Part shown: positions 1 to 64,000 of the stretch, piece after piece | How the letters are laid out: each line of letters opens with the position of its first letter | Numbering within the stretch: position 1 is the stretch's first letter | Origin: an uncultured bacterium | Lineage (GTDB): Bacteria > Patescibacteriota > Minisyncoccia > UBA6257 > 2-01-FULL-56-20 | Direction: 5' to 3' | Assembly: GCA_963719425.1 (NCBI GenBank) | Contig: OY970382.1 | Span: forward strand, 455,100 to 519,099 | Length of the DNA: 64,000 nt | Program-made: the position numbers and the translations under genes | The notes under the pieces: model-generated | The model's database searches: none | What the model was told of the DNA's origin: nothing | Seen by the model: the letters and a program-made list of their open reading frames with translations, nothing else

Positions 1-117
1 CGCTTCCTACGCATTCCTTGGCAGGTCTTATTCCCTTTTCGGCACTAACGCGCACGGGATGCCTGTGGTCTTTGGAAGTGTCCTCAGTATAGTGCGCCCG
101 CCGAATTTGTCAACCGC

Positions 118-1815
118 TCACTTACTCTCATCCTGAAGAGCTTTCAATTGCGCCTGGAGCGATTGCAATTGTGCCTCCAACTGCTGCAGCGTGGCTGCGG
201 CCGCGCTTGCGCTCGCAGCGTTTGTAGATTGTCCTCCGCCGTACAACGCATTCAGTGCAAGCCTTGTTTTCCCACCCACCACGCCCCAGCCGGTCGCCAC
301 AGGGCTTCCCGAGCACACGATGTTCTCATCGCACTGGAACTGCTGGACCGCTTTCTGCGTCAGCGTCCCGAAGAATCCTGTCGCGTAGTGAGAAGCGAGA
401 TATCCCTCCTGGATCAAAAACGTCTGCAAATTCTTGACGCCGCCGCTCCGAAGGCCGAGAAACAACGTCGTCGCAAATGTTGCCGATACCGACGTCGCGG
501 GTGGTACCGATGTCACGGGTACTGATGTCGCGGCAGGAAAAGCGACGGGGGCAACAGATGCGGCTTGAGCCGCCACCGTGGGCGCGGTCACGCTTGTGGT
601 TGCGGCAGCAGGCGCCGGCTGCACGGCCAATGTCTGAATGTTATACCGCAGCGCTTGTGCGGAGACATTGCCCGCCGCGTCGTAAGCGTCAACGGCATAG
701 TTGTAGCTTGTGTCAGAAGCGAGGCCTGTATCCACATACGAGGTAGAAGTCACAACCGCGATCTGTGCCTCGTCCCGATAGACGTGATATCCCGCAACGC
801 CCACGTTGTCATACGAAGGAGACCAGGCAAGATCTATTTCTGACACGGATACTGGTTTCGCGGAAAGATTAAAGGGTGCGCTGGGCGCCGACGTATCCGG
901 CGCGAGCGTGGTCCCCTGTACCGGATAGCTCTCGCCGGAAACATTCCCTTCCGCATCATATGCCGCAACATTATAAAGATAGCTGGTATTCGGGGAAAGC
1001 CCAGTGTCTTCGTATGACGTCGGCGTTGAAGAAACGTTCGCAATCTGCGATCCATTACGATAGATGTAATATCCGGCGACGATTCCATTGCGAGAAGCAC
1101 CCCACGTGATATCAATTTCGCCTGATGATTTCACGGTCACAAAGAGCGTGTTGGGCACGGAGGGCGGCGTGAGATTCGAGAATGTCGTCACGCTCGTCGC
1201 ATTGGAATAGGAATTGTTTCCTGCCGCATCATACGCCTCAACTTTATAGGTGTAGGTGTATCCCGGAAAGCGGCCAGTGTCGGTATATGTAGTTGCGGTA
1301 AATGGGTTTGTGATGCCGGGAATTTGGTTCCCATTGCAGTAAATATAATATCCTACGACGGCGATATTATCAGTGGCAGGATGCCAGGAAAGCACTATTG
1401 AAGAGGTGGCTGGCACAACCGAAATCCACGTGGGAGAGGAAGGAGGAGTGATGTCTTTCACGACCGAAATGGGAGAAGACGGAGCAGAGAGAGGAGAGAC
1501 ATTTCCTGCAGCATCATATGCGGCGACAGTATACGAATATACCGCCCCGGGAATAACCGCGTCCGTGTAACCTGTATTCTGGATATTTGCGACCAAGGTT
1601 CCGTTGCGATAGAGATAATATCCGGCGACGCCGACATTATCGGTAGGGGCGTTCCAGGAAACGCTTATCTGGTCATATTGCGACAAAGAGGCCGAAACTC
1701 CGGTAGGCGCAAACGGCGGACTTGTGTCTGTCTGACCATGAGCCGCGCCGGTCATGATAAGCAGACTGAAGAGAAAAGGGATTATCAAATACTTCCCTCT
1801 TTCCATTTTCATCAT
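118..1815 (-). CDS. Secreted protein with repeated fibronectin-III-like modules (recurring '...GVAGYY(L/I)YRNG...AYDAAGNVS') and a C-terminal peptidoglycan-binding (PG_binding_1-like) domain plus a coiled-coil tail
   Basis: N-terminal signal peptide (MMKMERGKYLIIPFLFSLLIMTGAAHG); four or more ~90-aa internal repeats; C-terminal 'LQTFLIQEGYL...GFFGTLTQKAVQQFQ...LNALYG' resembles the PG-binding domain also present in the ORF at 59978. Confidence 0.6.
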   Translation of the reverse strand: MMKMERGKYLIIPFLFSLLIMTGAAHGQTDTSPPFAPTGVSASLSQYDQISVSWNAPTDNVGVAGYYLYRNGTLVANIQNTGYTDAVIPGAVYSYTVAAYDAAGNVSPLSAPSSPISVVKDITPPSSPTWISVVPATSSIVLSWHPATDNIAVVGYYIYCNGNQIPGITNPFTATTYTDTGRFPGYTYTYKVEAYDAAGNNSYSNATSVTTFSNLTPPSVPNTLFVTVKSSGEIDITWGASRNGIVAGYYIYRNGSQIANVSSTPTSYEDTGLSPNTSYLYNVAAYDAEGNVSGESYPVQGTTLAPDTSAPSAPFNLSAKPVSVSEIDLAWSPSYDNVGVAGYHVYRDEAQIAVVTSTSYVDTGLASDTSYNYAVDAYDAAGNVSAQALRYNIQTLAVQPAPAAATTSVTAPTVAAQAASVAPVAFPAATSVPVTSVPPATSVSATFATTLFLGLRSGGVKNLQTFLIQEGYLASHYATGFFGTLTQKAVQQFQCDENIVCSGSPVATGWGVVGGKTRLALNALYGGGQSTNAASASAAAATLQQLEAQLQSLQAQLKALQDESK

Positions 1816-2412
1816 TGCTTTTTATCATAACATACTCTAGCGGTGTATTTTGAAGATAGTTCGAACGGAATTGCGCCCTCGCCGCGCTTCGCGCAACTCG
1901 GATGGGGCGGGGCGAAATGAAAGGAGGAGCCGCGAACATTAACAATTTCAAGTTTTTCTTTGGCGGAATACAGATTCAAGCGCGTGAAGTACGCACAACC
2001 GTTCCTTCAAAAAAGAAGAGACTTCGCAATGCACGAAGCCCTTGAGTGGTGGCCAGATCCGGGGCGGACTTCAACGAGCTTTTGCTCTCCATCCGTTGGC
2101 CCGGACCTGGTTTCTAACACGCGTCTTGCCAAGGAACAGCTACTCTACTTGCTGGTGTCCTGGGGGGCCTTCCTCCGGTGGGTCTATACTCCCAGAGCCA
2201 ACCAGCACGTTTACTATATGCCAGCCAATGTTATTGTCAACTAATAGTAAAAAACCAAAAAAACAGCAAGATGCTGTTAATACTCCAAATCAAATTATGG
2301 AAAAATTTCTTTTGCCCTTATTGATACCTCCTTCTCGTTTTCGCCGAAGAATGAATACAAATTGGCCGCCGAGCGAAACGGGGCGGACGGCTCGCATTTG
2401 CAATTTCCCGAC

Positions 2413-2487
2413 TGGCGGGGGCGCCAGGATTCGAACCTGGAAGTCAGGATTTGGAGTCCCGCAGTTTGCCGTTGAGCTTACGCCCCC
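2413..2487 (-). tRNA. tRNA-Trp (anticodon CCA), CCA encoded
   Basis: Reverse complement folds as a cloverleaf: acceptor GGGGGCG/CGCCCCC, anticodon stem CGGGA/TCCTG with loop CTCCAAA, T-arm CCAGG-TTCGAAT-CCTGG; one mismatch in the D-stem. Confidence 0.75.
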
Positions 2488-3152
2488 GTTAAATGTAAAA
2501 ATGCTCTGGCGACAGCCAGCAATTGTCGCGCCAAATCATTGCTGTGATAGCGAACAGTTATACACCCTTGATAATTCTCCCGGATTCTCCTCCCCGTATT
2601 TGGCTTTCGACAAGATTTGATGAACTGCTGCTTATCAATACTAGTTATTTTTGACCAAAAATCAAGCTGTTTCTGCGCCGAATGGTAAGAATGAATATGC
2701 ACGCAAGGATGGAATTTTCCTTCATTAAGAACAAAAGATTGGCGTAGTAAACGGAGAAAAACCTTCACTAGTGTCGGATCTGAATTGGTGAATGCCATCC
2801 CGCTTTTCGGATTCTTGTTCCCTTCGCACCAGAACATCATTGCGCATATTATTTTTTTGTAATTAGGCCTCCGCTGAATCTCCTCGAGCGCCGCCTGAAA
2901 ATATTTTTCTCCAATAATCATTGTTTGGACGTGCCTTTTGGCGGCGCCGATAAATTGTCCTTGTTTAATGAGGCTGAGCAGTCGCGCTTGAGCTCGCTTG
3001 TCCAATATGATATCGCGCAGCCAAAGAGAAACCGTATTCGCGGGAACGCGTAAAAAACGACCGATTTCCTTTATGGAACGACCTTTCTGGCGAAGTCTGA
3101 TTGCTTCCTGCCGCATAACAGAAGAATATGCCACAAGATCATCATGGCACAC
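2478..3152 (-). CDS. HTH-domain protein of unknown function (paralog A of a pair flanking rpmG and an intron-containing tRNA)
   Basis: N-terminal resolvase/sigma-r4-like HTH (GRSIKEIGRFLRVPANTVSLWLRD). Shares colinear motifs with the ORF at 3712..4311 (FWCEGNK/LYWGEGTK; NSDPTLVKVF/NTDPALIKIF; LDFW; GxxTVxYH...L). No confident family assignment. Confidence 0.5.
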   Translation of the reverse strand: MCHDDLVAYSSVMRQEAIRLRQKGRSIKEIGRFLRVPANTVSLWLRDIILDKRAQARLLSLIKQGQFIGAAKRHVQTMIIGEKYFQAALEEIQRRPNYKKIICAMMFWCEGNKNPKSGMAFTNSDPTLVKVFLRLLRQSFVLNEGKFHPCVHIHSYHSAQKQLDFWSKITSIDKQQFIKSCRKPNTGRRIRENYQGCITVRYHSNDLARQLLAVARAFLHLTGA

Positions 3153-3187
3153 GCGGGATTAAATAATTCTTAAAGAAAACTTGACGG

Positions 3188-3367
3188 CTATTTTCCGGTA
3201 ATCCTCGCCTCCTTGTGCACCGTTTGTTTGCGGCACCACTTGCAAAATTTCTTGAACTCCAGCTTCCGCTCCACGGTCTTCTTGTTCTTGGTCGTGTAAT
3301 AATTCCGCCGCTTGCAAACTGAACAGCGGAGGGTGATCAATTTGTCGGCACGTTTCACTTTCGCCAT
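3188..3367 (-). CDS. rpmG: 50S ribosomal protein L33
   Basis: [59 protein letters not shown]: L33 zinc-ribbon signature. Internal Met chosen; the upstream 18 codons of the tracked ORF are likely spurious. Confidence 0.8.
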
Positions 3368-3435
3368 GGGAACTATTCTAGCGGATTGCGGAAAAATTCG
3401 CAAATCGCGCTCGCGTGCCACCTTGAACCACTTTG

Positions 3436-3721
3436 AGCCGATGGTCGGATTTGAACCGACGACCTACTCCTTCATCGCTACCTCAACTTCGCAACGCTTA
3501 TATGAGGATTAGACTGTATCTTGCGCATACCGCTTGTGGCGGTCGAGCGCCCCTTGTCAGTCGTTCGGGCGGGAAGAATGATTTTTCTCGCCACGGTCTT
3601 GGCCATCGCTCCACGCACTGGCTTTTAACCGTAATTCGGGATTCACGGGCGGGTTTCCCTGCCCGTGGGCATGACCCTTCGGTCCACCATGGAGTTGCTC
3701 TGCCAGCTGAGCTACATCGGC
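3436..3721 (-). tRNA. tRNA-Thr (anticodon GGU) interrupted by a ~213-nt group-I-like intron between anticodon-loop positions 36 and 37
   Basis: 5' exon (rc of 3686..3721) = GCCGATGTAGCTCAGCTGGCAGAGCAACTCCATGGT. 3' exon (rc of 3436..3472) = AAGGAGTAGGTCGTCGGTTCAAATCCGACCATCGGCT. Together these form a perfect 73-nt cloverleaf (acceptor GCCGATG/CATCGGC, anticodon stem ACTCC/GGAGT, loop AUGGUAA). Confidence 0.65.
3473..3685 (-). other. Putative group I self-splicing intron within tRNA-Thr(GGU)
   Basis: The 5' exon ends in U. The intron begins GGACCGAAGGGUCAUGCC, where GGGUCAUG can pair with exon CAUGGU to form P1 with a U.G pair at the splice site. A P7-like pairing GACUG...CAGUC and an S-element-like AAGAUACAGUCUAAUCC are present. 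The intron ends ...UAGCGAUG (omega G). It is too short to encode a protein. Confidence 0.55.
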
Positions 3722-4311
3722 ATTTTCTCTTTTGAAACCAAGTCAACCAATAAGTCCCGCAACTTCTTATTGTGATACATCACAGTCATAACTCCGTATT
3801 GGCTCTTTCTTCTATAGGTACCCAAGTGGCCGGACTTTGTGACGATTGGTTTATTGATTTGGTCCCTCTCTATATTAAGTTTTTTAATCCAAAAGTCCAG
3901 AGCTTCCTCTGTGTCAATATCGTTGAACAATTGCAGACCAAATTTTAGATCTTCCTTGCGAATGTAAAATATCTTGATAAGGAAACTGATAAATATTTTA
4001 ATAAGCGCCGGATCGGTGTTACCAAGACGAACCGATGACAAATTGGCCTTAGTCCCTTCTCCCCAATAAAGACCGATACCCAACCCAAATAGTTTCGCCT
4101 TCTCCGCGGTATTGGGCTTATGAAAGCGGAATGGGTCGCCGTTTGGATTCCTCTTTACATACGTCGCTTCGTTGCGAGTCCGTCTAGGAATTTGATATTT
4201 TTCCATCCAATACGAAATCGTATGCAAAGAGCAATTCAAGATAGTGGCAATATCTTGCATAGATTTATTCTCACCTTTGTAGAGTTTGACCAAAACGGGC
4301 TTTTTGATCAC
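3712..4311 (-). CDS. HTH-domain protein of unknown function (paralog B of the 2478..3152 ORF)
   Basis: N-terminal HTH (MQDIATILNCSLHTISYWMEKY), then 'GLGIGLYWGEGTK' (weakly reminiscent of a LAGLIDADG-type G-[DE]-G motif) and conserved blocks shared with paralog A. The stop overlaps the 5' end of the intron-containing tRNA by ~10 nt. Confidence 0.5.
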   Translation of the reverse strand: MIKKPVLVKLYKGENKSMQDIATILNCSLHTISYWMEKYQIPRRTRNEATYVKRNPNGDPFRFHKPNTAEKAKLFGLGIGLYWGEGTKANLSSVRLGNTDPALIKIFISFLIKIFYIRKEDLKFGLQLFNDIDTEEALDFWIKKLNIERDQINKPIVTKSGHLGTYRRKSQYGVMTVMYHNKKLRDLLVDLVSKEKMPM

Positions 4312-4786
4312 GTCTCAACTTTACCAAAAAGACATTAAAAAATTGTTAAATATTGATTGGGAGTATACTGATGGTATGGAACTCCAAGTCGGCGTCAAGG
4401 CTCTTCTTCAAAATAAGAGCGGCAAGTACCTCCTCGTACGCCGCTCATCCGAAAAATATCCGGAGGTTGGCGCACAGTGGGACATCGTCGGCGGGAGAAT
4501 CAATCCGGGCACCCCACTCATTGATAACCTGAAAAGGGAAATCAAAGAAGAGGTGAATTTGGATCTGGTTGAGGCGCCGAAACTCATTGCGGCTCAAGAT
4601 ATTTTAAGGGTTCCCGGCAGACACGTCGTCAGGTTGACCTATCTGGGCAAGATTGACGGACAACCAAAACTGAACGATGACCATGTAGAGTGTCAATGGT
4701 TCGCCCTGGAAGAAATCAAAAAACTGGATGCTTTGGATATCTATTTCAAAGCGCTCCTTGATGACGGCAAGTTTGATAACGGTTGA
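4286..4786 (+). CDS. NUDIX-family hydrolase (degenerate Nudix box)
   Basis: 'WDIVGGRINPGTPLIDNLKREIKEEVNL' approximates the Nudix signature GX5EX7REUXEEXGU; small (~160 aa). Confidence 0.55.
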   Translation: MTKTGFLITSQLYQKDIKKLLNIDWEYTDGMELQVGVKALLQNKSGKYLLVRRSSEKYPEVGAQWDIVGGRINPGTPLIDNLKREIKEEVNLDLVEAPKLIAAQDILRVPGRHVVRLTYLGKIDGQPKLNDDHVECQWFALEEIKKLDALDIYFKALLDDGKFDNG

Positions 4787-4857
4787 GCCGGAGAGAGGAG
4801 TCGAACCTCCAACCTCTGCTTTACAAAAGCATTGCTCTGCCATTGAGCTACTCCGGC
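4786..4857 (-). tRNA. tRNA-Thr (anticodon UGU)
   Basis: rc = GCCGGAGTAGCTCAATGGCAGAGCAATGCTTTTGTAAAGCAGAGGTTGGAGGTTCGACTCCTCTCTCCGGCT; acceptor GCCGGAG/CTCCGGC, anticodon loop TTTGTAA. Confidence 0.75.
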
Positions 4858-4924
4858 GGCTTTCGCAACCCACCTATATTATAGGACGATAACAGTTCTG
4901 TAAACATGAGTCCCTCTTGAGATG

Positions 4925-4946
4925 GTTCGAATCCTGTCCTGTGCAG
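4925..4946 (-). repeat. Dispersed motif copy, short form (rc CTGCACAGGACAGGATTCGAAC)
   Basis: Member of the 23-27-bp family GTGCAC-NGG-NC(T/A)GGA-(CGATYT)-TCGAAC; sits at the left boundary of cassette A. Resembles a tRNA T-loop/acceptor fragment (GGTTCGAATCC). Confidence 0.6.
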
Positions 4947-5029
4947 GGTCTTTACGTCGTCATTCGATAGTGATACAATATTCTACAGATGAGAGGCGTG
5001 GGACGATCCACAGAAACGAGGTTAAGGCA

Positions 5030-5269
5030 ATGCAAGCATCAAAACAAGAAATCCTCGATCAAGCCATCGAGGAACTCGCTGATCTCAACGTCAACACTTA
5101 CAACAACCTCCGGGCCCGGAACATCGTGACCATTGGGGACGTTGTTAAGCTCACGAGGGATGAGTTGCAGCGAGACACCCCGCAAGCGCGGCGGATGACA
5201 AAGGGAATGCTGGCCGACCTTGAGGGGGGACTTGCCAAGTTGGGCCTCTCCCTCCGGCCCTCGCAGTAA
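5030..5269 (+). CDS. Small stand-alone protein with an RNA polymerase alpha-subunit C-terminal-domain (alpha-CTD/HhH)-like fold
   Basis: 'LADLNVNTYNNLRARNIVTIGDVVKLTRDELQRDTPQARRMTKGMLADLEGGLAKLGLSL' parallels the RpoA CTD 'LSVRSANCLK...IGDLVQ.TE.ELL...N.GKKSL.EIK..L...GLSL'. An AAGG lies 4 nt upstream of the ATG. Confidence 0.5.
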   Translation: MQASKQEILDQAIEELADLNVNTYNNLRARNIVTIGDVVKLTRDELQRDTPQARRMTKGMLADLEGGLAKLGLSLRPSQ

Positions 5270-5365
5270 AACCACGGAAGGCAGGGGTTCGGACACCTCG
5301 TCTGCACTCCTGCCTTTCAAGCCTAAATTCACAAACTCATTGCGAATTGAGGCTTGGAGAGAAGT

Positions 5366-5392
5366 GTTCGAAAATCGTCCAGACCCGTGCAC
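5366..5392 (-). repeat. Dispersed 27-bp motif copy (rc GTGCACGGGTCTGGACGATTTTCGAAC) at the right end of cassette A
   Basis: Identical to the copy at 40555..40581. Confidence 0.7.
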
Positions 5393-5490
5393 CTATTTTC
5401 AAAATCCAGATCGTTAGGTTCTGAAAAAAGGTGGGGAGATGCAAAGATGTTATCTTGCAGAGCTCCCACAGTCCGATTGGGCTAGGAGTC

Positions 5491-5961
5491 TTACCGTCGG
5501 ACAGGAATCCAAGGTCGGACCTTCTTGCTGAGGCTGACAATGCTTCGGCACAAAGGGGCGAGCAGGTATCGCTTAACTGCCTTCCCTCCATAGAAGAGTC
5601 CAACGCACAGAACTACCAAGACAAGCATGATCTGGACCGTAAGCGTGAGCCCGGTGAACACATGGATCCAACTTTGTGGTTCCCAAGAGGCTGGGTCGGG
5701 GTCATGGGGGTCTGGATCTTGGGCGATATAGAAGACAGTGGCGGCGACCGCCCCCACGAGCGTAACAATCGCCGGAACCTTCAGGCCCTTTGCGATTGCG
5801 CCCAACAGGTGACCCACAGAGAGTTTCTTGCCCACGATCAACTCTCCTTTCCGAGCGGCCCTGACAACCGGCCTGGGAACGTAAATCAGAACGTAAACTA
5901 GGATGATCACGCCGACAATCTTCCAGCACACTGCGTCACTCAAAGGATCAAGGATACTCAT
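5491..5961 (-). CDS. Hypothetical membrane protein (3-4 predicted TM helices)
   Basis: Hydrophobic segments (IVGVIILVYVLIYV; AIVTLVGAVAATVFYI; LTLTVQIMLVLVVLCVGLF); start placed at internal MSILDPL. Confidence 0.4.
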   Translation of the reverse strand: MSILDPLSDAVCWKIVGVIILVYVLIYVPRPVVRAARKGELIVGKKLSVGHLLGAIAKGLKVPAIVTLVGAVAATVFYIAQDPDPHDPDPASWEPQSWIHVFTGLTLTVQIMLVLVVLCVGLFYGGKAVKRYLLAPLCRSIVSLSKKVRPWIPVRR

Positions 5962-6126
5962 CCGTTTTGCCTCCGTTTGAATTCGAGTGCCCCTTCGGGA
6001 CGTCCTAAGAAGTTTTCGCACCGAAGTTGAAGGGAACCTCTCGTCTAGGTCCTATTATATCAGGAGGATATCCTATTGTCAATACTTACTTCGCAAAACG
6101 GGCTTTTTTTGCTAAAAGCCAAGATC

Positions 6127-6153
6127 GTTCGAAGATCGTCCAGGCCGGTGCAC
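6127..6153 (-). repeat. Dispersed 27-bp motif copy (rc GTGCACCGGCCTGGACGATCTTCGAAC)
   Basis: Solo copy immediately preceding the large palindrome upstream of dnaE. Confidence 0.65.
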
Positions 6154-6183
6154 TTTGGTATAGGGATTAGCAAATGACCGTTC

Positions 6184-6357
6184 GGCCGCATGCGCATAAT
6201 GCTTGCGGGGAGTTCTCGGAGGCGCTCGCAGCTTGGTCCCAGCCGTAATTTTTCGTAATAAAAATACGGCTGGGTGCGAACGCCGAGAGAACAGGGTGGC
6301 TCGCGCCGCAGGAGCGCGAGAACACCCGTGCCCCGCAAGCATTATGCGTATGCGGCC
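6184..6357. repeat. ~175-bp imperfect palindrome (long hairpin) in the divergent intergenic region upstream of dnaE
   Basis: Outer arms GGCCGCATGCGCATAATGCTTGCGGGG ... CCCCGCAAGCATTATGCGTATGCGGCC; perfect central hairpin CAGCCGTAATTTTT-CG-TAATAAAAATACGGCTG; nested sub-palindrome CTCGCGCCGCAGGAGCGCGAG in the right arm. Confidence 0.7.
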
Positions 6358-6458
6358 AAGCTATCTTTTTAAGCAAATTTTTAGTATCATGTAAGAGAAA
6401 TCAATATTTTATCCGATGTTCTGCATCCTCGCTTGCGGGGGCAACATAAAGAACTATA

Positions 6459-9400
6459 ATGTCCAAATTCGTCCACCTTCATACGCACTCTCACTATTCC
6501 CTTCTTGACGGCCTTTCTAAAATAGACGACCTCGTAAAGCGGATTAAGGAGCTCGGCATGAATGCCGTTGCGCTCACCGACCATGGCGTACTCTACGGCG
6601 CCGTGGAATTTTATAAAGCGGCAAAAAAGAGCGGGATAAAACCGATCCTTGGCGTGGAAACCTACGTAGCGCCCCGCGACCGATTCTCAAAAGAGGCCAC
6701 TGAAAAGTACTATCACCTCGTCCTTCTCGCCGAAAACCAAACAGGGTGGAAAAATTTGATCACGCTCGTTTCCAAAGCTCATTTGGAAGGTTTTTACTAT
6801 CGCCCGCGCGTGGACAAAGATCTCCTGCGAGCGCACCACGAGGGAATCATCGCGCTCTCGGCCTGTCTCGGCGGCGAGATCGGGCAGGCGCTTTTCGCCG
6901 GGCGACCCGACGAAGCAAAGCGGATTGCGCAGGACTACGAGATGATCTTCGGCAAAGGAAACTATTTCCTGGAAATCCAAAAACATCCGCACGTCCCCGA
7001 GTCGGAAAAGATAGAAGCAGGACTCATTGCGCTCTCAAAGGAAACCGGCATTCCGCTCGTTGCGACGCAGGACAGCCACTACCTTCGTTCGGAAGATAAC
7101 GAATACCACGACGTGCTCCTTGCTGTGCAAACCGGCAATAAATTGGCGGACGATGACCGCATGACCATGAAAATGGACGATTTCTCTTTGCTCTCGCCGG
7201 AAGCGATGGTGGAAAAATTCGCTGCGGTGCCGGGCAGCGCCGAAGCGCTTGAACGCACCGCGGAGATCGCCGGGCGTTGCAACGTGGAGCTTGAATTGGG
7301 GAAAGTGCTCCTTCCCAGCTTTCCGAAGCCAGAGAAAAAAACGGCCAACGGCTACCTTCGCGAATTGATTGAGGAACGTTTGCCCAAAAAATTCCCGCCC
7401 GAGGCGCACACGAAGGAAATGCGTGATCGCCTGGAATACGAATTGGGCATCATTGAAAAGACCGGCTTCGCGGATTATTTCCTGATCGTCCAAGACCTCA
7501 TCACGTGGGCTAAAGCGCACGGCATCGCCGTGGGGCCGGGCAGGGGCTCAGCCGCCGGCAGTTTGGTCTCTTATGTCTTGGATATCACTGACCTCAATCC
7601 CCTCACCTATGGGCTGCTCTTTGAGCGGTTCCTGAATCCCGAGCGCATCCAGATGCCGGACATTGACATTGACTTTGCGGACGCTCGGCGGGATGAAGTG
7701 CTCGCGTACGCGCGCGAAAAATACGGCGAGGACCGCGTAGCGCGCATCATCACGTTCGGAACGATGGCGGCACGCGCGGCGATCCGCGACGCCGGTCGCG
7801 CCATGGGCTATTCCTACGCCTTCTGCGACCAGATCGCGAAACTGATTCCTTTTAATCCCACGCAGGGCATGAAGGAAGGATGGCTCGATGAATGCCTGGC
7901 GCGGGTGCAGGAATTGAAGGCGCTCTACGATACCAATCCCGAAGCAAAAAAACTTATTGACACCGCGCGCCATCTTGAGGGCGTCGCACGGCACGCGTCA
8001 GTCCACGCCTGCGGCACTGTGATCGCGAAAGAACCGCTTATGGAACGGGTGCCATTGCAATTCGCTCCGCAGGAAAAAAATATCATTATTACCCAGTTTG
8101 AGATGCATGCGATTGAGGATCTCGGCCTTTTGAAAATTGACCTTCTGGGACTCAAAAATCTCACCATCATTGAAGATACGATCCGCCTTGTAAAAGAACT
8201 GCGCGGCGAAACGGTAAATATTTCTCAAATACCACTTGACGACAAGAAAACCTTTGCACTGCTTCAGAAAGCCGATACGACGGGCGTGTTTCAATTTGAA
8301 TCAAGTGGTATGCGACGTTACATGAAAGAAATTGGCCCTACGGTGCTGGAAGATCTCATCGCGCTCGTGGCGCTCTTCCGCCCAGGACCCATGGAGCTTA
8401 TTCCTTCCTTCATCAAACGGAAGCACAGAGAAGAAAAAATCGCCTACCTGCATCCCAAGCTTGAGCCCATCCTCAAGAACACCTATGGCATCGGCGTCTA
8501 CCAAGAGCAGATGATGCAGATCGCCCGCGACCTTGCGGGCTACACACTCCCCGAAGCGGACACGTTGCGTAAAGCGATCGGCAAAAAAATAAAGTCGCTC
8601 TTGAACGAACAGGGCGCAAAACTCGTAAAAGGGATGGTGAAGAATGGTATCCCCGAGAAGACCGCGAAAGCCATTTGGGAACTCTTTCCGCCATTCGCAC
8701 GCTATGGCTTCAATCGGAGCCATGCAGCGTGCTACGCGCTCATCGGCTACCAAACGGCATATTTAAAGGCACACTACCCCGAAGAATTTACGGCAGCGCT
8801 TCTGAATGCCGAAGTGAGCGATATTGAGCGCATTTCGTTCTTCATTCAGGAAGCGAAGCAGTCAGGCATTGAAATTCTCGCGCCTGACATCAACAAGAGT
8901 TTCGTCAGCTTCACGCCGGAAGGGGAAAAGATCCGTTTCGGGCTTGAAGCGGTGAAGAACGTGGGCTCCGAGATCACGCGGGCGATCATTGAGGAACGCA
9001 CGCGCCGCGGGCCGTTCAAAAATTTTGAAGACGTCCTTATGCGTATTCAGCATAAAGACCTGAATAAAAAATCTCTGGAAAGCTTGGTGAAAGCGGGTGC
9101 GTTTGACTCGCTCGGCATTGAGCGCAACCAGGCGCTCACGAACATGGACGACATCCTGCGGTTCGCGAACGCCGCAAGGAAAACAGGCAGCCGAAATGGC
9201 GGTGGCTCTCTCTTCGGCGATACCATGCCGGCGGCGTCGCTCAAATTGAAACCGGCGACGCCCGCCACGAACGCCGAGAGGCTCGCATGGGAAAAGGAGC
9301 TCATCGGATTTTATCTTTCGGAACACCCGCTCGCCGCGCACGCCGAGCAGCTCAAGGCCGCGGGCGCGAAGCCGATCGCCGAACTTATGTCCACAAAAAA

Positions 9401-9656
9401 TGACCGGCTCCTTGTGCGCACCGCAGGCATCGTCACGAAAATACGCAAGATTATCACGAAAAACGGCCAGCCGATGATCTTCGCGACGATTGAAGATGCC
9501 TCGCAAAAGCCGCTGGAGGTCATAGTGTTTAATAGTATTCTTGAAAAGACCGCGCCCGCGTGGGTGGCAAATGCCGCGGTCATTGTCCAGGGGAGAATTT
9601 CTCCGCGCGACGGCGAGGCAAAATTGATCTGCGACAACGCGAAGCGGCTCAGTTAG
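6459..9656 (+). CDS. dnaE: DNA polymerase III alpha subunit
   Basis: N-terminal PHP domain (MSKFVHLHTHSHYSLLDG), polymerase core motifs (FGTMAARAAIRDAGR, GLLKIDLLGLKNLT), C-terminal OB-fold region; 1065 aa. Confidence 0.9.
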   Translation: MSKFVHLHTHSHYSLLDGLSKIDDLVKRIKELGMNAVALTDHGVLYGAVEFYKAAKKSGIKPILGVETYVAPRDRFSKEATEKYYHLVLLAENQTGWKNLITLVSKAHLEGFYYRPRVDKDLLRAHHEGIIALSACLGGEIGQALFAGRPDEAKRIAQDYEMIFGKGNYFLEIQKHPHVPESEKIEAGLIALSKETGIPLVATQDSHYLRSEDNEYHDVLLAVQTGNKLADDDRMTMKMDDFSLLSPEAMVEKFAAVPGSAEALERTAEIAGRCNVELELGKVLLPSFPKPEKKTANGYLRELIEERLPKKFPPEAHTKEMRDRLEYELGIIEKTGFADYFLIVQDLITWAKAHGIAVGPGRGSAAGSLVSYVLDITDLNPLTYGLLFERFLNPERIQMPDIDIDFADARRDEVLAYAREKYGEDRVARIITFGTMAARAAIRDAGRAMGYSYAFCDQIAKLIPFNPTQGMKEGWLDECLARVQELKALYDTNPEAKKLIDTARHLEGVARHASVHACGTVIAKEPLMERVPLQFAPQEKNIIITQFEMHAIEDLGLLKIDLLGLKNLTIIEDTIRLVKELRGETVNISQIPLDDKKTFALLQKADTTGVFQFESSGMRRYMKEIGPTVLEDLIALVALFRPGPMELIPSFIKRKHREEKIAYLHPKLEPILKNTYGIGVYQEQMMQIARDLAGYTLPEADTLRKAIGKKIKSLLNEQGAKLVKGMVKNGIPEKTAKAIWELFPPFARYGFNRSHAACYALIGYQTAYLKAHYPEEFTAALLNAEVSDIERISFFIQEAKQSGIEILAPDINKSFVSFTPEGEKIRFGLEAVKNVGSEITRAIIEERTRRGPFKNFEDVLMRIQHKDLNKKSLESLVKAGAFDSLGIERNQALTNMDDILRFANAARKTGSRNGGGSLFGDTMPAASLKLKPATPATNAERLAWEKELIGFYLSEHPLAAHAEQLKAAGAKPIAELMSTKNDRLLVRTAGIVTKIRKIITKNGQPMIFATIEDASQKPLEVIVFNSILEKTAPAWVANAAVIVQGRISPRDGEAKLICDNAKRLS

Positions 9657-10060
9657 CTCCCGTACCGCAAGTGGTTGTGGTGCTTCTCCGGCCTGTAGGG
9701 CGCGAGAATCGCAAGTTCCACATGCCAATCAAAATCCGAGAGATGTTGTTTCAAATCTTCTTTCAGCGCCTCTTGATCATATCCCAGAGCGATGATATCG
9801 GGGCGGTGACTTTTCACCACCCGATAGGTGCCGATCTCCGCATCACCGGGGACAACAAGGTCAGCTAACATGTCGGCTCGGAGTGCCTCGATTCTCGCTT
9901 CTAAACGGTGGCGCGGCGGACGGTGCTTTAGTTGCTCCACAACCTCGTCCGGCGCAACGGCAACGATCAAGCGGTCACCATATATCCGCGCCTTCCTTAA
10001 AAACGCGCGATGGCCTTCGTGAATCCCGTCAAACGTGCCGAACACTAAAACTTTTCTCAT
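9653..10060 (-). CDS. Cytidylyltransferase-like nucleotidyltransferase (HxGH motif; FAD-synthetase/RibL- or TagD-like)
   Basis: 'VFGTFDGIHEGHRAFL' is the (H/T)xGH nucleotidyltransferase signature; 135 aa. Confidence 0.55.
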   Translation of the reverse strand: MRKVLVFGTFDGIHEGHRAFLRKARIYGDRLIVAVAPDEVVEQLKHRPPRHRLEARIEALRADMLADLVVPGDAEIGTYRVVKSHRPDIIALGYDQEALKEDLKQHLSDFDWHVELAILAPYRPEKHHNHLRYGS

Positions 10061-10078
10061 GCGCGAAACGGTGAAATG

Positions 10079-11548
10079 CTATTTCCTCGGCCGCATGAGT
10101 GGAAAGAACACACATTCGCGCATCGGCCGATCCATAAGCACCGCAAAGAGCCGCTCGGAGACGCCAAATCCGCCCGCGGGCGGCATGCCGTACGAAAGCG
10201 CTTCCAAAAAATCCTCGTCCAAAAATTGCGCCTCCCGGTCCCCCGCCTCGCGGAGCTTCATCTGCTCCTCAAACCGCACGCGCTGGTCAATCGGATCGTT
10301 CAATTCCGAAAATCCCTTGCCGAGCTCCGTGCCCGCAGCCATGATCTGGAATCGTTCCACCACTTTCGAATCCCCGGGTTTGCGCTTCGCAAGCGGCTCA
10401 AGCGCGACCGGCGGATCCACGAGGAAGCATGGCTCAATCAAATGAGGACGCACGGTTTTCTTATAGATAAGATCAATGAGGCGCCCTTTGCCCAGATTTT
10501 TTTCCGGCTCCAGTTTCAATTCCTTCGCCTTTTTGAACAACGCGTCGCGCGTCGCAGCGGCCGGATCAATGCCGTTCGCAGCTTTGAACGCTTCAACATA
10601 ATCCACTTTCTTCCATTTTTTTGACCAGTCAATCTTCTTGCCGAGATATTCCGTCACAAGCCCGCCGCATGTTTTTTTAATAACTTCCTTATAAACTTTT
10701 TCGGTAAGCGCCATCGTATCGTTATAGTCACGGTATGCCCAATAGAACTCCAGCTCGGTAAAGTCCTGCAGATGCTCGCGATCAATGCCCTCGTTCCGGA
10801 AAACACGGCCAATCTCAAAAACCCTGTCAAAACCGCCGACGAGGAGCCGCTTCAGGGACAGCTCAAGCGATATGCGAAGATAAAAATCCGTATCCAGCGC
10901 GTTGTGATGCGTTTTGAACGGTTCCGCTTCCGCGCCGCCCGGCAACTGCTCCAAAACCGGCGTTTCCACCTCCCAAAATCCTTCCGCTTTCAACGCGCTC
11001 CGGAACGTTTCCCAAAACACCGTTTTCTTCCTAAAGAGCTCGCGCAGCGTGGGCGTCGCAACAAGATCAAGATAACGCTTCCGCAAGCGGACCTCCGGAT
11101 CTTCAAGCCCTTCCCACTTGTCCGGCAACGGCAATAAACTTTTCGCCGCCATCGCGAGCTCGCGCGCTTCTAAACTTTTCTCGCCGCGCTTCGTCACAAA
11201 AAGAACGCCCGTCGCCGAAATAAAATCACCGATGTCCAGCGCCGACCGCCAGAACTCCAAGCCGCGCGCGCCCTTGAGCGCGTCTTCCTTCAAAACAACC
11301 TGGATCTTCCCGCTTTCGTCCTCCATGTCCGCGAACACGATCTTCCCCTGATCGCGCAGGCTCCGCAACCGTCCCGCGAGCGAAACGCTCTTCCCCGTTT
11401 TCTCCAACTTCTCAAAATCGCGAAGCGCCTCAGCGATCACAGACGTCCTCGCCACCCGCGCCGGATAAGGATCCACCCCCGCCTTTCGCAGTAACTCAAG
11501 CTTCTTCCGCCGCTCCTTGATAATGTCTTCCAGCATCCTTTCAATCAT
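10079..11548 (-). CDS. lysS: Lysyl-tRNA synthetase, class II
   Basis: N-terminal OB anticodon-binding domain; class II motifs (FRNEGID..HNPEFT; ...GGFGVSERL); 489 aa. Confidence 0.9.
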   Translation of the reverse strand: MIERMLEDIIKERRKKLELLRKAGVDPYPARVARTSVIAEALRDFEKLEKTGKSVSLAGRLRSLRDQGKIVFADMEDESGKIQVVLKEDALKGARGLEFWRSALDIGDFISATGVLFVTKRGEKSLEARELAMAAKSLLPLPDKWEGLEDPEVRLRKRYLDLVATPTLRELFRKKTVFWETFRSALKAEGFWEVETPVLEQLPGGAEAEPFKTHHNALDTDFYLRISLELSLKRLLVGGFDRVFEIGRVFRNEGIDREHLQDFTELEFYWAYRDYNDTMALTEKVYKEVIKKTCGGLVTEYLGKKIDWSKKWKKVDYVEAFKAANGIDPAAATRDALFKKAKELKLEPEKNLGKGRLIDLIYKKTVRPHLIEPCFLVDPPVALEPLAKRKPGDSKVVERFQIMAAGTELGKGFSELNDPIDQRVRFEEQMKLREAGDREAQFLDEDFLEALSYGMPPAGGFGVSERLFAVLMDRPMRECVFFPLMRPRK

Positions 11549-12203
11549 ACCACTGATTTAAAAATTTTTTAATGCTCCGCATGAAATGATATCTGGATGA
11601 GTTATGAAGAGGAGAAACGCGCAACAATCCAGCACTACAGAAAAATTAGGCGGATATGGTGCCCCGCACTTTGAGAATATGTCGTATTCAACAGAATCGG
11701 ATTTCAACATCTTGTTCGCAAAGGAAATATTCAGCGACCGAAAAGTGAACAGAGGCGGCGATTTAAGCTAATTTCTTACGTAGGAAACATCCTCGCCGAT
11801 CCAAATTCCGTCATTACCCAAAAAGAGAGGATCATCAAGCACCGGACGAAAATCCAAGGGGAAAAAATCTTGGGGGCACCGCTGGCACGTTTCTGGATAT
11901 TCACCAATCAGCGTAATGGGCAAACTATCAAACTGTGGTTAGGCAATTCAACGGCAAAGAAAAACATTTTCTCAGCATTTATGCTAAAAAACCCTCCAGC
12001 AAAAGAAGGGTTCCTTAGCATGCCTGCTGTCAACAATATGACGTCGACAGGGACAACCGCCCCGCAGGCATAGTTTCATATTAGGACACCGCATCCTAAA
12101 GTCAAATACCTTTTAAGAATTTTTTAATGAAAATTAAGCGCGCAGTCCGGGACGATATTCGAATAGTCTTGATATCCCTTCGGATCTGAACAGTGGAGAA
12201 AGG

Positions 12204-13079
12204 CTAGGCTTGTGGGTCGCTCTCATTTAACCCGAGAAGCATCCGCATCGCAGGTTCCTGCATGACCGCGTGCGAGGCTCCATAGACAACGAACAGATTG
12301 TTGTGAGATTGGAGCGTTTTTCCAACTTCCTCAATGATATGCATATCCCGGAACTTGGAGGAAGCGCGAGAGATTTCGTTAATCCGCGTTTGCGCAGGAG
12401 CGTCGCGCCATGGAATAGGGTCGGATACCGATTTCAACGATTCGTCTGTGGGATCGAAGAGTTTACCTATAAACTTTTCATATAGCGCGATGAAATGATC
12501 CAGGGTGAAGGGAAATCCCTGCCAATGCGCTGCTCGAGCTAAGAAATCAAGCTCCGACTGAACATATTCCGCCATGGGGGTTTGTTTATCAATAGAGCGC
12601 TGGTACTGCAGAAGGTAGCGAGCCACGCAAAAAACGAAGATTTCCTCTCGGGTAAAACCAGAACTTTCCAGATGGCCAATTTCGTCTTCAAAATGTGGCT
12701 CGGGACTTTTTGTCTCTTTGCCGTCTCTTTCGGCCAACCACAGCGCGAAACCACTTTCTCCCATGCGGATCGCGTCTTCCCGCGAAAGGGACAGGGCCCA
12801 TTTCTTGGATTCTTCTTCGTGGCCCTGCAGGTCCGCAAAGCCCTCAACGAAAACCATATCCGGATCGGCAGATCGGTACCGTGATTCAATATCGGAAAAC
12901 ACCGGACTTTCCGGATCGTCCGTGTGCGGACTACCGAAATACGTCAGTTGCTTGCCGTCTTTCTCTAAGATAAAAATGTATGGAGTTTCATGAGTCAATT
13001 CAGCATACGCTTCAGCGGTCATCAGCTTTTGTTTGGCAAGATCGATATTGGAAACAGGTTGCTTAATGGCCATATCCAA
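12204..13079 (-). CDS. TraB/GumN-family protein (hypothetical)
   Basis: N-terminal 'YFGSPHT' and C-terminal 'LFVVYGASHAV' resemble the conserved GSxH / GAGHL blocks of the TraB/GumN family. Confidence 0.45.
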   Translation of the reverse strand: MDMAIKQPVSNIDLAKQKLMTAEAYAELTHETPYIFILEKDGKQLTYFGSPHTDDPESPVFSDIESRYRSADPDMVFVEGFADLQGHEEESKKWALSLSREDAIRMGESGFALWLAERDGKETKSPEPHFEDEIGHLESSGFTREEIFVFCVARYLLQYQRSIDKQTPMAEYVQSELDFLARAAHWQGFPFTLDHFIALYEKFIGKLFDPTDESLKSVSDPIPWRDAPAQTRINEISRASSKFRDMHIIEEVGKTLQSHNNLFVVYGASHAVMQEPAMRMLLGLNESDPQA

Positions 13080-13306
13080 AGCTTAGCGTAAATATATTAC
13101 CCTGACCATAACTATAGATAACCAGCAACGAAATCTTCAAGTAAATTCAAAGAAAAAGAGTGAGAATAGCACACCGCTCTTTTTCTAAGAGGATCTCGGA
13201 GCGCCGACGGGCTTGGTGTCCGCGAAGCGGACCCGTCGGCGCGAGAGCCAGCGGGCGCGCACCGCAGGAGTGCGCGAACCGCGTCTCTTAGAAAAGGAGT
13301 GGTGCG

Positions 13307-13771
13307 CTATTCTATCTTCACGATCTCATACCTCGCCGCCCCCGCCGGCGTCGCAACCTCAACCGTCTCCCCCACTTTCTTCCTTAAGAACGCCTTGCCG
13401 AGCGGCGATTCGTCGGAGATGCGGCCCTCCTCCGGCTTCGCCTCATACGACCCGACAATGGTGTATGTCACCGTTTTATCCCCTCGCCGAGCCGTTACCG
13501 TGGAACCCACGCCCACGGTATCGCCCCCTTCCGTTTTTTTGATCGTCACCGCCTGCTTCAACAGATCCTCAAGCTCGGCGATCCGCGTTTCCACGCTCGC
13601 CTGCTCCTCACGCGCTTCGGCATACTCGGAATTCTCAGAAAGGTCGCCATATTCCTTCGCCTGTTTCAAGCGTTCGGCCACCTCCACCCGCTTTTTGTTC
13701 TTGAGTGTCTCCAATTCTTCCTTGAATTCCTCAAGCCGCTCTTTCGTAAGATATTGTTTTGCCATCGTCAA
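13307..13771 (-). CDS. greA: Transcription elongation factor GreA
   Basis: Coiled-coil N-terminus (EEFKEELETLKNKKRVEVAERLKQAKEYGDLSENSEYAEAREEQ) and C-terminal FKBP-like domain; 154 aa. Confidence 0.85.
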   Translation of the reverse strand: MTMAKQYLTKERLEEFKEELETLKNKKRVEVAERLKQAKEYGDLSENSEYAEAREEQASVETRIAELEDLLKQAVTIKKTEGGDTVGVGSTVTARRGDKTVTYTIVGSYEAKPEEGRISDESPLGKAFLRKKVGETVEVATPAGAARYEIVKIE

Positions 13772-13788
13772 TAGCTACTAAGGATACC

Positions 13789-14514
13789 CTACTTGTATTT
13801 TCCTGTCCACAACCACCAACGAACTCTTGCCAGATCCCGCAAAAACTGTACGCCGCCCGAGAATTTGACGTGTGATTTCGCGTCATTTACCCAGCGGACG
13901 GGCACTTGCGCGATCCGATATCCCATCGTTTTTGCGAGCGCAAGTGTTTCAAAATCAAATCCCCACCCGGGGAGCCGCGATTCTTCAAACACTTTCACGG
14001 CAGCATCCGCCGTGAACGCTTTGAAACCGCACTGGGTATCCCAAATGCCCGGGAGAAGCAGGAGCTGAACGAGAAGGTTCAGCGCTTTTCCAACAAGCTG
14101 CCGCCACCACGGTTCCGGAGGGTCAAGTTCGGCACCCTTCACCGCCCGCGAGCCAATCACCACTTCATATCCTTCTTTAAAGAGCGGGATCATCCGGTCG
14201 AACTGGTCAATGGAAGTGGAGTTATCGGCATCGGTAAAAAGCCGGATGGTGCCACTTGCAAGGAGCATCCCCTGCCGCACGACGCCTCCCTTGCCTTTGT
14301 TCTCTGTATTGTCTATAAGTTTCAAATTCCTCACAAGCTTTTTCATCTTCTCCACAACCTCCGCCGTGTTGTCCTTTGAACCGTCACTCACCACCACAAT
14401 TTCGTAAGAATATGGCGCGGGCTCCAATCGCTTATCCATGTCAAGCAAGGTTTTCGGGAGCCGCTCCGCCTCGTTGTATGCTGGCACGATGATGGAAAGA
14501 TAGGGCTTTGCCAT
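13789..14514 (-). CDS. Family 2 glycosyltransferase (dolichyl/polyprenyl-phosphate sugar transferase-like)
   Basis: 'LSIIVPAYNEAERLPKTL...IVVVSDGSKDNTAEVV...DADNS' GT-A fold with a DxD-like motif. Confidence 0.8.
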   Translation of the reverse strand: MAKPYLSIIVPAYNEAERLPKTLLDMDKRLEPAPYSYEIVVVSDGSKDNTAEVVEKMKKLVRNLKLIDNTENKGKGGVVRQGMLLASGTIRLFTDADNSTSIDQFDRMIPLFKEGYEVVIGSRAVKGAELDPPEPWWRQLVGKALNLLVQLLLLPGIWDTQCGFKAFTADAAVKVFEESRLPGWGFDFETLALAKTMGYRIAQVPVRWVNDAKSHVKFSGGVQFLRDLARVRWWLWTGKYK

Positions 14515-14540
14515 GCGAGATCGGAAAAATTATACCACGA

Positions 14541-15296
14541 TTATGCAGTGAGCGCCCTCGGCCCATCTTTTGTGACTGCCACGGTGTGCTCAAAATGCGC
14601 CGCGAGCGACCCGTCGGCCGTAGCCCAGCTCTCATCGCGCAATTGCTTGAGAGGCGGATGGCCAAGCACGAGCATCGGCTCTATCGCAAGCACTGTTCCT
14701 TCCTGCAGTTCTTCGCCTTCTCCTTTTCGGCCAACATTGAGCACGGTCGGATCTTCGTGGAGCGAACGGCCGATACCATGTCCCGTAAGCCCGTCCGCAA
14801 CGGCGCATCGGTTCTTTTTTGCCGTCTTTTCTACCGTGTAGCCGATGTCGCCCAATGTCTTGCCTATCTTCATTTCTAGAATCGCAGCGAGGAGCGCTTC
14901 CTTTGTGGCAGCAACGAGCCGCGCGGCATCCTTGCCAACCCTGCCGACTGCCACTGTACGCGCCGCGTCAAGATAAAATCCTTTGTATAAAAGACCGAGA
15001 TCCAGCTTCACAAGATCGCCATCTTTCACAACGTAATCGGATGGCTGGCCATGCACGACGACGTCGTTCAATGAAGCACAGAGCGAATACGGATAGGCAC
15101 GGCGGGCGCCGGCGGGCCGATAGTGCAAAAACGCCGGCTTCGCTCCAGATTTGTGGATAAGCTGATATGCCAGTCGGTCAAGTTGCTTTGTCGTCACGCC
15201 CGCGCGCGTTTCTTCCGCGAGGCGCCGTAGCACCTCTGCGAGGCGCCGCCCTCCTTCCGCCATCACCTCAATCTCTTCAGGCGTCTTGAGGATCAT
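14541..15296 (-). CDS. map: Methionine aminopeptidase, type I
   Basis: Pita-bread fold motifs and metal ligands (D..D..H..E..E pattern: 'VVHGQP', 'DLVKLDLG', 'GHGIGRSLHE', 'VLAIEPM'). Confidence 0.85.
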   Translation of the reverse strand: MILKTPEEIEVMAEGGRRLAEVLRRLAEETRAGVTTKQLDRLAYQLIHKSGAKPAFLHYRPAGARRAYPYSLCASLNDVVVHGQPSDYVVKDGDLVKLDLGLLYKGFYLDAARTVAVGRVGKDAARLVAATKEALLAAILEMKIGKTLGDIGYTVEKTAKKNRCAVADGLTGHGIGRSLHEDPTVLNVGRKGEGEELQEGTVLAIEPMLVLGHPPLKQLRDESWATADGSLAAHFEHTVAVTKDGPRALTA

Positions 15297-15891
15297 ATTC
15301 GTTTACGGCCGCAGCGATCCTTTTCCAAACCTCGGCCCGAGTTCCCAAACCGGAAATTCTTCTAAAGGTATATCTCTCTCTGAAAAACTTTACCACGCGC
15401 GCTACTTGCTGTTCGTAGTACCGCCTGCGATTCTTGATGGCTCGCTCCCGATCATCGCTCCGCTTTGCGAGCTTTCCTCCTGCATATTCCCTCCGTTTCC
15501 CCGCCCGCTTTATAGTTTCGGATACCGGAACGCTTAAATAAAGAACTAATGGATTGCTCCGCCCGTTTTGCTTGAGCAATCTTGCGACCAGCTTCGCTTC
15601 CCCGATCATCTTAGGATGGCCGTCAAAAAGAATGCCCTGTCCGCGAGGAACGGCGCGGATGACGCGCCGGAGAATGTCCCGCACTACTTGAGTGGGCGTG
15701 AGCTTCCCTACGCCAGTGGTCCGCGCAAAATCATATTGCGCCCGCACCGCGGGTTTCCTCAATTCCCGCCCCATGTCAAAGTCATAAAAACGATATTTTT
15801 TCACGAGCCGCGCAGCTTGCGTGGCCTTCCCGGACGCGGGATCGCCCAGTAAGATAAGATTAAACGATTTTTTGTTCATATTCTTATTCAT
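15277..15891 (-). CDS. Adenylate-kinase-family nucleoside-monophosphate kinase (second paralog, adjacent to adk)
   Basis: P-loop 'LLGDPASGKATQA'; NMP-binding region; lacks a long LID; 204 aa. Confidence 0.55.
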   Translation of the reverse strand: MNKNMNKKSFNLILLGDPASGKATQAARLVKKYRFYDFDMGRELRKPAVRAQYDFARTTGVGKLTPTQVVRDILRRVIRAVPRGQGILFDGHPKMIGEAKLVARLLKQNGRSNPLVLYLSVPVSETIKRAGKRREYAGGKLAKRSDDRERAIKNRRRYYEQQVARVVKFFRERYTFRRISGLGTRAEVWKRIAAAVNEYDPQDA

Positions 15892-16475
15892 GCGGGGCGC
15901 GCGCCCGTGATCCCGAGCGCAGCATCAATGTTTTTCTCAATCTCTTCAATGGAGGGACGCCCGTCAATTGTGATAAATGTCGTTTCCTTTTTTAGATATT
16001 CTATCATCGGCACCGTCGCTTCCTCGTAGGCGCGGAGGCGCTCATTAATGCCCTCCGGCGTGTCATCCGCCCTGCCCTCCTTCTGCGCACGGAGCAAGAG
16101 CCGCTTGAAGGTTTCCTCCCTTGGCAGCTCAAGAAAAACAGTCACCGGCTTTTTCCTCTTCTGCCCCTTAAGAAAATTGACCAAAAACTCCGCCTGCCCC
16201 ATTCTCCTCGGAATGCCGTCAAAGATGATTCCCCGGTCGGCAGGAATGGTCGCGAGCTTGGCCTTAGCAACTTCAATAATGAGCTCGTCGGTAAGCAACA
16301 CCCCTTGATCCATGACGGAAATCTTTTTTGCGAGAGGAGTATCTCCCGCTTCTATCTCCCGAAGGATTCCTCCCATCTCCCAAAATAAAAATCCCAGCTT
16401 CTCCGCCAGTAATTTTCCCTGCGTTCCCTTCCCCGATCCCTGCGGACCGAGGACAAGTACGGTATCAAAATCCAT
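15888..16475 (-). CDS. adk: Adenylate kinase
   Basis: 'LVLGPQGSGKGTQGKLLAEKLGF', 'GILLDGFPRT'-like 'IIFDGIPRRMGQAEFL'; conserved position after secY and before map. Confidence 0.8.
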   Translation of the reverse strand: MDFDTVLVLGPQGSGKGTQGKLLAEKLGFLFWEMGGILREIEAGDTPLAKKISVMDQGVLLTDELIIEVAKAKLATIPADRGIIFDGIPRRMGQAEFLVNFLKGQKRKKPVTVFLELPREETFKRLLLRAQKEGRADDTPEGINERLRAYEEATVPMIEYLKKETTFITIDGRPSIEEIEKNIDAALGITGARPA

Positions 16476-16490
16476 GCTACTATCATAAAG

Positions 16491-17207
16491 ATGAATGTGG
16501 CTCCCGTCAAAACCCGCATCTTTAAGGAAGGAGACGACCTCCTCGCTTTCATTAAAAAATATGTGAAAGCGCTCCCCGAGCGGTCGCTCCTTGTCGTCAC
16601 GTCAAAGATCGTCGCGCTCTCCGAACACCGGACGGCGGTCGCAAGAACGGAACGGGAAAAAGGACGGCTCATCAAAAAAGAAAGCGAATGGGCCATGCGC
16701 ACCAAATACGTTTGGCTCACTATCCGCGACCGAATGGTGATGGCGTCGGCGGGCATTGACGCCTCCAACGGCAACGGAAAGCTGGTTCTCTTACCAAAAG
16801 ACAGTTTTGCGGCCGCCGCGCGCATACGAAAGCAATTGCAAAAGCGCTACGGCGTGAAAAAGCTCGGCGTGATCGTGAGCGACAGCCGCGCCTTCCCGCT
16901 CCGCAGCGGCATTGTGGGCGTGGCACTGGGCTACGCCGGGTTCAAGGGCATAAAGAACTACTGCGGGAAGCCCGATCTCTTTGGCCGCAAGTTTCTATAT
17001 TCTAAGGTAGATATCGCCGACAGCCTCGCGACCGCCGCCGTCCTTACCATGGGCGAAGGCAATGAGCGCCAGCCGCTCGCCATCATCAAAGATCCGCCCG
17101 TGAAATTCACGGACCGCCTCTATCGCCACGAACTGGAAATAAACCTCGCCGACGACCTCTACCAGCCGTTCTTTGAGAACATCAAAACGTTGCGCCTGAA
17201 AAAATAA
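16491..17207 (+). CDS. CofE-like protein (F420-0:gamma-glutamyl ligase family)
   Basis: 'MVMASAGIDASNGNGKLVLLPKDSF...KLGVIVSDS' matches the CofE/'coenzyme F420 ligase' domain core. Confidence 0.55.
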   Translation: MNVAPVKTRIFKEGDDLLAFIKKYVKALPERSLLVVTSKIVALSEHRTAVARTEREKGRLIKKESEWAMRTKYVWLTIRDRMVMASAGIDASNGNGKLVLLPKDSFAAAARIRKQLQKRYGVKKLGVIVSDSRAFPLRSGIVGVALGYAGFKGIKNYCGKPDLFGRKFLYSKVDIADSLATAAVLTMGEGNERQPLAIIKDPPVKFTDRLYRHELEINLADDLYQPFFENIKTLRLKK

Positions 17208-17224
17208 ACGCTATAGTTAACACC

Positions 17225-17821
17225 ATGAACCTGAGGAAACGGGACATTGAATTCCTTTTTGAAATCGGATCGCTCCGGAATATGCATCGCGGATGGAAGC
17301 AACATCTTGGGCTTGACTGCGCAAGCATCCCCGAGCATACCTTCCGCGTGGCATTCCTTGCCCTCCTTATCGCGAGAAAAGAAAATTGCAAAAACGAGGA
17401 AAAGATAATCAAAATGGCGCTCGTCCACGATATTGCAGAAACCAGGATCTCGGATCTCAGCTATGTCCAAAAGGTCTACGTGAAAGCGGATGAACCCCAA
17501 GCAGCGAACGATCTCTTTGAGGGAACCGATTTCTCCGACCTTAACCAAAAAATTCTGGAAGAGTACGAACGCCGCGAAACCCTGGAGGCCAAAATCGTAA
17601 AGGACGCTGACAATCTGGACATTGACCTTGAACTCAAGGAATTAGAGGAACGGGGATCGCAGCTTCCCGCAAAGCTCGCGGAAACCCGCAAAAAAGTCCG
17701 GCGTGAGAAATTATACACCAACGCCGCGAAGGAGCTCTGGGATCTCATTCAGGCCGTAGACGTCGCGGCGTGGCACCTCAGGGCCAACAAGTGGCACAAG
17801 ATCCCCGACGCCGGCAAGTAA
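17225..17821 (+). CDS. HD-domain phosphohydrolase (YfbR/5'-nucleotidase-like)
   Basis: H..HD..E pattern: 'EHTFRVAFLALLIA', 'LVHDIAETRISDL'. Confidence 0.7.
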   Translation: MNLRKRDIEFLFEIGSLRNMHRGWKQHLGLDCASIPEHTFRVAFLALLIARKENCKNEEKIIKMALVHDIAETRISDLSYVQKVYVKADEPQAANDLFEGTDFSDLNQKILEEYERRETLEAKIVKDADNLDIDLELKELEERGSQLPAKLAETRKKVRREKLYTNAAKELWDLIQAVDVAAWHLRANKWHKIPDAGK

Positions 17822-17825
17822 ATCC

Positions 17826-18275
17826 CTATCCCCGCCCGCCGTATTTCTTAAACCACTCTTGGTAGTGGTTGAGTGCGTATACGACGCCAGGATGAAGCGG
17901 CTGCGGGAAAGCATCCAAACGAAACCATCCAATTTCGTCTATTTTTTTCGGCTCGTTGTTTTTCGCTTCGCGCGGGTCAACTTCAATAAAAAACGGGATG
18001 GCAAGCCAGTGCGTCTTTTTCCCGTTCCATTCCCGGATGATAGAATACGGTTTCATCATTTCCTGAATTTTTCCGCGGCAACCGTATTCTTCCAAAATTT
18101 CCTTGAGAACGTTTTCTTCGGGCGAAACGCCGAACTCAAGCTTACCGCCTCCCGTATCCCACATCCCATGGTCATCCCTTGTGTTCTTGCTCCGCTTGTG
18201 AAGCAAAAAATTCCCCTTCCCGTCGTTGCAATAGAAAGGAGTGGAGATGCCAGTATAATCAACGCCTATTTCCAT
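17826..18275 (-). CDS. NUDIX-family hydrolase
   Basis: 'GGGKLEFGVSPEENVLKEILEEYG' approximates the Nudix box. Confidence 0.6.
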   Translation of the reverse strand: MEIGVDYTGISTPFYCNDGKGNFLLHKRSKNTRDDHGMWDTGGGKLEFGVSPEENVLKEILEEYGCRGKIQEMMKPYSIIREWNGKKTHWLAIPFFIEVDPREAKNNEPKKIDEIGWFRLDAFPQPLHPGVVYALNHYQEWFKKYGGRG

Positions 18276-18307
18276 ACGCTTTCAAAGACTATACCATATG
18301 TCTTTCC

Positions 18308-18574
18308 TCAATACGCATCTCTCCGATGCTCAACCGCCAGTATGAAAATGGTGCCATCGATTACATCAAAAAGAACGCGGTAATCCCCGATCCGAAAACG
18401 GTAATGTCCCAAGCGACAATCGCGCAATGGCTTGGCGAACCGCAATGGTTCCACCGCCCGAGCATAGAATTCAATTTTGCGCACGATTCTTTTCTGGACA
18501 AGCGCAGGAAGCTTCCTCAAGTCCTTTTCGGCACTTGCCTTTATGCGTACAATCATGCCGCATTCAAAGGCCAA
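18308..18574 (-). CDS. Type II toxin, ParE/RelE family
   Basis: '...LGHYRFRIGDYRVLFDVIDGTIFILAVEHRRDAY' is the ParE/RelE C-terminal signature; 88 aa; overlaps the upstream antitoxin. Confidence 0.7.
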   Translation of the reverse strand: MAFECGMIVRIKASAEKDLRKLPALVQKRIVRKIEFYARAVEPLRFAKPLRDCRLGHYRFRIGDYRVLFDVIDGTIFILAVEHRRDAY

Positions 18575-18788
18575 GACGCTTTTTTACTTCCTTAAGCGAG
18601 TAGGATTTTTTTCCCGCGCGGGCTTTCTTTATCTTCGCGATAAGGCGCGGCGATTGCCCCATAGCTACTTCTTCAAAATAATTTTCAATATCCTCCCACG
18701 TTGCGAAAGGAAGAACGGCCATCTTCTTTCCATTGATGTTTCTCGCGCGAACCCCCTCCGTCCGTTTTAACAATATTGCCGCAGTCAT
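18564..18788 (-). CDS. Type II antitoxin, Phd/YefM-like
   Basis: 'ILLKRTEGVRARNINGKKMAVLPFATWEDIE' resembles the Phd/YefM fold; 11-nt overlap with the toxin start; internal Met start chosen. Confidence 0.55.
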   Translation of the reverse strand: MTAAILLKRTEGVRARNINGKKMAVLPFATWEDIENYFEEVAMGQSPRLIAKIKKARAGKKSYSLKEVKKRLGL

Positions 18789-18973
18789 TTTTTTATTTTT
18801 CTTTTTCCAAATCATAGCAATAAGAAAAGAAAACGCAAGTTTTCTTTAATACTTTTTTAATCCCGTCCAGTCATCGCGCCTTCCTATTTTACAGGAAGAA
18901 TAACTCTAAGGAAAGAATACGCTCCGCACGGGCCTTACCTCGAACGAGGCTAGCCGCTCTCCGCAGGACACAT

Positions 18974-19399
18974 CTATTCATAAACATCCCAAAAAAGAAA
19001 GTCTTTGCTGGACAGATGGGTCTTTTTTCTCAAAAGATCTTTTCTCATTGCTATGATTATTTCTCCGAGAATTTCCCTTCCTTTTTCATCAGTCGCCCCC
19101 GTCTGTGCATTCGATTTCCCTTTAGCACGAGCAAATTCGATCATTCGGCGTACAGCATCGAAGACTTCATCCGAACAATACAACCAAGACGTTTCCCATT
19201 CCTGAAAAAATTGCTTTTTTAATTCACCACTAGCACCAGTGCCGACAAACCCCCGTAAATACTTTATTAAATTGTTATATTTTTCAACTTTGAATTTAAT
19301 CTCCGTTTCTGTTCGAAGCTGGCGAATGCCAAACCAATAGGTTAGCCCCGAACCTATCAAAGCACTAAATATTATGGGGAGTAAGTTACCCACTATCAT
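18974..19399 (-). CDS. Hypothetical protein with an N-terminal TM helix
   Basis: MIVGNLLPIIFSALIGSGLTYWFGI...; no recognisable domain. Confidence 0.4.
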   Translation of the reverse strand: MIVGNLLPIIFSALIGSGLTYWFGIRQLRTETEIKFKVEKYNNLIKYLRGFVGTGASGELKKQFFQEWETSWLYCSDEVFDAVRRMIEFARAKGKSNAQTGATDEKGREILGEIIIAMRKDLLRKKTHLSSKDFLFWDVYE

Positions 19400-19670
19400 T
19401 AAATAATTATACCCCTTTCGAATATAAATTTTTCTTTGATATTTTGTGCCAGTACGATAAGTTCACAACGGAAGATCTGCGAGTGAATACGAGAGAAAAG
19501 AGCGCCCCTTTCGCCTTTGAGGAACCTAGCGGAGGCGAGGAAAAAGCGCTCTCCGAGTGAGCAGAAAATTTGACGGGACCCCCGTGCTCGTCGCGGAGGG
19601 TGGCAAATTTTCGTCAGCGAACGAGGAGAGCGCCCGAGCCGAAGCGGGTTCCGAAAAAGCGGAAAGGGCG

Positions 19671-20942
19671 CTATTCTATCCCCTCGTATTCCCTCACCGT
19701 CAGCTGCGAGTCCACCTGCCGCATCGTCTCAAGCGCAACAGCTACCACGATCAGGATCGCTGTACCGCTGATCGTGAGAACCGCCACGCCCGTGACCGCC
19801 TGAACAATGATCGGACAGATCGCCACAATGCCGAGAAAGATCGCACCCCAAAACGTGATACGGTTTACGATGCTGCCGAAAAATTTCTCCGTACTCTCGC
19901 CCGGACGGATGCCCGGCACGAATCCTCCGCTCCGCTGCAAATTTTTCGCCACCTCTTCCGGATTAAACGTGATGGATGTATAGAAATACGTAAATGCGAA
20001 CACCAGCAAAAAATAAAATATGCCGTACCAAAGCTGGTTCCCGACAAACGCCGTCGCGAACGCGTTGATCTTCAATCCCCAAGAAGTGGAAAAGATGGAA
20101 ACGATCCATGCGGCGAATTGCGGGAAAAGCAAAACTGAGATCGCAAAAATCAAAGGTATCATCCCCGCCTGGTTCACTTTCAAGGGCAAGTAGCTCTGTG
20201 CGCCGCCATACATCTTGTTCCCGCGTACGCGCCGCGCATAGGCCACCGGGATCTTCCGTTCGCCCTCGTTCAAATACACGATGCCGCCGATGAGGAGCAC
20301 CGCGACCACCGCAAATCCAAGATAGGTGGTTAAAAGCGACGGCGTATAGGATACCAGAGCCGTTCCTACAAACGAAGGAATGCGGGCGAGAATGCCCGCC
20401 AAAATGATGAGCGAAATTCCGTTGCCCACTTTCTGCTCGGTGATGAGCTCGCCGAGCCAGAGCGCAACCATGGAACCGCATGCAACCACCATGATGTTCG
20501 TCATAAAGGCGAACGGCGCCGGACGGTCAATGACCCCCTGTGAGATGAGCAATGTCAAAAATCCGTACGCGTTCACGATGGCCAATGGCACGGTGAGGAG
20601 CCGCGAGTACTGGTTGAACTTTGCCTGCCCGCGCGCTCCTTCTTCGTAATACATCTCTTTGAAACTCGGAAAGACGATGGTCAAAAGCTGCATGATGATC
20701 GTTGCCGTGATGTAGGGACCAACGCCCAACATCATGATGGAAAGATTTGCGAGTCCTCCGCCGGAGAAGAAATTCAGAAACCCGAAGAGTTGGTTAGAAT
20801 TGAAATAGTTCGCGAGCCGCGCCGCGTCCACACCCGGGATCGGAATCGCCGCGAAGACGCGATAGGCAACGAGCAAGCCTGCGACAATTAAAACCTTGTT
20901 GCGAAGATCCGTAATCTTGAATATTTGCAAAAATCTGTTCAT
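19671..20942 (-). CDS. secY: Preprotein translocase subunit SecY
   Basis: 10-TM protein with conserved SecY blocks (GIMPYITASIIMQLL; LNQAGMIPLIFA); follows rplO. Confidence 0.9.
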   Translation of the reverse strand: MNRFLQIFKITDLRNKVLIVAGLLVAYRVFAAIPIPGVDAARLANYFNSNQLFGFLNFFSGGGLANLSIMMLGVGPYITATIIMQLLTIVFPSFKEMYYEEGARGQAKFNQYSRLLTVPLAIVNAYGFLTLLISQGVIDRPAPFAFMTNIMVVACGSMVALWLGELITEQKVGNGISLIILAGILARIPSFVGTALVSYTPSLLTTYLGFAVVAVLLIGGIVYLNEGERKIPVAYARRVRGNKMYGGAQSYLPLKVNQAGMIPLIFAISVLLFPQFAAWIVSIFSTSWGLKINAFATAFVGNQLWYGIFYFLLVFAFTYFYTSITFNPEEVAKNLQRSGGFVPGIRPGESTEKFFGSIVNRITFWGAIFLGIVAICPIIVQAVTGVAVLTISGTAILIVVAVALETMRQVDSQLTVREYEGIE

Positions 20943-21406
20943 GATGCGTCGCTCTCGGGTTTATCAAGTTCGTGCGTACTGCCTCCCGCCTTCTCAATTT
21001 TCTTCTTGGCACCCTCCGATACGCGCATGCCCGTGACGCGCAAGGGAAGCGTTACTTCCCCTCCGGCGAGCAACTTCACTTCGCCGGAAAAATTTTTCTT
21101 CAAAAGTCCGGCCGCAACGAGGAGTGCCCGATCGAGCGTGAGGGGCGCGCTCCCCTGCACAAACGATTTGAGCGCGCGCGAAAGGTCTCCCACGCTGAAG
21201 ATCGCAGGATTTCTCGCCATTGGTATGTTCCTGAACCCGCGCCGCTTCGGGATGCGCAGAATGATGTCCCGCTCTGCGGGCCGCATCCGCCGCCCGGCGC
21301 GGGATTTTTGGCCCTTCACGCCGCGCCCGGAATAGCTGCCGCGCTTGCCGCTGCGGCCGATCCGCTGCTTCCTCTTTTTAATTGATTTCAATTCGTGAAG
21401 CTGCAT
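20939..21406 (-). CDS. rplO: 50S ribosomal protein L15
   Basis: 'MQLHELKSIKKRKQRIGRSGKRGSYSGRGVKGQKSRAG'; directly follows rpsE with no rpmD (L30) between. Confidence 0.85.
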   Translation of the reverse strand: MQLHELKSIKKRKQRIGRSGKRGSYSGRGVKGQKSRAGRRMRPAERDIILRIPKRRGFRNIPMARNPAIFSVGDLSRALKSFVQGSAPLTLDRALLVAAGLLKKNFSGEVKLLAGGEVTLPLRVTGMRVSEGAKKKIEKAGGSTHELDKPESDAS

Positions 21407-21419
21407 GGAGGCGTAGAAA

Positions 21420-21905
21420 TTATGCTTTCAACATCTTAAGCGCTTCAATGGTCGCCATCGCGTTCGTGAGCTTGTTCGGCGTGCGCCCGAGGCATTTCGC
21501 CGTCGCATCTTTGACACCCGCGAATGAGAGCACAAAACGGACGGCGCCGCCCGCGCGAAGGCCGTGTCCCATGCTCCCCGGCTTCAAAAGCACTTTCGCC
21601 GCACTGTACTTCGCGATCACTTCATGCGCGATCGTGCGATTGTCTTTCAGATTCACCGCGATTATATTCTTTTTTGCTTCGGTCTTTGCCTTCGCGACCG
21701 CTTGCTGAACGTCCACTCCTTTCGCGATGCCGATACCCACGCGCCCCTTCTCGTCGCCCAGGACGAGCGTGCAGCGGAAACGGAAGCGCTTGCCACCCGC
21801 AACGACACGCGTCACGCGCCGCATGTCAAGCACGCGCTCTTTGAATTCTTCTCTCCTCGCCGGCATCATTCTCCGATCGTGCCTTGGTTTTTGGGGCAAT
21901 GGCAT
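21420..21905 (-). CDS. rpsE: 30S ribosomal protein S5
   Basis: 'RVTRVVAGGKRFRFRCTLVLGDEKGRVGIG'. Confidence 0.85.
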   Translation of the reverse strand: MPLPQKPRHDRRMMPARREEFKERVLDMRRVTRVVAGGKRFRFRCTLVLGDEKGRVGIGIAKGVDVQQAVAKAKTEAKKNIIAVNLKDNRTIAHEVIAKYSAAKVLLKPGSMGHGLRAGGAVRFVLSFAGVKDATAKCLGRTPNKLTNAMATIEALKMLKA

Positions 21906-21919
21906 GGAATTATTATAGC

Positions 21920-22282
21920 CTATAGGGTAAGACCGCCCTTTTTTGCCCCTTCGGCGAACTGTTTCACTCGGCCGTGGAACTTCGCCTCGCGCCGGTCAAA
22001 CACGGCGCGCGCGATCCCTTTCTCCAGCGCTTTCTTTGCAAAGGCTTCTCCTGCGGCGAACGCTTGTACACTTTTGGTTTTCTTTCCTGCCGCGTTGCTT
22101 TTGCCAAAACTTGAGACGGCCACAAGCGTTTTACCCTTCGCGTCGTCAATCAATTGGGCGTACACGTAACGGTTGCTCCGGTTTACCACGAGCCGTGGTA
22201 CGGAAGCGGTGCCAAAAATCTTTGCGCGCACGCGCGCCACGCGGCGTATCCTTTTCTGATTAAGTTTTTTACGCTGTTTCAT
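21920..22282 (-). CDS. rplR: 50S ribosomal protein L18
   Basis: 'RRVARVRAKIFGTASVPRLVVNRSNRYVYAQLIDDAKGKTLVAVSS'. Confidence 0.85.
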   Translation of the reverse strand: MKQRKKLNQKRIRRVARVRAKIFGTASVPRLVVNRSNRYVYAQLIDDAKGKTLVAVSSFGKSNAAGKKTKSVQAFAAGEAFAKKALEKGIARAVFDRREAKFHGRVKQFAEGAKKGGLTL

Positions 22283-22323
22283 ATTGCTAGGTTTTCCAAT
22301 TCCCGGGTTTACTAGTTACGAAA

Positions 22324-22842
22324 CTACGCTACTGCTCCGGTTGTCGCGGCCTTTTTCCCCACTTTCCTGCGAATGACCTCTCCCTGATAATGAATGCCCT
22401 TACCTTTATATGGCTCCGGTTTTTTCAATGCGCGAATCGCAGCCGCCGCACGTCCCACGCGATCTTTGCTGATACCGGATATTTTGATAACGTTTTTCTC
22501 AATAGCAATGGCAATTCCCTCGGGAACTTTCATGCGCACCGGTTTTGCATAGCCGAGGTGTAACACCAATTCATTTCCTTCCAAAACCGCGCGGTAGCCG
22601 ACGCCTTCTATCTCCAACGATTTTACGAACCCTTCCGTCACGCCTTGTATTGCATTCCGCGCAAGGGCCCATTCTGTCCCGGAGGATACCCAGAGATTCT
22701 CTTCCATAACCTTCGCCGTGCTCTGCGGCGGAAGCTTTATCTTTTCTTCCCCTTTTGGCCCTTTAATCACAAGGAAACCATCCGTTGCGGTGGCAGTCAC
22801 CCCTTTCGGTATCGTTATTGGTTTTTTTACGAGCCGGCTCAT
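22324..22842 (-). CDS. rplF: 50S ribosomal protein L6
   Basis: 'MSRLVKKPITIPKGVTATATDGFLVIKGPKGE...'; two-domain L6 pattern. Confidence 0.85.
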   Translation of the reverse strand: MSRLVKKPITIPKGVTATATDGFLVIKGPKGEEKIKLPPQSTAKVMEENLWVSSGTEWALARNAIQGVTEGFVKSLEIEGVGYRAVLEGNELVLHLGYAKPVRMKVPEGIAIAIEKNVIKISGISKDRVGRAAAAIRALKKPEPYKGKGIHYQGEVIRRKVGKKAATTGAVA

Positions 22843-22846
22843 GGTA

Positions 22847-23227
22847 TTACCAAATTTTGAACAAATATTCGCCCCCGATTTTTTGCTTCTTCGCTTCCCG
22901 GTCAGTCATAATTCCCTTTGAGGTTGAAAGAATGCCTAAGCCGTGTCCCTGCATGACCGTCCGCAGGCTGCGGTAGTCCGCATACCGATGGCGGCTGGGC
23001 TTGCTCACAAGCGTAAACCCGCTCGTCGCGTCCTGTTTCAGAGGCGGGGCGAGGCGGATCGCAATCACGCTCTTCCCTCCCGCCATTTCCTTTTCAGCGC
23101 TTTTCACGTATCCCGCATCGGCAAGCACCTTCAAGATCGCGAAGTCCATTTTTGAGAACGGCACGGATATCTTCCCCTTCCGGGCCCGCACCGCATTTTT
23201 GATTTTTGGGAGAAGTTCGTAATACAT
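22847..23227 (-). CDS. rpsH: 30S ribosomal protein S8
   Basis: 'ILSTSKGIMTDREAKKQKIGGEYLFKIW' C-terminus. Confidence 0.85.
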   Translation of the reverse strand: MYYELLPKIKNAVRARKGKISVPFSKMDFAILKVLADAGYVKSAEKEMAGGKSVIAIRLAPPLKQDATSGFTLVSKPSRHRYADYRSLRTVMQGHGLGILSTSKGIMTDREAKKQKIGGEYLFKIW

Positions 23228-23232
23228 AGCGG

Positions 23233-23418
23233 TTACCAGCTTGCTTTCTTTATGCCGGGAATCTCTTGGTTCGTCGCCATCTCACGAAAACAGATCCTAC
23301 AGAGGCCGAAATCGCGCATGTATCCCCGCTTGCGACCGCAACGGAAGCAGCGCCGCACGATGCGGGTCGTATATTTCGGGCGCTTTTTGCTGCGCGCAAT
23401 GACAGATTCTTTTGCCAT
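23233..23418 (-). CDS. rpsZ: 30S ribosomal protein S14, Zn-ribbon (type Z, 61 aa)
   Basis: '[61 protein letters not shown]'; CxxC...CxxC. Confidence 0.85.
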
Positions 23419-23419
23419 G

Positions 23420-23911
23420 TTATTTCTTCTTGAACGGAAGGCCTTGCGCGCGGAACGCCGCGATGGCCGCCGCTCGGTCTCTTTTGCGCGGCACGATGGC
23501 AATCCCCAGCGAAAACGAAACAGGTGACTGCTCGGGCGCTACTTCGGGAAAGACAAAATGCTCTCGTATGCCAAGATTCAAAACGCCACCTTCGTCAACG
23601 TTTTTAAGATCCAAACCATTGAAGTCTCTCACGCGAGGCAATACTATAGTAATCAATCGCTCAAAAAAATCAACCATTTTATCGCGACGGAGCGTGACAC
23701 GGAGCCCCACGATCTGTCCCTCGCGCACCTTGAACCCCGCGATGGATTTCTTCGCGCGGCGCACCTCGGGTTTCTGTCCCGTCACGAGTCCAAGGTCGCG
23801 CATAACCTGAACAAGCGCTTTCTCTTCAAAGCCAGGCGTCTGGCTCAAGCGGCCAACCCCCGCATCAACTACGATCTTCTCCAAAAATTTTCTTGCTTCA
23901 TTTCTCACCAT
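23420..23911 (-). CDS. rplE: 50S ribosomal protein L5
   Basis: '[13 protein letters not shown]...[26 protein letters not shown]'. Confidence 0.85.
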
Positions 23912-23919
23912 GATACGTA

Positions 23920-24246
23920 TTAGGTAATTGCTTTACATTTCTTACAGTAACGGGTCTTTCGCGGACCATCCGTGCGGAAGCCTACGCGCGTCGGATTCTT
24001 GCAATTCACGCACACGAGCATCACTTTGGACGCGGGCATCGGCCGCGGGACGTTCACCACCTCGCCTTTCTGCCCCTGCTTCTTCGGCCGCGCGCGCTTT
24101 TTGAACACATTCAATCCGTCAATGATGATGCGTGCTTCGTCGGGGTACGCATGCAAAACCGTCCCGGTCTTCCCGCGATCTTTCCCCGACAGAATTTTTA
24201 CATTGTCTCCTTTCTTAATATTCATGGTTTCGGTTTCTAGGCTCAC
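23920..24246 (-). CDS. rplX: 50S ribosomal protein L24
   Basis: 'IKKGDNVKILSGKDRGKTGTV' KOW motif. Confidence 0.85.
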   Translation of the reverse strand: MSLETETMNIKKGDNVKILSGKDRGKTGTVLHAYPDEARIIIDGLNVFKKRARPKKQGQKGEVVNVPRPMPASKVMLVCVNCKNPTRVGFRTDGPRKTRYCKKCKAIT

Positions 24247-24261
24247 CAGTTATCGGGTTCA

Positions 24262-24630
24262 CTATACTATTTCTTCGGCCATGGTCATCAATTTCTCGTA
24301 TCCGCTTTCCTTGAGCTCGTGCGGCAAGGGGCCGAAGATGCGCGTCGCAATCGGCTCTTTTTTCGCGTCAATGAGCACCACCGCGTTCTCGTCAAAACGC
24401 ACATACGAACCGTCGGGGCGGCGCATCGCGTTCTTCGTACGGACGACGAGCACCTTCACCACATCTTTTTTCTTTACGGTCTTCCGCGGCTCCGCCGCCT
24501 GCACGGATGCGACGATGACGTCACCCACGCCCGCGTAGCGGTGCCTGGTGCCGCTCAAGATGCGGAAACACCGCACGGTCTTCGCGCCGCTGTTATCCGC
24601 CACTTTTAAAATGGAGCGTTCCTGAATCAT
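24262..24630 (-). CDS. rplN: 50S ribosomal protein L14
   Basis: '[27 protein letters not shown]'. Confidence 0.85.
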
Positions 24631-24893
24631 GGTTTTTGCGAAATCCTTCCGATAATCTTCCACCGCTTTCCCCGCGACAGCGGGCGCGTTTCTTCCATTA
24701 CCACGGCATCACCCTTCTTATATTCGTTCTTTTCGTCGTGCGCTTTGAACTTCGTCGTCACCCGATAATATTTCAAATACTTGGGGTGTTTTTTGAGACG
24801 ATGGACGGCAACCACGCGCGTTTTCTGCATCTTGTCGGAAACGACGACCCCGGTTATTCTCCGCTTTTTATTTTCCCTGTGTTGCTCGCTCAT
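24627..24893 (-). CDS. rpsQ: 30S ribosomal protein S17
   Basis: '[18 protein letters not shown]...[22 protein letters not shown]'. Confidence 0.85.
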
Positions 24894-25074
24894 GGATGAA
24901 GGTTTTTATCCTCGCCACTTTTTTCTTGAGCTCGTTGATCCCGCTTATATCTTTCACTTTTCCCGCCGCAAGATCAAACCGAAGCTTCCGCAGGGTTTCC
25001 TGCGCTTCTTTCATCACGTGCTCAAGTTCCGCGGTCGGACGGTGCTTTAATTCCTGGATATCTTTTTTCTTCAT
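24868..25074 (-). CDS. rpmC: 50S ribosomal protein L29
   Basis: '[39 protein letters not shown]'. Confidence 0.8.
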
Positions 25075-25089
25075 GGGTATTACGCGTGA

Positions 25090-25501
25090 TTATTTTGTGA
25101 TGATCTTGCTTTTCACTGGAAGCTTGAAAGAAGCCAAGCGGAGCGCTTCCTTCGCGGTCGCTTCGGGAACGCCGTCAATCTCAAAAAGGACACGCCCGGG
25201 ACGGACCGGAAACACATAGTGGTCCACGCTTCCCTTGCCGCCACCCATCGTGGTCTCGGGCGGCCGGAGCGTGACCGGCTTATCGGGAAACACGCGGATC
25301 CAGAGGCGCCCGCTCCGCTTCAAAAAATTCGTGATGGTCTTCCGCGCGGCCTCAATCTGCCGCGAGGTGAGCCATGCCGCCTCAAGCGCCTTGATGCCAT
25401 ACTGCGCCATACGCAAGCGCAAGGCCGCGCGTTTCAACCTGGCGTTTCCGCGAGCGTCCTTTCTGCCACTTCCTATGTTTTACTTTTTTCGGGATCAGCA
25501 T
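25090..25501 (-). CDS. rplP: 50S ribosomal protein L16, interrupted by an apparent +1 frameshift near codon 18
   Basis: One frame gives [17 protein letters not shown]... Another frame, 1 nt on, gives [39 protein letters not shown]... to the stop. Span is 412 nt (3n+1). Joined product [17 protein letters not shown]|GNARLKRA... matches the canonical L16 N-terminus. Confidence 0.75.
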
Positions 25502-25508
25502 GGTTTAT

Positions 25509-26180
25509 TTATTCGTTCCTTTCTCCTTTATCAAAAATCTCTCCTTTATAGATCCATACCTTGATGCCGATCGTGCCGTAGGTCGTGAACGCGGTCGCCG
25601 TCCCGTAATCAATGTCGGCGCGGAGGGTCTGGAGCGGAAGCGATCCACGCACGAGCCGCTCACGGCGCGCGATCTCGTTCCCATCCAGCCGCCCGGAGAG
25701 AAAAACTTTCGCTCCTTTCACTTCTTTGTTCTGCATCACCTGCTCAATATACTTCTTCATAGTGCGGCGGAAAGGCATGCGCTTTTCCAAATCCCACGCG
25801 ATTTGTTGCGCCACGTACTGCGCCGCGATCTCCGACCGCTTCAATTCCTCCACGTTCACGCTCATAGCGATCGGCGCCTTGTTCTCGCGCACCTTGCGCA
25901 CCGCATCCGCGATCGCCTTGTTCAGTTCTTCCACACCTTTCCCGCCGCGGCCGATGACGAGCCCCGGCCGTGCCGCCTTGATGAAAATGCGCAGGTTGCC
26001 TTGCGTGCGTTCAATTTCCACCGCGGAAATTCCCGCGAGGCCGATTTTTTTTTTGATCACTTTGCGGATCGCCTCGTCCTCTTCAAGATACTTCGCGTAG
26101 CCACCCTTAATGAACCAGCGCACCGGCCAGTTCTTCGTAATTCCCAAGCGATATGAAAGTGGATTAATTTTCTGTCCCAT
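25509..26180 (-). CDS. rpsC: 30S ribosomal protein S3
   Basis: KH domain plus C-terminal domain ('MGQKINPLSYRLGITKNW...GIKVWIYKGE'). Confidence 0.9.
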   Translation of the reverse strand: MGQKINPLSYRLGITKNWPVRWFIKGGYAKYLEEDEAIRKVIKKKIGLAGISAVEIERTQGNLRIFIKAARPGLVIGRGGKGVEELNKAIADAVRKVRENKAPIAMSVNVEELKRSEIAAQYVAQQIAWDLEKRMPFRRTMKKYIEQVMQNKEVKGAKVFLSGRLDGNEIARRERLVRGSLPLQTLRADIDYGTATAFTTYGTIGIKVWIYKGEIFDKGERNE

Positions 26181-26182
26181 GA

Positions 26183-26695
26183 TTATTTGGATGCGCGTGA
26201 TTTCGGATTGAACATCCGCTTGAAGAAGCCCGGCTTCTTACTCTCCACGACTTCCTTCTCCGGCTTCTGCTTTTCACGTTTGCTTTTCTTGGGCCTTTCC
26301 TCTCCGGGCGGCAGTTTCACCTTCTTCGGCACGACAATCTTGTACTTCGGCGTTAGATTTTCATTGAGGCCGAGCACGAGCGTCACGTTGCTCATTTTCT
26401 TTTGGATCGGCGATGCCGAACCGCGCGCGCGCGGCAAATGTCGCTTGAGCATCGGCCCCTGGTCCACGCGGAAATCGGCAATAAAAAGATGATCCGCGTT
26501 CCACCGTTTGTTGTTTTTGGCGTCCGCGACCGCCGAACGCAAAAGTTTGAGGAGCGCCTTTGCCGGCCGGCGGCGCTGTGCCATAAGCTGCGCCTCCGCG
26601 TCGTTCACGGACATTCCCTTCACAAGGTCTGAAACGCTCCGCACTTTCCGTGGCGCGATTTTCAGATAATTCAGTTTTGCGGTTTGTTGTTCCAT
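26183..26695 (-). CDS. rplV: 50S ribosomal protein L22 with a Lys-rich C-terminal extension
   Basis: 'AKLNYLKIAPRKVRSVSDLVKGMSVNDAEAQL' core; ~50-aa basic tail. Confidence 0.85.
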   Translation of the reverse strand: MEQQTAKLNYLKIAPRKVRSVSDLVKGMSVNDAEAQLMAQRRRPAKALLKLLRSAVADAKNNKRWNADHLFIADFRVDQGPMLKRHLPRARGSASPIQKKMSNVTLVLGLNENLTPKYKIVVPKKVKLPPGEERPKKSKREKQKPEKEVVESKKPGFFKRMFNPKSRASK

Positions 26696-26704
26696 GTTAG
26701 CAAT

Positions 26705-27037
26705 TTATTTGGACGGCGCTTTTGCGGCGGCGGCTTGGGCTTTTTGCGTTTCTGCGGCTTTGATTTCCAATTCCTTCTGCATCTTGCCGCCGTGCTTCGT
26801 GAATTTTCGCGTCGGCGAGAATTCGCCCAAGCGATGGCCCACCATCTCCTCCGCTATCTTCACCTCAATGAACGTTTTGCCGTTATGCACGCTGAAGGTA
26901 TATCCCACCATCTCCGGTGCGATCTCCGACGCGCGCGACCACGTTTTAATGGCCGGCGCATTCTCCGGCTTCGCCTTGGAAATCTTTTGGAGAAGCCTTG
27001 GATCAACGTAGGGACCCTTTTTGAGCGAGCGAGACAT
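26705..27037 (-). CDS. rpsS: 30S ribosomal protein S19 with a short Ala/Lys-rich C-terminal extension
   Basis: '[19 protein letters not shown]...[33 protein letters not shown]'. Confidence 0.85.
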
Positions 27038-27053
27038 GGTTCTGGTAAACAGT

Positions 27054-27876
27054 TTACTTCCTGCGCTTCAGGATGAACTTGCTCGACTTTTTCTTCCGAT
27101 TGCGCGTCTTGTGTCCGCCCGTCACTTTGCCCCACAGGGTCTTCGGTTTTCTCGTGCCGCGCGGCTGGCTGCCCTCGCCGCCGCCGTACGGGTGGTCCAC
27201 CGGGTTCATCGCCTTGCCGCGGACGGTCGGCCGGATGCCAAGCCACCGCGAACGGCCTGCTTTTCCGACCGTAATCAAACTCCATTCGGCGTTTGAAACC
27301 TGTCCGAGCGAGGCAAATCCGTCCCATAGAACGCGGCGCACTTCGCCTGAAGACAACTTCAAATCCGTGTACCCGTCGGCATTTGCAAGCACTTCCGCGT
27401 AGGAACCCGCCGAGCGCGCGAGCTGGCCGCCGCGGCCGGGCGTGAGTTCAATATTGTGCACTTGGTAACCGACCGGAATGTTTTTCAATTTCATCCGATT
27501 GCCGGTCTTCAAGGGCGCCGACTCGGCAACGACGATCTCCGTGCCTACCGTCATGCCTTCCGGCGCCAAAAGATATGCGCGCGTACCATCGGCATATTTC
27601 ACGCGCGCAATGAATGCCGTGCGATACGGATCGTATTCCAGGGTCTCCACGATCGCTTTCGCGTTCAAACGGTTCTGCTTGAAATCAACCATGCGGTACA
27701 ATTTTTTGTTGCCGCCGCCCTGGTGGCGCACCGTAATGCGGCCCTGCGCAGTTGCGGCCCGCATTGGACTTCAATCGCTTCAAAAGCGGCTTCCACGGGC
27801 GGACGCCCGAGAGTACCTTGTAATCAGAAGTGGTCATGCTGCGGCGCGATGCGGTTGTCGGTTTATAGCTTTTCAT
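27054..27876 (-). CDS. rplB: 50S ribosomal protein L2, interrupted by an apparent +1 frameshift near codon 40
   Basis: N-terminal fragment [20 protein letters not shown]...KSNAGRN (27685..27876) and C-terminal fragment ...[23 protein letters not shown]... (27054..27764) are in frames offset by 1 nt. Skipping one T (~27751) restores '...[14 protein letters not shown]...'. Span is 823 nt (3n+1). Confidence 0.75.
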
Positions 27877-27888
27877 GGTTTTAGAGAT

Positions 27889-28166
27889 TTACTGTACGTC
27901 TATTTTCTGGCCTGCTTTCAAAGTGACGATCGCCTTCCGATACCCTTCCTGCGTGCCTTTTATGTCGCGCCAAACCGTTTCTGTTTTGGCGGACGGTTCA
28001 CCACGTTCACCGCGACCGCATCCACCTTATAAATTTCTTTCACCGCTTTTTTGATCTCCTGCTTGGTCGCTTTCGGCTTCACAATGAAAACGTACTTGCC
28101 GAGCGCGGAGAGTCCGGTGGATTTTTCCGTCACCCAAGGTTTTTTGATAAGAAATACGTCGATCAT
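27889..28166 (-). CDS. rplW: 50S ribosomal protein L23, interrupted by an apparent -1 frameshift
   Basis: Frame A gives MIDVFLIKKPWVTEKS...VNRPPKQKRFGAT*. A frame shifted by -1 then gives ...KGTQEGYRKAIVTLKAGQKIDVQ*, the canonical L23 C-terminus. Span is 278 nt (3n+2). Confidence 0.7.
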
Positions 28167-28174
28167 GGCAATTT

Positions 28175-28825
28175 CTAATTTCCAACTTTGTAATGCTTTT
28201 CAATGGTTGCGACCGCACCTTTCTCAAGAAAAAGATTCTTGTGGTCCAAAACGTCTATGACGTTCAGCGATGCCGCATCAGTTGCTTTCGCCTTTTCTAG
28301 ATTGGCCGCGGCGCGGAACAGGTTTTTATTGACCGCGCGGTCTACCAAGAGCACGTCATACCGCTTGGCTTTCTTTCTCATATTCAAAACCATGGCAAGC
28401 GCAGAAGCCAGTACTTTTGTTTTCGGCGCTTCAAGCGCGAACGATTCAAAAATCTTCATTTCGCCGTCTTTCATCTTCCGCGAAAGCGCGGAAAAGAGCG
28501 CCGTACGCTTCATTTTCTTGTTCACTTTTTGCGAATAATCGCGCTCCTTGCGCGGCCCGTGCGCCTTGCCGCCGCCCACCCACAAGGGCGACCGGATAGA
28601 ACCGTGCCGCGCGCGGCCGGTCCCCTTCTGGCGCCACGGCTTCCTGCCGCCGCCGCGCACTTCGCCGCGTCCCTTCGCGTGCGCCCACGGATCCCGCGCG
28701 TTCGCACGCTGTGCGTCCACCACCTGCTTCACCAAAACCGGGTTCCATTTGACGCCGAAAACGTCTTCCGGCAATTCAACCGTTCCCACTTTTTTATTGT
28801 TCAAATTATAGACGTCGGTGATCAT
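28175..28825 (-). CDS. rplD: 50S ribosomal protein L4
   Basis: '...GRGEVRGGGRKPWRQKGTGRARHGSIRSPLWVGGGKAHGP'; internal MITDV start chosen, 22 nt after the rplC stop. Confidence 0.8.
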   Translation of the reverse strand: MITDVYNLNNKKVGTVELPEDVFGVKWNPVLVKQVVDAQRANARDPWAHAKGRGEVRGGGRKPWRQKGTGRARHGSIRSPLWVGGGKAHGPRKERDYSQKVNKKMKRTALFSALSRKMKDGEMKIFESFALEAPKTKVLASALAMVLNMRKKAKRYDVLLVDRAVNKNLFRAAANLEKAKATDAASLNVIDVLDHKNLFLEKGAVATIEKHYKVGN

Positions 28826-28847
28826 GAAAATTTCTAATGACGAATTT

Positions 28848-29405
28848 TTAATTCCGGATTTCCAAAAGGCCGCCACGCGCGCCTGGCACCGCACCGCGGA
28901 GGAATATCAAATTTTTTTCTTTGTCAACGTCCGCCACCACAAGATTCTTGATCGTCACGCGCTCCGTGCCCATGTGGCCCGCCATGCGGCGGCCGGGCAC
29001 CACGCGCTGGAACGCGGTGGAGCCGATGGAACCCGGCGCGCGGAAACGGTTCTTCTGCCCGTGCGTTTTCGGCCCGCCGCTGAAGCCGTGCCGCTTCACG
29101 ACACCCTGGAATCCGCGCCCTTTCGTAAGCCCGCTCACGCGGACTTTTTCGCCAGCCGCGAATGCTTCCACCGTCACCGCATCGCCCACCTTGAACTTTC
29201 CCATCTCAATCGGATGCCATTCGCGGTTCCGAAATTCACGCTTCGCTTTCCCAACCGAAACCTGGACGGCTTCATAGCCATCGTTATCTTTACTGCGTAC
29301 CGTAGTCACCTTGTTTGGCTCCGCGTGGATCACGGTCACGGGAATCACCTTCCCGTCCTTCCAGATTTGCGTCATTTTCAGTTTTTTGCCGAGAATAAAT
29401 GACAT
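28848..29405 (-). CDS. rplC: 50S ribosomal protein L3
   Basis: 'MSFILGKKLKMTQIW...VTKGRGFQGVVKRHGFSGGPKTHGQ'. Confidence 0.85.
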   Translation of the reverse strand: MSFILGKKLKMTQIWKDGKVIPVTVIHAEPNKVTTVRSKDNDGYEAVQVSVGKAKREFRNREWHPIEMGKFKVGDAVTVEAFAAGEKVRVSGLTKGRGFQGVVKRHGFSGGPKTHGQKNRFRAPGSIGSTAFQRVVPGRRMAGHMGTERVTIKNLVVADVDKEKNLIFLRGAVPGARGGLLEIRN

Positions 29406-29588
29406 AAAACAAAAATTCCGGTTCTCACCGGAAGTTCATGCGAATACCCGACCGAACCCTGCCCTCAGGCGGGGTCGGTGCTTAAAGAAAACGAAAGACG
29501 TCTTCCGAAGCGCCAAAGCGCGATAGATATTGGCATAAAACTTCCGAGGAAACCTTAGGGAAAGTATAGCAAAACAGGGCCCGCCGTG

Positions 29589-29975
29589 TCAATTGATCGG
29601 CAAAAGCCGGCGTTTAAAGGCGTCGAATTCCTCACGATCCACCTTTTTATCCAATATTTCTATGATGCGTGCGAACCATCCTTCCATCTCGTTTTTAGTA
29701 GGCAACATCGCGATTTTCTGTTCCAAAGCGTCCATACACCCCTCAACTTTATCCAATATCTTGCCGACAGCAATATAGCCTTCCAGAGTTATTTTGAATT
29801 TCGCCTCTGTTTCCTCAAATAAAATCATCATCTTCCGCTGGTCAGCGTCAATTTTATCCGCTTTCACATGTAACTTACTTATCTCCATCCGCATAAGCGG
29901 CAGCTGGGCATCCAGCCGCGCAACCGTGGCCTCCAAATTTTGTTCATCCATGCTCTCATGGTAGTAAACGAACAA
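29589..29975 (-). CDS. Hypothetical protein (128 aa) inserted between rpsJ/tRNA-Asp and rplC
   Basis: Acidic, helical; no recognisable domain. Sits in the S10 operon where rpsJ and rplC are normally adjacent. Confidence 0.4.
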   Translation of the reverse strand: MFVYYHESMDEQNLEATVARLDAQLPLMRMEISKLHVKADKIDADQRKMMILFEETEAKFKITLEGYIAVGKILDKVEGCMDALEQKIAMLPTKNEMEGWFARIIEILDKKVDREEFDAFKRRLLPIN

Positions 29976-30069
29976 AAATAGTCAAAGGTTCTTTAATAAT
30001 TTTTTAATGCACTGCATCACCAAAAACCGCCCCTTGCGAGGCGGTCTTTGGTTTGGAGCCCGAAGGCAT

Positions 30070-30087
30070 CCGGCAAGCTGTCAACTT
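30070..30087. repeat. 18-nt inverted copy of the tRNA-Asp D-arm/anticodon-arm segment (partner 30169..30186)
   Basis: CCGGCAAGCTGTCAACTT is the reverse complement of AAGTTGACAGCTTGCCGG inside the tRNA. Confidence 0.7.
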
Positions 30088-30137
30088 ATCTCCCATTATA
30101 CTCCGATTTCTAACCTTGTCAAACGCCCGCGTCAATG

Positions 30138-30208
30138 TGGACTGGCGGAGAATCGAACTCCGAACTACAAGTTGACAGCTTGCCGTGATACCCTTTCACC
30201 ACCAGCCC
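30138..30208 (-). tRNA. tRNA-Asp (anticodon GUC) candidate; acceptor has a G3:U70 pair
   Basis: rc = GGGCTGG TG GTGA AAGGGTA TCAC G GCAAG CTGTCAA CTTGT AGTT CGGAG TTCGATT CTCCG CCAGTCC A; all stems pair (G-U at 27:43 and 3:70). Confidence 0.5.
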
Positions 30209-30278
30209 CATTGACCGGTGAATTCTAGCAAGCCGCCGATTAAATCTCTCTAAAAAAACTCTCGCGTGGACGTTTTCG

Positions 30279-30608
30279 TTAGACCATTTTCACTTCCACA
30301 TCCACCCCTGCCGGTAAATTCAAATTCGTGAGCGACTCAATAATCTTCTGGCTCGGATTCAGGATCTCCACCAGACGCTTGTGCACCCGGAGCTCAAACT
30401 GTTCGCGCGAGTCCTTATGCACGAACGTGGAACGGTTCACGGTGTAGTGCCTGATCTCCGTGGGTAGCGGAATCGGACCGTTCACCTTCGCGTCGTTCCG
30501 TTCGGCGGTCTCAATGATCTGGCGCGCCGAATTGTCAATCAGCTTGTGGTCGTAGGACTTGATCCGCAACCGGATTTTTTGCGGCGTTTCCGATTCCTTC
30601 TTTGCCAT
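30279..30608 (-). CDS. rpsJ: 30S ribosomal protein S10
   Basis: '[43 protein letters not shown]'. Confidence 0.9.
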
Positions 30609-30609
30609 A

Positions 30610-31809
30610 TTATTTGACGATCTTCGTAACCGCTCCTGCGCCTACGGTGTGGCCGCCTTCGCGAATGGCGAAGCGCTGCTTGTCCTCAAGCGCAACGGGG
30701 GAAATGAGTTTCACCGAGAGCTTTACGGTGTCGCCCGGCATCACCATCTCCATGCCCGAGGGCAGGGTCACCTCGCCGGTCACGTCGGTCGTTCGGATAT
30801 AGAACTGCGGCTTGTAGCCCGAGAAGAACGGCGAGTGCCTCCCGCCTTCCTCTTTGGAAAGCACGTACACCTCCGCCTCAAATTCCGAATGGGGCGTGAC
30901 GGTTCCCGGCTTCGCAATCACCTGCCCGCGCTCAACGTCCTCTTTCTTCAAGCCGCGGAGCAAGGCGCCGATGTTGTCGCCCGCCATGCCCTCATCCAAA
31001 AGCTTATTGAACATTTCGATGCCGGTGACGACGGTTTTGGTCGTGGGTCGCAAACCGACAATCTCCACCTCTTCATTCACTTTCACTTTTCCGCGCTCCA
31101 CGCGACCGGTGACAACCGTACCGCGGCCTTCAATAGAGAAGATGTCTTCAATCGGCATAAGGAACGGCTTGTCGACGTCGCGGACCGGCGTCGGGATATA
31201 ATCATCTAACGCTTTGATAAGATCAAGGATCGGTTTTGCGTCCGGGTCATCCGGAGATTTCACGTTCAATGCTTTCAACGCCGAACCGCGAATGACCGGC
31301 GCGTTGTCGCCGTCAAAATGATATTTTTTCAGGAGTTCCCGCACCTCGGATTCCACGAGATCAATCAATTCCGGATCATCCACTTGGTCGCACTTGTTCA
31401 AGAACACCACGATCTTCGGCACGCCCACCTGATACGCAAGCAGGATGTGCTCGCGCGTCTGCGGCATCGGCCCGTCCGTTGCGGCGACCACAAGTATCGC
31501 GCCGTCCATCTGGGCGGCACCCGTGATCATGTTTTTGATGTAGTCCGCGTGCCCCGGCGCGTCAATGTGCGCGTAGTGGCGCTTTTCCGTGGAATACTCG
31601 GAGTGGTGCAATGCGATTGTGATACCGCGTGCCTTTTCCTCCGGCGCGTTGTCGATCTGATCAACGCCCTCTTCTTTCTTAGCCAGACCCTTCATAAACA
31701 AAATGTGTGTGATCGCGGCGGTCAAGGTCGTCTTTCCGTGATCCACGTGGCCGATCGTCCCCACGTTCACGTGCGGCTTGGACCGGTCAAATTTTTCTTT
31801 TTCTGCCAT
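30610..31809 (-). CDS. tuf: Elongation factor Tu
   Basis: '[34 protein letters not shown]', '[26 protein letters not shown]', 'NKCD'; internal Met start chosen. Confidence 0.9.
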
Positions 31810-31957
31810 GGATTTTTGTGAAGTTTTGATTAAATTTATTTGTAACGATGCCCTTTCACTTCGCGAAAAAGCAATAGCCAATCGACCTAAAACGCTCCTT
31901 CACGAAGGATGACAAAAACCATTGTACCCCTATGCCCCCCGCGCGTCAAATCCATTC

Positions 31958-32269
31958 TTAGACTTTTTTAATCCTAACTTCCGCATATTGCTGTCGATGT
32001 CCCTTTTTTTTGCGGAACCGCGTTTTGGAATGATACTTAAAGACGATCTTTTTTTTCTCGCGCCCCACGCCGAGCAATTCCGCTTCCACCGAAGCATTCG
32101 TAAGGTAAGGAGCGCCGATCGTGACGCGGCCGTCCTCGGACCGCAAAAGCACCTTATCAAAAACCATGGCGCCGCCTTCGGCGCTTGTCTTTTCTATTTT
32201 TAATTTCTCCCCGGCGGAAACCTTGTATTGCTTCCCGCCGGTTTGAATCACCGCGAAGTCCTGTGCCAT
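31958..32269 (-). CDS. rplU: 50S ribosomal protein L21
   Basis: 'MAQDFAVIQTGGKQYKVSAGEKLKIEK...KIVFKYHSKTRFRKKKGHRQQYAEVRIKKV'; internal Met start. Confidence 0.8.
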   Translation of the reverse strand: MAQDFAVIQTGGKQYKVSAGEKLKIEKTSAEGGAMVFDKVLLRSEDGRVTIGAPYLTNASVEAELLGVGREKKKIVFKYHSKTRFRKKKGHRQQYAEVRIKKV

Positions 32270-32273
32270 ACTA

Positions 32274-32624
32274 TCAATTAACGCTAATGATAGCCGCAAA
32301 ACCGATAAAAAGCAAGATGGCGAGGACGAGGGTGACTGCGGCGGCACACTTCCCCAAAAAGCGGCTTCTTTCTTCAAGCTCAAGCGCGATAACGAAATTC
32401 ATGATGACAGCTGCGATCCCAAACGCTGCGATAAAGACGAAATTCGCCGGCGTGCCGACGGCAGTGATTCCCTCAAGATCGTTGTAATGAAGAATCACGG
32501 GAGAACTCAAGGCGGTGATATGCAACGCAAGGCGCGACCACAAGGCGCCGCCCATCACAAAAAGAAGCGCCGCAAGCGACATTAGACTGACCTCCTTGTG
32601 CTTGAGTATTTTCTTCCACATCAT
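32274..32624 (-). CDS. Hypothetical small membrane protein (3 TM helices)
   Basis: Hydrophobic segments; no motif. Confidence 0.4.
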   Translation of the reverse strand: MMWKKILKHKEVSLMSLAALLFVMGGALWSRLALHITALSSPVILHYNDLEGITAVGTPANFVFIAAFGIAAVIMNFVIALELEERSRFLGKCAAAVTLVLAILLFIGFAAIISVN

Positions 32625-33634
32625 GATCCCGATGATGATCCAGCCCTCTCCCCCCGCAGCACCGCGGCAGCGGCGTCCGGCGGAACGACGTTGATATTCA
32701 CGATGGTGGAGATCTCAAATCCTCCCGGAGGAGAAATCACATCCACCGGCACGACTTCAATGTGCCAATGATGATAAGGATATTTGCGGCCATCTACGGG
32801 GGCGTCGTGGATAAAGAAATTGAGGTCCGGATCGTGGAGATGCTTCTTCATGCGGCGCATCACGGACTGCAACAGGCGTGCGACATCCGCAAGCACCGCA
32901 CCTGGGGTTTCCGCGAAGTACGGCGCGTGGCGCCGCGGAAGAATGCTCACTTCAAAGGGACGCTTTGCCGCATAGGGAACGAACGCGATTGCGTGGCGAT
33001 TCTTTGCTACCATCCGCACGTTCGCCTTTTGCTCCCCCGCGACGATGTCGCAGCGCACACAACGGCCGTGCTGCTTGAAATACCGCAGAGCGCCATGAAG
33101 GGACTTCATGGCGTGTGGAGGGATAATCGGGAGCGCGAGGATCTGATAGTGGGGATGCGAAAGCGAAGCGCCCGCTTCCCTCCCCCAATTAAAGAACGTG
33201 GAAACGTACGCGCTGCACGCATCCTTCGCAATCACCCGATATCGTTCCCGGATTACCGTAAAGACATTGCACGCTTCCCGGGCAGTGAGTTCCGCGAAAT
33301 TTTTCCGATGGTCGCGGGTGACAACAATCTCGTGATCTCCCACGCCGGTCTTTCCGCGATACAAACCCCGGGAAATATCCGCAGCGCAACGCGCGCCATG
33401 CGCGAGCGCAGGATATTTATTGTGGATGATGGCGATCTTCCAGTGCGCTTCGTCGGGATACATCGCAATCGGCGGCCAGTTTCCGGATTTTTTCAGATCC
33501 TCAAACGGGCACCCGCGCATGGGCGATATCTCGCGCGGTCCTCTGCGCTTCAAAAGGTCTTCCGGACGCTTGGCGCGCCCGGGTGCAATAATGGTCCAAT
33601 CGCCGGAAACAGGGTCTTCGTGGAACTCGCTCAT
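32621..33634 (-). CDS. galT: Galactose-1-phosphate uridylyltransferase (HIT-superfamily GalT)
   Basis: 'CPFE' Zn site and 'SHPHYQILALP' HPH active-site motif; two-half GalT architecture. Confidence 0.75.
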   Translation of the reverse strand: MSEFHEDPVSGDWTIIAPGRAKRPEDLLKRRGPREISPMRGCPFEDLKKSGNWPPIAMYPDEAHWKIAIIHNKYPALAHGARCAADISRGLYRGKTGVGDHEIVVTRDHRKNFAELTAREACNVFTVIRERYRVIAKDACSAYVSTFFNWGREAGASLSHPHYQILALPIIPPHAMKSLHGALRYFKQHGRCVRCDIVAGEQKANVRMVAKNRHAIAFVPYAAKRPFEVSILPRRHAPYFAETPGAVLADVARLLQSVMRRMKKHLHDPDLNFFIHDAPVDGRKYPYHHWHIEVVPVDVISPPGGFEISTIVNINVVPPDAAAAVLRGERAGSSSGS

Positions 33635-33640
33635 AAAAGA

Positions 33641-35569
33641 TTACGGGGTCGCGGCATTCGCGCGCGCGATCCTGTTCCAATAATACCAATTGAGAATGTC
33701 TTTCGCTATCGGCACCGCGTTCAGGCTTCCTTCTTTTGAATTCTCTATAAGGATAAGGATGGACACCTGCGGATTCTTGCACGGCATATAGCCCACAAAG
33801 AGCGCGTTCTCCTGCTGGTTGTTCGCTACTTGCGCGCTGCCGGTCTTCGCGCACGCGTCAATTGGCAAATCGTGCAATGAATACGCCGTCCCCTGCGGCG
33901 ACGTTACCCCTTCCCGCATCCCCTGCTGCACTTCTTGTATCTGCGGAAGAAGCCCCGTGAGGTCCTCCGAAATCTGCGGCGTGGAAGCGGCGTTTAGGAA
34001 CGGCCGGTAAATTTTCCCGCCGTTGCCGATGGCGCCGATATAATCCAAAAGTTGGAGCGGACTCACGAGCAGGTCTCCCTGCCCAATGGAAACATTGTAG
34101 GTGTCGCCAAGGAGCCAGGGCGTTCCCAAGCGTTTCTGCTTCCAGTCCGGCGTAGGCAGGAACCCGTCCGCTTCATTCGGCATATCAATGCCGGTCGGTC
34201 TCCCGAGGCCGAACATTTCCCACCATTGATACAACCGACTAATGCCGAGGCCCGAAATGCCGTAATCGCTCGGGTCATTCAAAAGCGGCGTGCTTGCCGG
34301 CGGCGACCCGCCTCCCACGACATAGAAATACACGTCCGACGATTGCGCGAGCGCGGATGCCAAGTCCACGCTTCCTTGATAGCGCCAATCCAAGTACCGG
34401 CTCGGCGTTGAGGAATTGTAGGGATTCGGCACAAGGAGATAGCCAGGCGAAAAAATGGTGCGTTGCGGGTCAATCACGCCTTCTTTGAGCGCCGCGACCG
34501 CGTCCAAGGGCTTCACGGTGGAACCGGGATTGTAAAACCCGCCGACCGCCCGATTGAAAAGCGGTTTGTCGGAGGAAGAAAGCAAACGCGATATCTCCGC
34601 CGCCGCCCCGCCGGTGCCGGACTGCGAGAACACATTATCGTCAAAACCGGGAAGATTGATGAGTGAAAGCACTTCGCCTGTCTGCGGATCTATTGCGAGG
34701 CCCACGCCCACGGTTCTCCCGAGCGACTGTAAACCGCTTGCGAGGCGCGAATAGAGGTACGACTGCAGCCCTCCGTCGATCGTAAGATGAAGCGAGCCGC
34801 CGACCTGCGGTGTGGACTGTTGTTCCTCGCGGAGCAACGTGCCCTGCGCGTTCCGGTATTGCACCGTCACTCCCGGCTTCCCGCGCAGGACATCGTCGTA
34901 GTACGCCTCAATGCCCATTTTCCCGATAAAGTCGGCATTGCTTAAAGATGGATCTGCCTTTAAATCGTTTTCGCTCACGCGACCCGTATAGCCGACAACC
35001 GAAGAGAACACAGGCCCTTGGGGATAGTCGCGTATGAATTCGTTCTCCACTTTGATCGTCGTGAGGTTCGCTGCTTGGAGATTCACAAGCTCGTTCTGCG
35101 TAAGGTTCTCCGCAAGAACGACCGGCGTCGCGAAATCCTGCGCGACGGCCTGATTCACAAGGTTTGTGAAATCGTGGAAAGTGATACCGAGCACGCTTTG
35201 CGCGATGCGCGCGGTATCTGCGCGAAGCGACTCGTCATTCACGTATGCGCGCGTGTCAAGCACCGCCGCGAATGCCGCCTTGCTTTCCGCAAGCACATCG
35301 CCCTCGCGATCGTAGATCGCGCCGCGCGGCGCCAGCGCCATTTCGTATTCCGCCACGTTGTCTTCCGCACGCGCCGCGTAATACGCGCCGCTTGCCCAAT
35401 TAAGATAGACAATCCGCGCCGCGACCGCGAGCGCAATGCAAAAAACGATTATCCCAAGCCAGAAGAACGGCCGGTGCCCGATGGGAACCTCCGCCACGTC
35501 CAAATCGCGGCTCCAGTCGTCGTTCAACGAATCTTCAAACGCAACCTCGCGGAAACGATCCTGCCTCAT
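33641..35569 (-). CDS. mrdA: Penicillin-binding protein 2 (elongasome transpeptidase)
   Basis: N-terminal TM + dimerisation domain; transpeptidase motifs STVKP ('PGSTVKPL'), SxD and KTG ('KTGSAQV'); follows mreBCD. Confidence 0.85.
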   Translation of the reverse strand: MRQDRFREVAFEDSLNDDWSRDLDVAEVPIGHRPFFWLGIIVFCIALAVAARIVYLNWASGAYYAARAEDNVAEYEMALAPRGAIYDREGDVLAESKAAFAAVLDTRAYVNDESLRADTARIAQSVLGITFHDFTNLVNQAVAQDFATPVVLAENLTQNELVNLQAANLTTIKVENEFIRDYPQGPVFSSVVGYTGRVSENDLKADPSLSNADFIGKMGIEAYYDDVLRGKPGVTVQYRNAQGTLLREEQQSTPQVGGSLHLTIDGGLQSYLYSRLASGLQSLGRTVGVGLAIDPQTGEVLSLINLPGFDDNVFSQSGTGGAAAEISRLLSSSDKPLFNRAVGGFYNPGSTVKPLDAVAALKEGVIDPQRTIFSPGYLLVPNPYNSSTPSRYLDWRYQGSVDLASALAQSSDVYFYVVGGGSPPASTPLLNDPSDYGISGLGISRLYQWWEMFGLGRPTGIDMPNEADGFLPTPDWKQKRLGTPWLLGDTYNVSIGQGDLLVSPLQLLDYIGAIGNGGKIYRPFLNAASTPQISEDLTGLLPQIQEVQQGMREGVTSPQGTAYSLHDLPIDACAKTGSAQVANNQQENALFVGYMPCKNPQVSILILIENSKEGSLNAVPIAKDILNWYYWNRIARANAATP

Positions 35570-35585
35570 CGGTTCTTAGCATACG

Positions 35586-36023
35586 CTAATCCCTGTCCCA
35601 TCGGTAGAGCAGGAAGAAAACGCACGTGCCGAAAAGCCAACCCGCCGCGAGATCCGGCAAAAATAGCCGCCACGATGCGAGGAGCGCCGCGGGCGCAGCC
35701 GCGACGACAAGCGTAAGGAAACCGAGGAAGATCGCGACGAGGTTGAGAAACCACGGCTGTGAGCGGAACGCATCGCGCAAAAAAAAGACTGCAAAAGGAA
35801 ACAGTGCAGACACGAGTATCTCCGGACTCACGGCCGGCTGCCAGTTGATGATAAAAACCGCGGTGAGGGCAAGGAATGCCAGCTCCCAAAATCCGAACAC
35901 GAACGCGAATGCAATGAGCGTGGCGAAAGAAAAATCAAGATACACGTTCGCCGCGGCAAGCGAGAACTGGAGCGCAAGCGCGATGAGCAGGAGCACGAGG
36001 CCGGCGAGCAGTTTTAGGGTCAT
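35586..36023 (-). CDS. mreD: Rod shape-determining protein MreD
   Basis: Polytopic small membrane protein immediately after mreC. Confidence 0.6.
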   Translation of the reverse strand: MTLKLLAGLVLLLIALALQFSLAAANVYLDFSFATLIAFAFVFGFWELAFLALTAVFIINWQPAVSPEILVSALFPFAVFFLRDAFRSQPWFLNLVAIFLGFLTLVVAAAPAALLASWRLFLPDLAAGWLFGTCVFFLLYRWDRD

Positions 36024-36688
36024 CGGGCGATGGCAACGACTTGCATGCTGTTCTCGTCGTAGGCGAACGTGAGGGCCGCTTCTTCAAAAAGGTTGTCCGC
36101 GGATGTGCTCGTGCCTTGGACAACGGCAACCGGAAGTCCGTACGGCAATCCCTCCGCCGCGGCATAGACGATATCGCCCGCATGCACCGCCGCGCCTTTC
36201 GCCATGGAAACAACTGAGGGAGATGCGCCGCCTGTGAGCAGGCCGTCATTCCCTGCCGCGCCGACGCGCACCGGTATTTTGAAATTGCCATCAAACACCG
36301 TCCGAACGAGCGAAGAGTCAGGGAACGTTCTTAGGACGACGCCGACGAGGATCCCCTGGAACACCACTGCCCTGCCCTCCGCGACGCCCTCATTCGCACC
36401 CGCATCAACAAGAAATTCGTTTTTGAAATTAAAAGGGTAGCGCGAATACACCATGGCGGAAAGGTACGCGGGCGAGGAACTGGGCAATTGCGCGGCGACG
36501 CGCGCGAGCTGTGCAAGCTCGGCTTTCAACTCCTCGTTTTCCGCGACGAGAACGCTGCTCTCCGCCTGGGGCGCCGCAAGAGGACTGAGCCACGCCCGCA
36601 CCCGCGCGCCGTACTGCGGCGCAAGAAACACAAGCACGATTAAAATGACGATGCATACTACGAGAGACCATCCGTCACGCTTCTTCAC
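36020..36688 (-). CDS. mreC: Rod shape-determining protein MreC
   Basis: N-terminal TM + coiled coil (AESSVLVAENEELKAELAQLAR) + beta-rich C-terminal domain. Confidence 0.75.
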   Translation of the reverse strand: MKKRDGWSLVVCIVILIVLVFLAPQYGARVRAWLSPLAAPQAESSVLVAENEELKAELAQLARVAAQLPSSSPAYLSAMVYSRYPFNFKNEFLVDAGANEGVAEGRAVVFQGILVGVVLRTFPDSSLVRTVFDGNFKIPVRVGAAGNDGLLTGGASPSVVSMAKGAAVHAGDIVYAAAEGLPYGLPVAVVQGTSTSADNLFEEAALTFAYDENSMQVVAIAR

Positions 36689-36700
36689 ATTAGAAGAAAA

Positions 36701-37744
36701 TTAAAGGTTGATTGACAAGGGTTTCAAGGGATTATCCAAAAGTTCGCGGTGGGCTTCAAAATTGTCCACCATCTGTCCCAGGCCGCGCGCAACGCAGGTC
36801 AGCGGATCCTCCGCGATGTGGACCGGAACGCCGGTCTCTTTTTCCAAAAGCTCTCCAAGCCCCCGGAGGAGTGCGCCTCCGCCGCAAAGCGTGATACCCT
36901 GCTGAAGGATGTCCCCCGCAAGCTCCGGCGGCGTTTCCTCAATCACCTCCCGCACCGCCTCCACCACAGTGTGGATGGATTTTGCAAGCGCCACACGCAC
37001 ATGATTGTTTTTCAAACTGATCTCGCGCGGCAAACCGCTCGTGATATCGCGGCCGCGAATCGGCACTTCTAACCGCTCGTCCATCGGCACGGCTGACCCC
37101 ACCGCGATCTTTGCGAACTCCGCCGTCGGCTCGCCGATCGCCAAGTGAAACTCGTCGCGCACGAAATGCATGATGTCTTCGTTAAACCGATCGCCCGCCA
37201 ACTTGAGCGTCCGCGCGACCACGGTGCCTCCCATGGAAATGACCGCGACATCAGTCGTGCCGCCGCCGACGTCCACGATCAGGCTCGCAACGGGAGCCAT
37301 GATGGACAAGCCCGCGCCGAGTGCCGCCGCCGTGGGCGATTCCACAAGATACACTTTTGAACACCCGGCATTGAGCGCCGCATCCTCCACCGATTTCCGT
37401 TCCACTTCCGTCAAATTGTTCGGGATCGAGAGGATCGCCCGCCGGTACGATGTGATCGGACTCGCCTCGCGCCTCCGCAAGAAATGCCGCAGCATCTCTT
37501 CCGTCATTTCAAAATCGGAGATCACGCCGTTCACGAGCGGCCGCACCACATTGATGTGCGCAGGCGTCCGGCCGAGCATCTTCTTTGCTTCGTCGCCCAC
37601 CGCGAGAATATGGCTCGTCTTTGTATTCACCGCCGCGACCGATGGCTCGTTCACTACGATGCCCTTTCCCTTTAGATAGATAAGGGTATTAGCCGTCCCG
37701 AGGTCAACGCCGATGTCTTTGAAAATGTTATTGAAAAAAGCCAT
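36701..37744 (-). CDS. mreB: Rod shape-determining protein MreB (actin homolog)
   Basis: 'IGVDLGTANTLIY', 'LIVDVGGGTTDVAVISMGG', 'ITLCGGGALLRGL' ATPase motifs. Confidence 0.9.
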   Translation of the reverse strand: MAFFNNIFKDIGVDLGTANTLIYLKGKGIVVNEPSVAAVNTKTSHILAVGDEAKKMLGRTPAHINVVRPLVNGVISDFEMTEEMLRHFLRRREASPITSYRRAILSIPNNLTEVERKSVEDAALNAGCSKVYLVESPTAAALGAGLSIMAPVASLIVDVGGGTTDVAVISMGGTVVARTLKLAGDRFNEDIMHFVRDEFHLAIGEPTAEFAKIAVGSAVPMDERLEVPIRGRDITSGLPREISLKNNHVRVALAKSIHTVVEAVREVIEETPPELAGDILQQGITLCGGGALLRGLGELLEKETGVPVHIAEDPLTCVARGLGQMVDNFEAHRELLDNPLKPLSINL

Positions 37745-37755
37745 TGTTCCTGTTT

Positions 37756-39036
37756 TTAGTTTCCAGTTTCAGATAATTTCTTCGTCACTTCTTTGATATC
37801 CATAATCTTTGTGCTATCTCCGCCGCGCTGCTTGACCTCAATTTTTGTGCCGAGCTTGGGACTCACGACCAGGCGCCACGGGATGCCGACGAGGTCTGCT
37901 TCCGCGAACTTTTCTCCCGCGGAAAGGTTCCTGTCGTCATAAAGTACTTCAATTTTTTCCTTCTGTAAAGCGCGGTACGCCTCATCGCCACGAGCACCGT
38001 TCAAGGCAAGGAGATGCGCGCGGAACGGAGCCACATTTGCGGGCCAGACAATGCCATTTTTGTCGCTCATAACCTCCACAATCGCAGCCATCACACGACC
38101 AAGCCCGATGCCGTATGACCCCATCACCACGTACTTTTTTTCCCCTTTTTCGTCAGCAAATTGAAGGTTGAACGCCTCGGAATATTTCGTGCCGAGCGGA
38201 AAAATATTGCCGACCTCAATCGCCTTCTCTTCGCTTATGCCGGCGCCGCACCTCGGACATTTACCGTGAGCGTTGAGTTTTGAAATCTCCTTGTTCTCCG
38301 CATACTCGCATTTTTTGCAGAGATAAATCGTGTCTTCGCCGACGGCCGCGACCACCTGGAACTCGTGCGTGTTCGTAGCAGTGAACTCGCCGCCGGCGGC
38401 GAGCGTGTAATACGCCTTCAAACCGCACCGCGCAAAGATCTTTTGATACGCTGTTGCCACGCGGTCGTAATACTTGAAGAGGTCCTCCTCCGATGTATGG
38501 AAACTGTAGAGGTCCTTCATCAAAAACTCGCGGCTCCGCAAAAGCCCCGACTTCGCGCGCGGCTCGTTCCTAAACTTCGTTTGGATCTGGTACGCCGCGA
38601 ACGGAAGATCTTTATAGGAACTGATGTACTTCGTGCCGATCTCCGCCATGATCTCCTCGTGTGTCCAGCTGATGTTGAATCCAGGCTCTTTTTCGCCGGC
38701 ATCCTTTCCACCCGAGACCACTTTGAATACCACGCCGACGTCCCAGCGTTTCGTCGCCTTCAAATAACGCTTGTCGTGCAGCGCCGCCATAAAGAGTTCC
38801 TGGCCGCCGATCGCGTTCATCTCCTCGCGGATGATCCCCGCAATCTTCTGGATCACTCTCCAGCCAAGCGGCAGGAATGAGTACACGCCCGCAGAATTTT
38901 TATAAATAAACCCGCCGCGCGTGAGGAGCTCGGCGTTCAGTGCCGTCTCATCCTTCGGCGCAGCCCGCGATACCTTCGTGAAAAGCTCCGACTGGCGCAT
39001 TACCCATAGATTATCACCGAACCTTCCGGTTGGCAA
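37756..39036 (-). CDS. proS: Prolyl-tRNA synthetase (short, archaeal/eukaryotic-like type)
   Basis: Class II core with Pro-RS-specific blocks; C-terminal anticodon-binding domain; 426 aa. Confidence 0.8.
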   Translation of the reverse strand: MPTGRFGDNLWVMRQSELFTKVSRAAPKDETALNAELLTRGGFIYKNSAGVYSFLPLGWRVIQKIAGIIREEMNAIGGQELFMAALHDKRYLKATKRWDVGVVFKVVSGGKDAGEKEPGFNISWTHEEIMAEIGTKYISSYKDLPFAAYQIQTKFRNEPRAKSGLLRSREFLMKDLYSFHTSEEDLFKYYDRVATAYQKIFARCGLKAYYTLAAGGEFTATNTHEFQVVAAVGEDTIYLCKKCEYAENKEISKLNAHGKCPRCGAGISEEKAIEVGNIFPLGTKYSEAFNLQFADEKGEKKYVVMGSYGIGLGRVMAAIVEVMSDKNGIVWPANVAPFRAHLLALNGARGDEAYRALQKEKIEVLYDDRNLSAGEKFAEADLVGIPWRLVVSPKLGTKIEVKQRGGDSTKIMDIKEVTKKLSETGN

Positions 39037-39351
39037 AATAATCAGCCCTTTTCTGCTTTTTCTCTAAAGTTGGTTTTATCAATGCTATGTTTTTCCATAA
39101 TTATCGCAATCCGGCTCTTAGAATCTTCAATAGCCGCCTCGACGATTTGCCGGAGATCAGCCCTCAATTCTTCTCTTTCCGATTGTTCCATTACGACCAA
39201 CATAGCATACGGGTGATTAAAATTATATAAAAAAATTGTTAAATTTTCCTTAAAAACTATTTGACTTTTGAAACGCTCTCTCTATCCTGAAAGTAGGTTC
39301 CTGCCTCAGGAATAAGAAGTAATTCTTACTCTTAGATTTCGACCCTACCGG

Positions 39352-39410
39352 GGCGACACGTTCATTTCTTATTTGTCGACGAATAAGAAATGAATCAGGA
39401 ACGTGTCGCC
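39352..39410. terminator. Imperfect palindrome/hairpin downstream of proS
   Basis: GGCGACACGTTCATTTCTTATTTGTC-GAC-GAATAAGAAATGAA(tcagga)ACGTGTCGCC. Confidence 0.4.
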
Positions 39411-39742
39411 TATCCAACGGTTGAGGCCACCACCCTACCCCGCCCGATCGTCTTTTTTCCGCGGGGAGGGTAAACTACATAAGAACCAAGCTCCAAGCAT
39501 CTGCCCCTGAAGGTCAGAAAGCCGCCGTGCACTGCGGGCGCCAATCGAAAGGTTGATGGTCAATGGGAGGATCGCTCATCCGAGCGTGGCGTCTCCCCAG
39601 AGGCAGATTCTTGGAGCTTTTTCTTTTGGAGCGCTTTGATATCTCTTGGACTGCGCGAAAACGCCGTTATTATTTCCCTCAATGATACTATGCTGTGATC
39701 TACCCAATGAATCAAAAACAGTTGTGATACAATCATCCTATT

Positions 39743-40225
39743 ATGAGACAGACAGCAAAAATATTAACGTTTCTGGGCTTATTGGGATTTCCGCTTTTAA
39801 CTTTTGCCGATCTGATAACCCCGTCCCCGGCCGAAACGATCGGTTCAATTCTTATATTTTTTGTTATAAACCTAGTTGTTAATTCAGTAATTATTTTTGC
39901 ACTTATTTCTCGCGACCGATTTAAAAAGTTGTTTCGCGGACCTTCTCTCTTAAAGATCCTGCTCGTAACCGCCCTGGGTCTTGTCGCTGACTTTATCGGA
40001 ATTCTTTGCGTGTCACTACTCTATACCTCTGATTTTACTCTTGGCCCTCTTTTAATTTTGGGTTTCATTATATGGATTTTAGTCGCTCTGAATTTCTATT
40101 TGATTTATTCCAGAGAGATATCCGACCAGAAAAAAACAAGGATAATAAAAGCAATCGTCTTCGGATTTATCAGCAATCCTTTTTGGCTAAGCTTGCCAGC
40201 CTATCTGGCTTCTATAAGACGCTAG
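39743..40225 (+). CDS. Hypothetical membrane protein (4 TM helices)
   Basis: Hydrophobic profile only. Confidence 0.45.
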   Translation: MRQTAKILTFLGLLGFPLLTFADLITPSPAETIGSILIFFVINLVVNSVIIFALISRDRFKKLFRGPSLLKILLVTALGLVADFIGILCVSLLYTSDFTLGPLLILGFIIWILVALNFYLIYSREISDQKKTRIIKAIVFGFISNPFWLSLPAYLASIRR

Positions 40226-40254
40226 CGAGAGAGCTTTTTCGTATTCATAAAAAG

Positions 40255-40281
40255 GTGCACGGGCCTGGACGATTTTCGAAC
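40255..40281 (+). repeat. Dispersed 27-bp motif copy GTGCACGGGCCTGGACGATTTTCGAAC
   Basis: Solo copy followed by a GGGGAGGGAG...CTCCCTCCCC hairpin. Confidence 0.65.
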
Positions 40282-40554
40282 TCACCTCTTGGCGATGCGA
40301 GCACAATAAAAAAAGCCCTTCTTGAGGGTCATTAAGGTTTCTTGTGGGGAGGGAGACACGATCTTTCATTTCCTCCCTCCCCAAAGACTTACCATCGGCG
40401 GTGATCAGTCGGAGTTCAGGGCCACGTCACTTCGCTTCATTCCCGTACGGCCGTTGTGCTTCTTCATGAGACACCTCGGTTTGTCATTTTGACGTCGGCA
40501 CTATCTTCCCCGTGCCACTTAATACAATAATGTCATTCTAAACCGCCGTTAAAT

Positions 40555-40581
40555 GTGCACGGGTCTGGACGATTTTCGAAC
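40555..40581 (+). repeat. Dispersed 27-bp motif copy GTGCACGGGTCTGGACGATTTTCGAAC (end of cassette B)
   Basis: Identical to the copy at 5366..5392. Confidence 0.7.
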
Positions 40582-40677
40582 ACTTCTCTCCAAGCCTCAA
40601 TTCGCAATGAGTTTGTGAATTTAGGCTTGAAAGGCAGGAGTGCAGACGAGGTGTCCGAACCCCTGCCTTCCGTGGTT

Positions 40678-40917
40678 TTACTGCGAGGGCCGGAGGGAGA
40701 GGCCCAACTTGGCAAGTCCCCCCTCAAGGTCGGCCAGCATTCCCTTTGTCATCCGCCGCGCTTGCGGGGTGTCTCGCTGCAACTCATCCCTCGTGAGCTT
40801 AACAACGTCCCCAATGGTCACGATGTTCCGGGCCCGGAGGTTGTTGTAAGTGTTGACGTTGAGATCAGCGAGTTCCTCGATGGCTTGATCGAGGATTTCT
40901 TGTTTTGATGCTTGCAT
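40678..40917 (-). CDS. Second copy of the small alpha-CTD-like protein (identical to 5030..5269)
   Basis: Identical 79-aa sequence. Confidence 0.5.
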   Translation of the reverse strand: MQASKQEILDQAIEELADLNVNTYNNLRARNIVTIGDVVKLTRDELQRDTPQARRMTKGMLADLEGGLAKLGLSLRPSQ

Positions 40918-41000
40918 TGCCTTAACCTCGTTTCTGTGGATCGTCCCACGCCTCTCATCTGTAGAATATTGTATCACTATCGAATGACGATGTAAAGACC

Positions 41001-41027
41001 CTGCACTGGCCTGGACGATCTTCGAAC
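41001..41027 (+). repeat. Dispersed 27-bp motif copy CTGCACTGGCCTGGACGATCTTCGAAC (flank of cassette B)
   Basis: Sequence family match. Confidence 0.65.
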
Positions 41028-41122
41028 AATTCTGGCTTTCAGCCGAAAACGGGCCTGTTTTGCTAGCAGCTTGACGTAAATCATTTTAAATCCTAGAATG
41101 CACCCAGAAACGGAGGTTTTGT

Positions 41123-41539
41123 ATGCTGAGCGGAGAATGGGACAGACTAAAAACACTGGAAGAAAGACGGCGCTTTCGGATTAGGGAGCAAGCGTACTTT
41201 CTCTCCACCCACCGAGAGAAGGAAGGTCGACCCCCCGACCCCGAGAGAGACTGGCTGAACGCCGAGTGGATTGAAGATAATCTGGAAACCTATTGCGGAC
41301 TGGAGCGAGACGTGAACTGGGCCATGAGCCGCGTGGGCGGGGGAGACAGGAGCTGGATGACTCCTTTTTCCTGTTTGCGTGCGCACGGAGAGACACAAGA
41401 GCAGCTCTCGGCCGCACTGGCCGTTGTAGTAACCGTGTTCACCTCGAAGCTTGATGTCGCAAGGGCTGTCAGTCAATCAAATACCTTCGCGGGGCTCATG
41501 GAGGAACTTGTCACGCAAATCCGTTGCAATTCACACTAG
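41123..41539 (+). CDS. Hypothetical protein with an N-terminal DUF2934-like motif
   Basis: 'RIREQAYFLSTHREKEGRPPDPERDWLNAE' resembles the DUF2934 consensus (..YELWE.RG.P.G.D..DWL.AE). Confidence 0.4.
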   Translation: MLSGEWDRLKTLEERRRFRIREQAYFLSTHREKEGRPPDPERDWLNAEWIEDNLETYCGLERDVNWAMSRVGGGDRSWMTPFSCLRAHGETQEQLSAALAVVVTVFTSKLDVARAVSQSNTFAGLMEELVTQIRCNSH

Positions 41540-41603
41540 GTTCGTTGATCGCCCCGCGACAATGCGAAAATCCCGCATTTGCTATCGCGGGGTTTTCGTT
41601 TTT

Positions 41604-41625
41604 CGTGCACAGGACAGGATTCGAA
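41604..41625 (+). repeat. Dispersed motif copy, short form GTGCACAGGACAGGATTCGAAC
   Basis: Matches the short-form copy at 4925..4946. Confidence 0.6.
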
Positions 41626-41693
41626 CAAAAGAAAAAGGCTGGCGCGTGATATTGGTTTTCCTGAGCATCCCAGGAAGATAACCAAGGTCGAAT

Positions 41694-41806
41694 AAAAGAC
41701 CCACATTTGGTTTTGAGGGGCATCTCGGAGCCGCGAAGGCGGCAAGAGCGAGGCGCGCTCCGAGCACGGAGCGACGCCGTCCCCGAAAGACCAAATGTGG
41801 GTCTTT
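41694..41806. terminator. Long stem-loop immediately downstream of the fusA stop codon
   Basis: 18-bp perfect stem AAAAGACCCACATTTGGT ... ACCAAATGTGGGTCTTTT enclosing ~77 nt of GC-rich sequence. Confidence 0.45.
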
Positions 41807-43913
41807 TAGCGTTTCTTCCCTTCTATAATCAGCTGCGCGATGTTCGCGGGCGTCGGCTCATAGTGGTCAAATTCCATAGTGAACGAACCGCGCCCCTGCG
41901 ACATTGAACGGAGCTCCGTCGCGTAGCCGAACATTTCGGAAAGCGGGACTTTCGCGTCAATCACTTTCAATCCCGGCCGGTCGCCGAGCGCTTCAATCCG
42001 ACCGCGCTTCGAATTCAGTTGTCCCGTCACCTCACCCAAAAAGTCCGGCGGCACGAGCACCTGCAATTTCATGATCGGTTCCAAAATGACAGGCTTTGCG
42101 CGCTTCGCGGCTTCCTGAAACGCGATGGAACCCGCAATCTTGAACGCCGCTTCTGAAGAGTCCACTTCGTGGAACGAACCGTCATACAACGTGACCTCAA
42201 CGTCCGTCACCGGATAGTGCGCGAGAATGCCTTTGTCCAACGCCTCCTTGACGCCCTTCTCGGTCGCCGGGATGAATTCCTGCGGGATCACGCCTCCTTT
42301 AATTTCGTCCAGGAACACAAATCCCGTTCCGCGCTGAAGCGCTTTCACGCGCAGCCAGACATGGCCGTACTGACCGCGGCCGCCGGATTGGCGGATATAT
42401 TTCCCTTCTGCTTCCGCCTCGCCCATGATCGTCTCCTTGTACGCCACCTGCGGCCGGCCGACGTTCGCTTCCACGCCGAACTCGCGCTTCATGCGGTCTA
42501 CAATGATTTCCAAGTGCAGCTCGCCCATGCCGGAGATAATCGTCTCGCCCGGTATCCGGATCCCCCGCCACGCGGAAGGTCGGGTCCTCCTCGGCGAGCC
42601 GGTGCAGGGCCGTGCCCATCTTTTCCTGGTCAGCTTTCGTTTTCGGTTCAATGCGAATACCAATCACGGGTTCGGGGAAGGTGATCCTCTCAAGCACAAT
42701 CGGCGAATCGGGATCGCAAAGCGTATCCCCCGTCGTCGTATTTTTCAGGCCGACAATCGCCGCGATCTCGCCTGCATAGACCTCTTCCACTTCTTCGCGA
42801 TCGTTCGCGTGCATGCGAACCACGCGCCCGATGCGCTCCTGATTGTCCTTAGTCGAATTTAAAACATACGAACCGCGCTTCAAAACGCCGGAATAATTCC
42901 GGAAATACGCGAGCGTGCCGACGTACGGGATCGGTCGCGATCTTAAACGCAAGCGCCGAGAACGGTTCATCGTCCTTCGCCTGGCGCGTGATTTCCGCGC
43001 CTGTTTTCGGATCGTGACCTTTGACCGGCGGCAGGTCCGTCGGCGCCGGCAGATACTCCACAACAGCATCCAGCATGAACTGCACGCCTTTGTTCTTCAA
43101 GGCCGAGCCGCAGAAGACCGGCACGATTTTGTTCGCGATGACTGCCTTGCGCAGCACGCGGCGAAGATCCTCAACGCCGATCTCCTTTCCGTCCAAATAT
43201 GCCGCCATCGCGTGGTCGTCATTCTCCGCGATCTTTTCAATTAATTCGTGGCGGCGCTTCGCAATGTCTGCCTTCATCTCGTCCGGGATCGGAATCTCTA
43301 CGATTTTTTCGCCATGCTCGCCTTCAGACCCGAACGCCTTGTTCAAAAGCAGGTCCACAATACCCTTGAAATTCGCCTCAAGACCGATCGGCAGCTGCAC
43401 CGGGATCGCGTGCGGCGTGAGCCGGTCAAGGATTGATTGAAAACTCCCCGTAAAGTTCGCGCCCATGCGATCAAGTTTGTTGATGAAACAGATGCGCGGC
43501 ACGTTGTATTCGTCCGCATAGCGCCAGTTCGTCTCCGACTGCGGCTCAACGCCCGCGACGCCGTCAAACACGACGACCGCGCCGTCCAAAACGCGGAGCG
43601 ACCGCTTCACTTCCACCGTGAAGTCAATGTGCCCCGGCGTGTCAATCAGATTGATGCGATGCTCGAACTTTTTGTCGTGGTTGCGGTAGGTCGGCGTCCA
43701 GAACGCGGTCGTCGCGGCCGAGGTGATCGTGATGCCGCGCTCGCGCTCCTGCTCCATCCAATCCATGATCGTGTCGCCCGTGTGCACCTCGCCGATCTTG
43801 TGCGAAACGCCAGTATAAAAAAGCACCCGCTCGGAGACGGTCGTTTTACCGGCATCAATGTGCGCGATGATTCCAATATTCCTTACCTTTTCTATCGGGT
43901 ACTGCCTAGGCAT
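41806..43913 (-). CDS. fusA: Elongation factor G, interrupted by two apparent +1 frameshifts
   Basis: Three consecutive ORFs cover EF-G domains: G' (42849..43913), II-III (42299..43069) and IV-V (41806..42663). Frame switches sit at ...AFKIATDP|YVGTLAYF... (~42925-42930, CCC run) and ...RVAGDPDTG|[12 protein letters not shown]... (~42548-42560, GGGGG/CCGGG runs). Total span is 2108 nt (3n+2). Confidence 0.8.
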
Positions 43914-43928
43914 ACAATTCGGTACGGA

Positions 43929-44396
43929 TTATCTTGCGAAGTGCGCGAAGGCGCGGTTCGCCTCGGCCATGCGGTGCGTGTCCAGTTTCTTTTTGATCGC
44001 GGCACCTTCGTTCTTTGCGGCGGCCATCAATTCTTCAGCAAGCTTGTCCGCCATCGGCTTCCCTTTTTTCGCGCGCGCCGCACCAATGATCCAGCGGACC
44101 GCGAGAATGAAGCGCCGCTCTGGGCGCACCTCGCGCGGCACCTGATAGTTCGCGCCGCCGACGCGCCGCGACGCCACCTCCAGCATCGGCGATGCATTCT
44201 CTATCGCTTTCTCGAACACTTTGACGGGATCTTCTTTCATCGCCGCTTTCACTTTTTCCAAAGCGCCATACACCACTTTTTCCGCCACGGACTTCTTCCC
44301 GTCCTTCATCACATAATTGATAAACCGGCCGAGTTCAACGCGGCCGTGCACGGCATCCGGCTTATGATATTTTTTATATACGCGCTTTTTTCTCAT
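43929..44396 (-). CDS. rpsG: 30S ribosomal protein S7
   Basis: 'FINYVMKDGKKSVAEKVVYGALEKV...NRAFAHFAR'. Confidence 0.9.
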   Translation of the reverse strand: MRKKRVYKKYHKPDAVHGRVELGRFINYVMKDGKKSVAEKVVYGALEKVKAAMKEDPVKVFEKAIENASPMLEVASRRVGGANYQVPREVRPERRFILAVRWIIGAARAKKGKPMADKLAEELMAAAKNEGAAIKKKLDTHRMAEANRAFAHFAR

Positions 44397-44426
44397 AGGT
44401 TTCCTAGTTACTAGTTACCAGGCCAG

Positions 44427-44840
44427 CTATGGCTTCGGCCGTTTCGTCCCATATTTTGACCTCTGCTGTTTGCGATTTTCCACACCCGTCGTGTCCAGGA
44501 CCCCGCGCACCACGTGGTACCGCACGCCCGGAAGGTCCTTCACGCGCCCGCCGCGTACCATCACGATAGAGTGCTCTTGGAGCGTGTGCCCCTCGCCCGG
44601 GATATACGCCGTGATTTCCATGCCGTTCGTGAGCCGCACGCGCGCCACTTTCCGCAGCGCCGAGTTCGGCTTCTTCGGCGTCGTCGTGAACACCTTCACG
44701 CAAACGCCGCGCTTGAAGGGCGACCCCGAATCCACCGGCCGATTCGTGAGCGAATTAAAGTAGAACGACAAAGCCGGCGCCTTGGTCTTGGACTTCAAGG
44801 GCTGCCTTCCCTTCTTGATCAGTTGCCTGATGGTCGGCAT
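44427..44840 (-). CDS. rpsL: 30S ribosomal protein S12
   Basis: '[24 protein letters not shown]...[55 protein letters not shown]'. Confidence 0.9.
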
Positions 44841-45081
44841 ACGTTAAGGAATTGTAACGGAGAGAGTACGTGGTGTCAATAAAACCAGCCCCACTCGTGC
44901 GAGCAGAGCGGGGCGATACCTATGCCGCGCGGAGTTGAAATCCCGAATGTACCAATGTGAAGTTGTGAGTACACTCGGAGGGAAAACCACTCCGGCGGCG
45001 CTTGTTGTTAGTAAGCATTAATCAAACTACGCCGTCTTCCATTTTTCGTCAAGCGCTATTACAATAAATTGAGTAAAACGA

Positions 45082-45155
45082 GGGCCTGTAGCTTAGTGGC
45101 AGAGCAGCCGGTTTGCATCCGGCAGATAGGGGTTCGATTCCCCTCAGGTCCACCA
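45082..45155 (+). tRNA. tRNA-Ala (anticodon UGC) with the G3:U70 identity pair; CCA encoded
   Basis: GGGCCTG TA GCTT AGTGGCA GAGC A GCCGG TTTGCAT CCGGC AGAT AGGGG TTCGATT CCCCT CAGGTCC A CCA. Confidence 0.85.
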
Positions 45156-46649
45156 AAGTTTATTCAGCTCAAAAATATTTTGGACGCTTCGCGTCTTCTC
45201 GTGCGTTTCGGCCAGAGAGGAAAAGGGTTTTTTGAAATCCACCACGAGCGTTCCCGAGGCAAGGCGGCGGTTCGAGCCGATGGCGGCAAGAAAATCCTTC
45301 ATAGGTATCGGATTTTCTTGGTTCATCAGATTTATGGCTTGGTTGGCCTCGATTATCCAGTTGCGGAATAGTCCGAGCCAACGATTTCCTTTTCGCTCAA
45401 AATCGCCCAGTTGCTCGTCGAGCGTCTTCTTTTCGGAGAGGAGGCGGTTCTTCGTCTCCTGATATTCTGGTAGCTCGAACGAGCCGGAGAGATAGCCGTC
45501 GTTCCAGCGGTCAATCTTCATTTTAACGGCGGCTATCTTGGTACGCAGATTTTGGGCGAAAGCGTCCGACGAGCGGCGGGCTTCGCCCGTTTCCCCGTCC
45601 AGTTTCGATAAATATTTTTCTCGCCACTCGTCGGGCAAAGAAGCTTTTTGGACTAGCTCCTTCACTTGTCCGGCAAGAACTTCCTCCCGCACAAAGCGGG
45701 TTTGCGAACAGACCTGCGTCTTGCTCTTGAAGGTGCAGTGATAGTAATGGTATGTCCTGCCGTTCCGCTTCACCTTCCGTTCGCCAGTGATGGCATAGCC
45801 GCACTCGGAGCAAGTCGCAAACCCGAGAAACGGAAAATTCTTGTCGCTTCGCTTTTTGCGGGGCTTGCCGTTCAAGACAAGTGCCTCCTGTACTTGGTCA
45901 AAAAGCTTCTTGGAAATCATCGGCGTATGCGACCCCTCGTGCACCTCGCCCCGATACCGGAAATGGCCGTAGTAGAACGGGTTGGTTAAAATCTTCTGTA
46001 TGGAGGATAAGGCGAGGGGCTTGCCGTCCCTGCTCGTTAGTCCCACGGAAAACATCTTGTCCCGTATGGCCGTCTTCGTGTACCGACCCGTGGCAAAAGC
46101 TTCAAGACACTCCTTCACTTTATGGAAAGTATTTTTGTCCGGCTCGATGGTACGCAAGCGCGGCTCGTTGAAATACCCGATGGGAGCTTTTGCCGACAGC
46201 TCGCCCCGCCGTATCTTTTGCCGGATGCCCCGCAAGATATTTTCCCGCAGATTGTCGGTGTAATACTTGGCCTGTCCGAACGCGACCGACAACATAAATT
46301 TTCCCTGCGGCGTCGGCTCAAACCAGAAGGTAGGGAACTTCAAAGAAGTTATCTTGCCCGTATCCACGAGATAGATGACCCTGCCGCCGTCCACGCTGTT
46401 ACGAGCAAGTCGGTCGGGGTTCCATGCCAAGATGCCGGAAGCCGCGCCCTGCTCTATCTGGGCTACCATCTCGCCGAACACGGGGCGGCTGGGTTCCTTC
46501 GCGCTCTGACTCTCGGTGTATTCGCGGACGATGAACAGATTATTCTGTTCCGCGAACGCGCGAAGTTCGGCGAGTTGGGCTTCGATGCTCAACACCTGAC
46601 GCTCCTCGTCCTCCGACGACTTCCGGCAATAGATGAAATATTTATTCAT
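45144..46649 (-). CDS. Large serine recombinase (resolvase catalytic domain + recombinase domain + Zn-ribbon + coiled coil)
   Basis: 'MNKYFIYCRKSSEDEERQVLSIEAQ' (catalytic Ser region), 'LAWNPDRLARN', Zn-ribbon 'CSECGY...YYHC', long C-terminal coiled coil. The stop codon lies inside the tRNA-Ala acceptor 3' strand. The 35 codons upstream of MNKYF in the tracked ORF are encoded by IR1-R and are probably not translated. Confidence 0.8.
   Translation of the reverse strand: MNKYFIYCRKSSEDEERQVLSIEAQLAELRAFAEQNNLFIVREYTESQSAKEPSRPVFGEMVAQIEQGAASGILAWNPDRLARNSVDGGRVIYLVDTGKITSLKFPTFWFEPTPQGKFMLSVAFGQAKYYTDNLRENILRGIRQKIRRGELSAKAPIGYFNEPRLRTIEPDKNTFHKVKECLEAFATGRYTKTAIRDKMFSVGLTSRDGKPLALSSIQKILTNPFYYGHFRYRGEVHEGSHTPMISKKLFDQVQEALVLNGKPRKKRSDKNFPFLGFATCSECGYAITGERKVKRNGRTYHYYHCTFKSKTQVCSQTRFVREEVLAGQVKELVQKASLPDEWREKYLSKLDGETGEARRSSDAFAQNLRTKIAAVKMKIDRWNDGYLSGSFELPEYQETKNRLLSEKKTLDEQLGDFERKGNRWLGLFRNWIIEANQAINLMNQENPIPMKDFLAAIGSNRRLASGTLVVDFKKPFSSLAETHEKTRSVQNIFELNKLWWT
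45151..45273. repeat. IR1-L: 123-bp inverted repeat (partner 46713..46835); begins with the tRNA-Ala 3' CACCA
   Basis: Exact reverse-complement match by inspection; encodes the C-terminal ~40 aa of the recombinase. Confidence 0.85.
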
Positions 46650-46712
46650 AGTTATAAATCTTCGCCGCCATCGGCTCTTGCGCGGGTGAGCGCAAAACAA
46701 ATTCCATTTGTA

Positions 46713-46835
46713 GAACCGCCGCCTTGCCTCGGGAACGCTCGTGGTGGATTTCAAAAAACCCTTTTCCTCTCTGGCCGAAACGCACGAGAAGACGCGAAGC
46801 GTCCAAAATATTTTTGAGCTGAATAAACTTTGGTG
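46713..46835. repeat. IR1-R (inverted partner of 45151..45273), immediately upstream of the recombinase start
   Basis: Reverse-complement identity. Confidence 0.85.
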
Positions 46836-47131
46836 GTGTTTGTATCATAGCGTTCGGACGCATTTCAAGCAAAATTCCTGATCTGCTACCCCTGCAATTA
46901 CCCCTGCAAACCGGATTGCAGGGGTAGTCAATTGGGTAGTCAATCACAATTGACTGGCCTTTCCTGCGTTTTATGAAGATGCTACCTATCTTTTTGAGAG
47001 AACTCTGACCCCCGACAATACCCCCGAATGGGTCTGTTCAGCCCCCTCAGCCACTCGCACTACATAAGCCAAAATGTTGCTCGTGTCTTCGGGGGCTTCA
47101 CCTCGTCCGGCGTGCCTACAATTCCTCCCCC
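46833..47131. repeat. IR2-L: 299-bp inverted repeat (partner 49252..49550); contains multiple short sub-repeats/palindromes (TACCCCTGCAA x2, TTGCAGGGGTA, GTAGTCAATTG / CAATTGACT)
   Basis: Block-by-block reverse-complement comparison shows near-identity (1 mismatch seen); contiguous with IR1-R. Confidence 0.85.
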
Positions 47132-47168
47132 TGCTTTTTAGCCTACCACAATATCCAAAGTTTGGATA

Positions 47169-47420
47169 TTGATTTTTTGGATGGATGATTTAGAGTATAT
47201 GAGTAAGTCCATCCAAACAAAGGAGTACGCCTATTTTGTCGAGCGATTGCGGAAAGCCAGATTAGACGCAGGGCTAACGCAATTGCAGGTTGCAAAGAAG
47301 ATAGGCCGTCCGCAGTCGCACATCTCGAACATCGAATCAGGGCAACAGAGGGTGGATGTAATCGAGCTAAAGCGGTTTGCGAAGTTGTACAGGAAAAGCA
47401 TCGGATATTTTATAAAATGA
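47169..47420 (+). CDS. XRE-family HTH transcriptional regulator
   Basis: 'LTQLQVAKKIGRPQSHISNIESGQQRVDVIELKRFAKLY' is a Cro/C1-type HTH. Confidence 0.7.
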   Translation: MIFWMDDLEYMSKSIQTKEYAYFVERLRKARLDAGLTQLQVAKKIGRPQSHISNIESGQQRVDVIELKRFAKLYRKSIGYFIK

Positions 47421-48538
47421 AAAACCAAAAAGGCTCCATCCAAATACCGTTACTAATCGCAATCATTGCGTGTGTTTTAATTATTGGAGTTGGCGGCTAT
47501 GTGATTGGTATAAAACAGCATCAAAACAATCTAGTTGGGAACAATGGAAAAGAACAGCAAACGCAGGCATCGACAACAGATCAACGAACAAGCGCAGAAA
47601 GTATTACTAAAACTAGTACCCAATCGGGTGATTTAATCAGTCCCCAAATTAGTGGCAAGAAAACTCCAACTCAAGAAACAATCATAACGCCAAGTCTAAA
47701 AACCACACCATCATCATCTATAGGATACATCTCACAAGAAACAACTTTGTATTCCTTAACAGTAAATCAATCTGGTGTAACAAACTTAGTATTCATAAAA
47801 ACGCTATCGAGAGGAACCCAAGTTACCTTAATGAATGACATCTACAAAGACTGGTCAAAGATCATGGTTGATAATCAAGAAGGCTGGGTTTTCACTACAG
47901 ATTTAGTTAATGATGAACCATCGACTCCATTGCCAACTCTGATTAAACAATGGCGGCCAATTGTAGCTTATGTGGAATGTGATTTTCGTGATACTAATAC
48001 CCACGAACTTTATTTGCAAGTGCAGGGATCGGGAGTAGCGATGGATTTTAACGGACAAATTACTGTTGTTACAAACAGACACGTCATTGTCGACCAAAAT
48101 GGGTATCAACCATATATTTGTAGAGCGAAACTACCAGACGACAGCGCGATATTTACAGGCCAGAAATTTACAGGCGGAGGATCAATTGATATTGGATTAA
48201 TTGATATAAATAACCCCGACGAGTACATAAAAAGCTTAACTTCCTCACAAGTGACTCCGATGGATTTTTGTAGACAAAAACCTTCTCTAGGTGACGAGAC
48301 CATTATTTTGGGCTATCCAAGCATAGGGTCACAAACCGATATTACGGCAACGGAAGGTATCATTTCTGGTTATGATGGCGATTACTTCATAACTTCTGCA
48401 AAGATAGATCACGGGAATTCAGGTGGAGCGGCTATATTAGAAAAGGGTAATTGTTATCTGGGAATCCCATCTTTTGCAGTGGCTGGGAGCATTGAATCCT
48501 TATCAAGAATTTTGGATATAAATGCGGCGTTGCGATAG
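47417..48538 (+). CDS. Membrane-anchored trypsin-like (S1-family) serine protease with an SH3b-like domain
   Basis: N-terminal TM (IPLLIAIIACVLIIGVGGYVIG), Ser/Thr/Gln-rich linker, SH3b-like 'YSLTVNQSGVTNLVFIKTLSRGTQVTLMNDIYKDWSKIMVDNQEGWVFTTDLV', protease triad His ('VTNRHVI'), Asp ('DIGLIDI'), Ser ('DHGNSGGA'). Confidence 0.65.
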   Translation: MKNQKGSIQIPLLIAIIACVLIIGVGGYVIGIKQHQNNLVGNNGKEQQTQASTTDQRTSAESITKTSTQSGDLISPQISGKKTPTQETIITPSLKTTPSSSIGYISQETTLYSLTVNQSGVTNLVFIKTLSRGTQVTLMNDIYKDWSKIMVDNQEGWVFTTDLVNDEPSTPLPTLIKQWRPIVAYVECDFRDTNTHELYLQVQGSGVAMDFNGQITVVTNRHVIVDQNGYQPYICRAKLPDDSAIFTGQKFTGGGSIDIGLIDINNPDEYIKSLTSSQVTPMDFCRQKPSLGDETIILGYPSIGSQTDITATEGIISGYDGDYFITSAKIDHGNSGGAAILEKGNCYLGIPSFAVAGSIESLSRILDINAALR

Positions 48539-48575
48539 TATTTTTTAAATTAAGACAACTAAACAGTTTATATTC

Positions 48576-49196
48576 ATGCTAGATCAAGAGACGCTAAATC
48601 GCTTTATTCACAACGCCAATGTTGCACATCAACAATTCTGCGTTTGGATGTATACGAATAACGAGTTTGCAAAACATCGAGACGATTGGAATAAAATAGC
48701 TGAACCAAGAAAACTTTTTGCAATAGAGGAATTTTCGCGGGATAAAGGATGCAAGTACAAAAACTTTTGGGGCGTGGTAATTTTTTCGCTTCAGCGTGGG
48801 TGGATTTTATCTTTGGCACGGCTGTTTGATCCGTCCTACCATTCACACGATAAGAAAAGAGAGAAGCCGCGATTATCTTTAAATTACATACTGGAATTAC
48901 TTGGCGATGTTTCTCTTGCTCAATCGATTCGTGGCAAATTTAAAAAACACCAGCAAACGATTCAATCGCTAAAGACACAGCGAGACAATTTCATCGCTCA
49001 TAACGATGTGAATTTCAAAGGTACAAAAATTAAAGCGGGTGTAGAAAACTTGTTTGAGGAGTTAAATGAAGCTGTTTCGGATATCAAGCGGAGCAAGAAA
49101 CATCTCGCAAGTTGCGACGATATCAATCTTAAATATACGGAAGTTTTGTCTCGCTGTGGCGTAGATGAAGTTTTTGAGGCATTATTGAGAAGTTAG
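48576..49196 (+). CDS. Hypothetical protein with a possible HEPN (AbiU2-like) Rx4-6H motif
   Basis: 'TQRDNFIAHNDVNF' (R-x5-H-N-D) in an otherwise helical ~200-aa protein; AT-rich gene. Confidence 0.35.
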   Translation: MLDQETLNRFIHNANVAHQQFCVWMYTNNEFAKHRDDWNKIAEPRKLFAIEEFSRDKGCKYKNFWGVVIFSLQRGWILSLARLFDPSYHSHDKKREKPRLSLNYILELLGDVSLAQSIRGKFKKHQQTIQSLKTQRDNFIAHNDVNFKGTKIKAGVENLFEELNEAVSDIKRSKKHLASCDDINLKYTEVLSRCGVDEVFEALLRS

Positions 49197-49251
49197 CCCG
49201 CTTCGCGGGCAAAAAGCTTGAACTCCCGCGAGGACGTGCCAAAAGGAGGTT

Positions 49252-49550
49252 GGGGGAGGAATTGTAGGCACGCCGGACGAGGTGAAGCCCCCGAAGACAC
49301 GAGCAACATTTTGGCTTATGTAGTGCGAGTGGCTGAGGGGGCTGAACAGACCCATTCGGGGGTATTGTCGGGGGTCAGAGTTCTCTCAAAAAGATAGGTA
49401 GCATCTTCATAAAACGCAGGAAAGGCCAGTCAATTGTGATTGACTACCCAATTGACTACCCCTGCAATCCGGTTTGCAGGGGTAATTGCAGGGGTAGCAG
49501 ATCAGGAATTTTGCTTGAAATGCGTCCGAACACTATGATACAAACACCAC
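49252..49550. repeat. IR2-R (inverted partner of 46833..47131); right end of the element
   Basis: Reverse-complement identity. Confidence 0.85.
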
Positions 49551-50062
49551 AGAAAAATAAAGGACCGCGACGCGAACGTGCGGTCCCCACAGAGTGGAAA
49601 AAAGGGATAGGGTAACTATACCCTCAGGTCGAGCCGAGGAGGGGTAGCGTAACGGATGGCACAATCGGTCAACGCCCCGAAAAGGGTATACACTTGAATG
49701 ACGTTTTCCACAGACACCCTCTGGCGTTCGCGAATGGCGCAAAGGATCCCCACAGTGGATGCAACCTCCTCCTGCACCACCGCGAGAGATTTGCCTTCTC
49801 TCTCCCTCTCTTCGAAAAACCTCCTGAAGGTGAGAGTCGTTTCCGAACCATCAACTGCGGCAAGTCCTCCACCACAAAGAAATTGAATTGCTTCGCCGAG
49901 AGTCCCATCGTCGATCGTTTCTTCCTCTTGAAATCTTTTGACCCTCGACGAAATGTGTAAACAAAAAAACGCGATCCTTGATGACATATTCCTCTCAAAC
50001 GCCGCGAAAGTGCTGGCTGTCGTCAAGTATTAACTATCGGAAAGACAATTTCAAGGTATCTC

Positions 50063-50710
50063 TCACAGCCCGAGCGGTTGGCCGGTGAAAATCTGGAAGA
50101 AGAAATTGACGAGAGGCATGAGGAGTTGGAACCCGAAGAAAACAAAGATGAGGACGAGGAACAACCCCCAGCGCTCCAAGAAATACATCACGCGGTAAGT
50201 TGCCTGCGTTTGCGGGAGCGCGGCGAAGAGCACGCGCGAACCGTCCAGGGGTGGAATGGGAACGAGGTTGAAAATGCCGAGAAGGATGTTGATAAACACG
50301 ACAACCGCAAGGAAGGAAAGAAATGCGTCGGAAACGAATGGGAAATAACTCAACACGCGAATGATGATCCCGAAGATCGCGGCGATGAGCAGGTTCGTGC
50401 CCGGTCCCGCGAGCGCGATTTTGACCGAACCGGTCCGCGGATTTTTGAGATTGCGCGGATCGTAGGGCACGGGCTTCGCGGCGGCAAAAAAGAATGCGCC
50501 GCCGGAGGCAATATAAAGGAAAATGGGCAGAAGAACCGAACCGAATGGATCCAGATGCTTCAAGGGATTGAGCGTGAGGCGTCCGGCGTTCCGCGCCGTG
50601 GGATCCCCCAGCCGCTCCGCCTCATAACCGTGCGCGATCTCGTGCAATACCGCCGAAAAGAGCAGGACGATAAATTCAAATATAACGATTGCAACGCCCA
50701 TGGGCCTCAT
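50063..50710 (-). CDS. Site-2 protease family (peptidase M50) intramembrane metalloprotease
   Basis: HExxH ('LHEIAHGY') in a TM helix and 'FNLVPIPPLDGSRV' M50 motif. Start placed at internal MRPMGV because the longer tracked ORF overlaps tRNA-Arg. Confidence 0.7.
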   Translation of the reverse strand: MRPMGVAIVIFEFIVLLFSAVLHEIAHGYEAERLGDPTARNAGRLTLNPLKHLDPFGSVLLPIFLYIASGGAFFFAAAKPVPYDPRNLKNPRTGSVKIALAGPGTNLLIAAIFGIIIRVLSYFPFVSDAFLSFLAVVVFINILLGIFNLVPIPPLDGSRVLFAALPQTQATYRVMYFLERWGLFLVLIFVFFGFQLLMPLVNFFFQIFTGQPLGL

Positions 50711-50830
50711 TGTACCATTGTGGAGGAAGGCACGTCTGCGCAGCATCCTCCGCGCAGCGCCGAATGGCGCGATGGCGCCTGCGTGGCACGGCACAGCGCT
50801 CACGACGTCACGCACTTTCCTTTCCCGCCT

Positions 50831-50903
50831 GCGCCCGTAGCTCAACGGATAGAGCGCGTGGCTTCGAACCACGAGGTTTGGGGTTCAAATCCTCACGGGC
50901 GCG
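50831..50903 (+). tRNA. tRNA-Arg (anticodon UCG)
   Basis: GCGCCCG TA GCTC AACGGAT AGAGC G CGTGG CTTCGAA CCACG AGGTT TGGGG TTCAAAT CCTCA CGGGCGC G. Confidence 0.8.
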
Positions 50904-50972
50904 CACTTCGGAGATTAAAAAATCATTAAAGAACTTTTGACATTGCGCGATTTTCGCCTACGCTTATGAGCA

Positions 50973-51320
50973 ATGCCGGAGATTACGCTTAATCAGCTTG
51001 CGGAGAATATTGAAAGGCGATTTGACGCTATTGATCTGCGCTTTGAGGCGATGGCTAAACGGTTTGATGCGATGGACCAGCGCTTTGGTGCGATGGACGC
51101 ACAAATTGAGAAGCTGGCGACCGCGGCGCAATCGGAATTCATGACCATCCACAAAGAAATGACTGCCATGGACAACCGCCTCTCGTATGCCATCGGACAA
51201 GTTGACGCCCATCTTTCCGCCTACGCCACACAGTGGAACAGAGAATCCGAAAACCTCCGTAGGTGGACGGGGGAACTTGAAGGCCGGCTCACGCTGCTTG
51301 AACGAAAGCAGGTGTCATAA
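50973..51320 (+). CDS. Hypothetical coiled-coil protein with an 'RFDA(I/M)D' heptad-like repeat
   Basis: 'RFDAIDLRFEAMAKRFDAMDQRFGAMDAQIEKL'. Confidence 0.4.
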   Translation: MPEITLNQLAENIERRFDAIDLRFEAMAKRFDAMDQRFGAMDAQIEKLATAAQSEFMTIHKEMTAMDNRLSYAIGQVDAHLSAYATQWNRESENLRRWTGELEGRLTLLERKQVS

Positions 51321-51369
51321 GTGAAAAACGTCCGGACCCGACCGGTGGATTTGTCCACAGGCCGCCGCT

Positions 51370-51927
51370 TTGCGCAGCAGCACTGTCCACAGGTGCCGCT
51401 TTTGCCACGCAGCGGCTTCTTGTATAATAGAGGAAACAATGAAGCTTGAGAAAAAGACGGCGGTTTTGATCATCGTGGGGGTCGTGATCTTTGCGGCGAT
51501 CATTGTATGTGCATATTTGTACGGGCCATCATGGCCAACGATGCCCCAAGCGACCGGTCCCGCGCCTGTCCACGCCCCGCAGGGGCAGGTGGTTGCGGGT
51601 TTCCCCAAAGATCTCATCCTGGACAGCGAGGTGCAGGTGGCGAACAGCTACACCGTCCATTATTCCTCAAACATGCATCAGTACACCGTGCAGTGGAACT
51701 CCTCAAGCTCGGTGGCAAGCATCTATAACAACTACCTCGGGTACCTCCCAACGCACGGCTGGACGATCATGAACCGGTTCACCGCGCGCCCCGACCTGCG
51801 CGGCCTCTACGCGACCGAAACTAACACCACATCATCGGCCAACGTGAACGTCACAATCGCAGTGCGGGGCATGGGGTCACAGGTAAGCGTGAACTACGCG
51901 GTGACGGAGAATCCAATGGCGAAATAA
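51370..51927 (+). CDS. Hypothetical membrane-anchored extracytoplasmic protein
   Basis: N-terminal TM (TAVLIIVGVVIFAAIIVCAYLY) then a soluble domain. Confidence 0.4.
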   Translation: MRSSTVHRCRFCHAAASCIIEETMKLEKKTAVLIIVGVVIFAAIIVCAYLYGPSWPTMPQATGPAPVHAPQGQVVAGFPKDLILDSEVQVANSYTVHYSSNMHQYTVQWNSSSSVASIYNNYLGYLPTHGWTIMNRFTARPDLRGLYATETNTTSSANVNVTIAVRGMGSQVSVNYAVTENPMAK

Positions 51928-51928
51928 C

Positions 51929-53257
51929 ATGAAAAGGATCTGGTTCATCATAGTGGTTGCGGTGTTCACGCTTTCTTCTTTATTTTTGCTTTCCGTTTCC
52001 CGTGTCGCCTTCGCCGCCGCCGGTGGGTGCGGTTTTAAGATATCCCCGACCGGCGTCACCGTCATCGCTGGAGGAACCGCGACGGTGACAGAAAGTTTTT
52101 CGTGCTCGCCCGTTCCAAAAGGCGACATGGCAACCGACGATGTTACGAACAGCGCCGCCGACCCCTCCATCTTTTACGTGGATCCTGGCAGCTGCTCTAT
52201 CGTGATGGGGAATAATTGCACGGTAACCATCTATGGAGAAAGCGTCGGCACGTCCATTATGACCGCGAACTCCAATATTGCAACGGATTGGCAGGGGTCC
52301 TATACCAAAACCGACACCATTTCTGTTACCGTCACCCCTGCCCCCACCAGCGACATCCTCCCCGCCATGATTTCAATTGACAGCGCTACCGTGAGTGCGG
52401 GTTTGCTCGCGGTGTCCGGCAAGGCAATGGGGCCCTTAATAACACAAGGGCAAGAATGTCCCCAACCCTCAGTCGTAGTAGAAGACGAAGAGGCACTTCC
52501 TCTCATGAATCCGACCTACGCCATAGACGGGGGGTCAAGCACAGCGTTTTCTTTTACGCAGGTGCAGAAGGGCATCGATCAGCCGTGCGGCTCCGCCACC
52601 ACACCAGCCAGACCTTACGAATACTCGTTTTCTTTTAATGTGGATGTGAGCAGTCTTGCTCCCGGCACTCACATGATCACAGTTTGCGCGACGGATGGCG
52701 AAGACCCTGCCGTGTGTGCTTCGAAAACGTTTTCTATCTCTGGCGGAACGATTATCGTCAATTCGGTAAATACTAATGGCCAGCCAGTTGCCGCATCGTG
52801 GACGCTCTTCGGCCCGGTCAACCCTTGCAGCGGATATGGAGGGTCATGCAGCAACGTGTCCCAAGCAACGTATACTAACGTGCCAAGCGGAGGCTATGCC
52901 TTGGATCCCAGCGGCATCCCTTCGGGGTACAGCGATTACACTATTTCCCCGTGCGGTGCCACCGACACTTCCTGCGGGTGGCAGGTCACGAACGGCGGCA
53001 CGTTGACCTTTACTATTGTGTGGTCGGCGAAGCCAATTCTCGCCGCGTCGTGGGGCAGTTGCGGCTCTAACGTACAATCGCTCCAAGAGACCTGGCCGGC
53101 CAACAGCCAGCAAAGCCTCTCGTTTTGCGTATGGAATGCCGGGCCAACGAGTTCAATTCTGACTGGCGTACGCTGCACACAAGGAACAGCCCCAACGGGC
53201 AGCTCGTTGTCTATAATTTGTAATTTCGGGTCGTTAAGCGGCACGGGGGGAGATTAA
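51929..53257 (+). CDS. Secreted protein with Ig-like/beta-sandwich domains
   Basis: Signal peptide (MKRIWFIIVVAVFTLSSLFLLSVSRVAFA); Thr/Ser/Gly-rich beta-strand composition, multiple Cys. Confidence 0.45.
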   Translation: MKRIWFIIVVAVFTLSSLFLLSVSRVAFAAAGGCGFKISPTGVTVIAGGTATVTESFSCSPVPKGDMATDDVTNSAADPSIFYVDPGSCSIVMGNNCTVTIYGESVGTSIMTANSNIATDWQGSYTKTDTISVTVTPAPTSDILPAMISIDSATVSAGLLAVSGKAMGPLITQGQECPQPSVVVEDEEALPLMNPTYAIDGGSSTAFSFTQVQKGIDQPCGSATTPARPYEYSFSFNVDVSSLAPGTHMITVCATDGEDPAVCASKTFSISGGTIIVNSVNTNGQPVAASWTLFGPVNPCSGYGGSCSNVSQATYTNVPSGGYALDPSGIPSGYSDYTISPCGATDTSCGWQVTNGGTLTFTIVWSAKPILAASWGSCGSNVQSLQETWPANSQQSLSFCVWNAGPTSSILTGVRCTQGTAPTGSSLSIICNFGSLSGTGGD

Positions 53258-53325
53258 AGTGAGCCCCCACGCTCTCGCAAGCGTAGGGGCTACTAGAAAC
53301 ATCCAAGCAGTAGGCGGGCAGATCC

Positions 53326-55491
53326 CTACTGCGGAAGGATGTAATCGGGGATATAATCGGCAACAACGGCGCAGTTAATGCCGTTGAGTGATCCCCTGCC
53401 AAAGAGCAAGTCGTGGATTTTTCCGTCCATGCCGTTATAGTACACCGATCCGCTCCAAGTGTAGATGGGACCCCCGGGAGCGTGCGGCAGATCAACCCGC
53501 AGCGCCCAAAAAATGGGGGTGGAATACCCCGGGGTCGGACTCCCGTACCACGAAACGACCCCGGCGTCGGTGTTAGAACTTGTGCTACCGACCACCGGAG
53601 CGAGAGCCCCAAGAACATCCCCTCCGCCCCACGGATTTGGGACGGCACCTTCGGCCGTGTTGATGGTGCCATCGTTATTTCCGTCCCATACTGCAAAGAA
53701 CCATGGAGCATATGGGTCTATCAGGTTGTCAACGATTGGCGTGCTGTCCAAACCGAATCGAGAATCCGTCGCCGATGCCTTAACTTGACCCCCGGACAGT
53801 AACTGATCGCCGGCACCGTTCAAGAATAGCTTGGCATGGTACACAGAATCGCCGGTTTGGTCGTTTATCAGTTGACCGTCGTGCGTATAGAGAAGCAAGC
53901 CATCGCTTGTTAGGTTCCCGCTGACGGTGAATACATCAGCTCGAACGCCGATATATCCCGGCTCCACATCCACCCCCGTGAGAACAATCGGGAAGGAGGC
54001 AGCCACCGGAAAATTGCCTATCGGCGTGCCCATGCTCGTGTAGGTGTATATCCAGCTTCCGGTGTTTACGCAACTGGAGCTGGAGGAGCCTGGGGGACAG
54101 TCGCCGTTGACTCCGAGGTATACGTTGTTGGAGGAGTCAACCTTGATCATGGCGCCTTCCGTGCGCGTCCCCGTCGCGGTCTGGAGGTCGGGGACGAAGT
54201 TGCTCACCTGGACCGCGCTGCCATTGAGGGTTACCTGCAGCAGCATGGCCCGGTTCACCCCGTTCTTATCCGCTTCGGAACCCGCTACGTACCAAGCGCT
54301 TGGCCCCGCAGCTATTGAATTGATCGACGAGGTGACTGAATCAGTCCAAACATCCGAGCAACTCTTGTTCGCTGGATCGCAGAGCACAAGCCCGGCGACG
54401 TTGGCGTCGGCGGTGCGCGCGTCGGCTGCCAGAACTTTCGTTCCATCAGCCGAAAGTGCCCCCGCTGCCGTCATTCGAGCGGGCGCTCCGTTGGGGGTGA
54501 GGCGGAAAACCCAAGAAAAGCCAACATTGACGGTTGTAGTGCCAATGGTGGCTCCATCCGCCCCGGTTGCCCGGATAGTGACAGTGGTGAAACCTGGCAA
54601 CCCCTGCGGAGGGGTGTAGGTCGCACTGTCCTCGTTAGGCTCACTCGCCGCACTTGCAACAAAACTTCCCATCCCCGCCGGCACTGTATCCCAGGTCACC
54701 GTCGAAGGGAATGTACCGTTTCCCTCCACGGTCGCCGTGAACACATACGTCATGTTCATGGCGAGCGGGACCGGACCGGACGGCGAAGCGGTGACGTTGG
54801 TTAGCTGACCCAACTGGACTGTAATTTTCGCTGTCGTCGATCCCGCGTCGTTCGTGGCCGTGAGATCAATCTCTGTATTCCACGTAGTAGGAGTCGTCGT
54901 TGGCGCCGTGTAGCTCACCGAGCTGGACGCAACAACGCACGATCCCAAAGCTGAAGCGACAGAACAGGTCACTTTCGTTGGGTTTTCGGTGGTTGTGAAC
55001 CCGACCGTTGCTACCTGTCCCAAGAACACGTTAACACTCGGGAGAAGCGGCGTGACCGTCGGTAAAGGCTCGGTCACCGTCAAACCAACCGAAACGCTGT
55101 GCGTCAGCGTCCCGGAAGCGCCGGTAACCGAGAATGTGTACTTCCCCGTGGCCACGCTGCTGCCGACATTTATCGTAAGAGTAGATGAACCACCGGGAAC
55201 GATAGATGTCGAAGAAAACGTTGTGGCCACGCCTGAGGGCAAATTGGAGACAGACAGCGCAATCGAACCGCTGAATCCTCCGATCGCCGTGGCTGTCACC
55301 GTGCAGGTGCCGCTCGCGCCCTGCTGGATGGATGTCGTGCCCTGCTGGGATGGACACGAGACCGCAAGTGAGAAGTCCGGCGCGGGTTCAAAAATGCCAC
55401 TTCCTCCCCCGCCGCACCCTACGATCAGCTCTAGGAGGCTGATCAGAGAGACAAACACCACTATCCTTACAACAACGCTCGTGCTTCTCAT
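53326..55491 (-). CDS. Large secreted surface protein (721 aa) with Ig-like repeats
   Basis: Signal peptide; repeated 'TxTVTxTA' beta-rich segments; Gly/Ser/Thr/Val-rich. Confidence 0.45.
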   Translation of the reverse strand: MRSTSVVVRIVVFVSLISLLELIVGCGGGGSGIFEPAPDFSLAVSCPSQQGTTSIQQGASGTCTVTATAIGGFSGSIALSVSNLPSGVATTFSSTSIVPGGSSTLTINVGSSVATGKYTFSVTGASGTLTHSVSVGLTVTEPLPTVTPLLPSVNVFLGQVATVGFTTTENPTKVTCSVASALGSCVVASSSVSYTAPTTTPTTWNTEIDLTATNDAGSTTAKITVQLGQLTNVTASPSGPVPLAMNMTYVFTATVEGNGTFPSTVTWDTVPAGMGSFVASAASEPNEDSATYTPPQGLPGFTTVTIRATGADGATIGTTTVNVGFSWVFRLTPNGAPARMTAAGALSADGTKVLAADARTADANVAGLVLCDPANKSCSDVWTDSVTSSINSIAAGPSAWYVAGSEADKNGVNRAMLLQVTLNGSAVQVSNFVPDLQTATGTRTEGAMIKVDSSNNVYLGVNGDCPPGSSSSSCVNTGSWIYTYTSMGTPIGNFPVAASFPIVLTGVDVEPGYIGVRADVFTVSGNLTSDGLLLYTHDGQLINDQTGDSVYHAKLFLNGAGDQLLSGGQVKASATDSRFGLDSTPIVDNLIDPYAPWFFAVWDGNNDGTINTAEGAVPNPWGGGDVLGALAPVVGSTSSNTDAGVVSWYGSPTPGYSTPIFWALRVDLPHAPGGPIYTWSGSVYYNGMDGKIHDLLFGRGSLNGINCAVVADYIPDYILPQ

Positions 55492-55661
55492 CGCTTTTTA
55501 CCTCCGGCCAGCCTCCTACGGCTGACCATCATATTCTAAACGTTGCGGGCTCCCTCAACCTACGAGAGTTACCCGAAACTATCTATACTATACCAGTTTC
55601 CGCGCAGAAAGTCAAAAGTCGGAAAAACGCGAATTTGATGGTAAATTGAACATGTAAACCT

Positions 55662-56111
55662 ATGGACTGCATCTTCTGCAAAATAGCAAAAGGAGAGGCG
55701 CCTGCGCATACGATATGGGAGGATGAAAAACATTTGGCGTTCCTCTCTATTTTCCCCAATACAGAAGGCTTCTCGGTGGTGATTACGAAGGAACACTTTC
55801 CAAGCTATCCTTTTGATTTACCTGAGGAGATATTGGTCGGACTGCTTTTGGCGACGAAGAAAGTCGCGAAGCTTTTGGATGACAAGCTTGATGATGTCGG
55901 GCGGACCGGTATGATTTTTGAAGGTTTTGGTGTTGACCATGTGCATGCAAAACTTTTTCCCATGCACGGTACAAAAATGCCGGAATGGAAACCGCTCAAG
56001 TCAAAGATCAATAAATACTTTGAGAAGTATGAGGGCTATATCTCATCTCATGATTACAAGCGTGCCGATGATGAAAAGTTAGCGCGGCTCGCGGAGAAGA
56101 TCAGGAGCTGA
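55662..56111 (+). CDS. HIT-superfamily (histidine triad-like) protein
   Basis: 'MDCIFCKIAKGEAPAHTIWEDEKHLAFLSIFPNTEGF' and 'GFGVDHVHAKLFPMHG'. Confidence 0.6.
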   Translation: MDCIFCKIAKGEAPAHTIWEDEKHLAFLSIFPNTEGFSVVITKEHFPSYPFDLPEEILVGLLLATKKVAKLLDDKLDDVGRTGMIFEGFGVDHVHAKLFPMHGTKMPEWKPLKSKINKYFEKYEGYISSHDYKRADDEKLARLAEKIRS

Positions 56112-56266
56112 TTTTGTTAAATAGGGGAGGCTCGGGAGATCAATGCTCTCTGGCAACGGAAATTCTTGGTCAAGACTGGACAAGGTTCAATTTATCTGCA
56201 ACCGATTTCACTGTCATCACCAAAACCCTTTTATGCACACCCCTATAATCTATTCACAATGCTATA

Positions 56267-58684
56267 ATGTACTCAATGGATAAAAGGTATTTTGTTCTCG
56301 TTGCCGCTATTCTCGTAGTGCTAGGTTTCGCTTTGATTTCTCCTCGTTCTACCTTGATTGCCCTTTCTCAAGGAACGGAAGGAACAGGCGGCATCTCTCT
56401 TTCCAACGTCACGAGTGGCCTTTATACGATCGTGATCACGGGGCAGGATCAAAACGGTAACTCCGCCGGCGGCTCGCCGCAAACGCTAGCGTTGACCGTG
56501 ACCGCGTCCGCCGCGTCCGTCTGTACGAACGGCCAGACGCAGTCCTGCGCCCCGGCAAACTCCTGCGGCATGACGAATACGGGAACGGAGACCTGCAGTA
56601 ACAACACGTGGGGCGCCTGCAGCGTAAGCGCGCCGCCGGACAGTTCGTGTCCAGGGTACTGCAGCACGAACGGCACGACGCAGTCCTGCGCCCCGGCAAA
56701 CTCCTGCGGCATGACGAATACGGGAACGGAGACCTGCAGTAACAACACGTGGGGCGCCTGCAGCGTAAGCGCGCCGCCGGACAGTTCGTGTCCAGGGTAC
56801 TGCAGCACGAACGGCCAGACGCAGTCCTGCGCCCCGGCAAACTCCTGCGGCATGACGAATACGGGAACGGAGACCTGCAGTAACAACACGTGGGGCGCCT
56901 GCAGCGTAAGCGCGCCGCCGGCGAGCGCATGCAATTGCACGAACGGCCAGACGCAGTCCTGCGCCCCGGCAAACTCCTGCGGCATGACGAATACGGGAAC
57001 GGAGACCTGCAGTAACAACACGTGGGGCGCCTGCAGCGTAAGCGCGCCGCCGGACAGTTCGTGTCCAGGGTACTGCAGCACGAACGGCCAGACGCAGTCC
57101 TGCGCCCCGGCGAACTCCTGCGGCATGACGAATACGGGAACGGAGACCTGCAGCAACAACAGATGGGGCGCCTGCAGCGTAAGCGCGCCGCCGGACAGCG
57201 CGTGCACACCTGTTACCAGGGTTTCTGCTTCATGCAGTCCAACCACTGTCCTGCCCAGCGGCACCTCGCAGTGCACCGCAACGGTTTACTGCACCATCCC
57301 CGGCAGCTGCAATCCTACCGTCACTTGGGAGATGGTGAGCATGGGCGGTTCCATCAGCGCATCGGGCCTCTATACCGCGACCTACATTCCGCAGACCTAT
57401 ACCGCCACGGTGGAGGCGGTGTCGGTGCAAGACCCGAGGCAATACGGCACGGCGACCGTGACGGAGACGCCGCCCGGCGGCCCAGGAGGAACAGGAACTG
57501 TTACCGGAGTTTCTGCTTCATGCACTCCAAGCTCTATCCCGCCCGGAGGCACCTCGCAGTGTAAGGCGAAGGTTTCCGGCCAAGGTTCCTATTCCTCCGC
57601 CGTTACGTGGGGATTTTGGAGGGTCTATGGGAGCGTTGGTTCCATCAGCAACAGGGGCCTCTACACCGCGCCTGCGACAATAACCACGACAACGATCGTC
57701 AAGATTGTAGCGACATCGCAGCAGGACCCATCGCAATCTAGTAATGACGTGCCAGTGACGATCACCTTATTGCCCATCGTTTCCATTTCCGTCACTCCGT
57801 CACCCATTTACCTCGGCAATGCGGCAACTCTTAGCTGGTCAACAGTGAACGCGACTGCCTGCACCGCCGCCGGCACCGATCCGACCGAGTGGTCCGGGGC
57901 GCAAGCGACCAATGATTCGCAATACGTCCTCACCCCTGCCGCTACGGGAACTTATACCTACACGCTTACCTGTACCGGTCCCGGCGGGAGCGGATCAAAT
58001 TACGCAACCCTCACGGTCCGCCCGGCCCCGTCGCATGGCGGCGGCACCTGTACAAGAGGCCAGGAACGGGCCTGCACCTCGTCGCCGAACTCCTGCGGCA
58101 TGACGAACAGGGGGACGGAGACCTGCAACAGCAACGTGTGGGGGAACACCGCGTGGGGCGCCTGCAATGCAACCACGCCTCCGGATAGCGCGTGTTCGGG
58201 ATCCGTCTGTACGACGGGCGATACGCAGGCCTGCACCTCGACACCGAACACCCTCTGCGGCATAACGAACACGGGGACGTCGACCTGCAGCAACAATGCG
58301 TGGGGCGCCTGCAGCGCAACCACGCCTCCTGACAGCGCGTGTCCATGCCCCAGCGGAAATGGCTGCCCGCCCCTGCCTTCCTGCACCTTCACCGCCAGTC
58401 CTTCGACGATCATCACGCCGCAATCAGCAGACCTCATCTATAATTGCAGCTATGTGACCATCTGCGGCATCACGGGATCCGACGGCTCAACCTACCCCAT
58501 TTCGGTGAGTTCCTCCGACAGCGCGAGCAGCACCCAGGCAGTTGCGCCAAGCGCGAACACCTCCTACACCTTAAGTTGCTACGGCGAGGAGGGGACTCCG
58601 TACAGCAACTCGGCCTACGTTTCGGTCACGACCGTTCAAATCCAAGTCAACAGCAATCCCAATCTGCACGAGATCAATCCGTAA
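56267..58684 (+). CDS. Large secreted surface protein with five tandem ~47-aa Cys-rich repeats and a Big_2-like Ig domain
   Basis: Signal/TM (YFVLVAAILVVLGFALI); repeats 'NGQTQSCAPANSCGMTNTGTETCSNNTWGACSVSAPPDSSCPGYCST' x5; domain '...SCSPTTVLPSGTSQCTATV...TWEMVSMGGSISASGLYTATYIPQTYTATVEAVSVQDP' shared with the ORF at 59978. Confidence 0.6.
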   Translation: MYSMDKRYFVLVAAILVVLGFALISPRSTLIALSQGTEGTGGISLSNVTSGLYTIVITGQDQNGNSAGGSPQTLALTVTASAASVCTNGQTQSCAPANSCGMTNTGTETCSNNTWGACSVSAPPDSSCPGYCSTNGTTQSCAPANSCGMTNTGTETCSNNTWGACSVSAPPDSSCPGYCSTNGQTQSCAPANSCGMTNTGTETCSNNTWGACSVSAPPASACNCTNGQTQSCAPANSCGMTNTGTETCSNNTWGACSVSAPPDSSCPGYCSTNGQTQSCAPANSCGMTNTGTETCSNNRWGACSVSAPPDSACTPVTRVSASCSPTTVLPSGTSQCTATVYCTIPGSCNPTVTWEMVSMGGSISASGLYTATYIPQTYTATVEAVSVQDPRQYGTATVTETPPGGPGGTGTVTGVSASCTPSSIPPGGTSQCKAKVSGQGSYSSAVTWGFWRVYGSVGSISNRGLYTAPATITTTTIVKIVATSQQDPSQSSNDVPVTITLLPIVSISVTPSPIYLGNAATLSWSTVNATACTAAGTDPTEWSGAQATNDSQYVLTPAATGTYTYTLTCTGPGGSGSNYATLTVRPAPSHGGGTCTRGQERACTSSPNSCGMTNRGTETCNSNVWGNTAWGACNATTPPDSACSGSVCTTGDTQACTSTPNTLCGITNTGTSTCSNNAWGACSATTPPDSACPCPSGNGCPPLPSCTFTASPSTIITPQSADLIYNCSYVTICGITGSDGSTYPISVSSSDSASSTQAVAPSANTSYTLSCYGEEGTPYSNSAYVSVTTVQIQVNSNPNLHEINP
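56517..57215. repeat. Tandem DNA repeat, ~141-bp period x ~5, within the surface-protein gene
   Basis: Near-identical nucleotide units beginning ...GGCCAGACGCAGTCCTGCGCCCCGGCAAACTCCTGCGGCATGACGAATACGGGAACGGAGACCTGCAGTAACAACACGTGGGGCGCCTGCAGCGTAAGCGCGCCGCC... Confidence 0.85.
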
Positions 58685-58687
58685 ACG

Positions 58688-59734
58688 GTGAGTTTGATGG
58701 ATTTTTGGAGGAAAAATCGGGGCCAGTCGCTTATTGAGGCCATTATCGCGGTTGCCGTCGGCGCGGCGTTTCTCATCGCCGGCGCGGGGATCATCGCACC
58801 CGCTCTCAAGACGAGCAAGCAAACGCGCACTATAGAGACGCAGACGGAACTTGGGAAGGAACTCTTGGACGACACAAAAGTATGGGCCACGGCGAACTGG
58901 AATAATCTCCTCGCGCTCGCCACCAGCTCGGCAAATCAATACCATCTTCTGACCGCGCAATCGCCCTTCTCGTCGGCGACGGGAACCGAGCCGGTGGTCG
59001 TTGCGACCACTACCAACTCAACCACTACCTACCAGCGCTATTTCTACTTGAGCGACGCGTATCGCACCTCGGCGGGGAACCTCACCACAACCGCGAGCGG
59101 GAATTATTATGATCCCTCCGCAAAGCTCGTGACCGCTGTCACGAGCAACACAAGCACCAAATCTGCCGCATATGCCACGACGACCATGAGCGAATATCTC
59201 ACCCGTTATGCCAATAATATTTATGACCAAAGCGATTGGTCGGGCGGGCCGGGACAAAACAATCCCGTCGCGATCGCGGGCAACACCTTCGCGACATCCA
59301 CCAATATGATCACAAGTGCCGCGGGGCAGCTCACGCTATCAACCATAACGACGACGACCTACAACGCGAGCGGAACGCTTGATTCGGCAACCTTTGGAGT
59401 GGGCACGGGAATCCAATTGAATTCGGTTATGTGGCTGGGAAGCACGAGCACAAGCAACGGGACGGTAAAATTTCAATTCGCAGTGAGCAATACGAGCGCC
59501 TCAAGCACGCTCACGAGTTTTCTGGGGCCCGACGGGACCTCGCTCTCCTATTTCGGCGGGACGAACGGAGCCACCGAGGGCACGCCTATCAGTCTTGTTT
59601 CTACCTCCACCTCCAACGGCTACTCCCTTGTGAGCGGCTACCCCTACTTCCGCTATCGCATCACCCTCTTCTCAAACGCGTCAAACACTGGCAGCCCGAT
59701 CGTGAATCAGGTTATCATAAACTGGAGTCCGTGA
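58688..59734 (+). CDS. Type IV pilin-like/pseudopilin protein (N-terminal class-III signal peptide)
   Basis: 'RGQSLIEAIIAVAVGAAFLIAGAGII' (G|Q cleavage region, Glu at +5, hydrophobic helix). Confidence 0.55.
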   Translation: MSLMDFWRKNRGQSLIEAIIAVAVGAAFLIAGAGIIAPALKTSKQTRTIETQTELGKELLDDTKVWATANWNNLLALATSSANQYHLLTAQSPFSSATGTEPVVVATTTNSTTTYQRYFYLSDAYRTSAGNLTTTASGNYYDPSAKLVTAVTSNTSTKSAAYATTTMSEYLTRYANNIYDQSDWSGGPGQNNPVAIAGNTFATSTNMITSAAGQLTLSTITTTTYNASGTLDSATFGVGTGIQLNSVMWLGSTSTSNGTVKFQFAVSNTSASSTLTSFLGPDGTSLSYFGGTNGATEGTPISLVSTSTSNGYSLVSGYPYFRYRITLFSNASNTGSPIVNQVIINWSP

Positions 59735-59755
59735 TGGCTCGTGCAACATAGCATC

Positions 59756-59828
59756 GCCCCTATAGCTCAATTGGCAGAGCAACTCCCTCTTAAGGAGATG
59801 GTTCCAGGTTCAAGTCCTGGTGGGGGCA
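59756..59828 (+). tRNA. tRNA-Lys (anticodon CUU)
   Basis: GCCCCTA TA GCTC AATTGGC AGAGC A ACTCC CTCTTAA GGAGA TGGTT CCAGG TTCAAGT CCTGG TGGGGGC A. Confidence 0.8.
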
Positions 59829-59977
59829 CAAATCAGTGAGGCCCGGTTATGTTATAATAATTGATTATAATAACTGATGGGAATGGGGCCGAAGGTCATT
59901 TTGTAGTATGGTATAATAAATGAAAGGTCGCTGTAAGAATTAAGTTGAATAAAAACTCGTAATTACTAATAAAAATC

Positions 59978-61660
59978 ATGAAAAAAGAAGCAATAGTTTT
60001 CGTGTCAATGCTTGCCTTGCTCGGAGGCAGCCTAGGCCTTGCCGTCGCGCAGACGACGGCGCCATCGGCAATTACCGGGGTTTCTGTTTCGTGCAGTCCG
60101 GGCACCGTCTCGCCCAGCGGCGCCTCGCAGTGCACCGCAACGGTTTCCGGCACCGGCAGCTACAGCTCTGCCGTCACATGGAGTATGGTGAGCATGGGCG
60201 GTTCCATCAGCGCATCGGGCCTCTATACCGCGACCTACATTCCGCAGACCTATACCGCCACGGTGAAGGCGGTGTCGGTGCAGGACCCGACGCAATACGG
60301 CACGGCGACCGTGACGGAGACGCCTACCGGCGCGCCGTTGCCATCGCCTGCCACCACTCCGTCGCCGTCGAGTCTTCCCGTCGCCACCGTGACTATGAGC
60401 TGCGTCAGTATGGTGCTCGTAAACACAACCGACACTTGTCTCGCGCAGGTGGTCGTGGGACCCATTGCGCCGAACGTGTATGAATGGCCCAGTAGTGTGC
60501 AGGGGTTGACGTGGTCGGTGAGCGGCGGCGGTACGATCAATTCCTCCGGAGTCTACACGGCTCCCGGATATCCCACCACCGCGACGATCACCGCCACCTC
60601 CGTACAGGATCCGACAAAATCAAGTTCGTTGGCAGTTTCGGTTGTTACGGCTTTTCCCGCCACCATGAGAGGTGGACCTCCTGAGATTTCTACGGGAGCT
60701 ATCCCGATCTCGTCTTCGAGCGGTTCCGCTGGCGGAACCAGCGCTGGCAGCAGCGGCACCACCAGCAGCAGCGGCGCCACCACGCAGCCTTCGGGGGTGA
60801 TGACGCTTCAACAGGTCATGAGCACGCTTTCGCAAAAACTCACCCAGCTCTCGCAAACCAACGCGACGCTCTACGCGCAAGTCATGGCGCTCCTAAACCA
60901 GCTCCTAAGTCTCTTGGGGGGCGCTCCCGTTGCGTGTCCTACCTATATGCTCTATTGTCCCTATGGCAGCTACACCGTTCTTGGCAGTAATGGTTGCAGC
61001 CAAACGGTTTGCAATCCTGCACCCACAACGCCCTCCTCAGGTACTTCCTTCAGCTACACCTGGAACACGGACCTGCAGTACGGCATGTACAACAATCCCG
61101 ATGTGAGTGCGCTGCAGGAGGCATTGACGCTCCAAGGGCTGTACAGCGGCCCGATCAACGGTACGTTCTTGAGTATGACGCAGGATGCTGTTGTGCTCTT
61201 CCAGCAAAAGTATGGCATCCCCGGGACGGGATACGTCGGAGCGCTTACGCGCGCCGAGTTGAACGCGCTCTACGGCACGGCAGCCACGACGCCGCCGACC
61301 AGCACCACCTCTCCTCTTACCGTCTCTTGCCAAAAAGCGAGCGATTTTTGGGCAACGAAGGCAGGCAACAACAAAGTGGCCAATGTAGTACTGCAAGCGA
61401 CGGCAACGGGCGGCAACCCGCCGTATGCCTACCTCTGGTATCGCGCAGCGAATGTAGGTCAAACTTTCAATGGGTGTATATATCCCTCCAGCGCAACGAC
61501 TACCTATCCCTCCTATGCGTCTCCAACCGCTTCAAGTTCGGTCACGTTTTCGTGGGAAACCTGGATGTCTCAAACCCAATGCATGTACATTGAGGCGGAG
61601 GACGCATCCTTGAACGTAGCGACATCAAGCTGCATGGTGACCGCACCGGCGGGCATGTGA
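59978..61660 (+). CDS. Secreted cell-wall-associated protein: Big_2-like Ig domains + C-terminal peptidoglycan-binding (PG_binding_1-like) domain
   Basis: Signal peptide; 'GVSVSCSPGTVSPSGASQCTATV...TWSMVSMGGSISASGLYTATYIPQTYTATVKAVSVQDP'; 'NNPDVSALQEALTLQGLYSGPINGTFLSMTQDAVVLFQQKYGIPGTGYVGALTRAELNALYG'. Confidence 0.6.
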   Translation: MKKEAIVFVSMLALLGGSLGLAVAQTTAPSAITGVSVSCSPGTVSPSGASQCTATVSGTGSYSSAVTWSMVSMGGSISASGLYTATYIPQTYTATVKAVSVQDPTQYGTATVTETPTGAPLPSPATTPSPSSLPVATVTMSCVSMVLVNTTDTCLAQVVVGPIAPNVYEWPSSVQGLTWSVSGGGTINSSGVYTAPGYPTTATITATSVQDPTKSSSLAVSVVTAFPATMRGGPPEISTGAIPISSSSGSAGGTSAGSSGTTSSSGATTQPSGVMTLQQVMSTLSQKLTQLSQTNATLYAQVMALLNQLLSLLGGAPVACPTYMLYCPYGSYTVLGSNGCSQTVCNPAPTTPSSGTSFSYTWNTDLQYGMYNNPDVSALQEALTLQGLYSGPINGTFLSMTQDAVVLFQQKYGIPGTGYVGALTRAELNALYGTAATTPPTSTTSPLTVSCQKASDFWATKAGNNKVANVVLQATATGGNPPYAYLWYRAANVGQTFNGCIYPSSATTTYPSYASPTASSSVTFSWETWMSQTQCMYIEAEDASLNVATSSCMVTAPAGM

Positions 61661-61887
61661 GCAGCACTTGCCGCGAGCAACTACTGCAGCGATAAGCCGG
61701 GTGTTTACCCGCCCATCGGCGATTACTGCAGCCAAGTCAACTCATCATCCCCCCCCAGTAACTCCTCATCACAAGCACCGTCCGATCGGAGAAACCATAT
61801 AGCGCCCCTCCCCGCAGGCGTTCCAATAGACCTTGAGCACGCCTATCTCAGCCGCGAGGCAAAAGGTGTGCTATACTATGGGCACGA

Positions 61888-64000
61888 ATGGCCTCTCAAC
61901 GCACGGCCCAAGTTGTTCTTGAAGCTCCCCTCTTTGAAGTCATCGGTGCACGGGTCCCGCTCCTTCGGCAGTTGGAAAAGCTTGGCGTGAAAACCGTCGG
62001 CGACCTTCTCTATTATTTCCCGTTCCGCTACGAAGACTTTTCAAAGATCTATGCCATCGCGGACCTTGAGCCTGGCCAGCAAGCGACCGTACAAGCAACC
62101 GTTGAAGAAATCTCCTTCCGGCATACCTGGAAGAAGCGGATGAGTATCGTGGAGGCAATGCTGGCGGACGAATCCGGCTCCATCCGCGCCGTATGGTTCA
62201 ACCAACCCTATGTGGCAAACGTCCTTAAAGCCGGCCGCCTCGCGAACTTCGCGGGAAAGATTTCGCTTTCCGAAGAAGGCGAGTTGTACTTGAGCCATCC
62301 GGCGTACGAGGTGGTCCGCCGCCTCCCTCCCACCGCGTCGTCATCCACTACAGATACCGAAGTGGTAGTGGACAGGGAAACCAAGCACACCGCGCGGCTC
62401 GTCCCCATTTATCCGGAAACGCGCGGCCTCACCTCCCGCGGCATCCGCTTCATCATGCAATCGGTCCTCCGGCGGAAGCCGTTGCTCGCGGAGTGGATCC
62501 CGCCTGCCATCCTCGCCGAATTCCACTTTCCCGAACTCAACGGGGCAATCGCATCAGTCCATTTTCCAAAACATCTTGACGACGCCCTCGCCGCAAAAAA
62601 GCGGTTTGCGTTTGAAGATCTCTTTCTTCTCCAGCTTTTCAACCTCCAGCAGAAACTCACGCTTTCCCGGGAGCAAGCACCGGCCATCGCCGCCGATATT
62701 CCGAAAGTAAAGAGGGTGCTTTCCGCGTTGCTATTCACCCTCACCGTGTCGCAAAAGAAATCGCTCTGGGAGATCATGCAGGACATAGCACGGCCAAGGC
62801 CGATGAACCGCCTGCTCCAAGGAGATGTCGGCTCGGGAAAGACCGTGATCGCGGCCATCGCCGCCATGAGCGCGGCTGACCATGGATTCCAAACCGCCTT
62901 CATGGCGCCCACGGAAATCCTCGCGCACCAGCATTTTGAAACCATGAAGAAACTTTTTACGAATGCCGCCACAATGGAGCGCGGAGAACATGCGCCCGTA
63001 ATCGGCCTCCTCACGGCGAGCGGCGGCACCGTCTTCTATGAAAACGGCATTGAGGCGAAAATGCCGAAACGCGAGTTGCACGCGAAGGCCGCAAGCGGGG
63101 AAATTGCGATCGTTTTCGGCACGCATGCGCTCATCCAAAAATCAGTACATTTCAAAAATCTTGGCTTTGTAATCGTTGACGAGCAGCATCGCTTCGGCGT
63201 GCGCCAGCGCGCCGAGCTCTCCGCAAAAAAGGGCGGGCTCATGCCCCATTTCCTCAGCATGTCGGCGACGCCGATCCCGCGGACGCTTATGCTCACGGTG
63301 TTCGGCGACCTTGATCTCTCGCTCATCACGGAACTCCCGGCGGGCAGGAAGCCGATCACGACGAAGCTGGTTTCTCCGCTTGAGCGGGCCGCCGCCTATG
63401 CCTTCGCGCGCGGCGAGATCAAACAGGGCCGGCAGGCATTCGTCATCTGCCCGCGCATTGAACCGGCCGCTGAAGGACAAAAATCGGCCCAAGTGCGAAG
63501 CGCAAAAATCGGCGAACTTAAACAAATGAAAACGCTGGAACTAAAATCGGTGAAAGAAGAATATGAAAAATTATCAAAAAACGTTTTCCCCGACCTCACG
63601 ATCGCAATGCTCCATGGCCAGATGAAGGCGAAGGAAAAAGACAGCGTCATGCAGCAATTCAAGGACAAACAATTTGACATTCTCGTCACGACCTCCGTCG
63701 TGGAGGTCGGCGTGGACATCCAGAACGCGACGATCATGATGATAGAGGGCGCCGAACGGTTCGGCCTCGCCCAGCTCTACCAGTTCCGCGGCCGCGTGGG
63801 GCGGGGCGAGCACCAATCCTATTGCTTCCTCATGGCGGATACCAACGCAAAAACCGCGCACGCGCGGCTCAAAGCGATCCTTGAAGCGAAAAATGGGTTT
63901 GAACTCGCAGAGAAGGATCTCGCCCTCCGCGGTCCCGGCCAATTTTTCGGGGAAATTCAAACCGGGCTTCCCGACGTCGCCATGGAGGCGCTCCGCGACC
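61888..64000 (+). CDS. recG: ATP-dependent DNA helicase RecG (3'-partial, runs off the window end)
   Basis: Own translation of frame 1 from the ATG at 61888 gives MASQRTAQVVLEAPLFEVIGARVPLLRQLEKLGVKTVGDLLYYFPFRYEDF... (wedge domain). Downstream lie helicase motif I 'GDVGSGKTVIA', motif II 'VIVDEQHRFGV', and 'QLRGRVGRG'. Confidence 0.8.
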   Translation, partial: MASQRTAQVVLEAPLFEVIGARVPLLRQLEKLGVKTVGDLLYYFPFRYEDFSKIYAIADLEPGQQATVQATVEEISFRHTWKKRMSIVEAMLADESGSIRAVWFNQPYVANVLKAGRLANFAGKISLSEEGELYLSHPAYEVVRRLPPTASSSTTDTEVVVDRETKHTARLVPIYPETRGLTSRGIRFIMQSVLRRKPLLAEWIPPAILAEFHFPELNGAIASVHFPKHLDDALAAKKRFAFEDLFLLQLFNLQQKLTLSREQAPAIAADIPKVKRVLSALLFTLTVSQKKSLWEIMQDIARPRPMNRLLQGDVGSGKTVIAAIAAMSAADHGFQTAFMAPTEILAHQHFETMKKLFTNAATMERGEHAPVIGLLTASGGTVFYENGIEAKMPKRELHAKAASGEIAIVFGTHALIQKSVHFKNLGFVIVDEQHRFGVRQRAELSAKKGGLMPHFLSMSATPIPRTLMLTVFGDLDLSLITELPAGRKPITTKLVSPLERAAAYAFARGEIKQGRQAFVICPRIEPAAEGQKSAQVRSAKIGELKQMKTLELKSVKEEYEKLSKNVFPDLTIAMLHGQMKAKEKDSVMQQFKDKQFDILVTTSVVEVGVDIQNATIMMIEGAERFGLAQLYQFRGRVGRGEHQSYCFLMADTNAKTAHARLKAILEAKNGFELAEKDLALRGPGQFFGEIQTGLPDVAMEALRD

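What the first reader, a model, noticed from the sequence alone, without database searches (positions are those of the whole stretch)
2478..4311. Two paralogous HTH-domain proteins flank the intron-containing tRNA, rpmG and tRNA-Trp
The ORFs at 2478..3152 and 3712..4311 share an N-terminal resolvase/sigma-r4-like HTH and four colinear conserved blocks (~30% identity), yet match no family I can name. They occupy the positions where secE/nusG normally follow tRNA-Trp/rpmG. One abuts the 5' end of the intron-containing tRNA and the other abuts tRNA-Trp. The block 'GLYWGEGTK'/'MFWCEGNK' is faintly reminiscent of the G-(D/E)-G of LAGLIDADG endonucleases, but the downstream spacing does not fit well. 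They could be free-standing homing-endonuclease-like or intron-associated factors, or an unrelated novel DNA-binding family that repeatedly inserts next to tRNAs.
Basis: inference. Interest (0 to 1): 0.55.

Follow-up and report, generated by a model that had tools for sequence, protein, structure and literature searches.

The report
Endonuclease-like genes docked onto tRNA genes
The two ORFs belong to a very large, unnamed family from Patescibacteria (CPR), with a helix-turn-helix joined to a LAGLIDADG-like domain, whose members always sit directly upstream of one particular tRNA gene and behave like mobile homing-endonuclease cassettes.

Summary
ORF1 (3712-4311, -) and ORF2 (2478-3152, -) are paralogs (BLASTP E=5e-14). 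Each has an N-terminal HTH_23-type domain and a C-terminal domain that no Pfam or NCBIfam model covers.

- **Overlap with tRNAs:** both stop codons are nucleotides 8-10 of the downstream tRNA. ORF1 runs into tRNA-Thr(GGU), which carries the known 36/37 "divergent group I intron". ORF2 runs into tRNA-Trp.
- **Generality:** of 101 non-redundant family genes counted, about 98 abut a same-strand tRNA, and the rest were left unresolved by a tRNA finder that misses these interrupted tRNAs. Each clade has its own tRNA; eight partners were seen.
- **Mobility:** the closest genome lacks ORF2 and has a different tRNA-Trp allele. Empty sites, a deletion remnant and cassettes better conserved than their flanks point to mobility.
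- **Intron link:** ORF1 is enriched at intron-bearing alleles (p=0.004).

Best reading: free-standing homing-endonuclease-like genes living in tRNA 5' leaders. Cleavage is untested, and dN/dS of 0.04-0.11 keeps a domesticated role open.

The parts
3712..4311 (-). ORF1, 199 aa: HTH plus LAGLIDADG-like domain, Thr(GGU)-type clade. The GTG start at 4311 is supported by homolog N-termini.
   Evidence: More than 1500 homologs; dN/dS 0.04-0.11.
4198..4302 (-). ORF1 N-terminal helix-turn-helix, residues about 4-38.
3727..4116 (-). ORF1 C-terminal LAGLIDADG-like domain, residues about 66-195.
4048..4092 (-). Signature motif LFGLGIGLYWGEGTK (residues 74-88). E85-G86 are invariant in the superfamily.
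   Evidence: The motif lies at the C-terminal end of helix 69-85.
3435..3721 (-). tRNA-Thr(GGU) interrupted at position 36/37. Exon 1 is 3686-3721, the 213-nt intron 3473-3685, exon 2 3435-3472. Nucleotides 8-10 (3712-3714) are the ORF1 stop codon.
   Evidence: No Rfam hit, which agrees with PMC13011429: 'divergent group I introns' of Patescibacterial tRNA-Thr at 36/37 are missed by RF00028.
3188..3367 (-). rpmG (ribosomal protein L33). A host gene between the two cassettes, not part of either element.
   Evidence: 59-aa L33 in L001. Homology with L002 runs up to its stop codon.
2478..3152 (-). ORF2, 224 aa from the GTG at 3152 (alternative starts at 3134 or 3116): HTH plus LAGLIDADG-like domain, Trp-type clade.
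2814..2858 (-). ORF2 signature motif, KIICAMMFWCEGNK region. E110-G111 align with ORF1 E85-G86.
2413..2487 (-). tRNA-Trp(CCA). Nucleotides 8-10 (2478-2480) are the ORF2 stop codon. This is an atypical allele, scoring 48.3 bits against 61-70 for the window's other tRNAs, and it differs from the L002 allele.
1837..3187 (-). A 1351-nt block (ORF2, its tRNA-Trp and 575 nt of further sequence). It replaces a 92-nt stretch (spacer plus a different tRNA-Trp) in the closest genome, L002.

Best explanation
ORF1 and ORF2 are free-standing homing-endonuclease-like genes of a large, unnamed Patescibacterial family. Each protein joins an N-terminal helix-turn-helix to one LAGLIDADG-like domain that keeps the acidic residue at the end of the motif helix.

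**What is shown**
- Each clade of the family sits immediately 5' of one particular tRNA gene, on the same strand.
- The stop codon is often supplied by tRNA nucleotides U8-A9-R10.
- The cassettes are present or absent between related genomes, and they are better conserved than their flanks.

**What is inferred**
1. The protein, probably as a homodimer, recognises and cuts the cognate tRNA gene in genomes that lack the cassette.
2. Repair from a cassette-bearing copy brings in the ORF together with its linked tRNA allele. This would explain how the window acquired ORF2 along with a foreign tRNA-Trp.
3. The linked tRNA allele escapes cutting because it differs. For Trp the anticodon stem varies; for Thr(GGU) the anticodon loop is split by the group I intron. 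The intron case would be collaborative homing.
4. The insertion is harmless because RNase P removes everything 5' of the tRNA. The ORF rides in the tRNA's leader, much as intron- and intein-borne endonuclease genes ride in spliced sequences.
5. RNase P cleavage would also remove the ORF's last two sense codons and its stop codon, so only unprocessed precursor could yield normally terminated protein.
For: **Architecture**
- HTH_23 is found in 30 of 30 members. LAGLIDADG_3 is the only recurrent non-HTH family, weak, in 5 of 30.
- E85, G86, N98, W141 and G173 are invariant across clades.
- The Glu-Gly closes the first helix of the domain.

**Docking**
- Of 101 non-redundant family genes, 87 have a same-strand tRNA starting -20 to +90 nt from the stop, and 60 of them at exactly -10.
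- Of the other 14, 11 still have the tRNA next to or overlapping the stop (-90 to +116 nt). Three are unresolved: for L019 and L020 ARAGORN reports no tRNA at the stop although the sequence there reads GCCGATGTAGCTCAG, and L055 has none called.
- Partners seen: Thr(GGU), Trp(CCA), Arg(UCU), Thr(UGU), Tyr(GUA), Arg(CCU), Met(CAU) and Asn(GUU).

**Mobility**
- Window and L002 are colinear at about 82% nt identity, except that a 1351-nt ORF2 block replaces 92 nt holding a different tRNA-Trp.
- Related loci have empty, compact tRNA-Thr / rpmG / tRNA-Trp clusters.
- L131 keeps only the last ~75 nt of ORF1. L139 and L008 hold fragments.
- The ORF1-tRNA cassette is 89% identical between L023 and L034, against 72% for their flanks. 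It is 85-90% identical among L040, L055, L062 and L076. For the pairs tested (L040 with L055, L062 and L076; L055 with L062) no homology is found further than about 100-250 nt upstream of the ORF.

**Immunity hints**
- Only 1 of 9 ORF2-linked tRNA-Trp alleles has the majority GGU..ACC anticodon stem, against 53 of 78 unlinked alleles (p=0.0015).
- In a sample chosen without regard to the ORF, ORF1 sits at 4 of 15 intron-bearing tRNA-Thr(GGU) alleles and at 1 of 63 intronless ones (p=0.004). Among ORF1-selected loci, 51 of 80 have the intron.
Against: - No sequence method places the C-terminal domain in a LAGLIDADG family at significance. Pfam hits are below threshold, PDB profile searches find nothing and Foldseek finds nothing.
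- Nearly all copies are intact and dN/dS is 0.04-0.11. That is stronger constraint than I would expect from a selfish element cycling through decay, and it fits a host function.
- The insertion itself does not visibly disrupt a target.
- Three ORF1-bearing loci (L009, L044, L196) have an uninterrupted ACTCC-type anticodon arm.
- Both association statistics ignore shared ancestry.
- Nuclease activity, target site and dimerisation are all untested.
Confidence: 0.55

Rival explanations
1. Domesticated LAGLIDADG-derived DNA-binding protein, analogous to WhiA. It would bind near its own tRNA gene and regulate transcription of the tRNA / r-protein cluster, with no cleavage or homing.
For: - An HTH is present in every member.
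- Purifying selection is very strong, dN/dS 0.04-0.11, and nearly all copies are intact.
- The same-strand, operon-like position is conserved across CPR classes.
Against: - The metal-binding Glu is invariant, whereas to my knowledge WhiA has lost the catalytic residues.
- Distribution is patchy.
- The closest genome lacks ORF2.
- A deletion remnant exists.
- Cassettes are more conserved than their flanks and sit in non-homologous contexts.
- Eight different tRNAs each having a private regulator, in only some genomes, is hard to motivate.
Confidence: 0.2
2. Nuclease used in conflict rather than for its own spread. It would cut consensus tRNA-gene sequences on incoming DNA (competing strains, or phage-borne tRNA genes), while the host copy is protected by a variant stem or an intron.
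For: This uses the same evidence as the homing model for a nuclease with a tRNA-gene target and protected linked alleles. Strong purifying selection would follow from a host benefit.
Against: - There is no direct evidence.
- No relatives were found in phage records.
- PADLOC was not searched.
- The strict 5' docking is not required by this model.
Confidence: 0.1
3. ORF1 is a trans-acting maturase that helps the highly divergent group I intron of tRNA-Thr(GGU) to splice.
For: - ORF1 is enriched at intron-bearing alleles.
- LAGLIDADG proteins can act as maturases (established knowledge).
- The intron is too divergent for RF00028 (PMC13011429).
Against: - About 25 of 80 ORF1 loci have an intronless tRNA-Thr.
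- 11 of 15 intron-bearing alleles in the unbiased sample lack ORF1 next door.
- ORF2 and most other clades flank intronless tRNAs.
- An invariant catalytic-type Glu is not needed for maturase activity.
Confidence: 0.08
4. Remnants of an IS/transposase (IS630/Tc1-like N-terminal HTH) or some other decayed element lying next to tRNAs by chance.
For: Weak HTH matches to IS630, IS3 and Sleeping Beauty N-terminal domains.
Against: - There is no DDE or other transposase domain.
- The C-terminal domain is conserved, with thousands of relatives.
- Purifying selection is strong.
- Position at tRNA 5' ends is strict.
- Only two copies occur in 64 kb, each at its own tRNA.
Confidence: 0.02

Closest known systems
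Single-motif (homodimeric) LAGLIDADG homing endonucleases such as I-CreI, I-CeuI, I-CvuI and I-MsoI, and the I-DmoI / intein endonuclease domains
   Same: - One motif helix ends in an invariant acidic residue followed by Gly, with small residues along the helix.
- The family shows presence/absence behaviour at a conserved RNA-gene target.
   Different: - No Pfam LAGLIDADG model is passed.
- There is an extra helix inside the core, and the first hairpin is reduced.
- An N-terminal HTH is fused.
- The gene is not inside an intron or intein but in the 5' leader of a tRNA gene.
- Cleavage has not been shown.
Free-standing homing endonuclease genes with intronless or collaborative homing: T4 seg/mob genes, mobE with I-TevIII (PMC2790892), and F-CphI beside the psbA intron (PMC6083498)
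   Same: - The endonuclease gene lies beside, not inside, the gene it is thought to target.
- The linked allele appears to be co-converted, as with the window's swapped tRNA-Trp.
- It is statistically linked to an intron that carries no endonuclease gene of its own.
   Different: - Those systems are in phages and use GIY-YIG, HNH or EndoVII-type enzymes.
- Here the hosts are cellular CPR genomes and the domain is LAGLIDADG-like.
- There is a fixed docking point at tRNA nucleotide +1, with the stop codon inside the tRNA.
- Many clades each have their own tRNA.
WhiA (DUF199): degenerate LAGLIDADG scaffold plus HTH, a transcription factor
   Different: - WhiA has two LAGLIDADG domains and a C-terminal HTH. 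To my knowledge it lacks the catalytic acidic residues and is near-universal in Gram-positive bacteria.
- Here there is one domain and an N-terminal HTH, the Glu is invariant, and distribution is patchy.
Divergent group I introns at position 36/37 of Patescibacterial tRNA-Thr(GGU) (PMC13011429)
   Same: The window's split tRNA is one of these. It has the same tRNA, the same insertion point and a similar size, and it is invisible to RF00028 and to default ARAGORN.
   Different: That paper concludes that most tRNA introns lack endonuclease genes and so rarely move, and text searches of it found no mention of a flanking gene. Here an endonuclease-like gene lies 36 nt upstream of the intron insertion point in 51 of 80 ORF1 loci.

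Membership tests
LAGLIDADG homing endonucleases | A motif helix ending in a conserved acidic (metal-binding) residue followed by Gly | tested here: met
   E85-G86 (ORF1), aligned with E110-G111 (ORF2), are invariant across all clades. They lie at the C-terminal end of helix 69-85 / 98-110.
LAGLIDADG homing endonucleases | The alpha-beta-beta-alpha-beta-beta-alpha core fold | tested here: inconclusive
LAGLIDADG homing endonucleases | A match to a curated family model (Pfam LAGLIDADG_1/2/3) above threshold | tested here: not met
   LAGLIDADG_3 matches only 5 of 30 members, best E=0.0088, below the cut-off. PDB profile searches find no LAGLIDADG chain.
LAGLIDADG homing endonucleases | Two-domain active unit, either a homodimer or a tandem fusion | not testable with these tools
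   No multimer prediction was possible. Double-length relatives exist but look like two complete HTH-plus-domain units.
LAGLIDADG homing endonucleases | Site-specific double-strand DNA cleavage | not testable with these tools
   This needs biochemistry.
Homing endonuclease genes (any family), as mobile elements | Presence/absence at a fixed site between related genomes, decayed copies, and lateral spread | tested here: met
   Window versus L002, empty sites, the L131 remnant, and cassettes better conserved than their flanks or lying in unrelated flanks.
Collaborative homing (free-standing endonuclease gene plus an intron without one) | The endonuclease gene is adjacent to an intron-bearing gene and associated with the intron | tested here: met
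   51 of 80 ORF1 loci carry the intron. In the ORF-agnostic sample, 4 of 15 intron-bearing against 1 of 63 intronless alleles have ORF1, p=0.004. There is no phylogenetic correction.
Collaborative homing (free-standing endonuclease gene plus an intron without one) | The enzyme cuts the intronless allele at or near the intron insertion site, and the intron protects | not testable with these tools
   The target is unknown. L009, L044 and L196 carry ORF1 with an intronless ACTCC-type allele, which argues against a simple version of this.
WhiA | Two degenerate LAGLIDADG domains lacking catalytic residues, plus a C-terminal HTH | tested here: not met
   There is a single domain, the HTH is N-terminal and the Glu is invariant.
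IS630/Tc1-type transposases | A DDE catalytic domain after the N-terminal HTH | tested here: not met
   Only the HTH matches, at far below the cut-offs. The C-terminal domain is unrelated.

The most novel reading that the evidence does not exclude
The 5' leader of a tRNA precursor is a third 'phenotypically silent' niche for homing endonuclease genes, alongside self-splicing introns and inteins. RNase P removes the inserted gene from the tRNA, so the insertion costs the host nothing.

On this reading, a radiation of LAGLIDADG-derived enzymes has specialised on individual tRNA genes across the CPR. These enzymes would also mobilise, in trans, the endonuclease-less group I introns of CPR tRNAs, and swap tRNA alleles between lineages. 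The stop codon inside the tRNA (U8-A9-R10) would tie translation of the endonuclease to the unprocessed precursor.
Probability: 0.35. Interest if true: 0.8.

Novelty: new variant of a known kind. Interest (0 to 1): 0.66.

Why it matters
- **Size of the gap.** A profile of the C-terminal domain finds 5,083 clusters (50% identity) at E<=1e-3. No Pfam or NCBIfam model covers it, and the sources call these proteins 'hypothetical' or 'HTH domain-containing'.
- **A usable annotation rule.** Members dock at the 5' end of one specific tRNA gene. That gives a functional hypothesis and a rule for annotating the family.
- **Intron mobility.** A recent paper concluded that Patescibacterial tRNA introns rarely move because they lack endonuclease genes (PMC13011429). 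An endonuclease-like gene 36 nt upstream of the tRNA-Thr intron site offers a trans route for their spread.
- **tRNA variation.** The window's tRNA-Trp came with ORF2, so these cassettes may explain odd tRNA alleles in CPR genomes.
- **Tools.** If the enzymes are active, they are a ready-made set of natural nucleases with distinct, conserved targets.

Tried and rejected
- **Sequence searches against solved structures.** Single-sequence and profile searches gave only HTH hits or nothing for the C-terminal domain.
- **Rfam on the split tRNA and on the whole window.** No group I intron hit. Published work explains this (PMC13011429).
- **secE/nusG displacement.** Rejected, because the ORF2-less relative has the same neighbours.
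- **A decayed copy of the L002-type tRNA-Trp in the window's extra 575 nt.** Not found; 101 of 500 shuffles scored as well.
- **The 575-nt segment as a structured RNA.** No Rfam hit, and the fold z-score is only -0.98.
- **Homologs in phage records.** None.
- **The canonical LAGLIDADG+HTH ORF beside tRNA-His in L083 as a bridge to this family.** hhalign aligns only the HTH.
- **Remnants of ORF1 upstream of all intron-bearing, ORF-less tRNA-Thr genes.** Clear only in L131, plus a fragment in L139.
- **An unbiased baseline for tRNA-Thr(GGU) anticodon stems.** I could not obtain one. The genome set was selected by ORF1 and the metagenome set by the ACTCC stem, so no immunity test was possible for ORF1.
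Full report
**What is in the window**

On the minus strand the order is:
- tRNA-Thr(UGU), 4785-4857
- a plus-strand NUDIX gene
- ORF1, 3712-4311
- a split tRNA, 3435-3721
- rpmG, about 3188-3367
- ORF2, 2478-3152
- tRNA-Trp, 2413-2487
- 575 nt of unassigned sequence
- an FN3-repeat gene

ORF1 and ORF2 are paralogs, with 29% identity over 110 aa of their C-terminal halves (E=5e-14). Both begin with an HTH_23-type helix-turn-helix. Both stop codons lie inside the next tRNA, at nucleotides 8-10: GCCGATG-TAG-CTCAG for ORF1 and GGGGGCG-TAA-GCTCA for ORF2.

The split tRNA, spliced as exon 1 3686-3721 plus exon 2 3435-3472, is a canonical tRNA-Thr(GGU). Its 213-nt intron sits after U36 and ends in G. 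Rfam finds no group I intron there. This matches a published description of 'divergent group I introns' at 36/37 of Patescibacterial tRNA-Thr(GGU), which RF00028 and default ARAGORN both miss (PMC13011429).

**What the proteins are**

No Pfam or NCBIfam model covers the C-terminal domain. No solved structure matches it by sequence.

- ORF2: WhiA 6.7, I-DmoI 6.5, TliVMA 6.4, I-Tsp061I 5.9, I-CeuI 5.2.

Across clades at 18-30% identity, the invariant residues are E85, G86, N98, W141 and G173 (ORF1 numbering), with K88, D100 and P101 nearly invariant. The Glu-Gly closes the first helix of the domain, which is where LAGLIDADG enzymes carry their metal-binding acidic residue. LAGLIDADG_3 is the only non-HTH Pfam family that recurs among members, but weakly: 5 of 30, best E 0.0088.

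I therefore call the domain LAGLIDADG-like. It is not a proven member. The core has an inserted helix and a reduced first hairpin, and no curated model is passed.

**How big the family is**

| Query | Result |
|---|---|
| ORF1 | more than 1,500 relatives, many 60-70% identical, from Paceibacteria, Saccharimonadia, Peribacteria, Moraniibacteria and others |
| ORF2 | 133 relatives by word-seeded search |
| C-domain profile | 3,687 proteins by word-seeded search |
| C-domain profile, exhaustive HMM search | 5,083 clusters (50% identity) at E<=1e-3, and 3,255 at E<=1e-10 |

Most members are about 220 aa. Their sources name them 'hypothetical' or 'HTH domain-containing'.

**The docking rule**

In 80 genome loci fetched through ORF1, the ORF runs into tRNA-Thr(GGU). 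The text is typically ..TTGCCGATG-TAG-CTCAG.., so the last two sense codons and the stop codon are the tRNA's acceptor strand and U8-A9-G10.

ORF2 relatives abut tRNA-Trp (L033, L041, L086-L088, L162, L213-L215). More distant clades sit in front of:
- tRNA-Arg(UCU) (L082-L085)
- tRNA-Thr(UGU) (L139, L141)
- tRNA-Tyr(GUA) (L125, L197)
- tRNA-Arg(CCU) (L150, again with the stop at tRNA nucleotides 8-10)
- tRNA-Met(CAU) and tRNA-Asn(GUU)

Of 101 non-redundant genes, 87 have a same-strand tRNA starting -20 to +90 nt from the stop, and 60 of those at exactly -10. Of the remaining 14, 11 still have the tRNA next to or overlapping the stop, at -90 to +116 nt. Three are unresolved. For L019 and L020 ARAGORN reports no tRNA at the stop, although the sequence there reads GCCGATGTAGCTCAG. 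L055 has none called.

The window has only these two copies. Its other four tRNAs are bare.

**Evidence that the cassettes move**

- **Window versus L002.** L002 is the closest genome, about 82% nt identity. The two are colinear except that window 1837-3187 (ORF2, its tRNA-Trp and 575 nt) replaces 92 nt in L002 that hold a quite different tRNA-Trp. No remnant of the L002 allele is left. So ORF2 and its tRNA allele are gained or lost as one block.
- **Empty sites.** Related metagenome loci show the compact empty arrangement: tRNA-Thr(UGU), tRNA-Thr(GGU), rpmG, tRNA-Trp (for example L108, L124, L126).
- **Decayed copies.** L131 retains just the last ~75 nt of ORF1 in front of its intron-bearing tRNA. 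L139 and L008 hold fragments.
- **Cassette versus flanks.** The ORF1-tRNA cassette is 89% identical between L023 and L034, while their flanks are about 72%. L040, L055, L062 and L076 share an 85-90% identical cassette. For the pairs tested (L040 with L055, L062 and L076; L055 with L062), no homology, even by tblastx, is found further than about 100-250 nt upstream of the ORF.

**Links to the intron and to allele variation**

Among ORF1-selected loci, 51 of 80 have the 171-229-nt intron.

I also drew a sample without regard to the ORF: a metagenome scan for the tRNA's AGAGCAACTCCATGGT. In it, ORF1 sits at 4 of 15 intron-bearing alleles and at 1 of 63 intronless ones (Fisher p=0.004).

For tRNA-Trp, 1 of 9 ORF2-linked alleles has the majority GGU..ACC anticodon-stem base pairs, against 53 of 78 unlinked alleles (p=0.0015). 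The window/L002 pair shows this contrast directly. The window's tRNA-Trp is also its lowest-scoring tRNA.

Both statistics ignore shared ancestry, so I treat them as hints that the linked allele is a protected variant.

**Counter-evidence**

- ORF1 is under strong purifying selection, dN/dS 0.04-0.11 over pairs with dS 0.4-2, and nearly all copies are full length. That is tighter than I would expect from a purely selfish element that cycles through decay. It keeps a host-useful role open, either WhiA-like regulation or a conflict nuclease.
- Three ORF1 loci carry an uninterrupted ACTCC-type anticodon arm. So 'the intron protects the anticodon-loop target' cannot be the whole story.
- Nothing here shows cleavage.

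**Most likely mechanism**

Shown: the architecture, the docking, the indel and allele swap, the remnant, the cassette-versus-flank contrast, and the intron association.

Inferred:
1. The protein dimerises and cuts the cognate tRNA gene in cassette-free genomes.
2. Repair copies in the ORF with its tRNA allele.
3. The linked allele is immune through stem changes or the intron.
4. The insertion is tolerated because RNase P trims everything 5' of the tRNA. The leader would then be a safe harbour comparable to an intron or intein.
5. In the window no same-strand promoter candidate separates ORF1 from tRNA-Thr(GGU), apart from a weak 9/12 match inside the ORF. The tRNA is therefore probably transcribed through ORF1.
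6. RNase P cleavage would strip the ORF's last two sense codons and its stop codon.

**Literature**

Full-text searches found no description of endonuclease-like genes docked at tRNA 5' ends in Patescibacteria. The closest concepts are free-standing endonuclease genes and collaborative homing in phages (PMC2790892, PMC6083498, PMC3984707). The tRNA-intron survey concluded that mobility is limited because the introns lack endonuclease genes (PMC13011429).

**Verdict**

I rate this a new variant of a known kind. Confidence in the homing-cassette reading is 0.55 and interest is 0.66.

Noticed in passing
window 1837-2412 (-): A 575-nt segment between tRNA-Trp and the FN3-repeat gene that is absent from the closest genome, L002. 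It has a near-consensus sigma-70-type promoter (TTGACA-16-TATAGT, 2240..2213) and two terminator-like hairpins (2278-2262 and 2041-2019). There is no Rfam hit and the fold z-score is only -0.98. A 58-nt stretch recurs in L101.
   Followed up: partly
L083 4267-4713 (-): A 148-aa ORF with a canonical single LAGLIDADG motif (IAGFFDGEGS) and a C-terminal HTH lies 13 nt upstream of tRNA-His (4178-4254, -). Apart from the HTH it is not detectably related to the family studied, yet it docks in the same way.
   Followed up: partly
L083 1501-2439, L084 1042-1980, L085 771-1709: A tyrosine-integrase gene sits directly upstream of the Arg(UCU)-type family gene in three independent contigs.
   Followed up: no
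L008 ~3302-3365; also L057, L058, L060 just after the ORF1 stop: ORF1 ends in a copy of the tRNA's first 10 nucleotides (for example GCCAATGTAG), but the real tRNA-Thr starts 40-60 nt further on with the same 10-mer. This is a short duplication of the tRNA 5' end.
   Followed up: no
P0245, P0261, P0265, P0273, P0285, P0295, P0311, P0381: Double-length relatives (396-576 aa) with two matches to the C-terminal domain. One of them (P0285) also shows several separate HTH matches. They could be tandem fusions or read-through gene calls.
   Followed up: partly
L047 2632-2926; L125 2710-2985: tRNA-Tyr(GUA) genes interrupted by ~190-212-nt introns. The one in L125 has a family gene 4 nt upstream.
   Followed up: no
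window 2413-2487 (-): The ORF2-linked tRNA-Trp scores 48.3 bits against Rfam tRNA, with two D-stem mismatches. The other five tRNAs in the window score 61-70 bits.
   Followed up: partly
window 4286-4786 (+) and 4311 (-): The longest NUDIX ORF (TTG at 4286) overlaps the ORF1 start divergently by 26 nt. The NUDIX gene more likely starts at the ATG near 4376 (MELQVGVK...), which leaves a ~65-nt divergent promoter region.
   Followed up: no

Follow-up and report, generated by a model that had tools for sequence, protein, structure and literature searches.

The stretch of DNA analysed here (64 kb from an uncultured bacterium; hereafter 'the window', meaning the whole stretch) carries a run of genes in the order tRNA-Thr(UGU), tRNA-Thr(GGU), rpmG and tRNA-Trp, in which tRNA-Thr(GGU), read on the minus strand, is interrupted within its anticodon loop. 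The first exon (3686..3721, minus strand, read from 3721 to 3686) supplies tRNA nt 1-36, is 36 nt long with the sequence GCCGAUGUAGCUCAGCUGGCAGAGCAACUCCAUGGU, and ends in the anticodon G34 G35 U36, its 3' end reading ...CUCCAUGGU. The second exon (3436..3472, minus strand, read from 3472 to 3436) supplies the remaining 37 nt, tRNA nt 37-73, begins AAGGAG and has the sequence AAGGAGUAGGUCGUCGGUUCAAAUCCGACCAUCGGCU; the terminal CCA is not encoded. Between tRNA positions 36 and 37 lies an insert of 213 nt (3473..3685, minus strand, read from 3685 to 3473) that begins GGACCG and ends GCGAUG (GGACCGAAGG...GGUAGCGAUG). Once the exons are joined in silico, ARAGORN reports a tRNA-Thr(ggt) with a perfect cloverleaf, and in the minimum free energy (MFE) structure of the 286-nt precursor all four tRNA arms form from the exon halves (z = -3.3 against shuffles). 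The unspliced locus is called neither by default ARAGORN nor by the Rfam tRNA model. Two open reading frames, ORF1 and ORF2, run into the first nucleotides of tRNA-Thr(GGU) and tRNA-Trp, respectively.

The limits of the insert can be read from close relatives, which we found with the L33 protein encoded downstream of the tRNA (59 aa, 3188-3367). This protein is residue-for-residue identical on 11 other contigs, five of which were taken for comparison (L001-L005, from peat metagenomes and GCA_049997875.1); their dnaE genes share about 92% nucleotide identity with that of the window. In all five relatives tRNA-Thr(GGU) is uninterrupted, with ...CUCCAUGGU followed directly by AAGGAG..., such that the equivalents of window positions 3686 and 3472 abut; over exon 1, identity to the intron-less allele at L001 2859-2895 is 94.6%. 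The bases flanking each junction differ, and the boundaries are therefore unambiguous: the intron is exactly 3685-3473, at position 36/37. ARAGORN in intron mode places the insertion at 33/34, a 3-nt shift that turns the gene into a His(AUG) tRNA, and this placement is ruled out by the intron-less allele. The intron is thus a presence/absence polymorphism among close relatives. The initial annotation, which described a 73-nt tRNA-Thr(GGU) split by 213 nt after U36, was correct to the base as judged by ARAGORN and the intron-less allele, and the tRNA-Thr/tRNA-Trp/rpmG neighbourhood that it named is the gene order given above. It had also considered that an intact second tRNA-Thr(GGU) might make this copy a pseudogene; no second tRNA-Thr(GGU) was found in the 64-kb window, in a search with default ARAGORN, which misses the split copy itself.

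Homologues of the intron were collected with a pattern built from its two core elements, GAACGACTRA N{20,50} AAGATAYAGTC, scanned over genome contigs with one genome per species, which returned at least 120 loci; being derived from the window intron, the pattern biases the set and narrows the diversity sampled. Among the matches listed, nearly all loci come from Patescibacteria MAGs, and a tRNA-Thr(GGU) with an intron at 36/37 accounts for 113 of 121 (112 of the 120 loci listed, plus the window). The introns listed at this site are 158-243 nt long, and 110 of the 113 end in G. ARAGORN mislabels many of the listed homologues as Arg(GCG) or His(GUG) with an intron at 34/35, a slip of the boundary; the homologue CP011209 from Candidatus Wolfebacteria GW2011_GWB1_47_1 (L059), for example, is called Arg(gcg). 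A MAFFT alignment of 109 distinct introns (A1) displays a conserved core, UGCCC / UGAAUCCCGAAUAACGGUUAAAG / AAGACCGUGGCG / CGCCCGAACGACUGACAAGGG / AAGAUACAGUCUA / GAGGU...G, together with hairpins whose sequences vary freely while their pairing is kept. A covariance model built from 83 members, with the window left out, recovers 3473-3685 at full length as its sole match in the 64 kb (147.4 bits, E 4e-53). Moreover, the window intron agrees with the other 108 introns in 73 of the 73 columns that are at least 90% conserved among them, and forms canonical pairs at 41 of the 43 helix positions; the window copy of the intron is intact. Every related sequence recovered points to Patescibacteria as the host of the window, and the intron is a member of a compact, sequence-divergent subfamily residing at tRNA-Thr(GGU) 36/37, mainly in Patescibacteria.

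Run on the 109 introns without guidance, RNAalifold finds P2, P4, P5, P6, P7, P8 and P9; the pseudoknotted P3 and P9.0 were added to its structure by hand, for a total of 43 pairs in nine helices. Pairing holds in 94.6% of the 4671 cells of this structure; shifting the partners by 1-3 columns lowers the figure to 27-42%. Changes on both sides occur in 32 of the 43 pairs, and 0 of 500 shuffles match the observed values, in a control that ignores kinship. Covariation is found in P2, P3, P5, P6, P8, P9 and P9.0; P4 and P7 never vary, which is compatible with the model while adding no covariation to it.

Beginning at the 5' splice site (all coordinates on the minus strand), the internal guide sequence G16 C17 C18 (3668..3670) pairs with the anticodon to form P1, through G34-C18, G35-C17 and a U36.G16 wobble at the splice site itself. 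The three guide nucleotides are invariant in the 109 introns, and P1 (GGU:GCC) forms in the unconstrained MFE structure of the window precursor and, when family members are folded as isolated segments, in 96 of 110; covariation in P1 is impossible because the anticodon is fixed. Ahead of the guide, folds of the precursor and of the family give a P1-extension hairpin (intron nt 2-5 / 10-13 with a GAAG loop; 3673..3684), variable in sequence, kept in most members and absent from some. P2 (intron 19-42; 3644..3667) is a hairpin with compensatory changes at all 9 pairs, and its loop, GAAA in the window, is of the GNRA type in 107 of 109 introns. The 5' strand of P3 (C46-C48; 3638..3640) pairs with G133-G135 (window 3551-3553) to make the P3/P7 pseudoknot; 99.7% of its cells are paired and 3/3 pairs covary, between CG and UA. 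P4 (54-59/88-93) and P5 (64-67/81-84), with J4/5 AAAA and J5/4, occupy 3593..3632; P4 is invariant although it lies outside the search pattern, and 4/4 pairs of P5 covary. In P6 (94-99/113-118; 3568..3592) all 5 pairs covary, for example from GG/CC to CC/GG.

The R element (3551..3567) consists of J6/7 CGAAC (119-123), the 5' strand of P7, GACUG (124-128), J7/3 ACAA and the 3' strand of P3, GGG (133-135), and is invariant; P7 itself pairs G124-C174 through G128-C170, and the invariance of both is partly imposed by the search pattern. P8 (3523..3550), in which all 4 pairs covary, contains an internal loop resembling a GAAA-tetraloop receptor (..UAUG in the 3' strand). A receptor-like P8 of this UAYG type occurs in 29 of the 42 introns with a GAAA L2 and in 0 of the 67 others, a count that ignores kinship. 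The S element (intron 164-174; 3512..3522), identified by sequence and in the family alignment, joins J8/7 AAGAUA to the 3' strand of P7, CAGUC. The intron closes with P9.0 (A177 U178 / A211 U212), P9 (179-183/201-205) and omega-G213 at 3473 (together 3473..3509); 96.8% of the P9.0 cells are paired and both pairs covary (GC, AU, GU), as do 5/5 pairs of P9. The R and S elements of the window read GAACGACUGA and AAGAUACAGUC, while the textbook group I consensus is ..ACGACUA/G.. for R and AAGAUAUAGUC for S; relative to that consensus, the A-U pair is replaced by G-C, a compensatory change. At the degenerate positions of the search pattern (R and Y) only G and C were returned. Across more than 100 homologues, GACUG/CAGUC, AAGAUACAGUC and the terminal G show little or no variation.

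By its sequence and predicted fold, the 213-nt insert belongs to the group I introns and shows the full architecture of this self-splicing ribozyme class: a U.G wobble in P1, helices in the canonical order with a P3/P7 pseudoknot, an omega-G with P9.0, and R and S elements. The same reading had been offered by the initial annotation, and is now borne out by the intron-less allele, the covarying helices and the covariance model made without the window; the hallmarks it listed (U at -1, P7 GACUG/CAGUC, an S-like element and omega-G) are all present, and the foldable P3-P7 core that it proposed as a test comes with every group I helix in canonical order. Its guide sequence did not hold up: GGGUCAUG (intron nt 9-16) was thought to pair with CAUGGU, but GGGUCAUG:CAUGGU was rejected as the guide in favour of the invariant G16-C17-C18, which pairs with G34-G35-U36; nt 2-13 form the P1-extension hairpin. 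Nor did the check it suggested, a search with Rfam Intron_gpI (RF00028), recognise the intron: this model gives no match at its gathering threshold, nor even at E<=10 when run on 3300-3850, and 16 other members of the intron family likewise yield nothing at the gathering threshold. Rfam matches to Gl_U4, Termite-leu and the S10 leader are at chance level. The group I assignment consequently rests on architecture rather than on a curated model, and the RF00028 miss is a sensitivity limit of that model, not a defining property of the class. Archaeal-type BHB introns, group II introns and IS elements were also considered and are without support, the group I architecture accounting for the insert.

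Within group I, the hallmark of subgroup IA in the Michel and Westhof 1990 scheme is a pair of extra helices, P7.1/P7.2, between P7 and P3'. These are absent in all 109 introns, where just an invariant 4-nt ACAA separates P7 (GACUG) from P3' (GGG). By architecture, the Thr(GGU) family looks like a minimal, IC3-like intron of the Azoarcus type. In introns of that type, P1 takes up about 3 exon base pairs and includes a U.G wobble, P2 is capped by a GNRA loop, and P5, P6, P8 and P9 are simple; the Azoarcus intron itself follows the third anticodon base and makes an L2-P8 contact, which the matching of L2 GAAA with the P8 receptor in the Thr(GGU) family resembles. The anticodon loop is also where the IC3 introns of Azoarcus tRNA-Ile(CAU) and Anabaena tRNA-Leu(UAA) reside, and these are likewise compact (about 200-250 nt), whereas the Thr(GGU) family has another host tRNA and is too divergent for RF00028.

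Introns of this kind have been described before. Nakagawa et al. 2026 (mSystems, PMC13011429, Table 1) list tRNA-Thr(GGU) introns at 36/37 in three complete Patescibacteria genomes, of the 95 in their table, under the name 'divergent group I introns', which they attribute to Castelle et al. 2018. In their hands neither RF00028 nor ARAGORN detects the Thr introns, ARAGORN giving an Arg(gcg) call for one of the three genomes, and the model gpI_bact_tRNA.cm of tFind recovers them; tFind with this model had found intron-split tRNA-Thr(GGU) at 36/37 (Williams 2020, bioRxiv 10.1101/2020.01.27.920355). The splicing assays in PMC13011429 concern the Asn and Asp 35/36 introns, and in the tree presented there the Thr introns form a long branch that falls in the IA clade, not IC. 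The window intron shares with these published examples its host tRNA, anticodon, insertion site, RF00028 miss and ARAGORN boundary shift, and has no essential difference from them; the class was already published, and the window adds one more member. The view of the initial annotation that a tRNA-Thr(GGU) host would be unusual is therefore out of date, the class being published and found at 112 of the 120 loci listed. In these species-representative genomes, the Thr(GGU) family is far larger than the three complete genomes published.

ORF1 (3712..4311, minus strand) lies directly upstream and overlaps the start of the tRNA: the final codons CCG AUG UAG coincide with tRNA nt 2-10, of which nt 8-10 are the stop codon UAG. 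From its predicted structure, its motif and its linkage to the tRNA, it is a candidate free-standing homing endonuclease with an N-terminal helix-turn-helix (HTH) and a single LAGLIDADG-fold domain. The gene as called (P0001) starts 17 codons after an upstream GTG, and an exact protein look-up from that upstream start returned no match. Sequence profiles see the HTH: Pfam reports the N-terminal HTH alone, the LAGLIDADG models of Pfam and NCBIfam do not match ORF1 while HTH families do, and a profile search against PDB sequences returns HTH-type matches alone. The AlphaFold model built with 25 homologues is confident (pLDDT 88.7) and displays the LAGLIDADG alpha-beta fold with a motif helix that ends in a conserved acidic residue, W83, E85 and G86 being invariant at the helix end. 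Furthermore, the N-terminal HTH resembles the HTH modules of phage HNH homing endonucleases. The ORF1 family has 1562 members in Patescibacteria, all unnamed or labelled 'HTH domain'.

The linkage of this family to the intron can be seen from both sides. Upstream sequence sufficed at 102 intron loci, and at 42 of them (about 40%) the gene immediately before the tRNA, on the same strand, is an ORF1 homologue. In a survey that started from the protein, tRNA-Thr(GGU) begins about 0 nt after the ORF in 69 of 70 metagenome loci, which were chosen by similarity to the ORF of an intron-bearing locus and are non-independent samples; 51 of these 69 tRNA genes contain the intron (74%) and 18 do not. Comparing intron-less ORF1-linked tRNA-Thr(GGU) with the spliced form of intron-containing genes, we find no consistent difference in the anticodon stem-loop that could represent 'immunity' substitutions or point to the target of the nuclease. 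ORF1 is probably a free-standing homing endonuclease, and such a nuclease would move the tRNA locus together with the intron into intron-less alleles.

A second gene of this kind sits at the neighbouring tRNA. ORF2 (2478-3152, minus strand), which has a LAGLIDADG-like domain identified by its similarity to ORF1 (29% identity over that domain), ends at nt 8-10 of tRNA-Trp, which form its UAA stop codon. Its family comprises 133 proteins, and in 8 of the 8 loci examined a tRNA-Trp(CCA) lacking an intron starts between -10 and +5 nt from the end of the family member. As a separate observation, the tRNA-Trp of the window is markedly unlike that of relatives that lack ORF2.

Among relatives, the intron and ORF1 are patchily distributed. 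The relatives with identical L33 have neither ORF1 nor intron, and the space between their two tRNA-Thr genes is taken by a different NUDIX gene, which is 31% identical and runs in the opposite direction. A further relative (L126) has both ORF1 and an intron of 215 nt, and is 83% identical to the window over the whole cassette. Patchiness of this kind, with a replaced flank, is what cassettes of homing endonucleases leave behind; it could also arise where conserved tRNA genes recombine in the ordinary way.

Taken together, these data lead us to a single explanation of the locus, to which we assign a probability of roughly 90%: an intact group I intron that is predicted to splice itself out of tRNA-Thr(GGU), is polymorphic among close relatives and is linked to a likely homing endonuclease gene. 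The boundaries of the intron, its intactness and the comparative support for its helices, except the invariant P4 and P7, are observed directly. Catalysis we infer from the architecture and from standard group I chemistry. In the proposed mechanism, G34-G35-U36 would pair with intron G16-C17-C18 as P1, the U36.G16 wobble marking the 5' splice site, while the core would fold as two domains, P4-P6 and P3-P7-P8-P9, tied by the P3/P7 pseudoknot, with the GAAA loop of L2 probably docking into the internal loop of P8. An exogenous guanosine bound in P7 would attack after U36; G213, positioned by the 2-bp P9.0, would then take the guanosine's place in the P7 site, and the 3'-OH of U36 would attack after G213, joining U36 to A37. 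Ligation would yield mature tRNA-Thr(GGU) with its anticodon loop, AU-GGU-AA, restored.

Three other readings of the locus deserve consideration. First, ORF1 may be a domesticated, WhiA-like DNA-binding LAGLIDADG protein that regulates the tRNA-Thr/rpmG unit, its link to the intron being incidental. We regard this as unlikely, though it is a serious contender: ORF1 is patchy among genomes with identical L33, where the flanking NUDIX gene is replaced as well, and a paralogous family behaves alike at tRNA-Trp; E85 is invariant in the motif, and the HTH matches modules of phage HNH homing endonucleases. Moreover, an intron is found beside ORF1 in 74% of cases, compared with 3 of 95 complete Patescibacteria genomes (PMC13011429).

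A second alternative keeps the group I fold and denies it self-splicing, making the neighbouring LAGLIDADG protein a required maturase. The intron is compact and sequence-divergent, 42 of the 102 intron-containing loci directly follow an ORF1 homologue, and 51 of the 69 ORF1-linked tRNA-Thr(GGU) genes have the intron, all of which would suit such a role; several organellar LAGLIDADG proteins do act as group I intron maturases. However, about 60 of the 102 intron-containing loci have no ORF1 homologue upstream, so that most introns must splice without ORF1 in cis, and 18 of the 69 ORF1 genes adjoin an intron-less tRNA-Thr(GGU), where a dedicated maturase would be needless. The invariant acidic E85 of the LAGLIDADG motif is as expected of an active nuclease, and the intron RNA has tertiary contacts of its own, as seen in the co-variation of L2 and P8. 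We therefore judge a maturase requirement to be quite improbable.

Finally, it is very hard to see in the locus a dead tRNA gene whose insertion, decayed or unrelated, stays in place for good, decoding being left to another tRNA-Thr: a tRNA-Thr(UGU) does lie 1.1 kb away, other tRNA-Thr genes were searched for within the 64-kb window, and standard tools do not recognise the intron, yet the two exons are intact and differ very little from the functional allele of relatives, the window intron keeps 73 of 73 conserved core positions and 41 of 43 helix pairs, and more than 100 species-level genomes maintain the split gene and show compensatory substitutions in it, which requires selection on the RNA fold.

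For the preferred reading, of a predicted self-splicing intron accompanied by a probable homing endonuclease, the closest described situation is found in phages, where free-standing endonucleases carry out collaborative, or trans, homing (Hausner et al. 2014, PMC3984707). Alike in both are an ORF-less intron, an adjacent gene with a nuclease fold, and intron-less and ORF-less alleles in close relatives. Unlike the phage systems, the locus belongs to a cellular bacterium with a reduced genome, the interrupted gene is a tRNA gene, and the candidate nuclease combines a LAGLIDADG fold with an HTH. A further difference is that ORF1 is also found beside intron-less tRNA-Thr(GGU), so that it may target a place other than the intron insertion site. 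Another parallel comes from phage T4, whose tRNA gene cluster encodes SegB, a free-standing GIY-YIG endonuclease that favours the inheritance of the tRNA region to which it belongs. As with SegB, a candidate free-standing endonuclease gene is embedded among tRNA genes; in contrast to it, the genes here form LAGLIDADG-fold ORF families, one tRNA species each, with tRNA nt 8-10 as the stop codon.

We tentatively propose, as something approaching an even bet, that tRNA group I introns of Patescibacteria, which look immobile for want of an internal ORF, may be mobilised by paralogous families of free-standing HTH-LAGLIDADG homing endonucleases, each dedicated to one tRNA: the ORF1 family to Thr(GGU) and the ORF2 family to Trp(CCA). 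The nuclease ORFs would have inserted flush at the 5' end of the tRNA, with tRNA nt 8-10 serving as their stop codon, and two routes of spread would be open to the Thr(GGU) intron, collaborative (trans) homing or co-conversion together with the nuclease cassette. In PMC13011429, endonuclease genes were sought only within the introns, flanking genes are unmentioned, and limited mobility and horizontal transfer were concluded; mobilisation, if true, would contradict that published inference. Relative to this literature, the link between an HTH-LAGLIDADG gene and the tRNA-Thr(GGU) that it abuts appears to be new.

Some consequences hold for the intron itself. Its secondary structure is now supported by covariation and could seed a proper covariance model. 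Because default ARAGORN, the Rfam tRNA model and Rfam Intron_gpI all overlook the gene, annotation of a genome of this kind would score it as lacking tRNA-Thr(GGU). The part worth following up is the set of flanking, tRNA-specific genes with a LAGLIDADG fold. If the ORF1 family are nucleases, they would explain how ORF-less introns move between tiny genomes, and would stand as a case, in cellular organisms, of free-standing homing endonucleases that are specific to tRNA genes.

Immediately upstream of the intron-bearing tRNA-Thr(GGU) lies ORF1 (window 3712-4311, minus strand), which encodes a helix-turn-helix (HTH) and a single LAGLIDADG fold, abuts the tRNA gene and is a candidate free-standing homing endonuclease. 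Its family comprises 1562 proteins, and in 69 of 70 loci a tRNA-Thr(GGU), either intron-bearing or intron-less, follows the ORF1-family gene directly; in close relatives that lack the Thr(GGU) intron, ORF1 is missing too. This type of gene goes unmentioned in the paper on Thr(GGU) introns (Nakagawa et al. 2026, PMC13011429).

ORF1 has an HTH/LAGLIDADG-like paralogue, ORF2 (2478-3152, minus strand), 29% identical to it in the C-terminal domain, whose 3′ end lies inside tRNA-Trp (2413-2487, minus strand). An intron-less tRNA-Trp(CCA) stands directly 3′ of the ORF2-family gene in all eight loci examined (three family members). The window's tRNA-Trp sequence is strongly unlike that of relatives without ORF2. 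Both reading frames run into the neighboring tRNA on the minus strand, ORF1 over 3712-3721, with the stop UAG at tRNA nucleotides 8-10, and ORF2 over 2478-2487, with UAA at the same tRNA positions; when RNase P cuts the precursor, the mRNA would thus lose its stop codon. In each case, the tRNA's 5′ acceptor strand doubles as coding sequence.

The flanks also differ from those of relatives. In the interval from tRNA-Thr(UGU) to tRNA-Thr(GGU), the window has a NUDIX gene (4286-4786, plus strand) that shares only 31% identity with the NUDIX gene found there in relatives whose L33 is identical (compared with L001 2426-2836) and is strand-reversed against it; the entire segment between the two tRNA-Thr genes is a different cassette from theirs. 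Between tRNA-Trp and the fn3/PG-binding gene, a stretch of about 575 nt (1837-2412) had no counterpart in these relatives (L001-L005) or in L126, a relative carrying ORF1 and a 215-nt intron, and yielded neither Rfam matches nor a convincing ORF.

Within the intron family, insertions are evidently tolerated in peripheral loops, since large extra hairpins occur in some members: one of 243 nt (L014 3564-3806) has an expanded P5/P6, and another (L039 2718-2947) has a P1 extension with a roughly 40-nt insertion. In an alignment of 109 distinct introns (A1), P8 shape (columns 229-272; window 3523-3550) tracks the L2 tetraloop type (columns 71-74; window 3654-3657): a receptor-like internal loop interrupts P8 in 29/42 introns with GAAA, and P8 is a plain helix in 67/67 with GUAA, GCAA or another loop. 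This sequence covariation suggests an L2-P8 tertiary contact.

One member of the Thr(GGU) intron family (L062 5234-5414, minus strand; NZ_LWBP01000002.1), adjoined by a tyrosine-recombinase-like ORF (L062 4264-5331), belongs to Niastella populi CCTCC AB 208238, a cultured Bacteroidota isolate, and a few further matches listed bear labels from outside Patescibacteria (Pedobacter and ‘Gammaproteobacteria’ MAGs). Given a cultured host, splicing experiments would become easy.

Follow-up and report, generated by a model that had tools for sequence, protein, structure and literature searches.

Five single-base frame breaks in rplP, rplB, rplW and fusA of a Minisyncoccia contig are very probably consensus errors

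The window, by which we mean the whole 64 kb stretch of DNA that was analysed, comes from a Patescibacteria (Minisyncoccia) genome of about 54% GC. Four genes on its minus strand, rplP, rplB, rplW and fusA, have interrupted reading frames. Three-frame translation, the raw sequence and nucleotide alignment to intact orthologous loci all identify five one-base breaks, with two of them in fusA, confirming both the number and the direction of the breaks proposed in an earlier note on this DNA. Four are insertions (rplP, rplB and both fusA sites) and one is a deletion (rplW). The genes and indel sites are given below in plus-strand coordinates of the window, and sequences here and throughout are written on the coding (minus) strand.

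25090-25501, minus strand: rplP (ribosomal protein L16), frame broken by a single inserted base
25402-25403, minus strand: rplP indel site, an extra base (A or G) in GGC GC[AG] TAT; needs +1
27054-27876, minus strand: rplB (ribosomal protein L2), frame broken by a single inserted base
27749-27750, minus strand: rplB indel site, an extra base (T or G) in AAC [TG]CG CAG; needs +1
27889-28166, minus strand: rplW (ribosomal protein L23), frame broken by a single missing base
27964-27965, minus strand: rplW indel site, an A missing in GCG A-C ATA, between 27965 and 27964; needs -1
41806-43913, minus strand: fusA (elongation factor G, EF-G), in three frames due to two extra bases
42927-42930, minus strand: fusA indel site 1, an extra base in GA[T] CCC G TAC (the T, or one C of the C3 run); needs +1
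42547-42552, minus strand: fusA indel site 2, an extra base in ACC GG[G] C GAG (a G of the G3 run, or the adjacent C); needs +1

The window was compared with three sets of related loci, L001/L003 (OY970175.1, MFD03726.bin.c.4, ~89-90% nucleotide identity), L002/L030 (Minisyncoccia SPRUCE 501, ~89% nucleotide identity), and L008/L041 (~79% nucleotide identity in fusA). The relatives carry single intact open reading frames, with a one-base gap exactly at the indel sites of the window, and all of them lack the five indels. The comparison with orthologous contigs that had been suggested as a check thus shows the relatives to be intact at all five sites. A one-base fix at each site gives products of 136 amino acids (rplP), 273 amino acids (rplB), 92 amino acids (rplW) and 701 amino acids (fusA). 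Each repaired gene matches its orthologues exactly in length, and its codon alignment with those of the closest relatives (~89-90% nucleotide identity) is free of gaps. Pfam domains run end to end in all four repaired products, whereas the raw fragments split the profiles, as with EFG_III, whose positions 1-44 and 44-74 fall on consecutive fragments. The earlier proposal that joining the frames at one position restores full-length proteins is borne out for each gene.

In rplP, the alignment to L001 has its sole gap within the gene at 25403, where the relative's sequence is GGC GCC TAC. The coordinates first given for the breaks are right for four of the five, but the rplP break had been put at 25447-25452, about 45 nt away. 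The repaired L16 is 97.8% identical to the L001 orthologue without gaps, and matches Pfam Ribosomal_L16 over positions 1-132 of 132, as against 23-132 for the raw reading frame. At the rplB site the relatives have either AAC GCG CAG or AAT TCG CAG, and a gap is present in the alignments to both L001 and L002. The repaired L2 has the same length as in these two relatives, the codon alignment is ungapped, and the Pfam matches cover L2_N (1-76 of 77) and L2_C (1-126 of 126). At the rplW site the relatives have GCGAACATA (GCG AAC ATA) and the window has GCGACATA. The repaired L23 is the same length as in the relatives, with 91-92% identity, and its match to Pfam Ribosomal_L23 extends over positions 3-85 of 86 compared with 3-63 in the raw reading frame.

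The two fusA breaks are also evident from codon usage, as the frame scan switches from -2 to -0 to -1 along the gene. At site 1 the relatives have GAC CCx TAC and the gap against both L003 and L008 is at 42930; at site 2 the relative's sequence is ACC GGC GAG, with the gap at 42550 against L003 and at 42552 against L008. Site 2 had been placed in G5/C3 runs, but the G5 run (42562-42566) lies outside the indel and plays no part. The repaired EF-G aligns without gaps to that of L003 with 95.4% identity, is 83% identical to that of L008, and contains all five EF-G Pfam domains complete.

Downstream of the breaks, the differences in the repaired frames are mostly synonymous. We counted 27 synonymous and 3 non-synonymous codon differences in rplP, 62 and 13 in rplB, 46 and 4 in the middle segment of fusA, and 83 and 9 in its C-terminal segment, and the repaired frames are under purifying selection. 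A decaying gene would show relaxed selection or several lesions, with a working copy somewhere else. No such signs were found: the synonymous excess is strong and there is no second copy within the window. The truncated EF-G (354 amino acids), L2 (236 amino acids) and L23 (68 amino acids) exist as public proteins, each on one contig only (887,956 bp; NCBI and ENA).

The earlier note had warned that other open reading frames of the contig may also be artefacts, and within the window this was not substantiated by alignment, frame scan or Pfam, none of which detected another split gene. Aligning the relatives with 23.4-39.7 and 41.8-44.9 kb of the window, a comparison that covers hisS, mreBCD, mrdA, a galT-like gene, rplU, tuf, rpsJ and other ribosomal protein genes, revealed no further frameshift, and none was seen on inspection by eye of S14 and both adk genes. 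The shorter C-terminus of mrdA is natural tail variation. The codon-usage scan gave frame switches in fusA only, and the Pfam domains of 30 other open reading frames are essentially complete. As far as is detectable, the damage in the window is confined to rplP, rplB, rplW and fusA.

The contexts of the five sites are not those of classical long-homopolymer errors. There is no homopolymer at the rplB and rplP insertions, and the other three sites have runs of only 2-3 bases, with AA read as A in rplW and runs of at most 3 nt at the fusA sites. Long A-runs in the affected genes, such as an A6 run in rplB, are read correctly. A long-read consensus artefact would be expected to place errors in homopolymer runs, which was not observed here, and the suggestion of a homopolymer-prone platform as the cause is thus only partly right. 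Other candidate causes were tried and rejected. Three 6-mers are common to pairs of sites (GCGCAG, CGCGAC, TGGCGC), but simulation gives P = 0.27. As a possible methylation-type context, GCGC is found near three of the five sites (P = 0.018), but this 4-mer was picked post hoc among many, and the context is not repeated, reading by eye, at the independent insertions of the related contig L082. Cross-mapping of foreign reads in the most conserved stretches is not supported, as the local 60-nt identity to relatives is only at percentiles 50-93, which is not unusual.

All five detected breaks affect translation genes, and in two pairs the sites are within 214 and 380 nt of each other (clustering P ~0.03). 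Such clustering is not predicted by purely random noise and counts against an artefact, although the bias towards translation genes is in part one of ascertainment because breaks are recognisable only in well-known genes.

Similar damage is present in two related contigs, L082 (ERZ25039519) and L083 (ERZ25039529), whose ENA assembly accessions adjoin that of the closest circular relative (ERZ25039512). In L082, S12 and S7 are fused, EF-G is broken into at least three pieces and EF-Tu into two, and there are more than a dozen one-base insertions relative to L003; L083 carries a fragment of L23 and a fusion of L2 with S19. In both, the lesions are one-base indels, mostly insertions, that are denser than in the window and lie in the same operons at other positions. 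The two fusA sites of the window have L082 indels at distances of 14 and 19 nt, a proximity that by our estimate is not significant given the many indels in L082. The closest circular relative belongs to the Nanopore-only Microflora Danica data, which were assembled in Flye and then given a single round of Medaka polishing (PMC12313526). Mock R10.4 data assembled by metaFlye are reported to have about 4 indels per 100 kb, and in soil data frameshift errors occur more often with ONT (PMC13087279); residual indels persist at coverage below ~40x (PMC9262707). These published rates fit: the window, with five or more indels in its 64 kb, falls in the same order of magnitude.

Could the breaks be real? 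If they were genuine and very recent mutations, making nascent pseudogenes or a defective sub-lineage that dominates the consensus, then the indels would be present as deposited, as indeed they are, and the lack of decay downstream would also be compatible with extremely recent events. We regard this as very improbable. L2, L16, L23 and EF-G are universally essential, and four such single-copy translation genes would have to break simultaneously in a reduced genome (~0.89 Mb), with no second copy in the window. No lesion is shared with any relative, and the same class of error recurs at other positions in the related contigs with adjoining ENA accessions.

In favour of recoding, perfect proteins result from joining the frames at one point. 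Programmed ribosomal frameshifting, four times +1 and once -1, or some other recoding to yield full-length L16, L2, L23 and EF-G draws some support from CCC_G at fusA site 1 and GGG_C at fusA site 2, which would allow re-pairing of the P-site tRNA in +1, but such re-pairing is impossible at rplB (AAC) and rplP (GGC/GCA). None of the +1 sites has an in-frame stop or a CUU UGA C-type site, with the zero frame continuing for ~6 to >100 codons, and there is no Shine-Dalgarno-like (SD-like) element at the required 3-nt spacing, the sole G-rich element being GGGGGA 10-11 nt upstream of fusA site 2. The -1 shift needed in rplW lacks an X XXY YYZ heptamer (the context is CGG TTT GGC GCG ACA TAA), the sites have no motif in common beyond chance, and the feature is not conserved, the genes being uninterrupted at all five sites in three independent relatives. 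Programmed frameshifting is thus highly improbable, and we give just as little credence to indels that are truly in the population and are overcome by a lineage-specific recoding (+1/-1) that works efficiently at non-canonical sites, for example by a frameshift-tolerant translation apparatus, to make the same four full-length proteins. Transcriptional slippage, as at the poly(A) tracts of insect endosymbionts, is to our knowledge the only other way for frameshifted essential genes to stay functional. It has no specific support: all five sites lack an A/T homopolymer, the longest run is 3 nt of G or C in a genome that is ~54% GC, and the indels are not conserved in relatives. We consider it the most far-fetched of these explanations.

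Taken from the assembled sequence and its relatives, the evidence argues strongly that a long-read metagenome assembly introduced the five breaks, four insertions and one deletion, as single-base errors in its consensus, and that the organism most likely carries intact rplP, rplB, rplW and fusA. The preference for assembly indels over programmed frameshifting expressed in the earlier note is supported by the absence of the indels from relatives, their restriction to one contig, the purifying selection, the lack of a recoding signal or common motif, and the similar errors at other positions in the related contigs. If platform and coverage are assumed from the relatives and the holding databases, the window contig would be a Nanopore-only Flye assembly with one round of Medaka, like the closest circular relative, and the errors may have arisen in pile-ups of modest coverage or of mixed populations. 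In all four insertions, two alternative alleles of one position may stand next to each other (GCA/GCG, GAT/GAC, GGG/GGC and TCG/GCG); three of the four pairs are synonymous wobble alternatives, and for the fourth both alleles occur in relatives. Such stacking is a possible output of a consensus caller at a polymorphic column, and its role behind the insertions is marginally supported (P ~0.05 by our own estimate).

Consensus errors of this kind would have no biological significance, and their significance is practical only. Truncated EF-G, L2 and L23 are already in public protein collections. Because fusA, rplB, rplP and rplW serve as standard markers for phylogenomics and genome completeness, errors in them can skew placement by marker genes, estimates of completeness and the clustering of proteins for long-read-only Patescibacteria genomes.

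Among known systems, the +1 frameshift of prfB (release factor 2) is alike in that a +1 shift is needed inside an essential translation-factor or ribosomal gene, but the window sites have neither a CUU UGA C-type slippery codon with a stop, nor a correctly spaced upstream SD-like stimulator, nor conservation in orthologues, and shifting would have to take place at five separate sites across four genes. A -1 shift as in dnaX or IS elements would be required for rplW, but its sequence (CGG TTT GGC GCG ACA) has no X XXY YYZ heptamer and the relatives have one more A. In the endosymbionts Buchnera and Blochmannia, frameshifts at poly(A) tracts are rescued by transcriptional slippage; these too are frameshifts in essential genes of a small genome, whereas the window sites have no poly(A) or poly(T) tracts and the genome is GC-rich. 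The residual consensus indels of Nanopore and other long-read genomes and metagenomes, a class that the IDEEL test quantifies and that proovframe and similar tools correct, differ from the present case in that there are no long homopolymers here (none at two sites, runs of 2-3 bases at three), that four of the five are insertions, and that the platform is assumed. They resemble it in their single-base indels, in reading frames split into adjacent frames, in the recovery of orthologue length by a one-base repair, in lesions found in one assembly only while contigs with adjoining accessions are hit elsewhere, and in a density of the same order as the published metaFlye R10.4 figures.

Genes in the window (GC ~54%) are arranged as follows:

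~19.6 to 30.6 kb, minus strand: spc and S10 ribosomal protein operons
after the spc/S10 operons and before fusA-rpsG-rpsL, in this order: tuf, rplU, a galT-like gene, mrdA, mreDCB, hisS
41.8-44.8 kb: fusA-rpsG-rpsL

An exact-protein look-up with S10 retrieved the relative OY970175.1 (ERZ25039512 contig_54891; MAG MFD03726.bin.c.4; 898,885 bp), which is syntenic with the window at ~90% nucleotide identity and in which the gene calls for L23 (92 aa), L2 (273 aa) and L16 (136 aa) are unbroken. PBP2 protein scans added three sets of further loci. Nucleotide identity to the window is ~89% for Minisyncoccia bacterium SPRUCE 501 (L002/L030) and 79% in fusA for a Paceibacterota MAG (L008/L041); L003, a second locus on the MFD03726.bin.c.4 chromosome, extends to fusA. 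These relatives place the organism in the Patescibacteria, class Minisyncoccia.

Three-frame translation and the raw sequence show that rplP, rplB and rplW each occupy two frames and fusA three, as the earlier note had described. The gap listing from nucleotide alignments to the relatives places one single-base gap exactly at each of the five sites, and comparable coding regions show no further gap that breaks the frame. The lesions, with coding-strand sequences, are:

25402-3, minus strand: rplP, one extra base (relatives GGC GCC TAC, window GGC GCA G TAT)
27749-50, minus strand: rplB, one extra base (relatives AAC GCG CAG or AAT TCG CAG, window AAC TGCG CAG)
27964-5, minus strand: rplW, one A missing (relatives GCG AAC ATA, window GCG AC ATA)
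42927-30, minus strand: fusA site 1, one extra base (relatives GAC CCx TAC, window GAT CCC G TAC)
42547-52, minus strand: fusA site 2, one extra base (relatives ACC GGC GAG, window ACC GGG C GAG)

Four of these had been located correctly beforehand, but the rplP position proposed in the earlier note (25447-52) was wrong by ~45 nt. Its attribution of the errors to homopolymers also calls for correction: the rplB and rplP insertions lie outside any homopolymer, and the other three sites are in runs of only 2-3 bases. The G5 run at 42562-66 was ruled out as the second fusA lesion, the indel being at 42547-52.

When the four insertion sites each lost a single base and rplW gained an A, ORFs of 136, 273, 92 and 701 codons (L16, L2, L23 and EF-G) were obtained, exactly the lengths of the orthologues. 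Identities to these are 97.8% for L16, 91-92% for L23 and 95.4% for EF-G, all ungapped, and repaired L2 has 18 codon differences to L001 (the OY970175.1 locus; 274 codons aligned) and 20 to L002. The repaired products match Pfam profiles end to end (Ribosomal_L16, 1-132/132; L2_N and L2_C; L23, 3-85/86; all five EF-G domains), and the unrepaired fragments break them at the lesion points, as for EFG_III, which is matched over 1-44 and then over 44-74 in the next fragment. Codon differences to the relatives 3' of each break are mostly synonymous in the repaired frame, with synonymous to non-synonymous counts of 27 to 3 downstream of the rplP break, 62 to 13 downstream of that in rplB, and 46 to 4 and 83 to 9 in the middle and C-terminal segments of fusA. 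The genes have therefore been maintained intact across ~10% divergence from the relatives, and the breaks, if real, must be extremely recent.

At the +1 sites neither a stop nor a prfB-like CUU UGA C context is present. Past them the zero frame stays open for ~6 to >100 codons, and +1 re-pairing of the P-site tRNA is not possible at rplB (AAC) or rplP (GGC/GCA); no X XXY YYZ heptamer occurs at the -1 site in rplW. Motif sharing among the five contexts is no greater than chance would give (three 6-mers are common to pairs of sites; simulated P = 0.27), and none of the five shifts was found in any relative. Programmed frameshifting at the five sites is therefore unsupported, and transcriptional slippage is excluded because A/T tracts are absent. 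Intact relatives, clean repair, retained selection and the absence of recoding signals together support the earlier note's preference for assembly indels.

That note had also warned that other ORFs could be affected. Nucleotide alignments show no further frameshifts in other genes alignable to relatives, S14 and the two adenylate kinases are unbroken, a codon-usage frame scan gives switches in fusA only, and Pfam domains in 30 more ORFs are essentially complete. A shorter PBP2 tail was considered as a frameshift and rejected as natural variation. All five detected breaks fall in translation genes, as two close pairs and one single site (clustering P ~0.03); their concentration there is in part ascertainment, and enrichment in the region of unbiased comparison is not significant (P ~0.09, our estimate from rough gene lengths). 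The sites do not stand out in local conservation. All four insertions are readable as two alternative alleles of one position in tandem (GCA/GCG, GAT/GAC, GGG/GGC, TCG/GCG), three of the pairs being synonymous wobble variants and the fourth having both alleles present in relatives. Such pairs would fit a consensus caller that falters at polymorphic or mixed pile-up columns, a possible origin for which statistical support is marginal (P ~0.05 by our estimate).

Several repeats and variable spots were noted in the window. Next to tRNA-Ala (45082-45155) is a minus-strand gene for a large serine recombinase (ORF 45147-46844; Resolvase, Recombinase and Zn_ribbon_recom domains), flanked by perfect 124-nt inverted repeats (45150-45273 and 46713-46836) that start with the tRNA 3' end CCACCA. 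Immediately adjacent is a 42% GC cassette encoding a trypsin-like peptidase (47207-48535) and an AbiU2-type HEPN protein (48549-49193), flanked by near-perfect 299-nt inverted repeats (46833-47131 and 49252-49550) starting at GTGGTG, which overlaps the reverse complement of the CCACCA motif. L003 gave no match to this island (45082-49550), which may represent an integrated element whose cassettes can invert. An inverted repeat of 461 nt with only 4 mismatches (4932-5392 and 40555-41015, 35 kb apart) encloses dnaE and the entire spc/S10 region and could mediate a large inversion; each copy contains a 119-aa ORF with a weak match to the RNA polymerase alpha C-terminal domain. One copy lies in a 2.7-kb stretch of little coding signal between fusA and tuf-rpsJ, which are ~10 kb apart (30610-43913) with rplU, the galT-like gene, mrdA, mreDCB and hisS between them; the separation is similar in L003, and the three genes are still adjacent in L082 (ERZ25039519 contig_64787), which is more distant. 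The rpsJ-rplC junction (29405-30279; L001 10330-14437) is variable, with tRNA-Asp (30137-30208) and a 128-aa ORF (29589-29975, coiled-coil-like by eye) in the window, and instead hisG, an IS481-type transposase and four small ORFs in the 90%-identical L001. Tandem 141-nt repeats, up to 99% identical, occur within an 811-aa ORF (56249-58681), with related modules further along it and in a later ORF (59963-61657); repeat regions are at 56380-57350, 58080-58390 and 60070-60330. The intervening ORF (58685-59731) has a pilin-type N-terminal methylation motif, and the ORFs of 56249-61657 are likely variable surface proteins.

In the public collection, exact look-ups find the window's proteins on one contig only (887,956 bp, NCBI and ENA), among them truncated EF-G (354 aa), L2 (236 aa) and L23 (68 aa), so the frameshifts belong to the deposited record and are common to no independent assembly. 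The finding serves as a quality flag, both for that record and for the truncated proteins that entered public databases from it. Two more ENA contigs, L082 and L083 (ERZ25039529 contig_86209), were reached through the protein clusters to which the truncated products belong; their assembly accessions adjoin ERZ25039512. In L082 an S12-S7 fusion is present, EF-G is split into three or more pieces and EF-Tu into two, and comparison with L003 gives more than a dozen one-base insertions, several in non-homopolymer contexts; in L083, L23 is a fragment and L2 is fused to S19. One-base indels are numerous at 2932-8170 of L082 (rpsL, rpsG, fusA, tuf) and 1-2310 of L083 (rplC, rplD, rplW, rplB, rpsS), and the fused and fragmented gene calls of both are found in public protein collections. 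Errors in L082, as in the window, are predominantly insertions, and the same error class thus recurs in related genomes at other positions. The Microflora Danica data set, source of the closest circular relative, is Nanopore only, assembled with Flye and one round of Medaka (PMC12313526). The published rate for metaFlye assembly of R10.4 mock-community data is ~4 indels per 100 kb, with frameshift errors more numerous for ONT in soil (PMC13087279), and residual indels persist below ~40x coverage (PMC9262707). At least five indels in 64 kb are compatible with these rates, which supports the reading of the five frame breaks as an artefact of a known kind.
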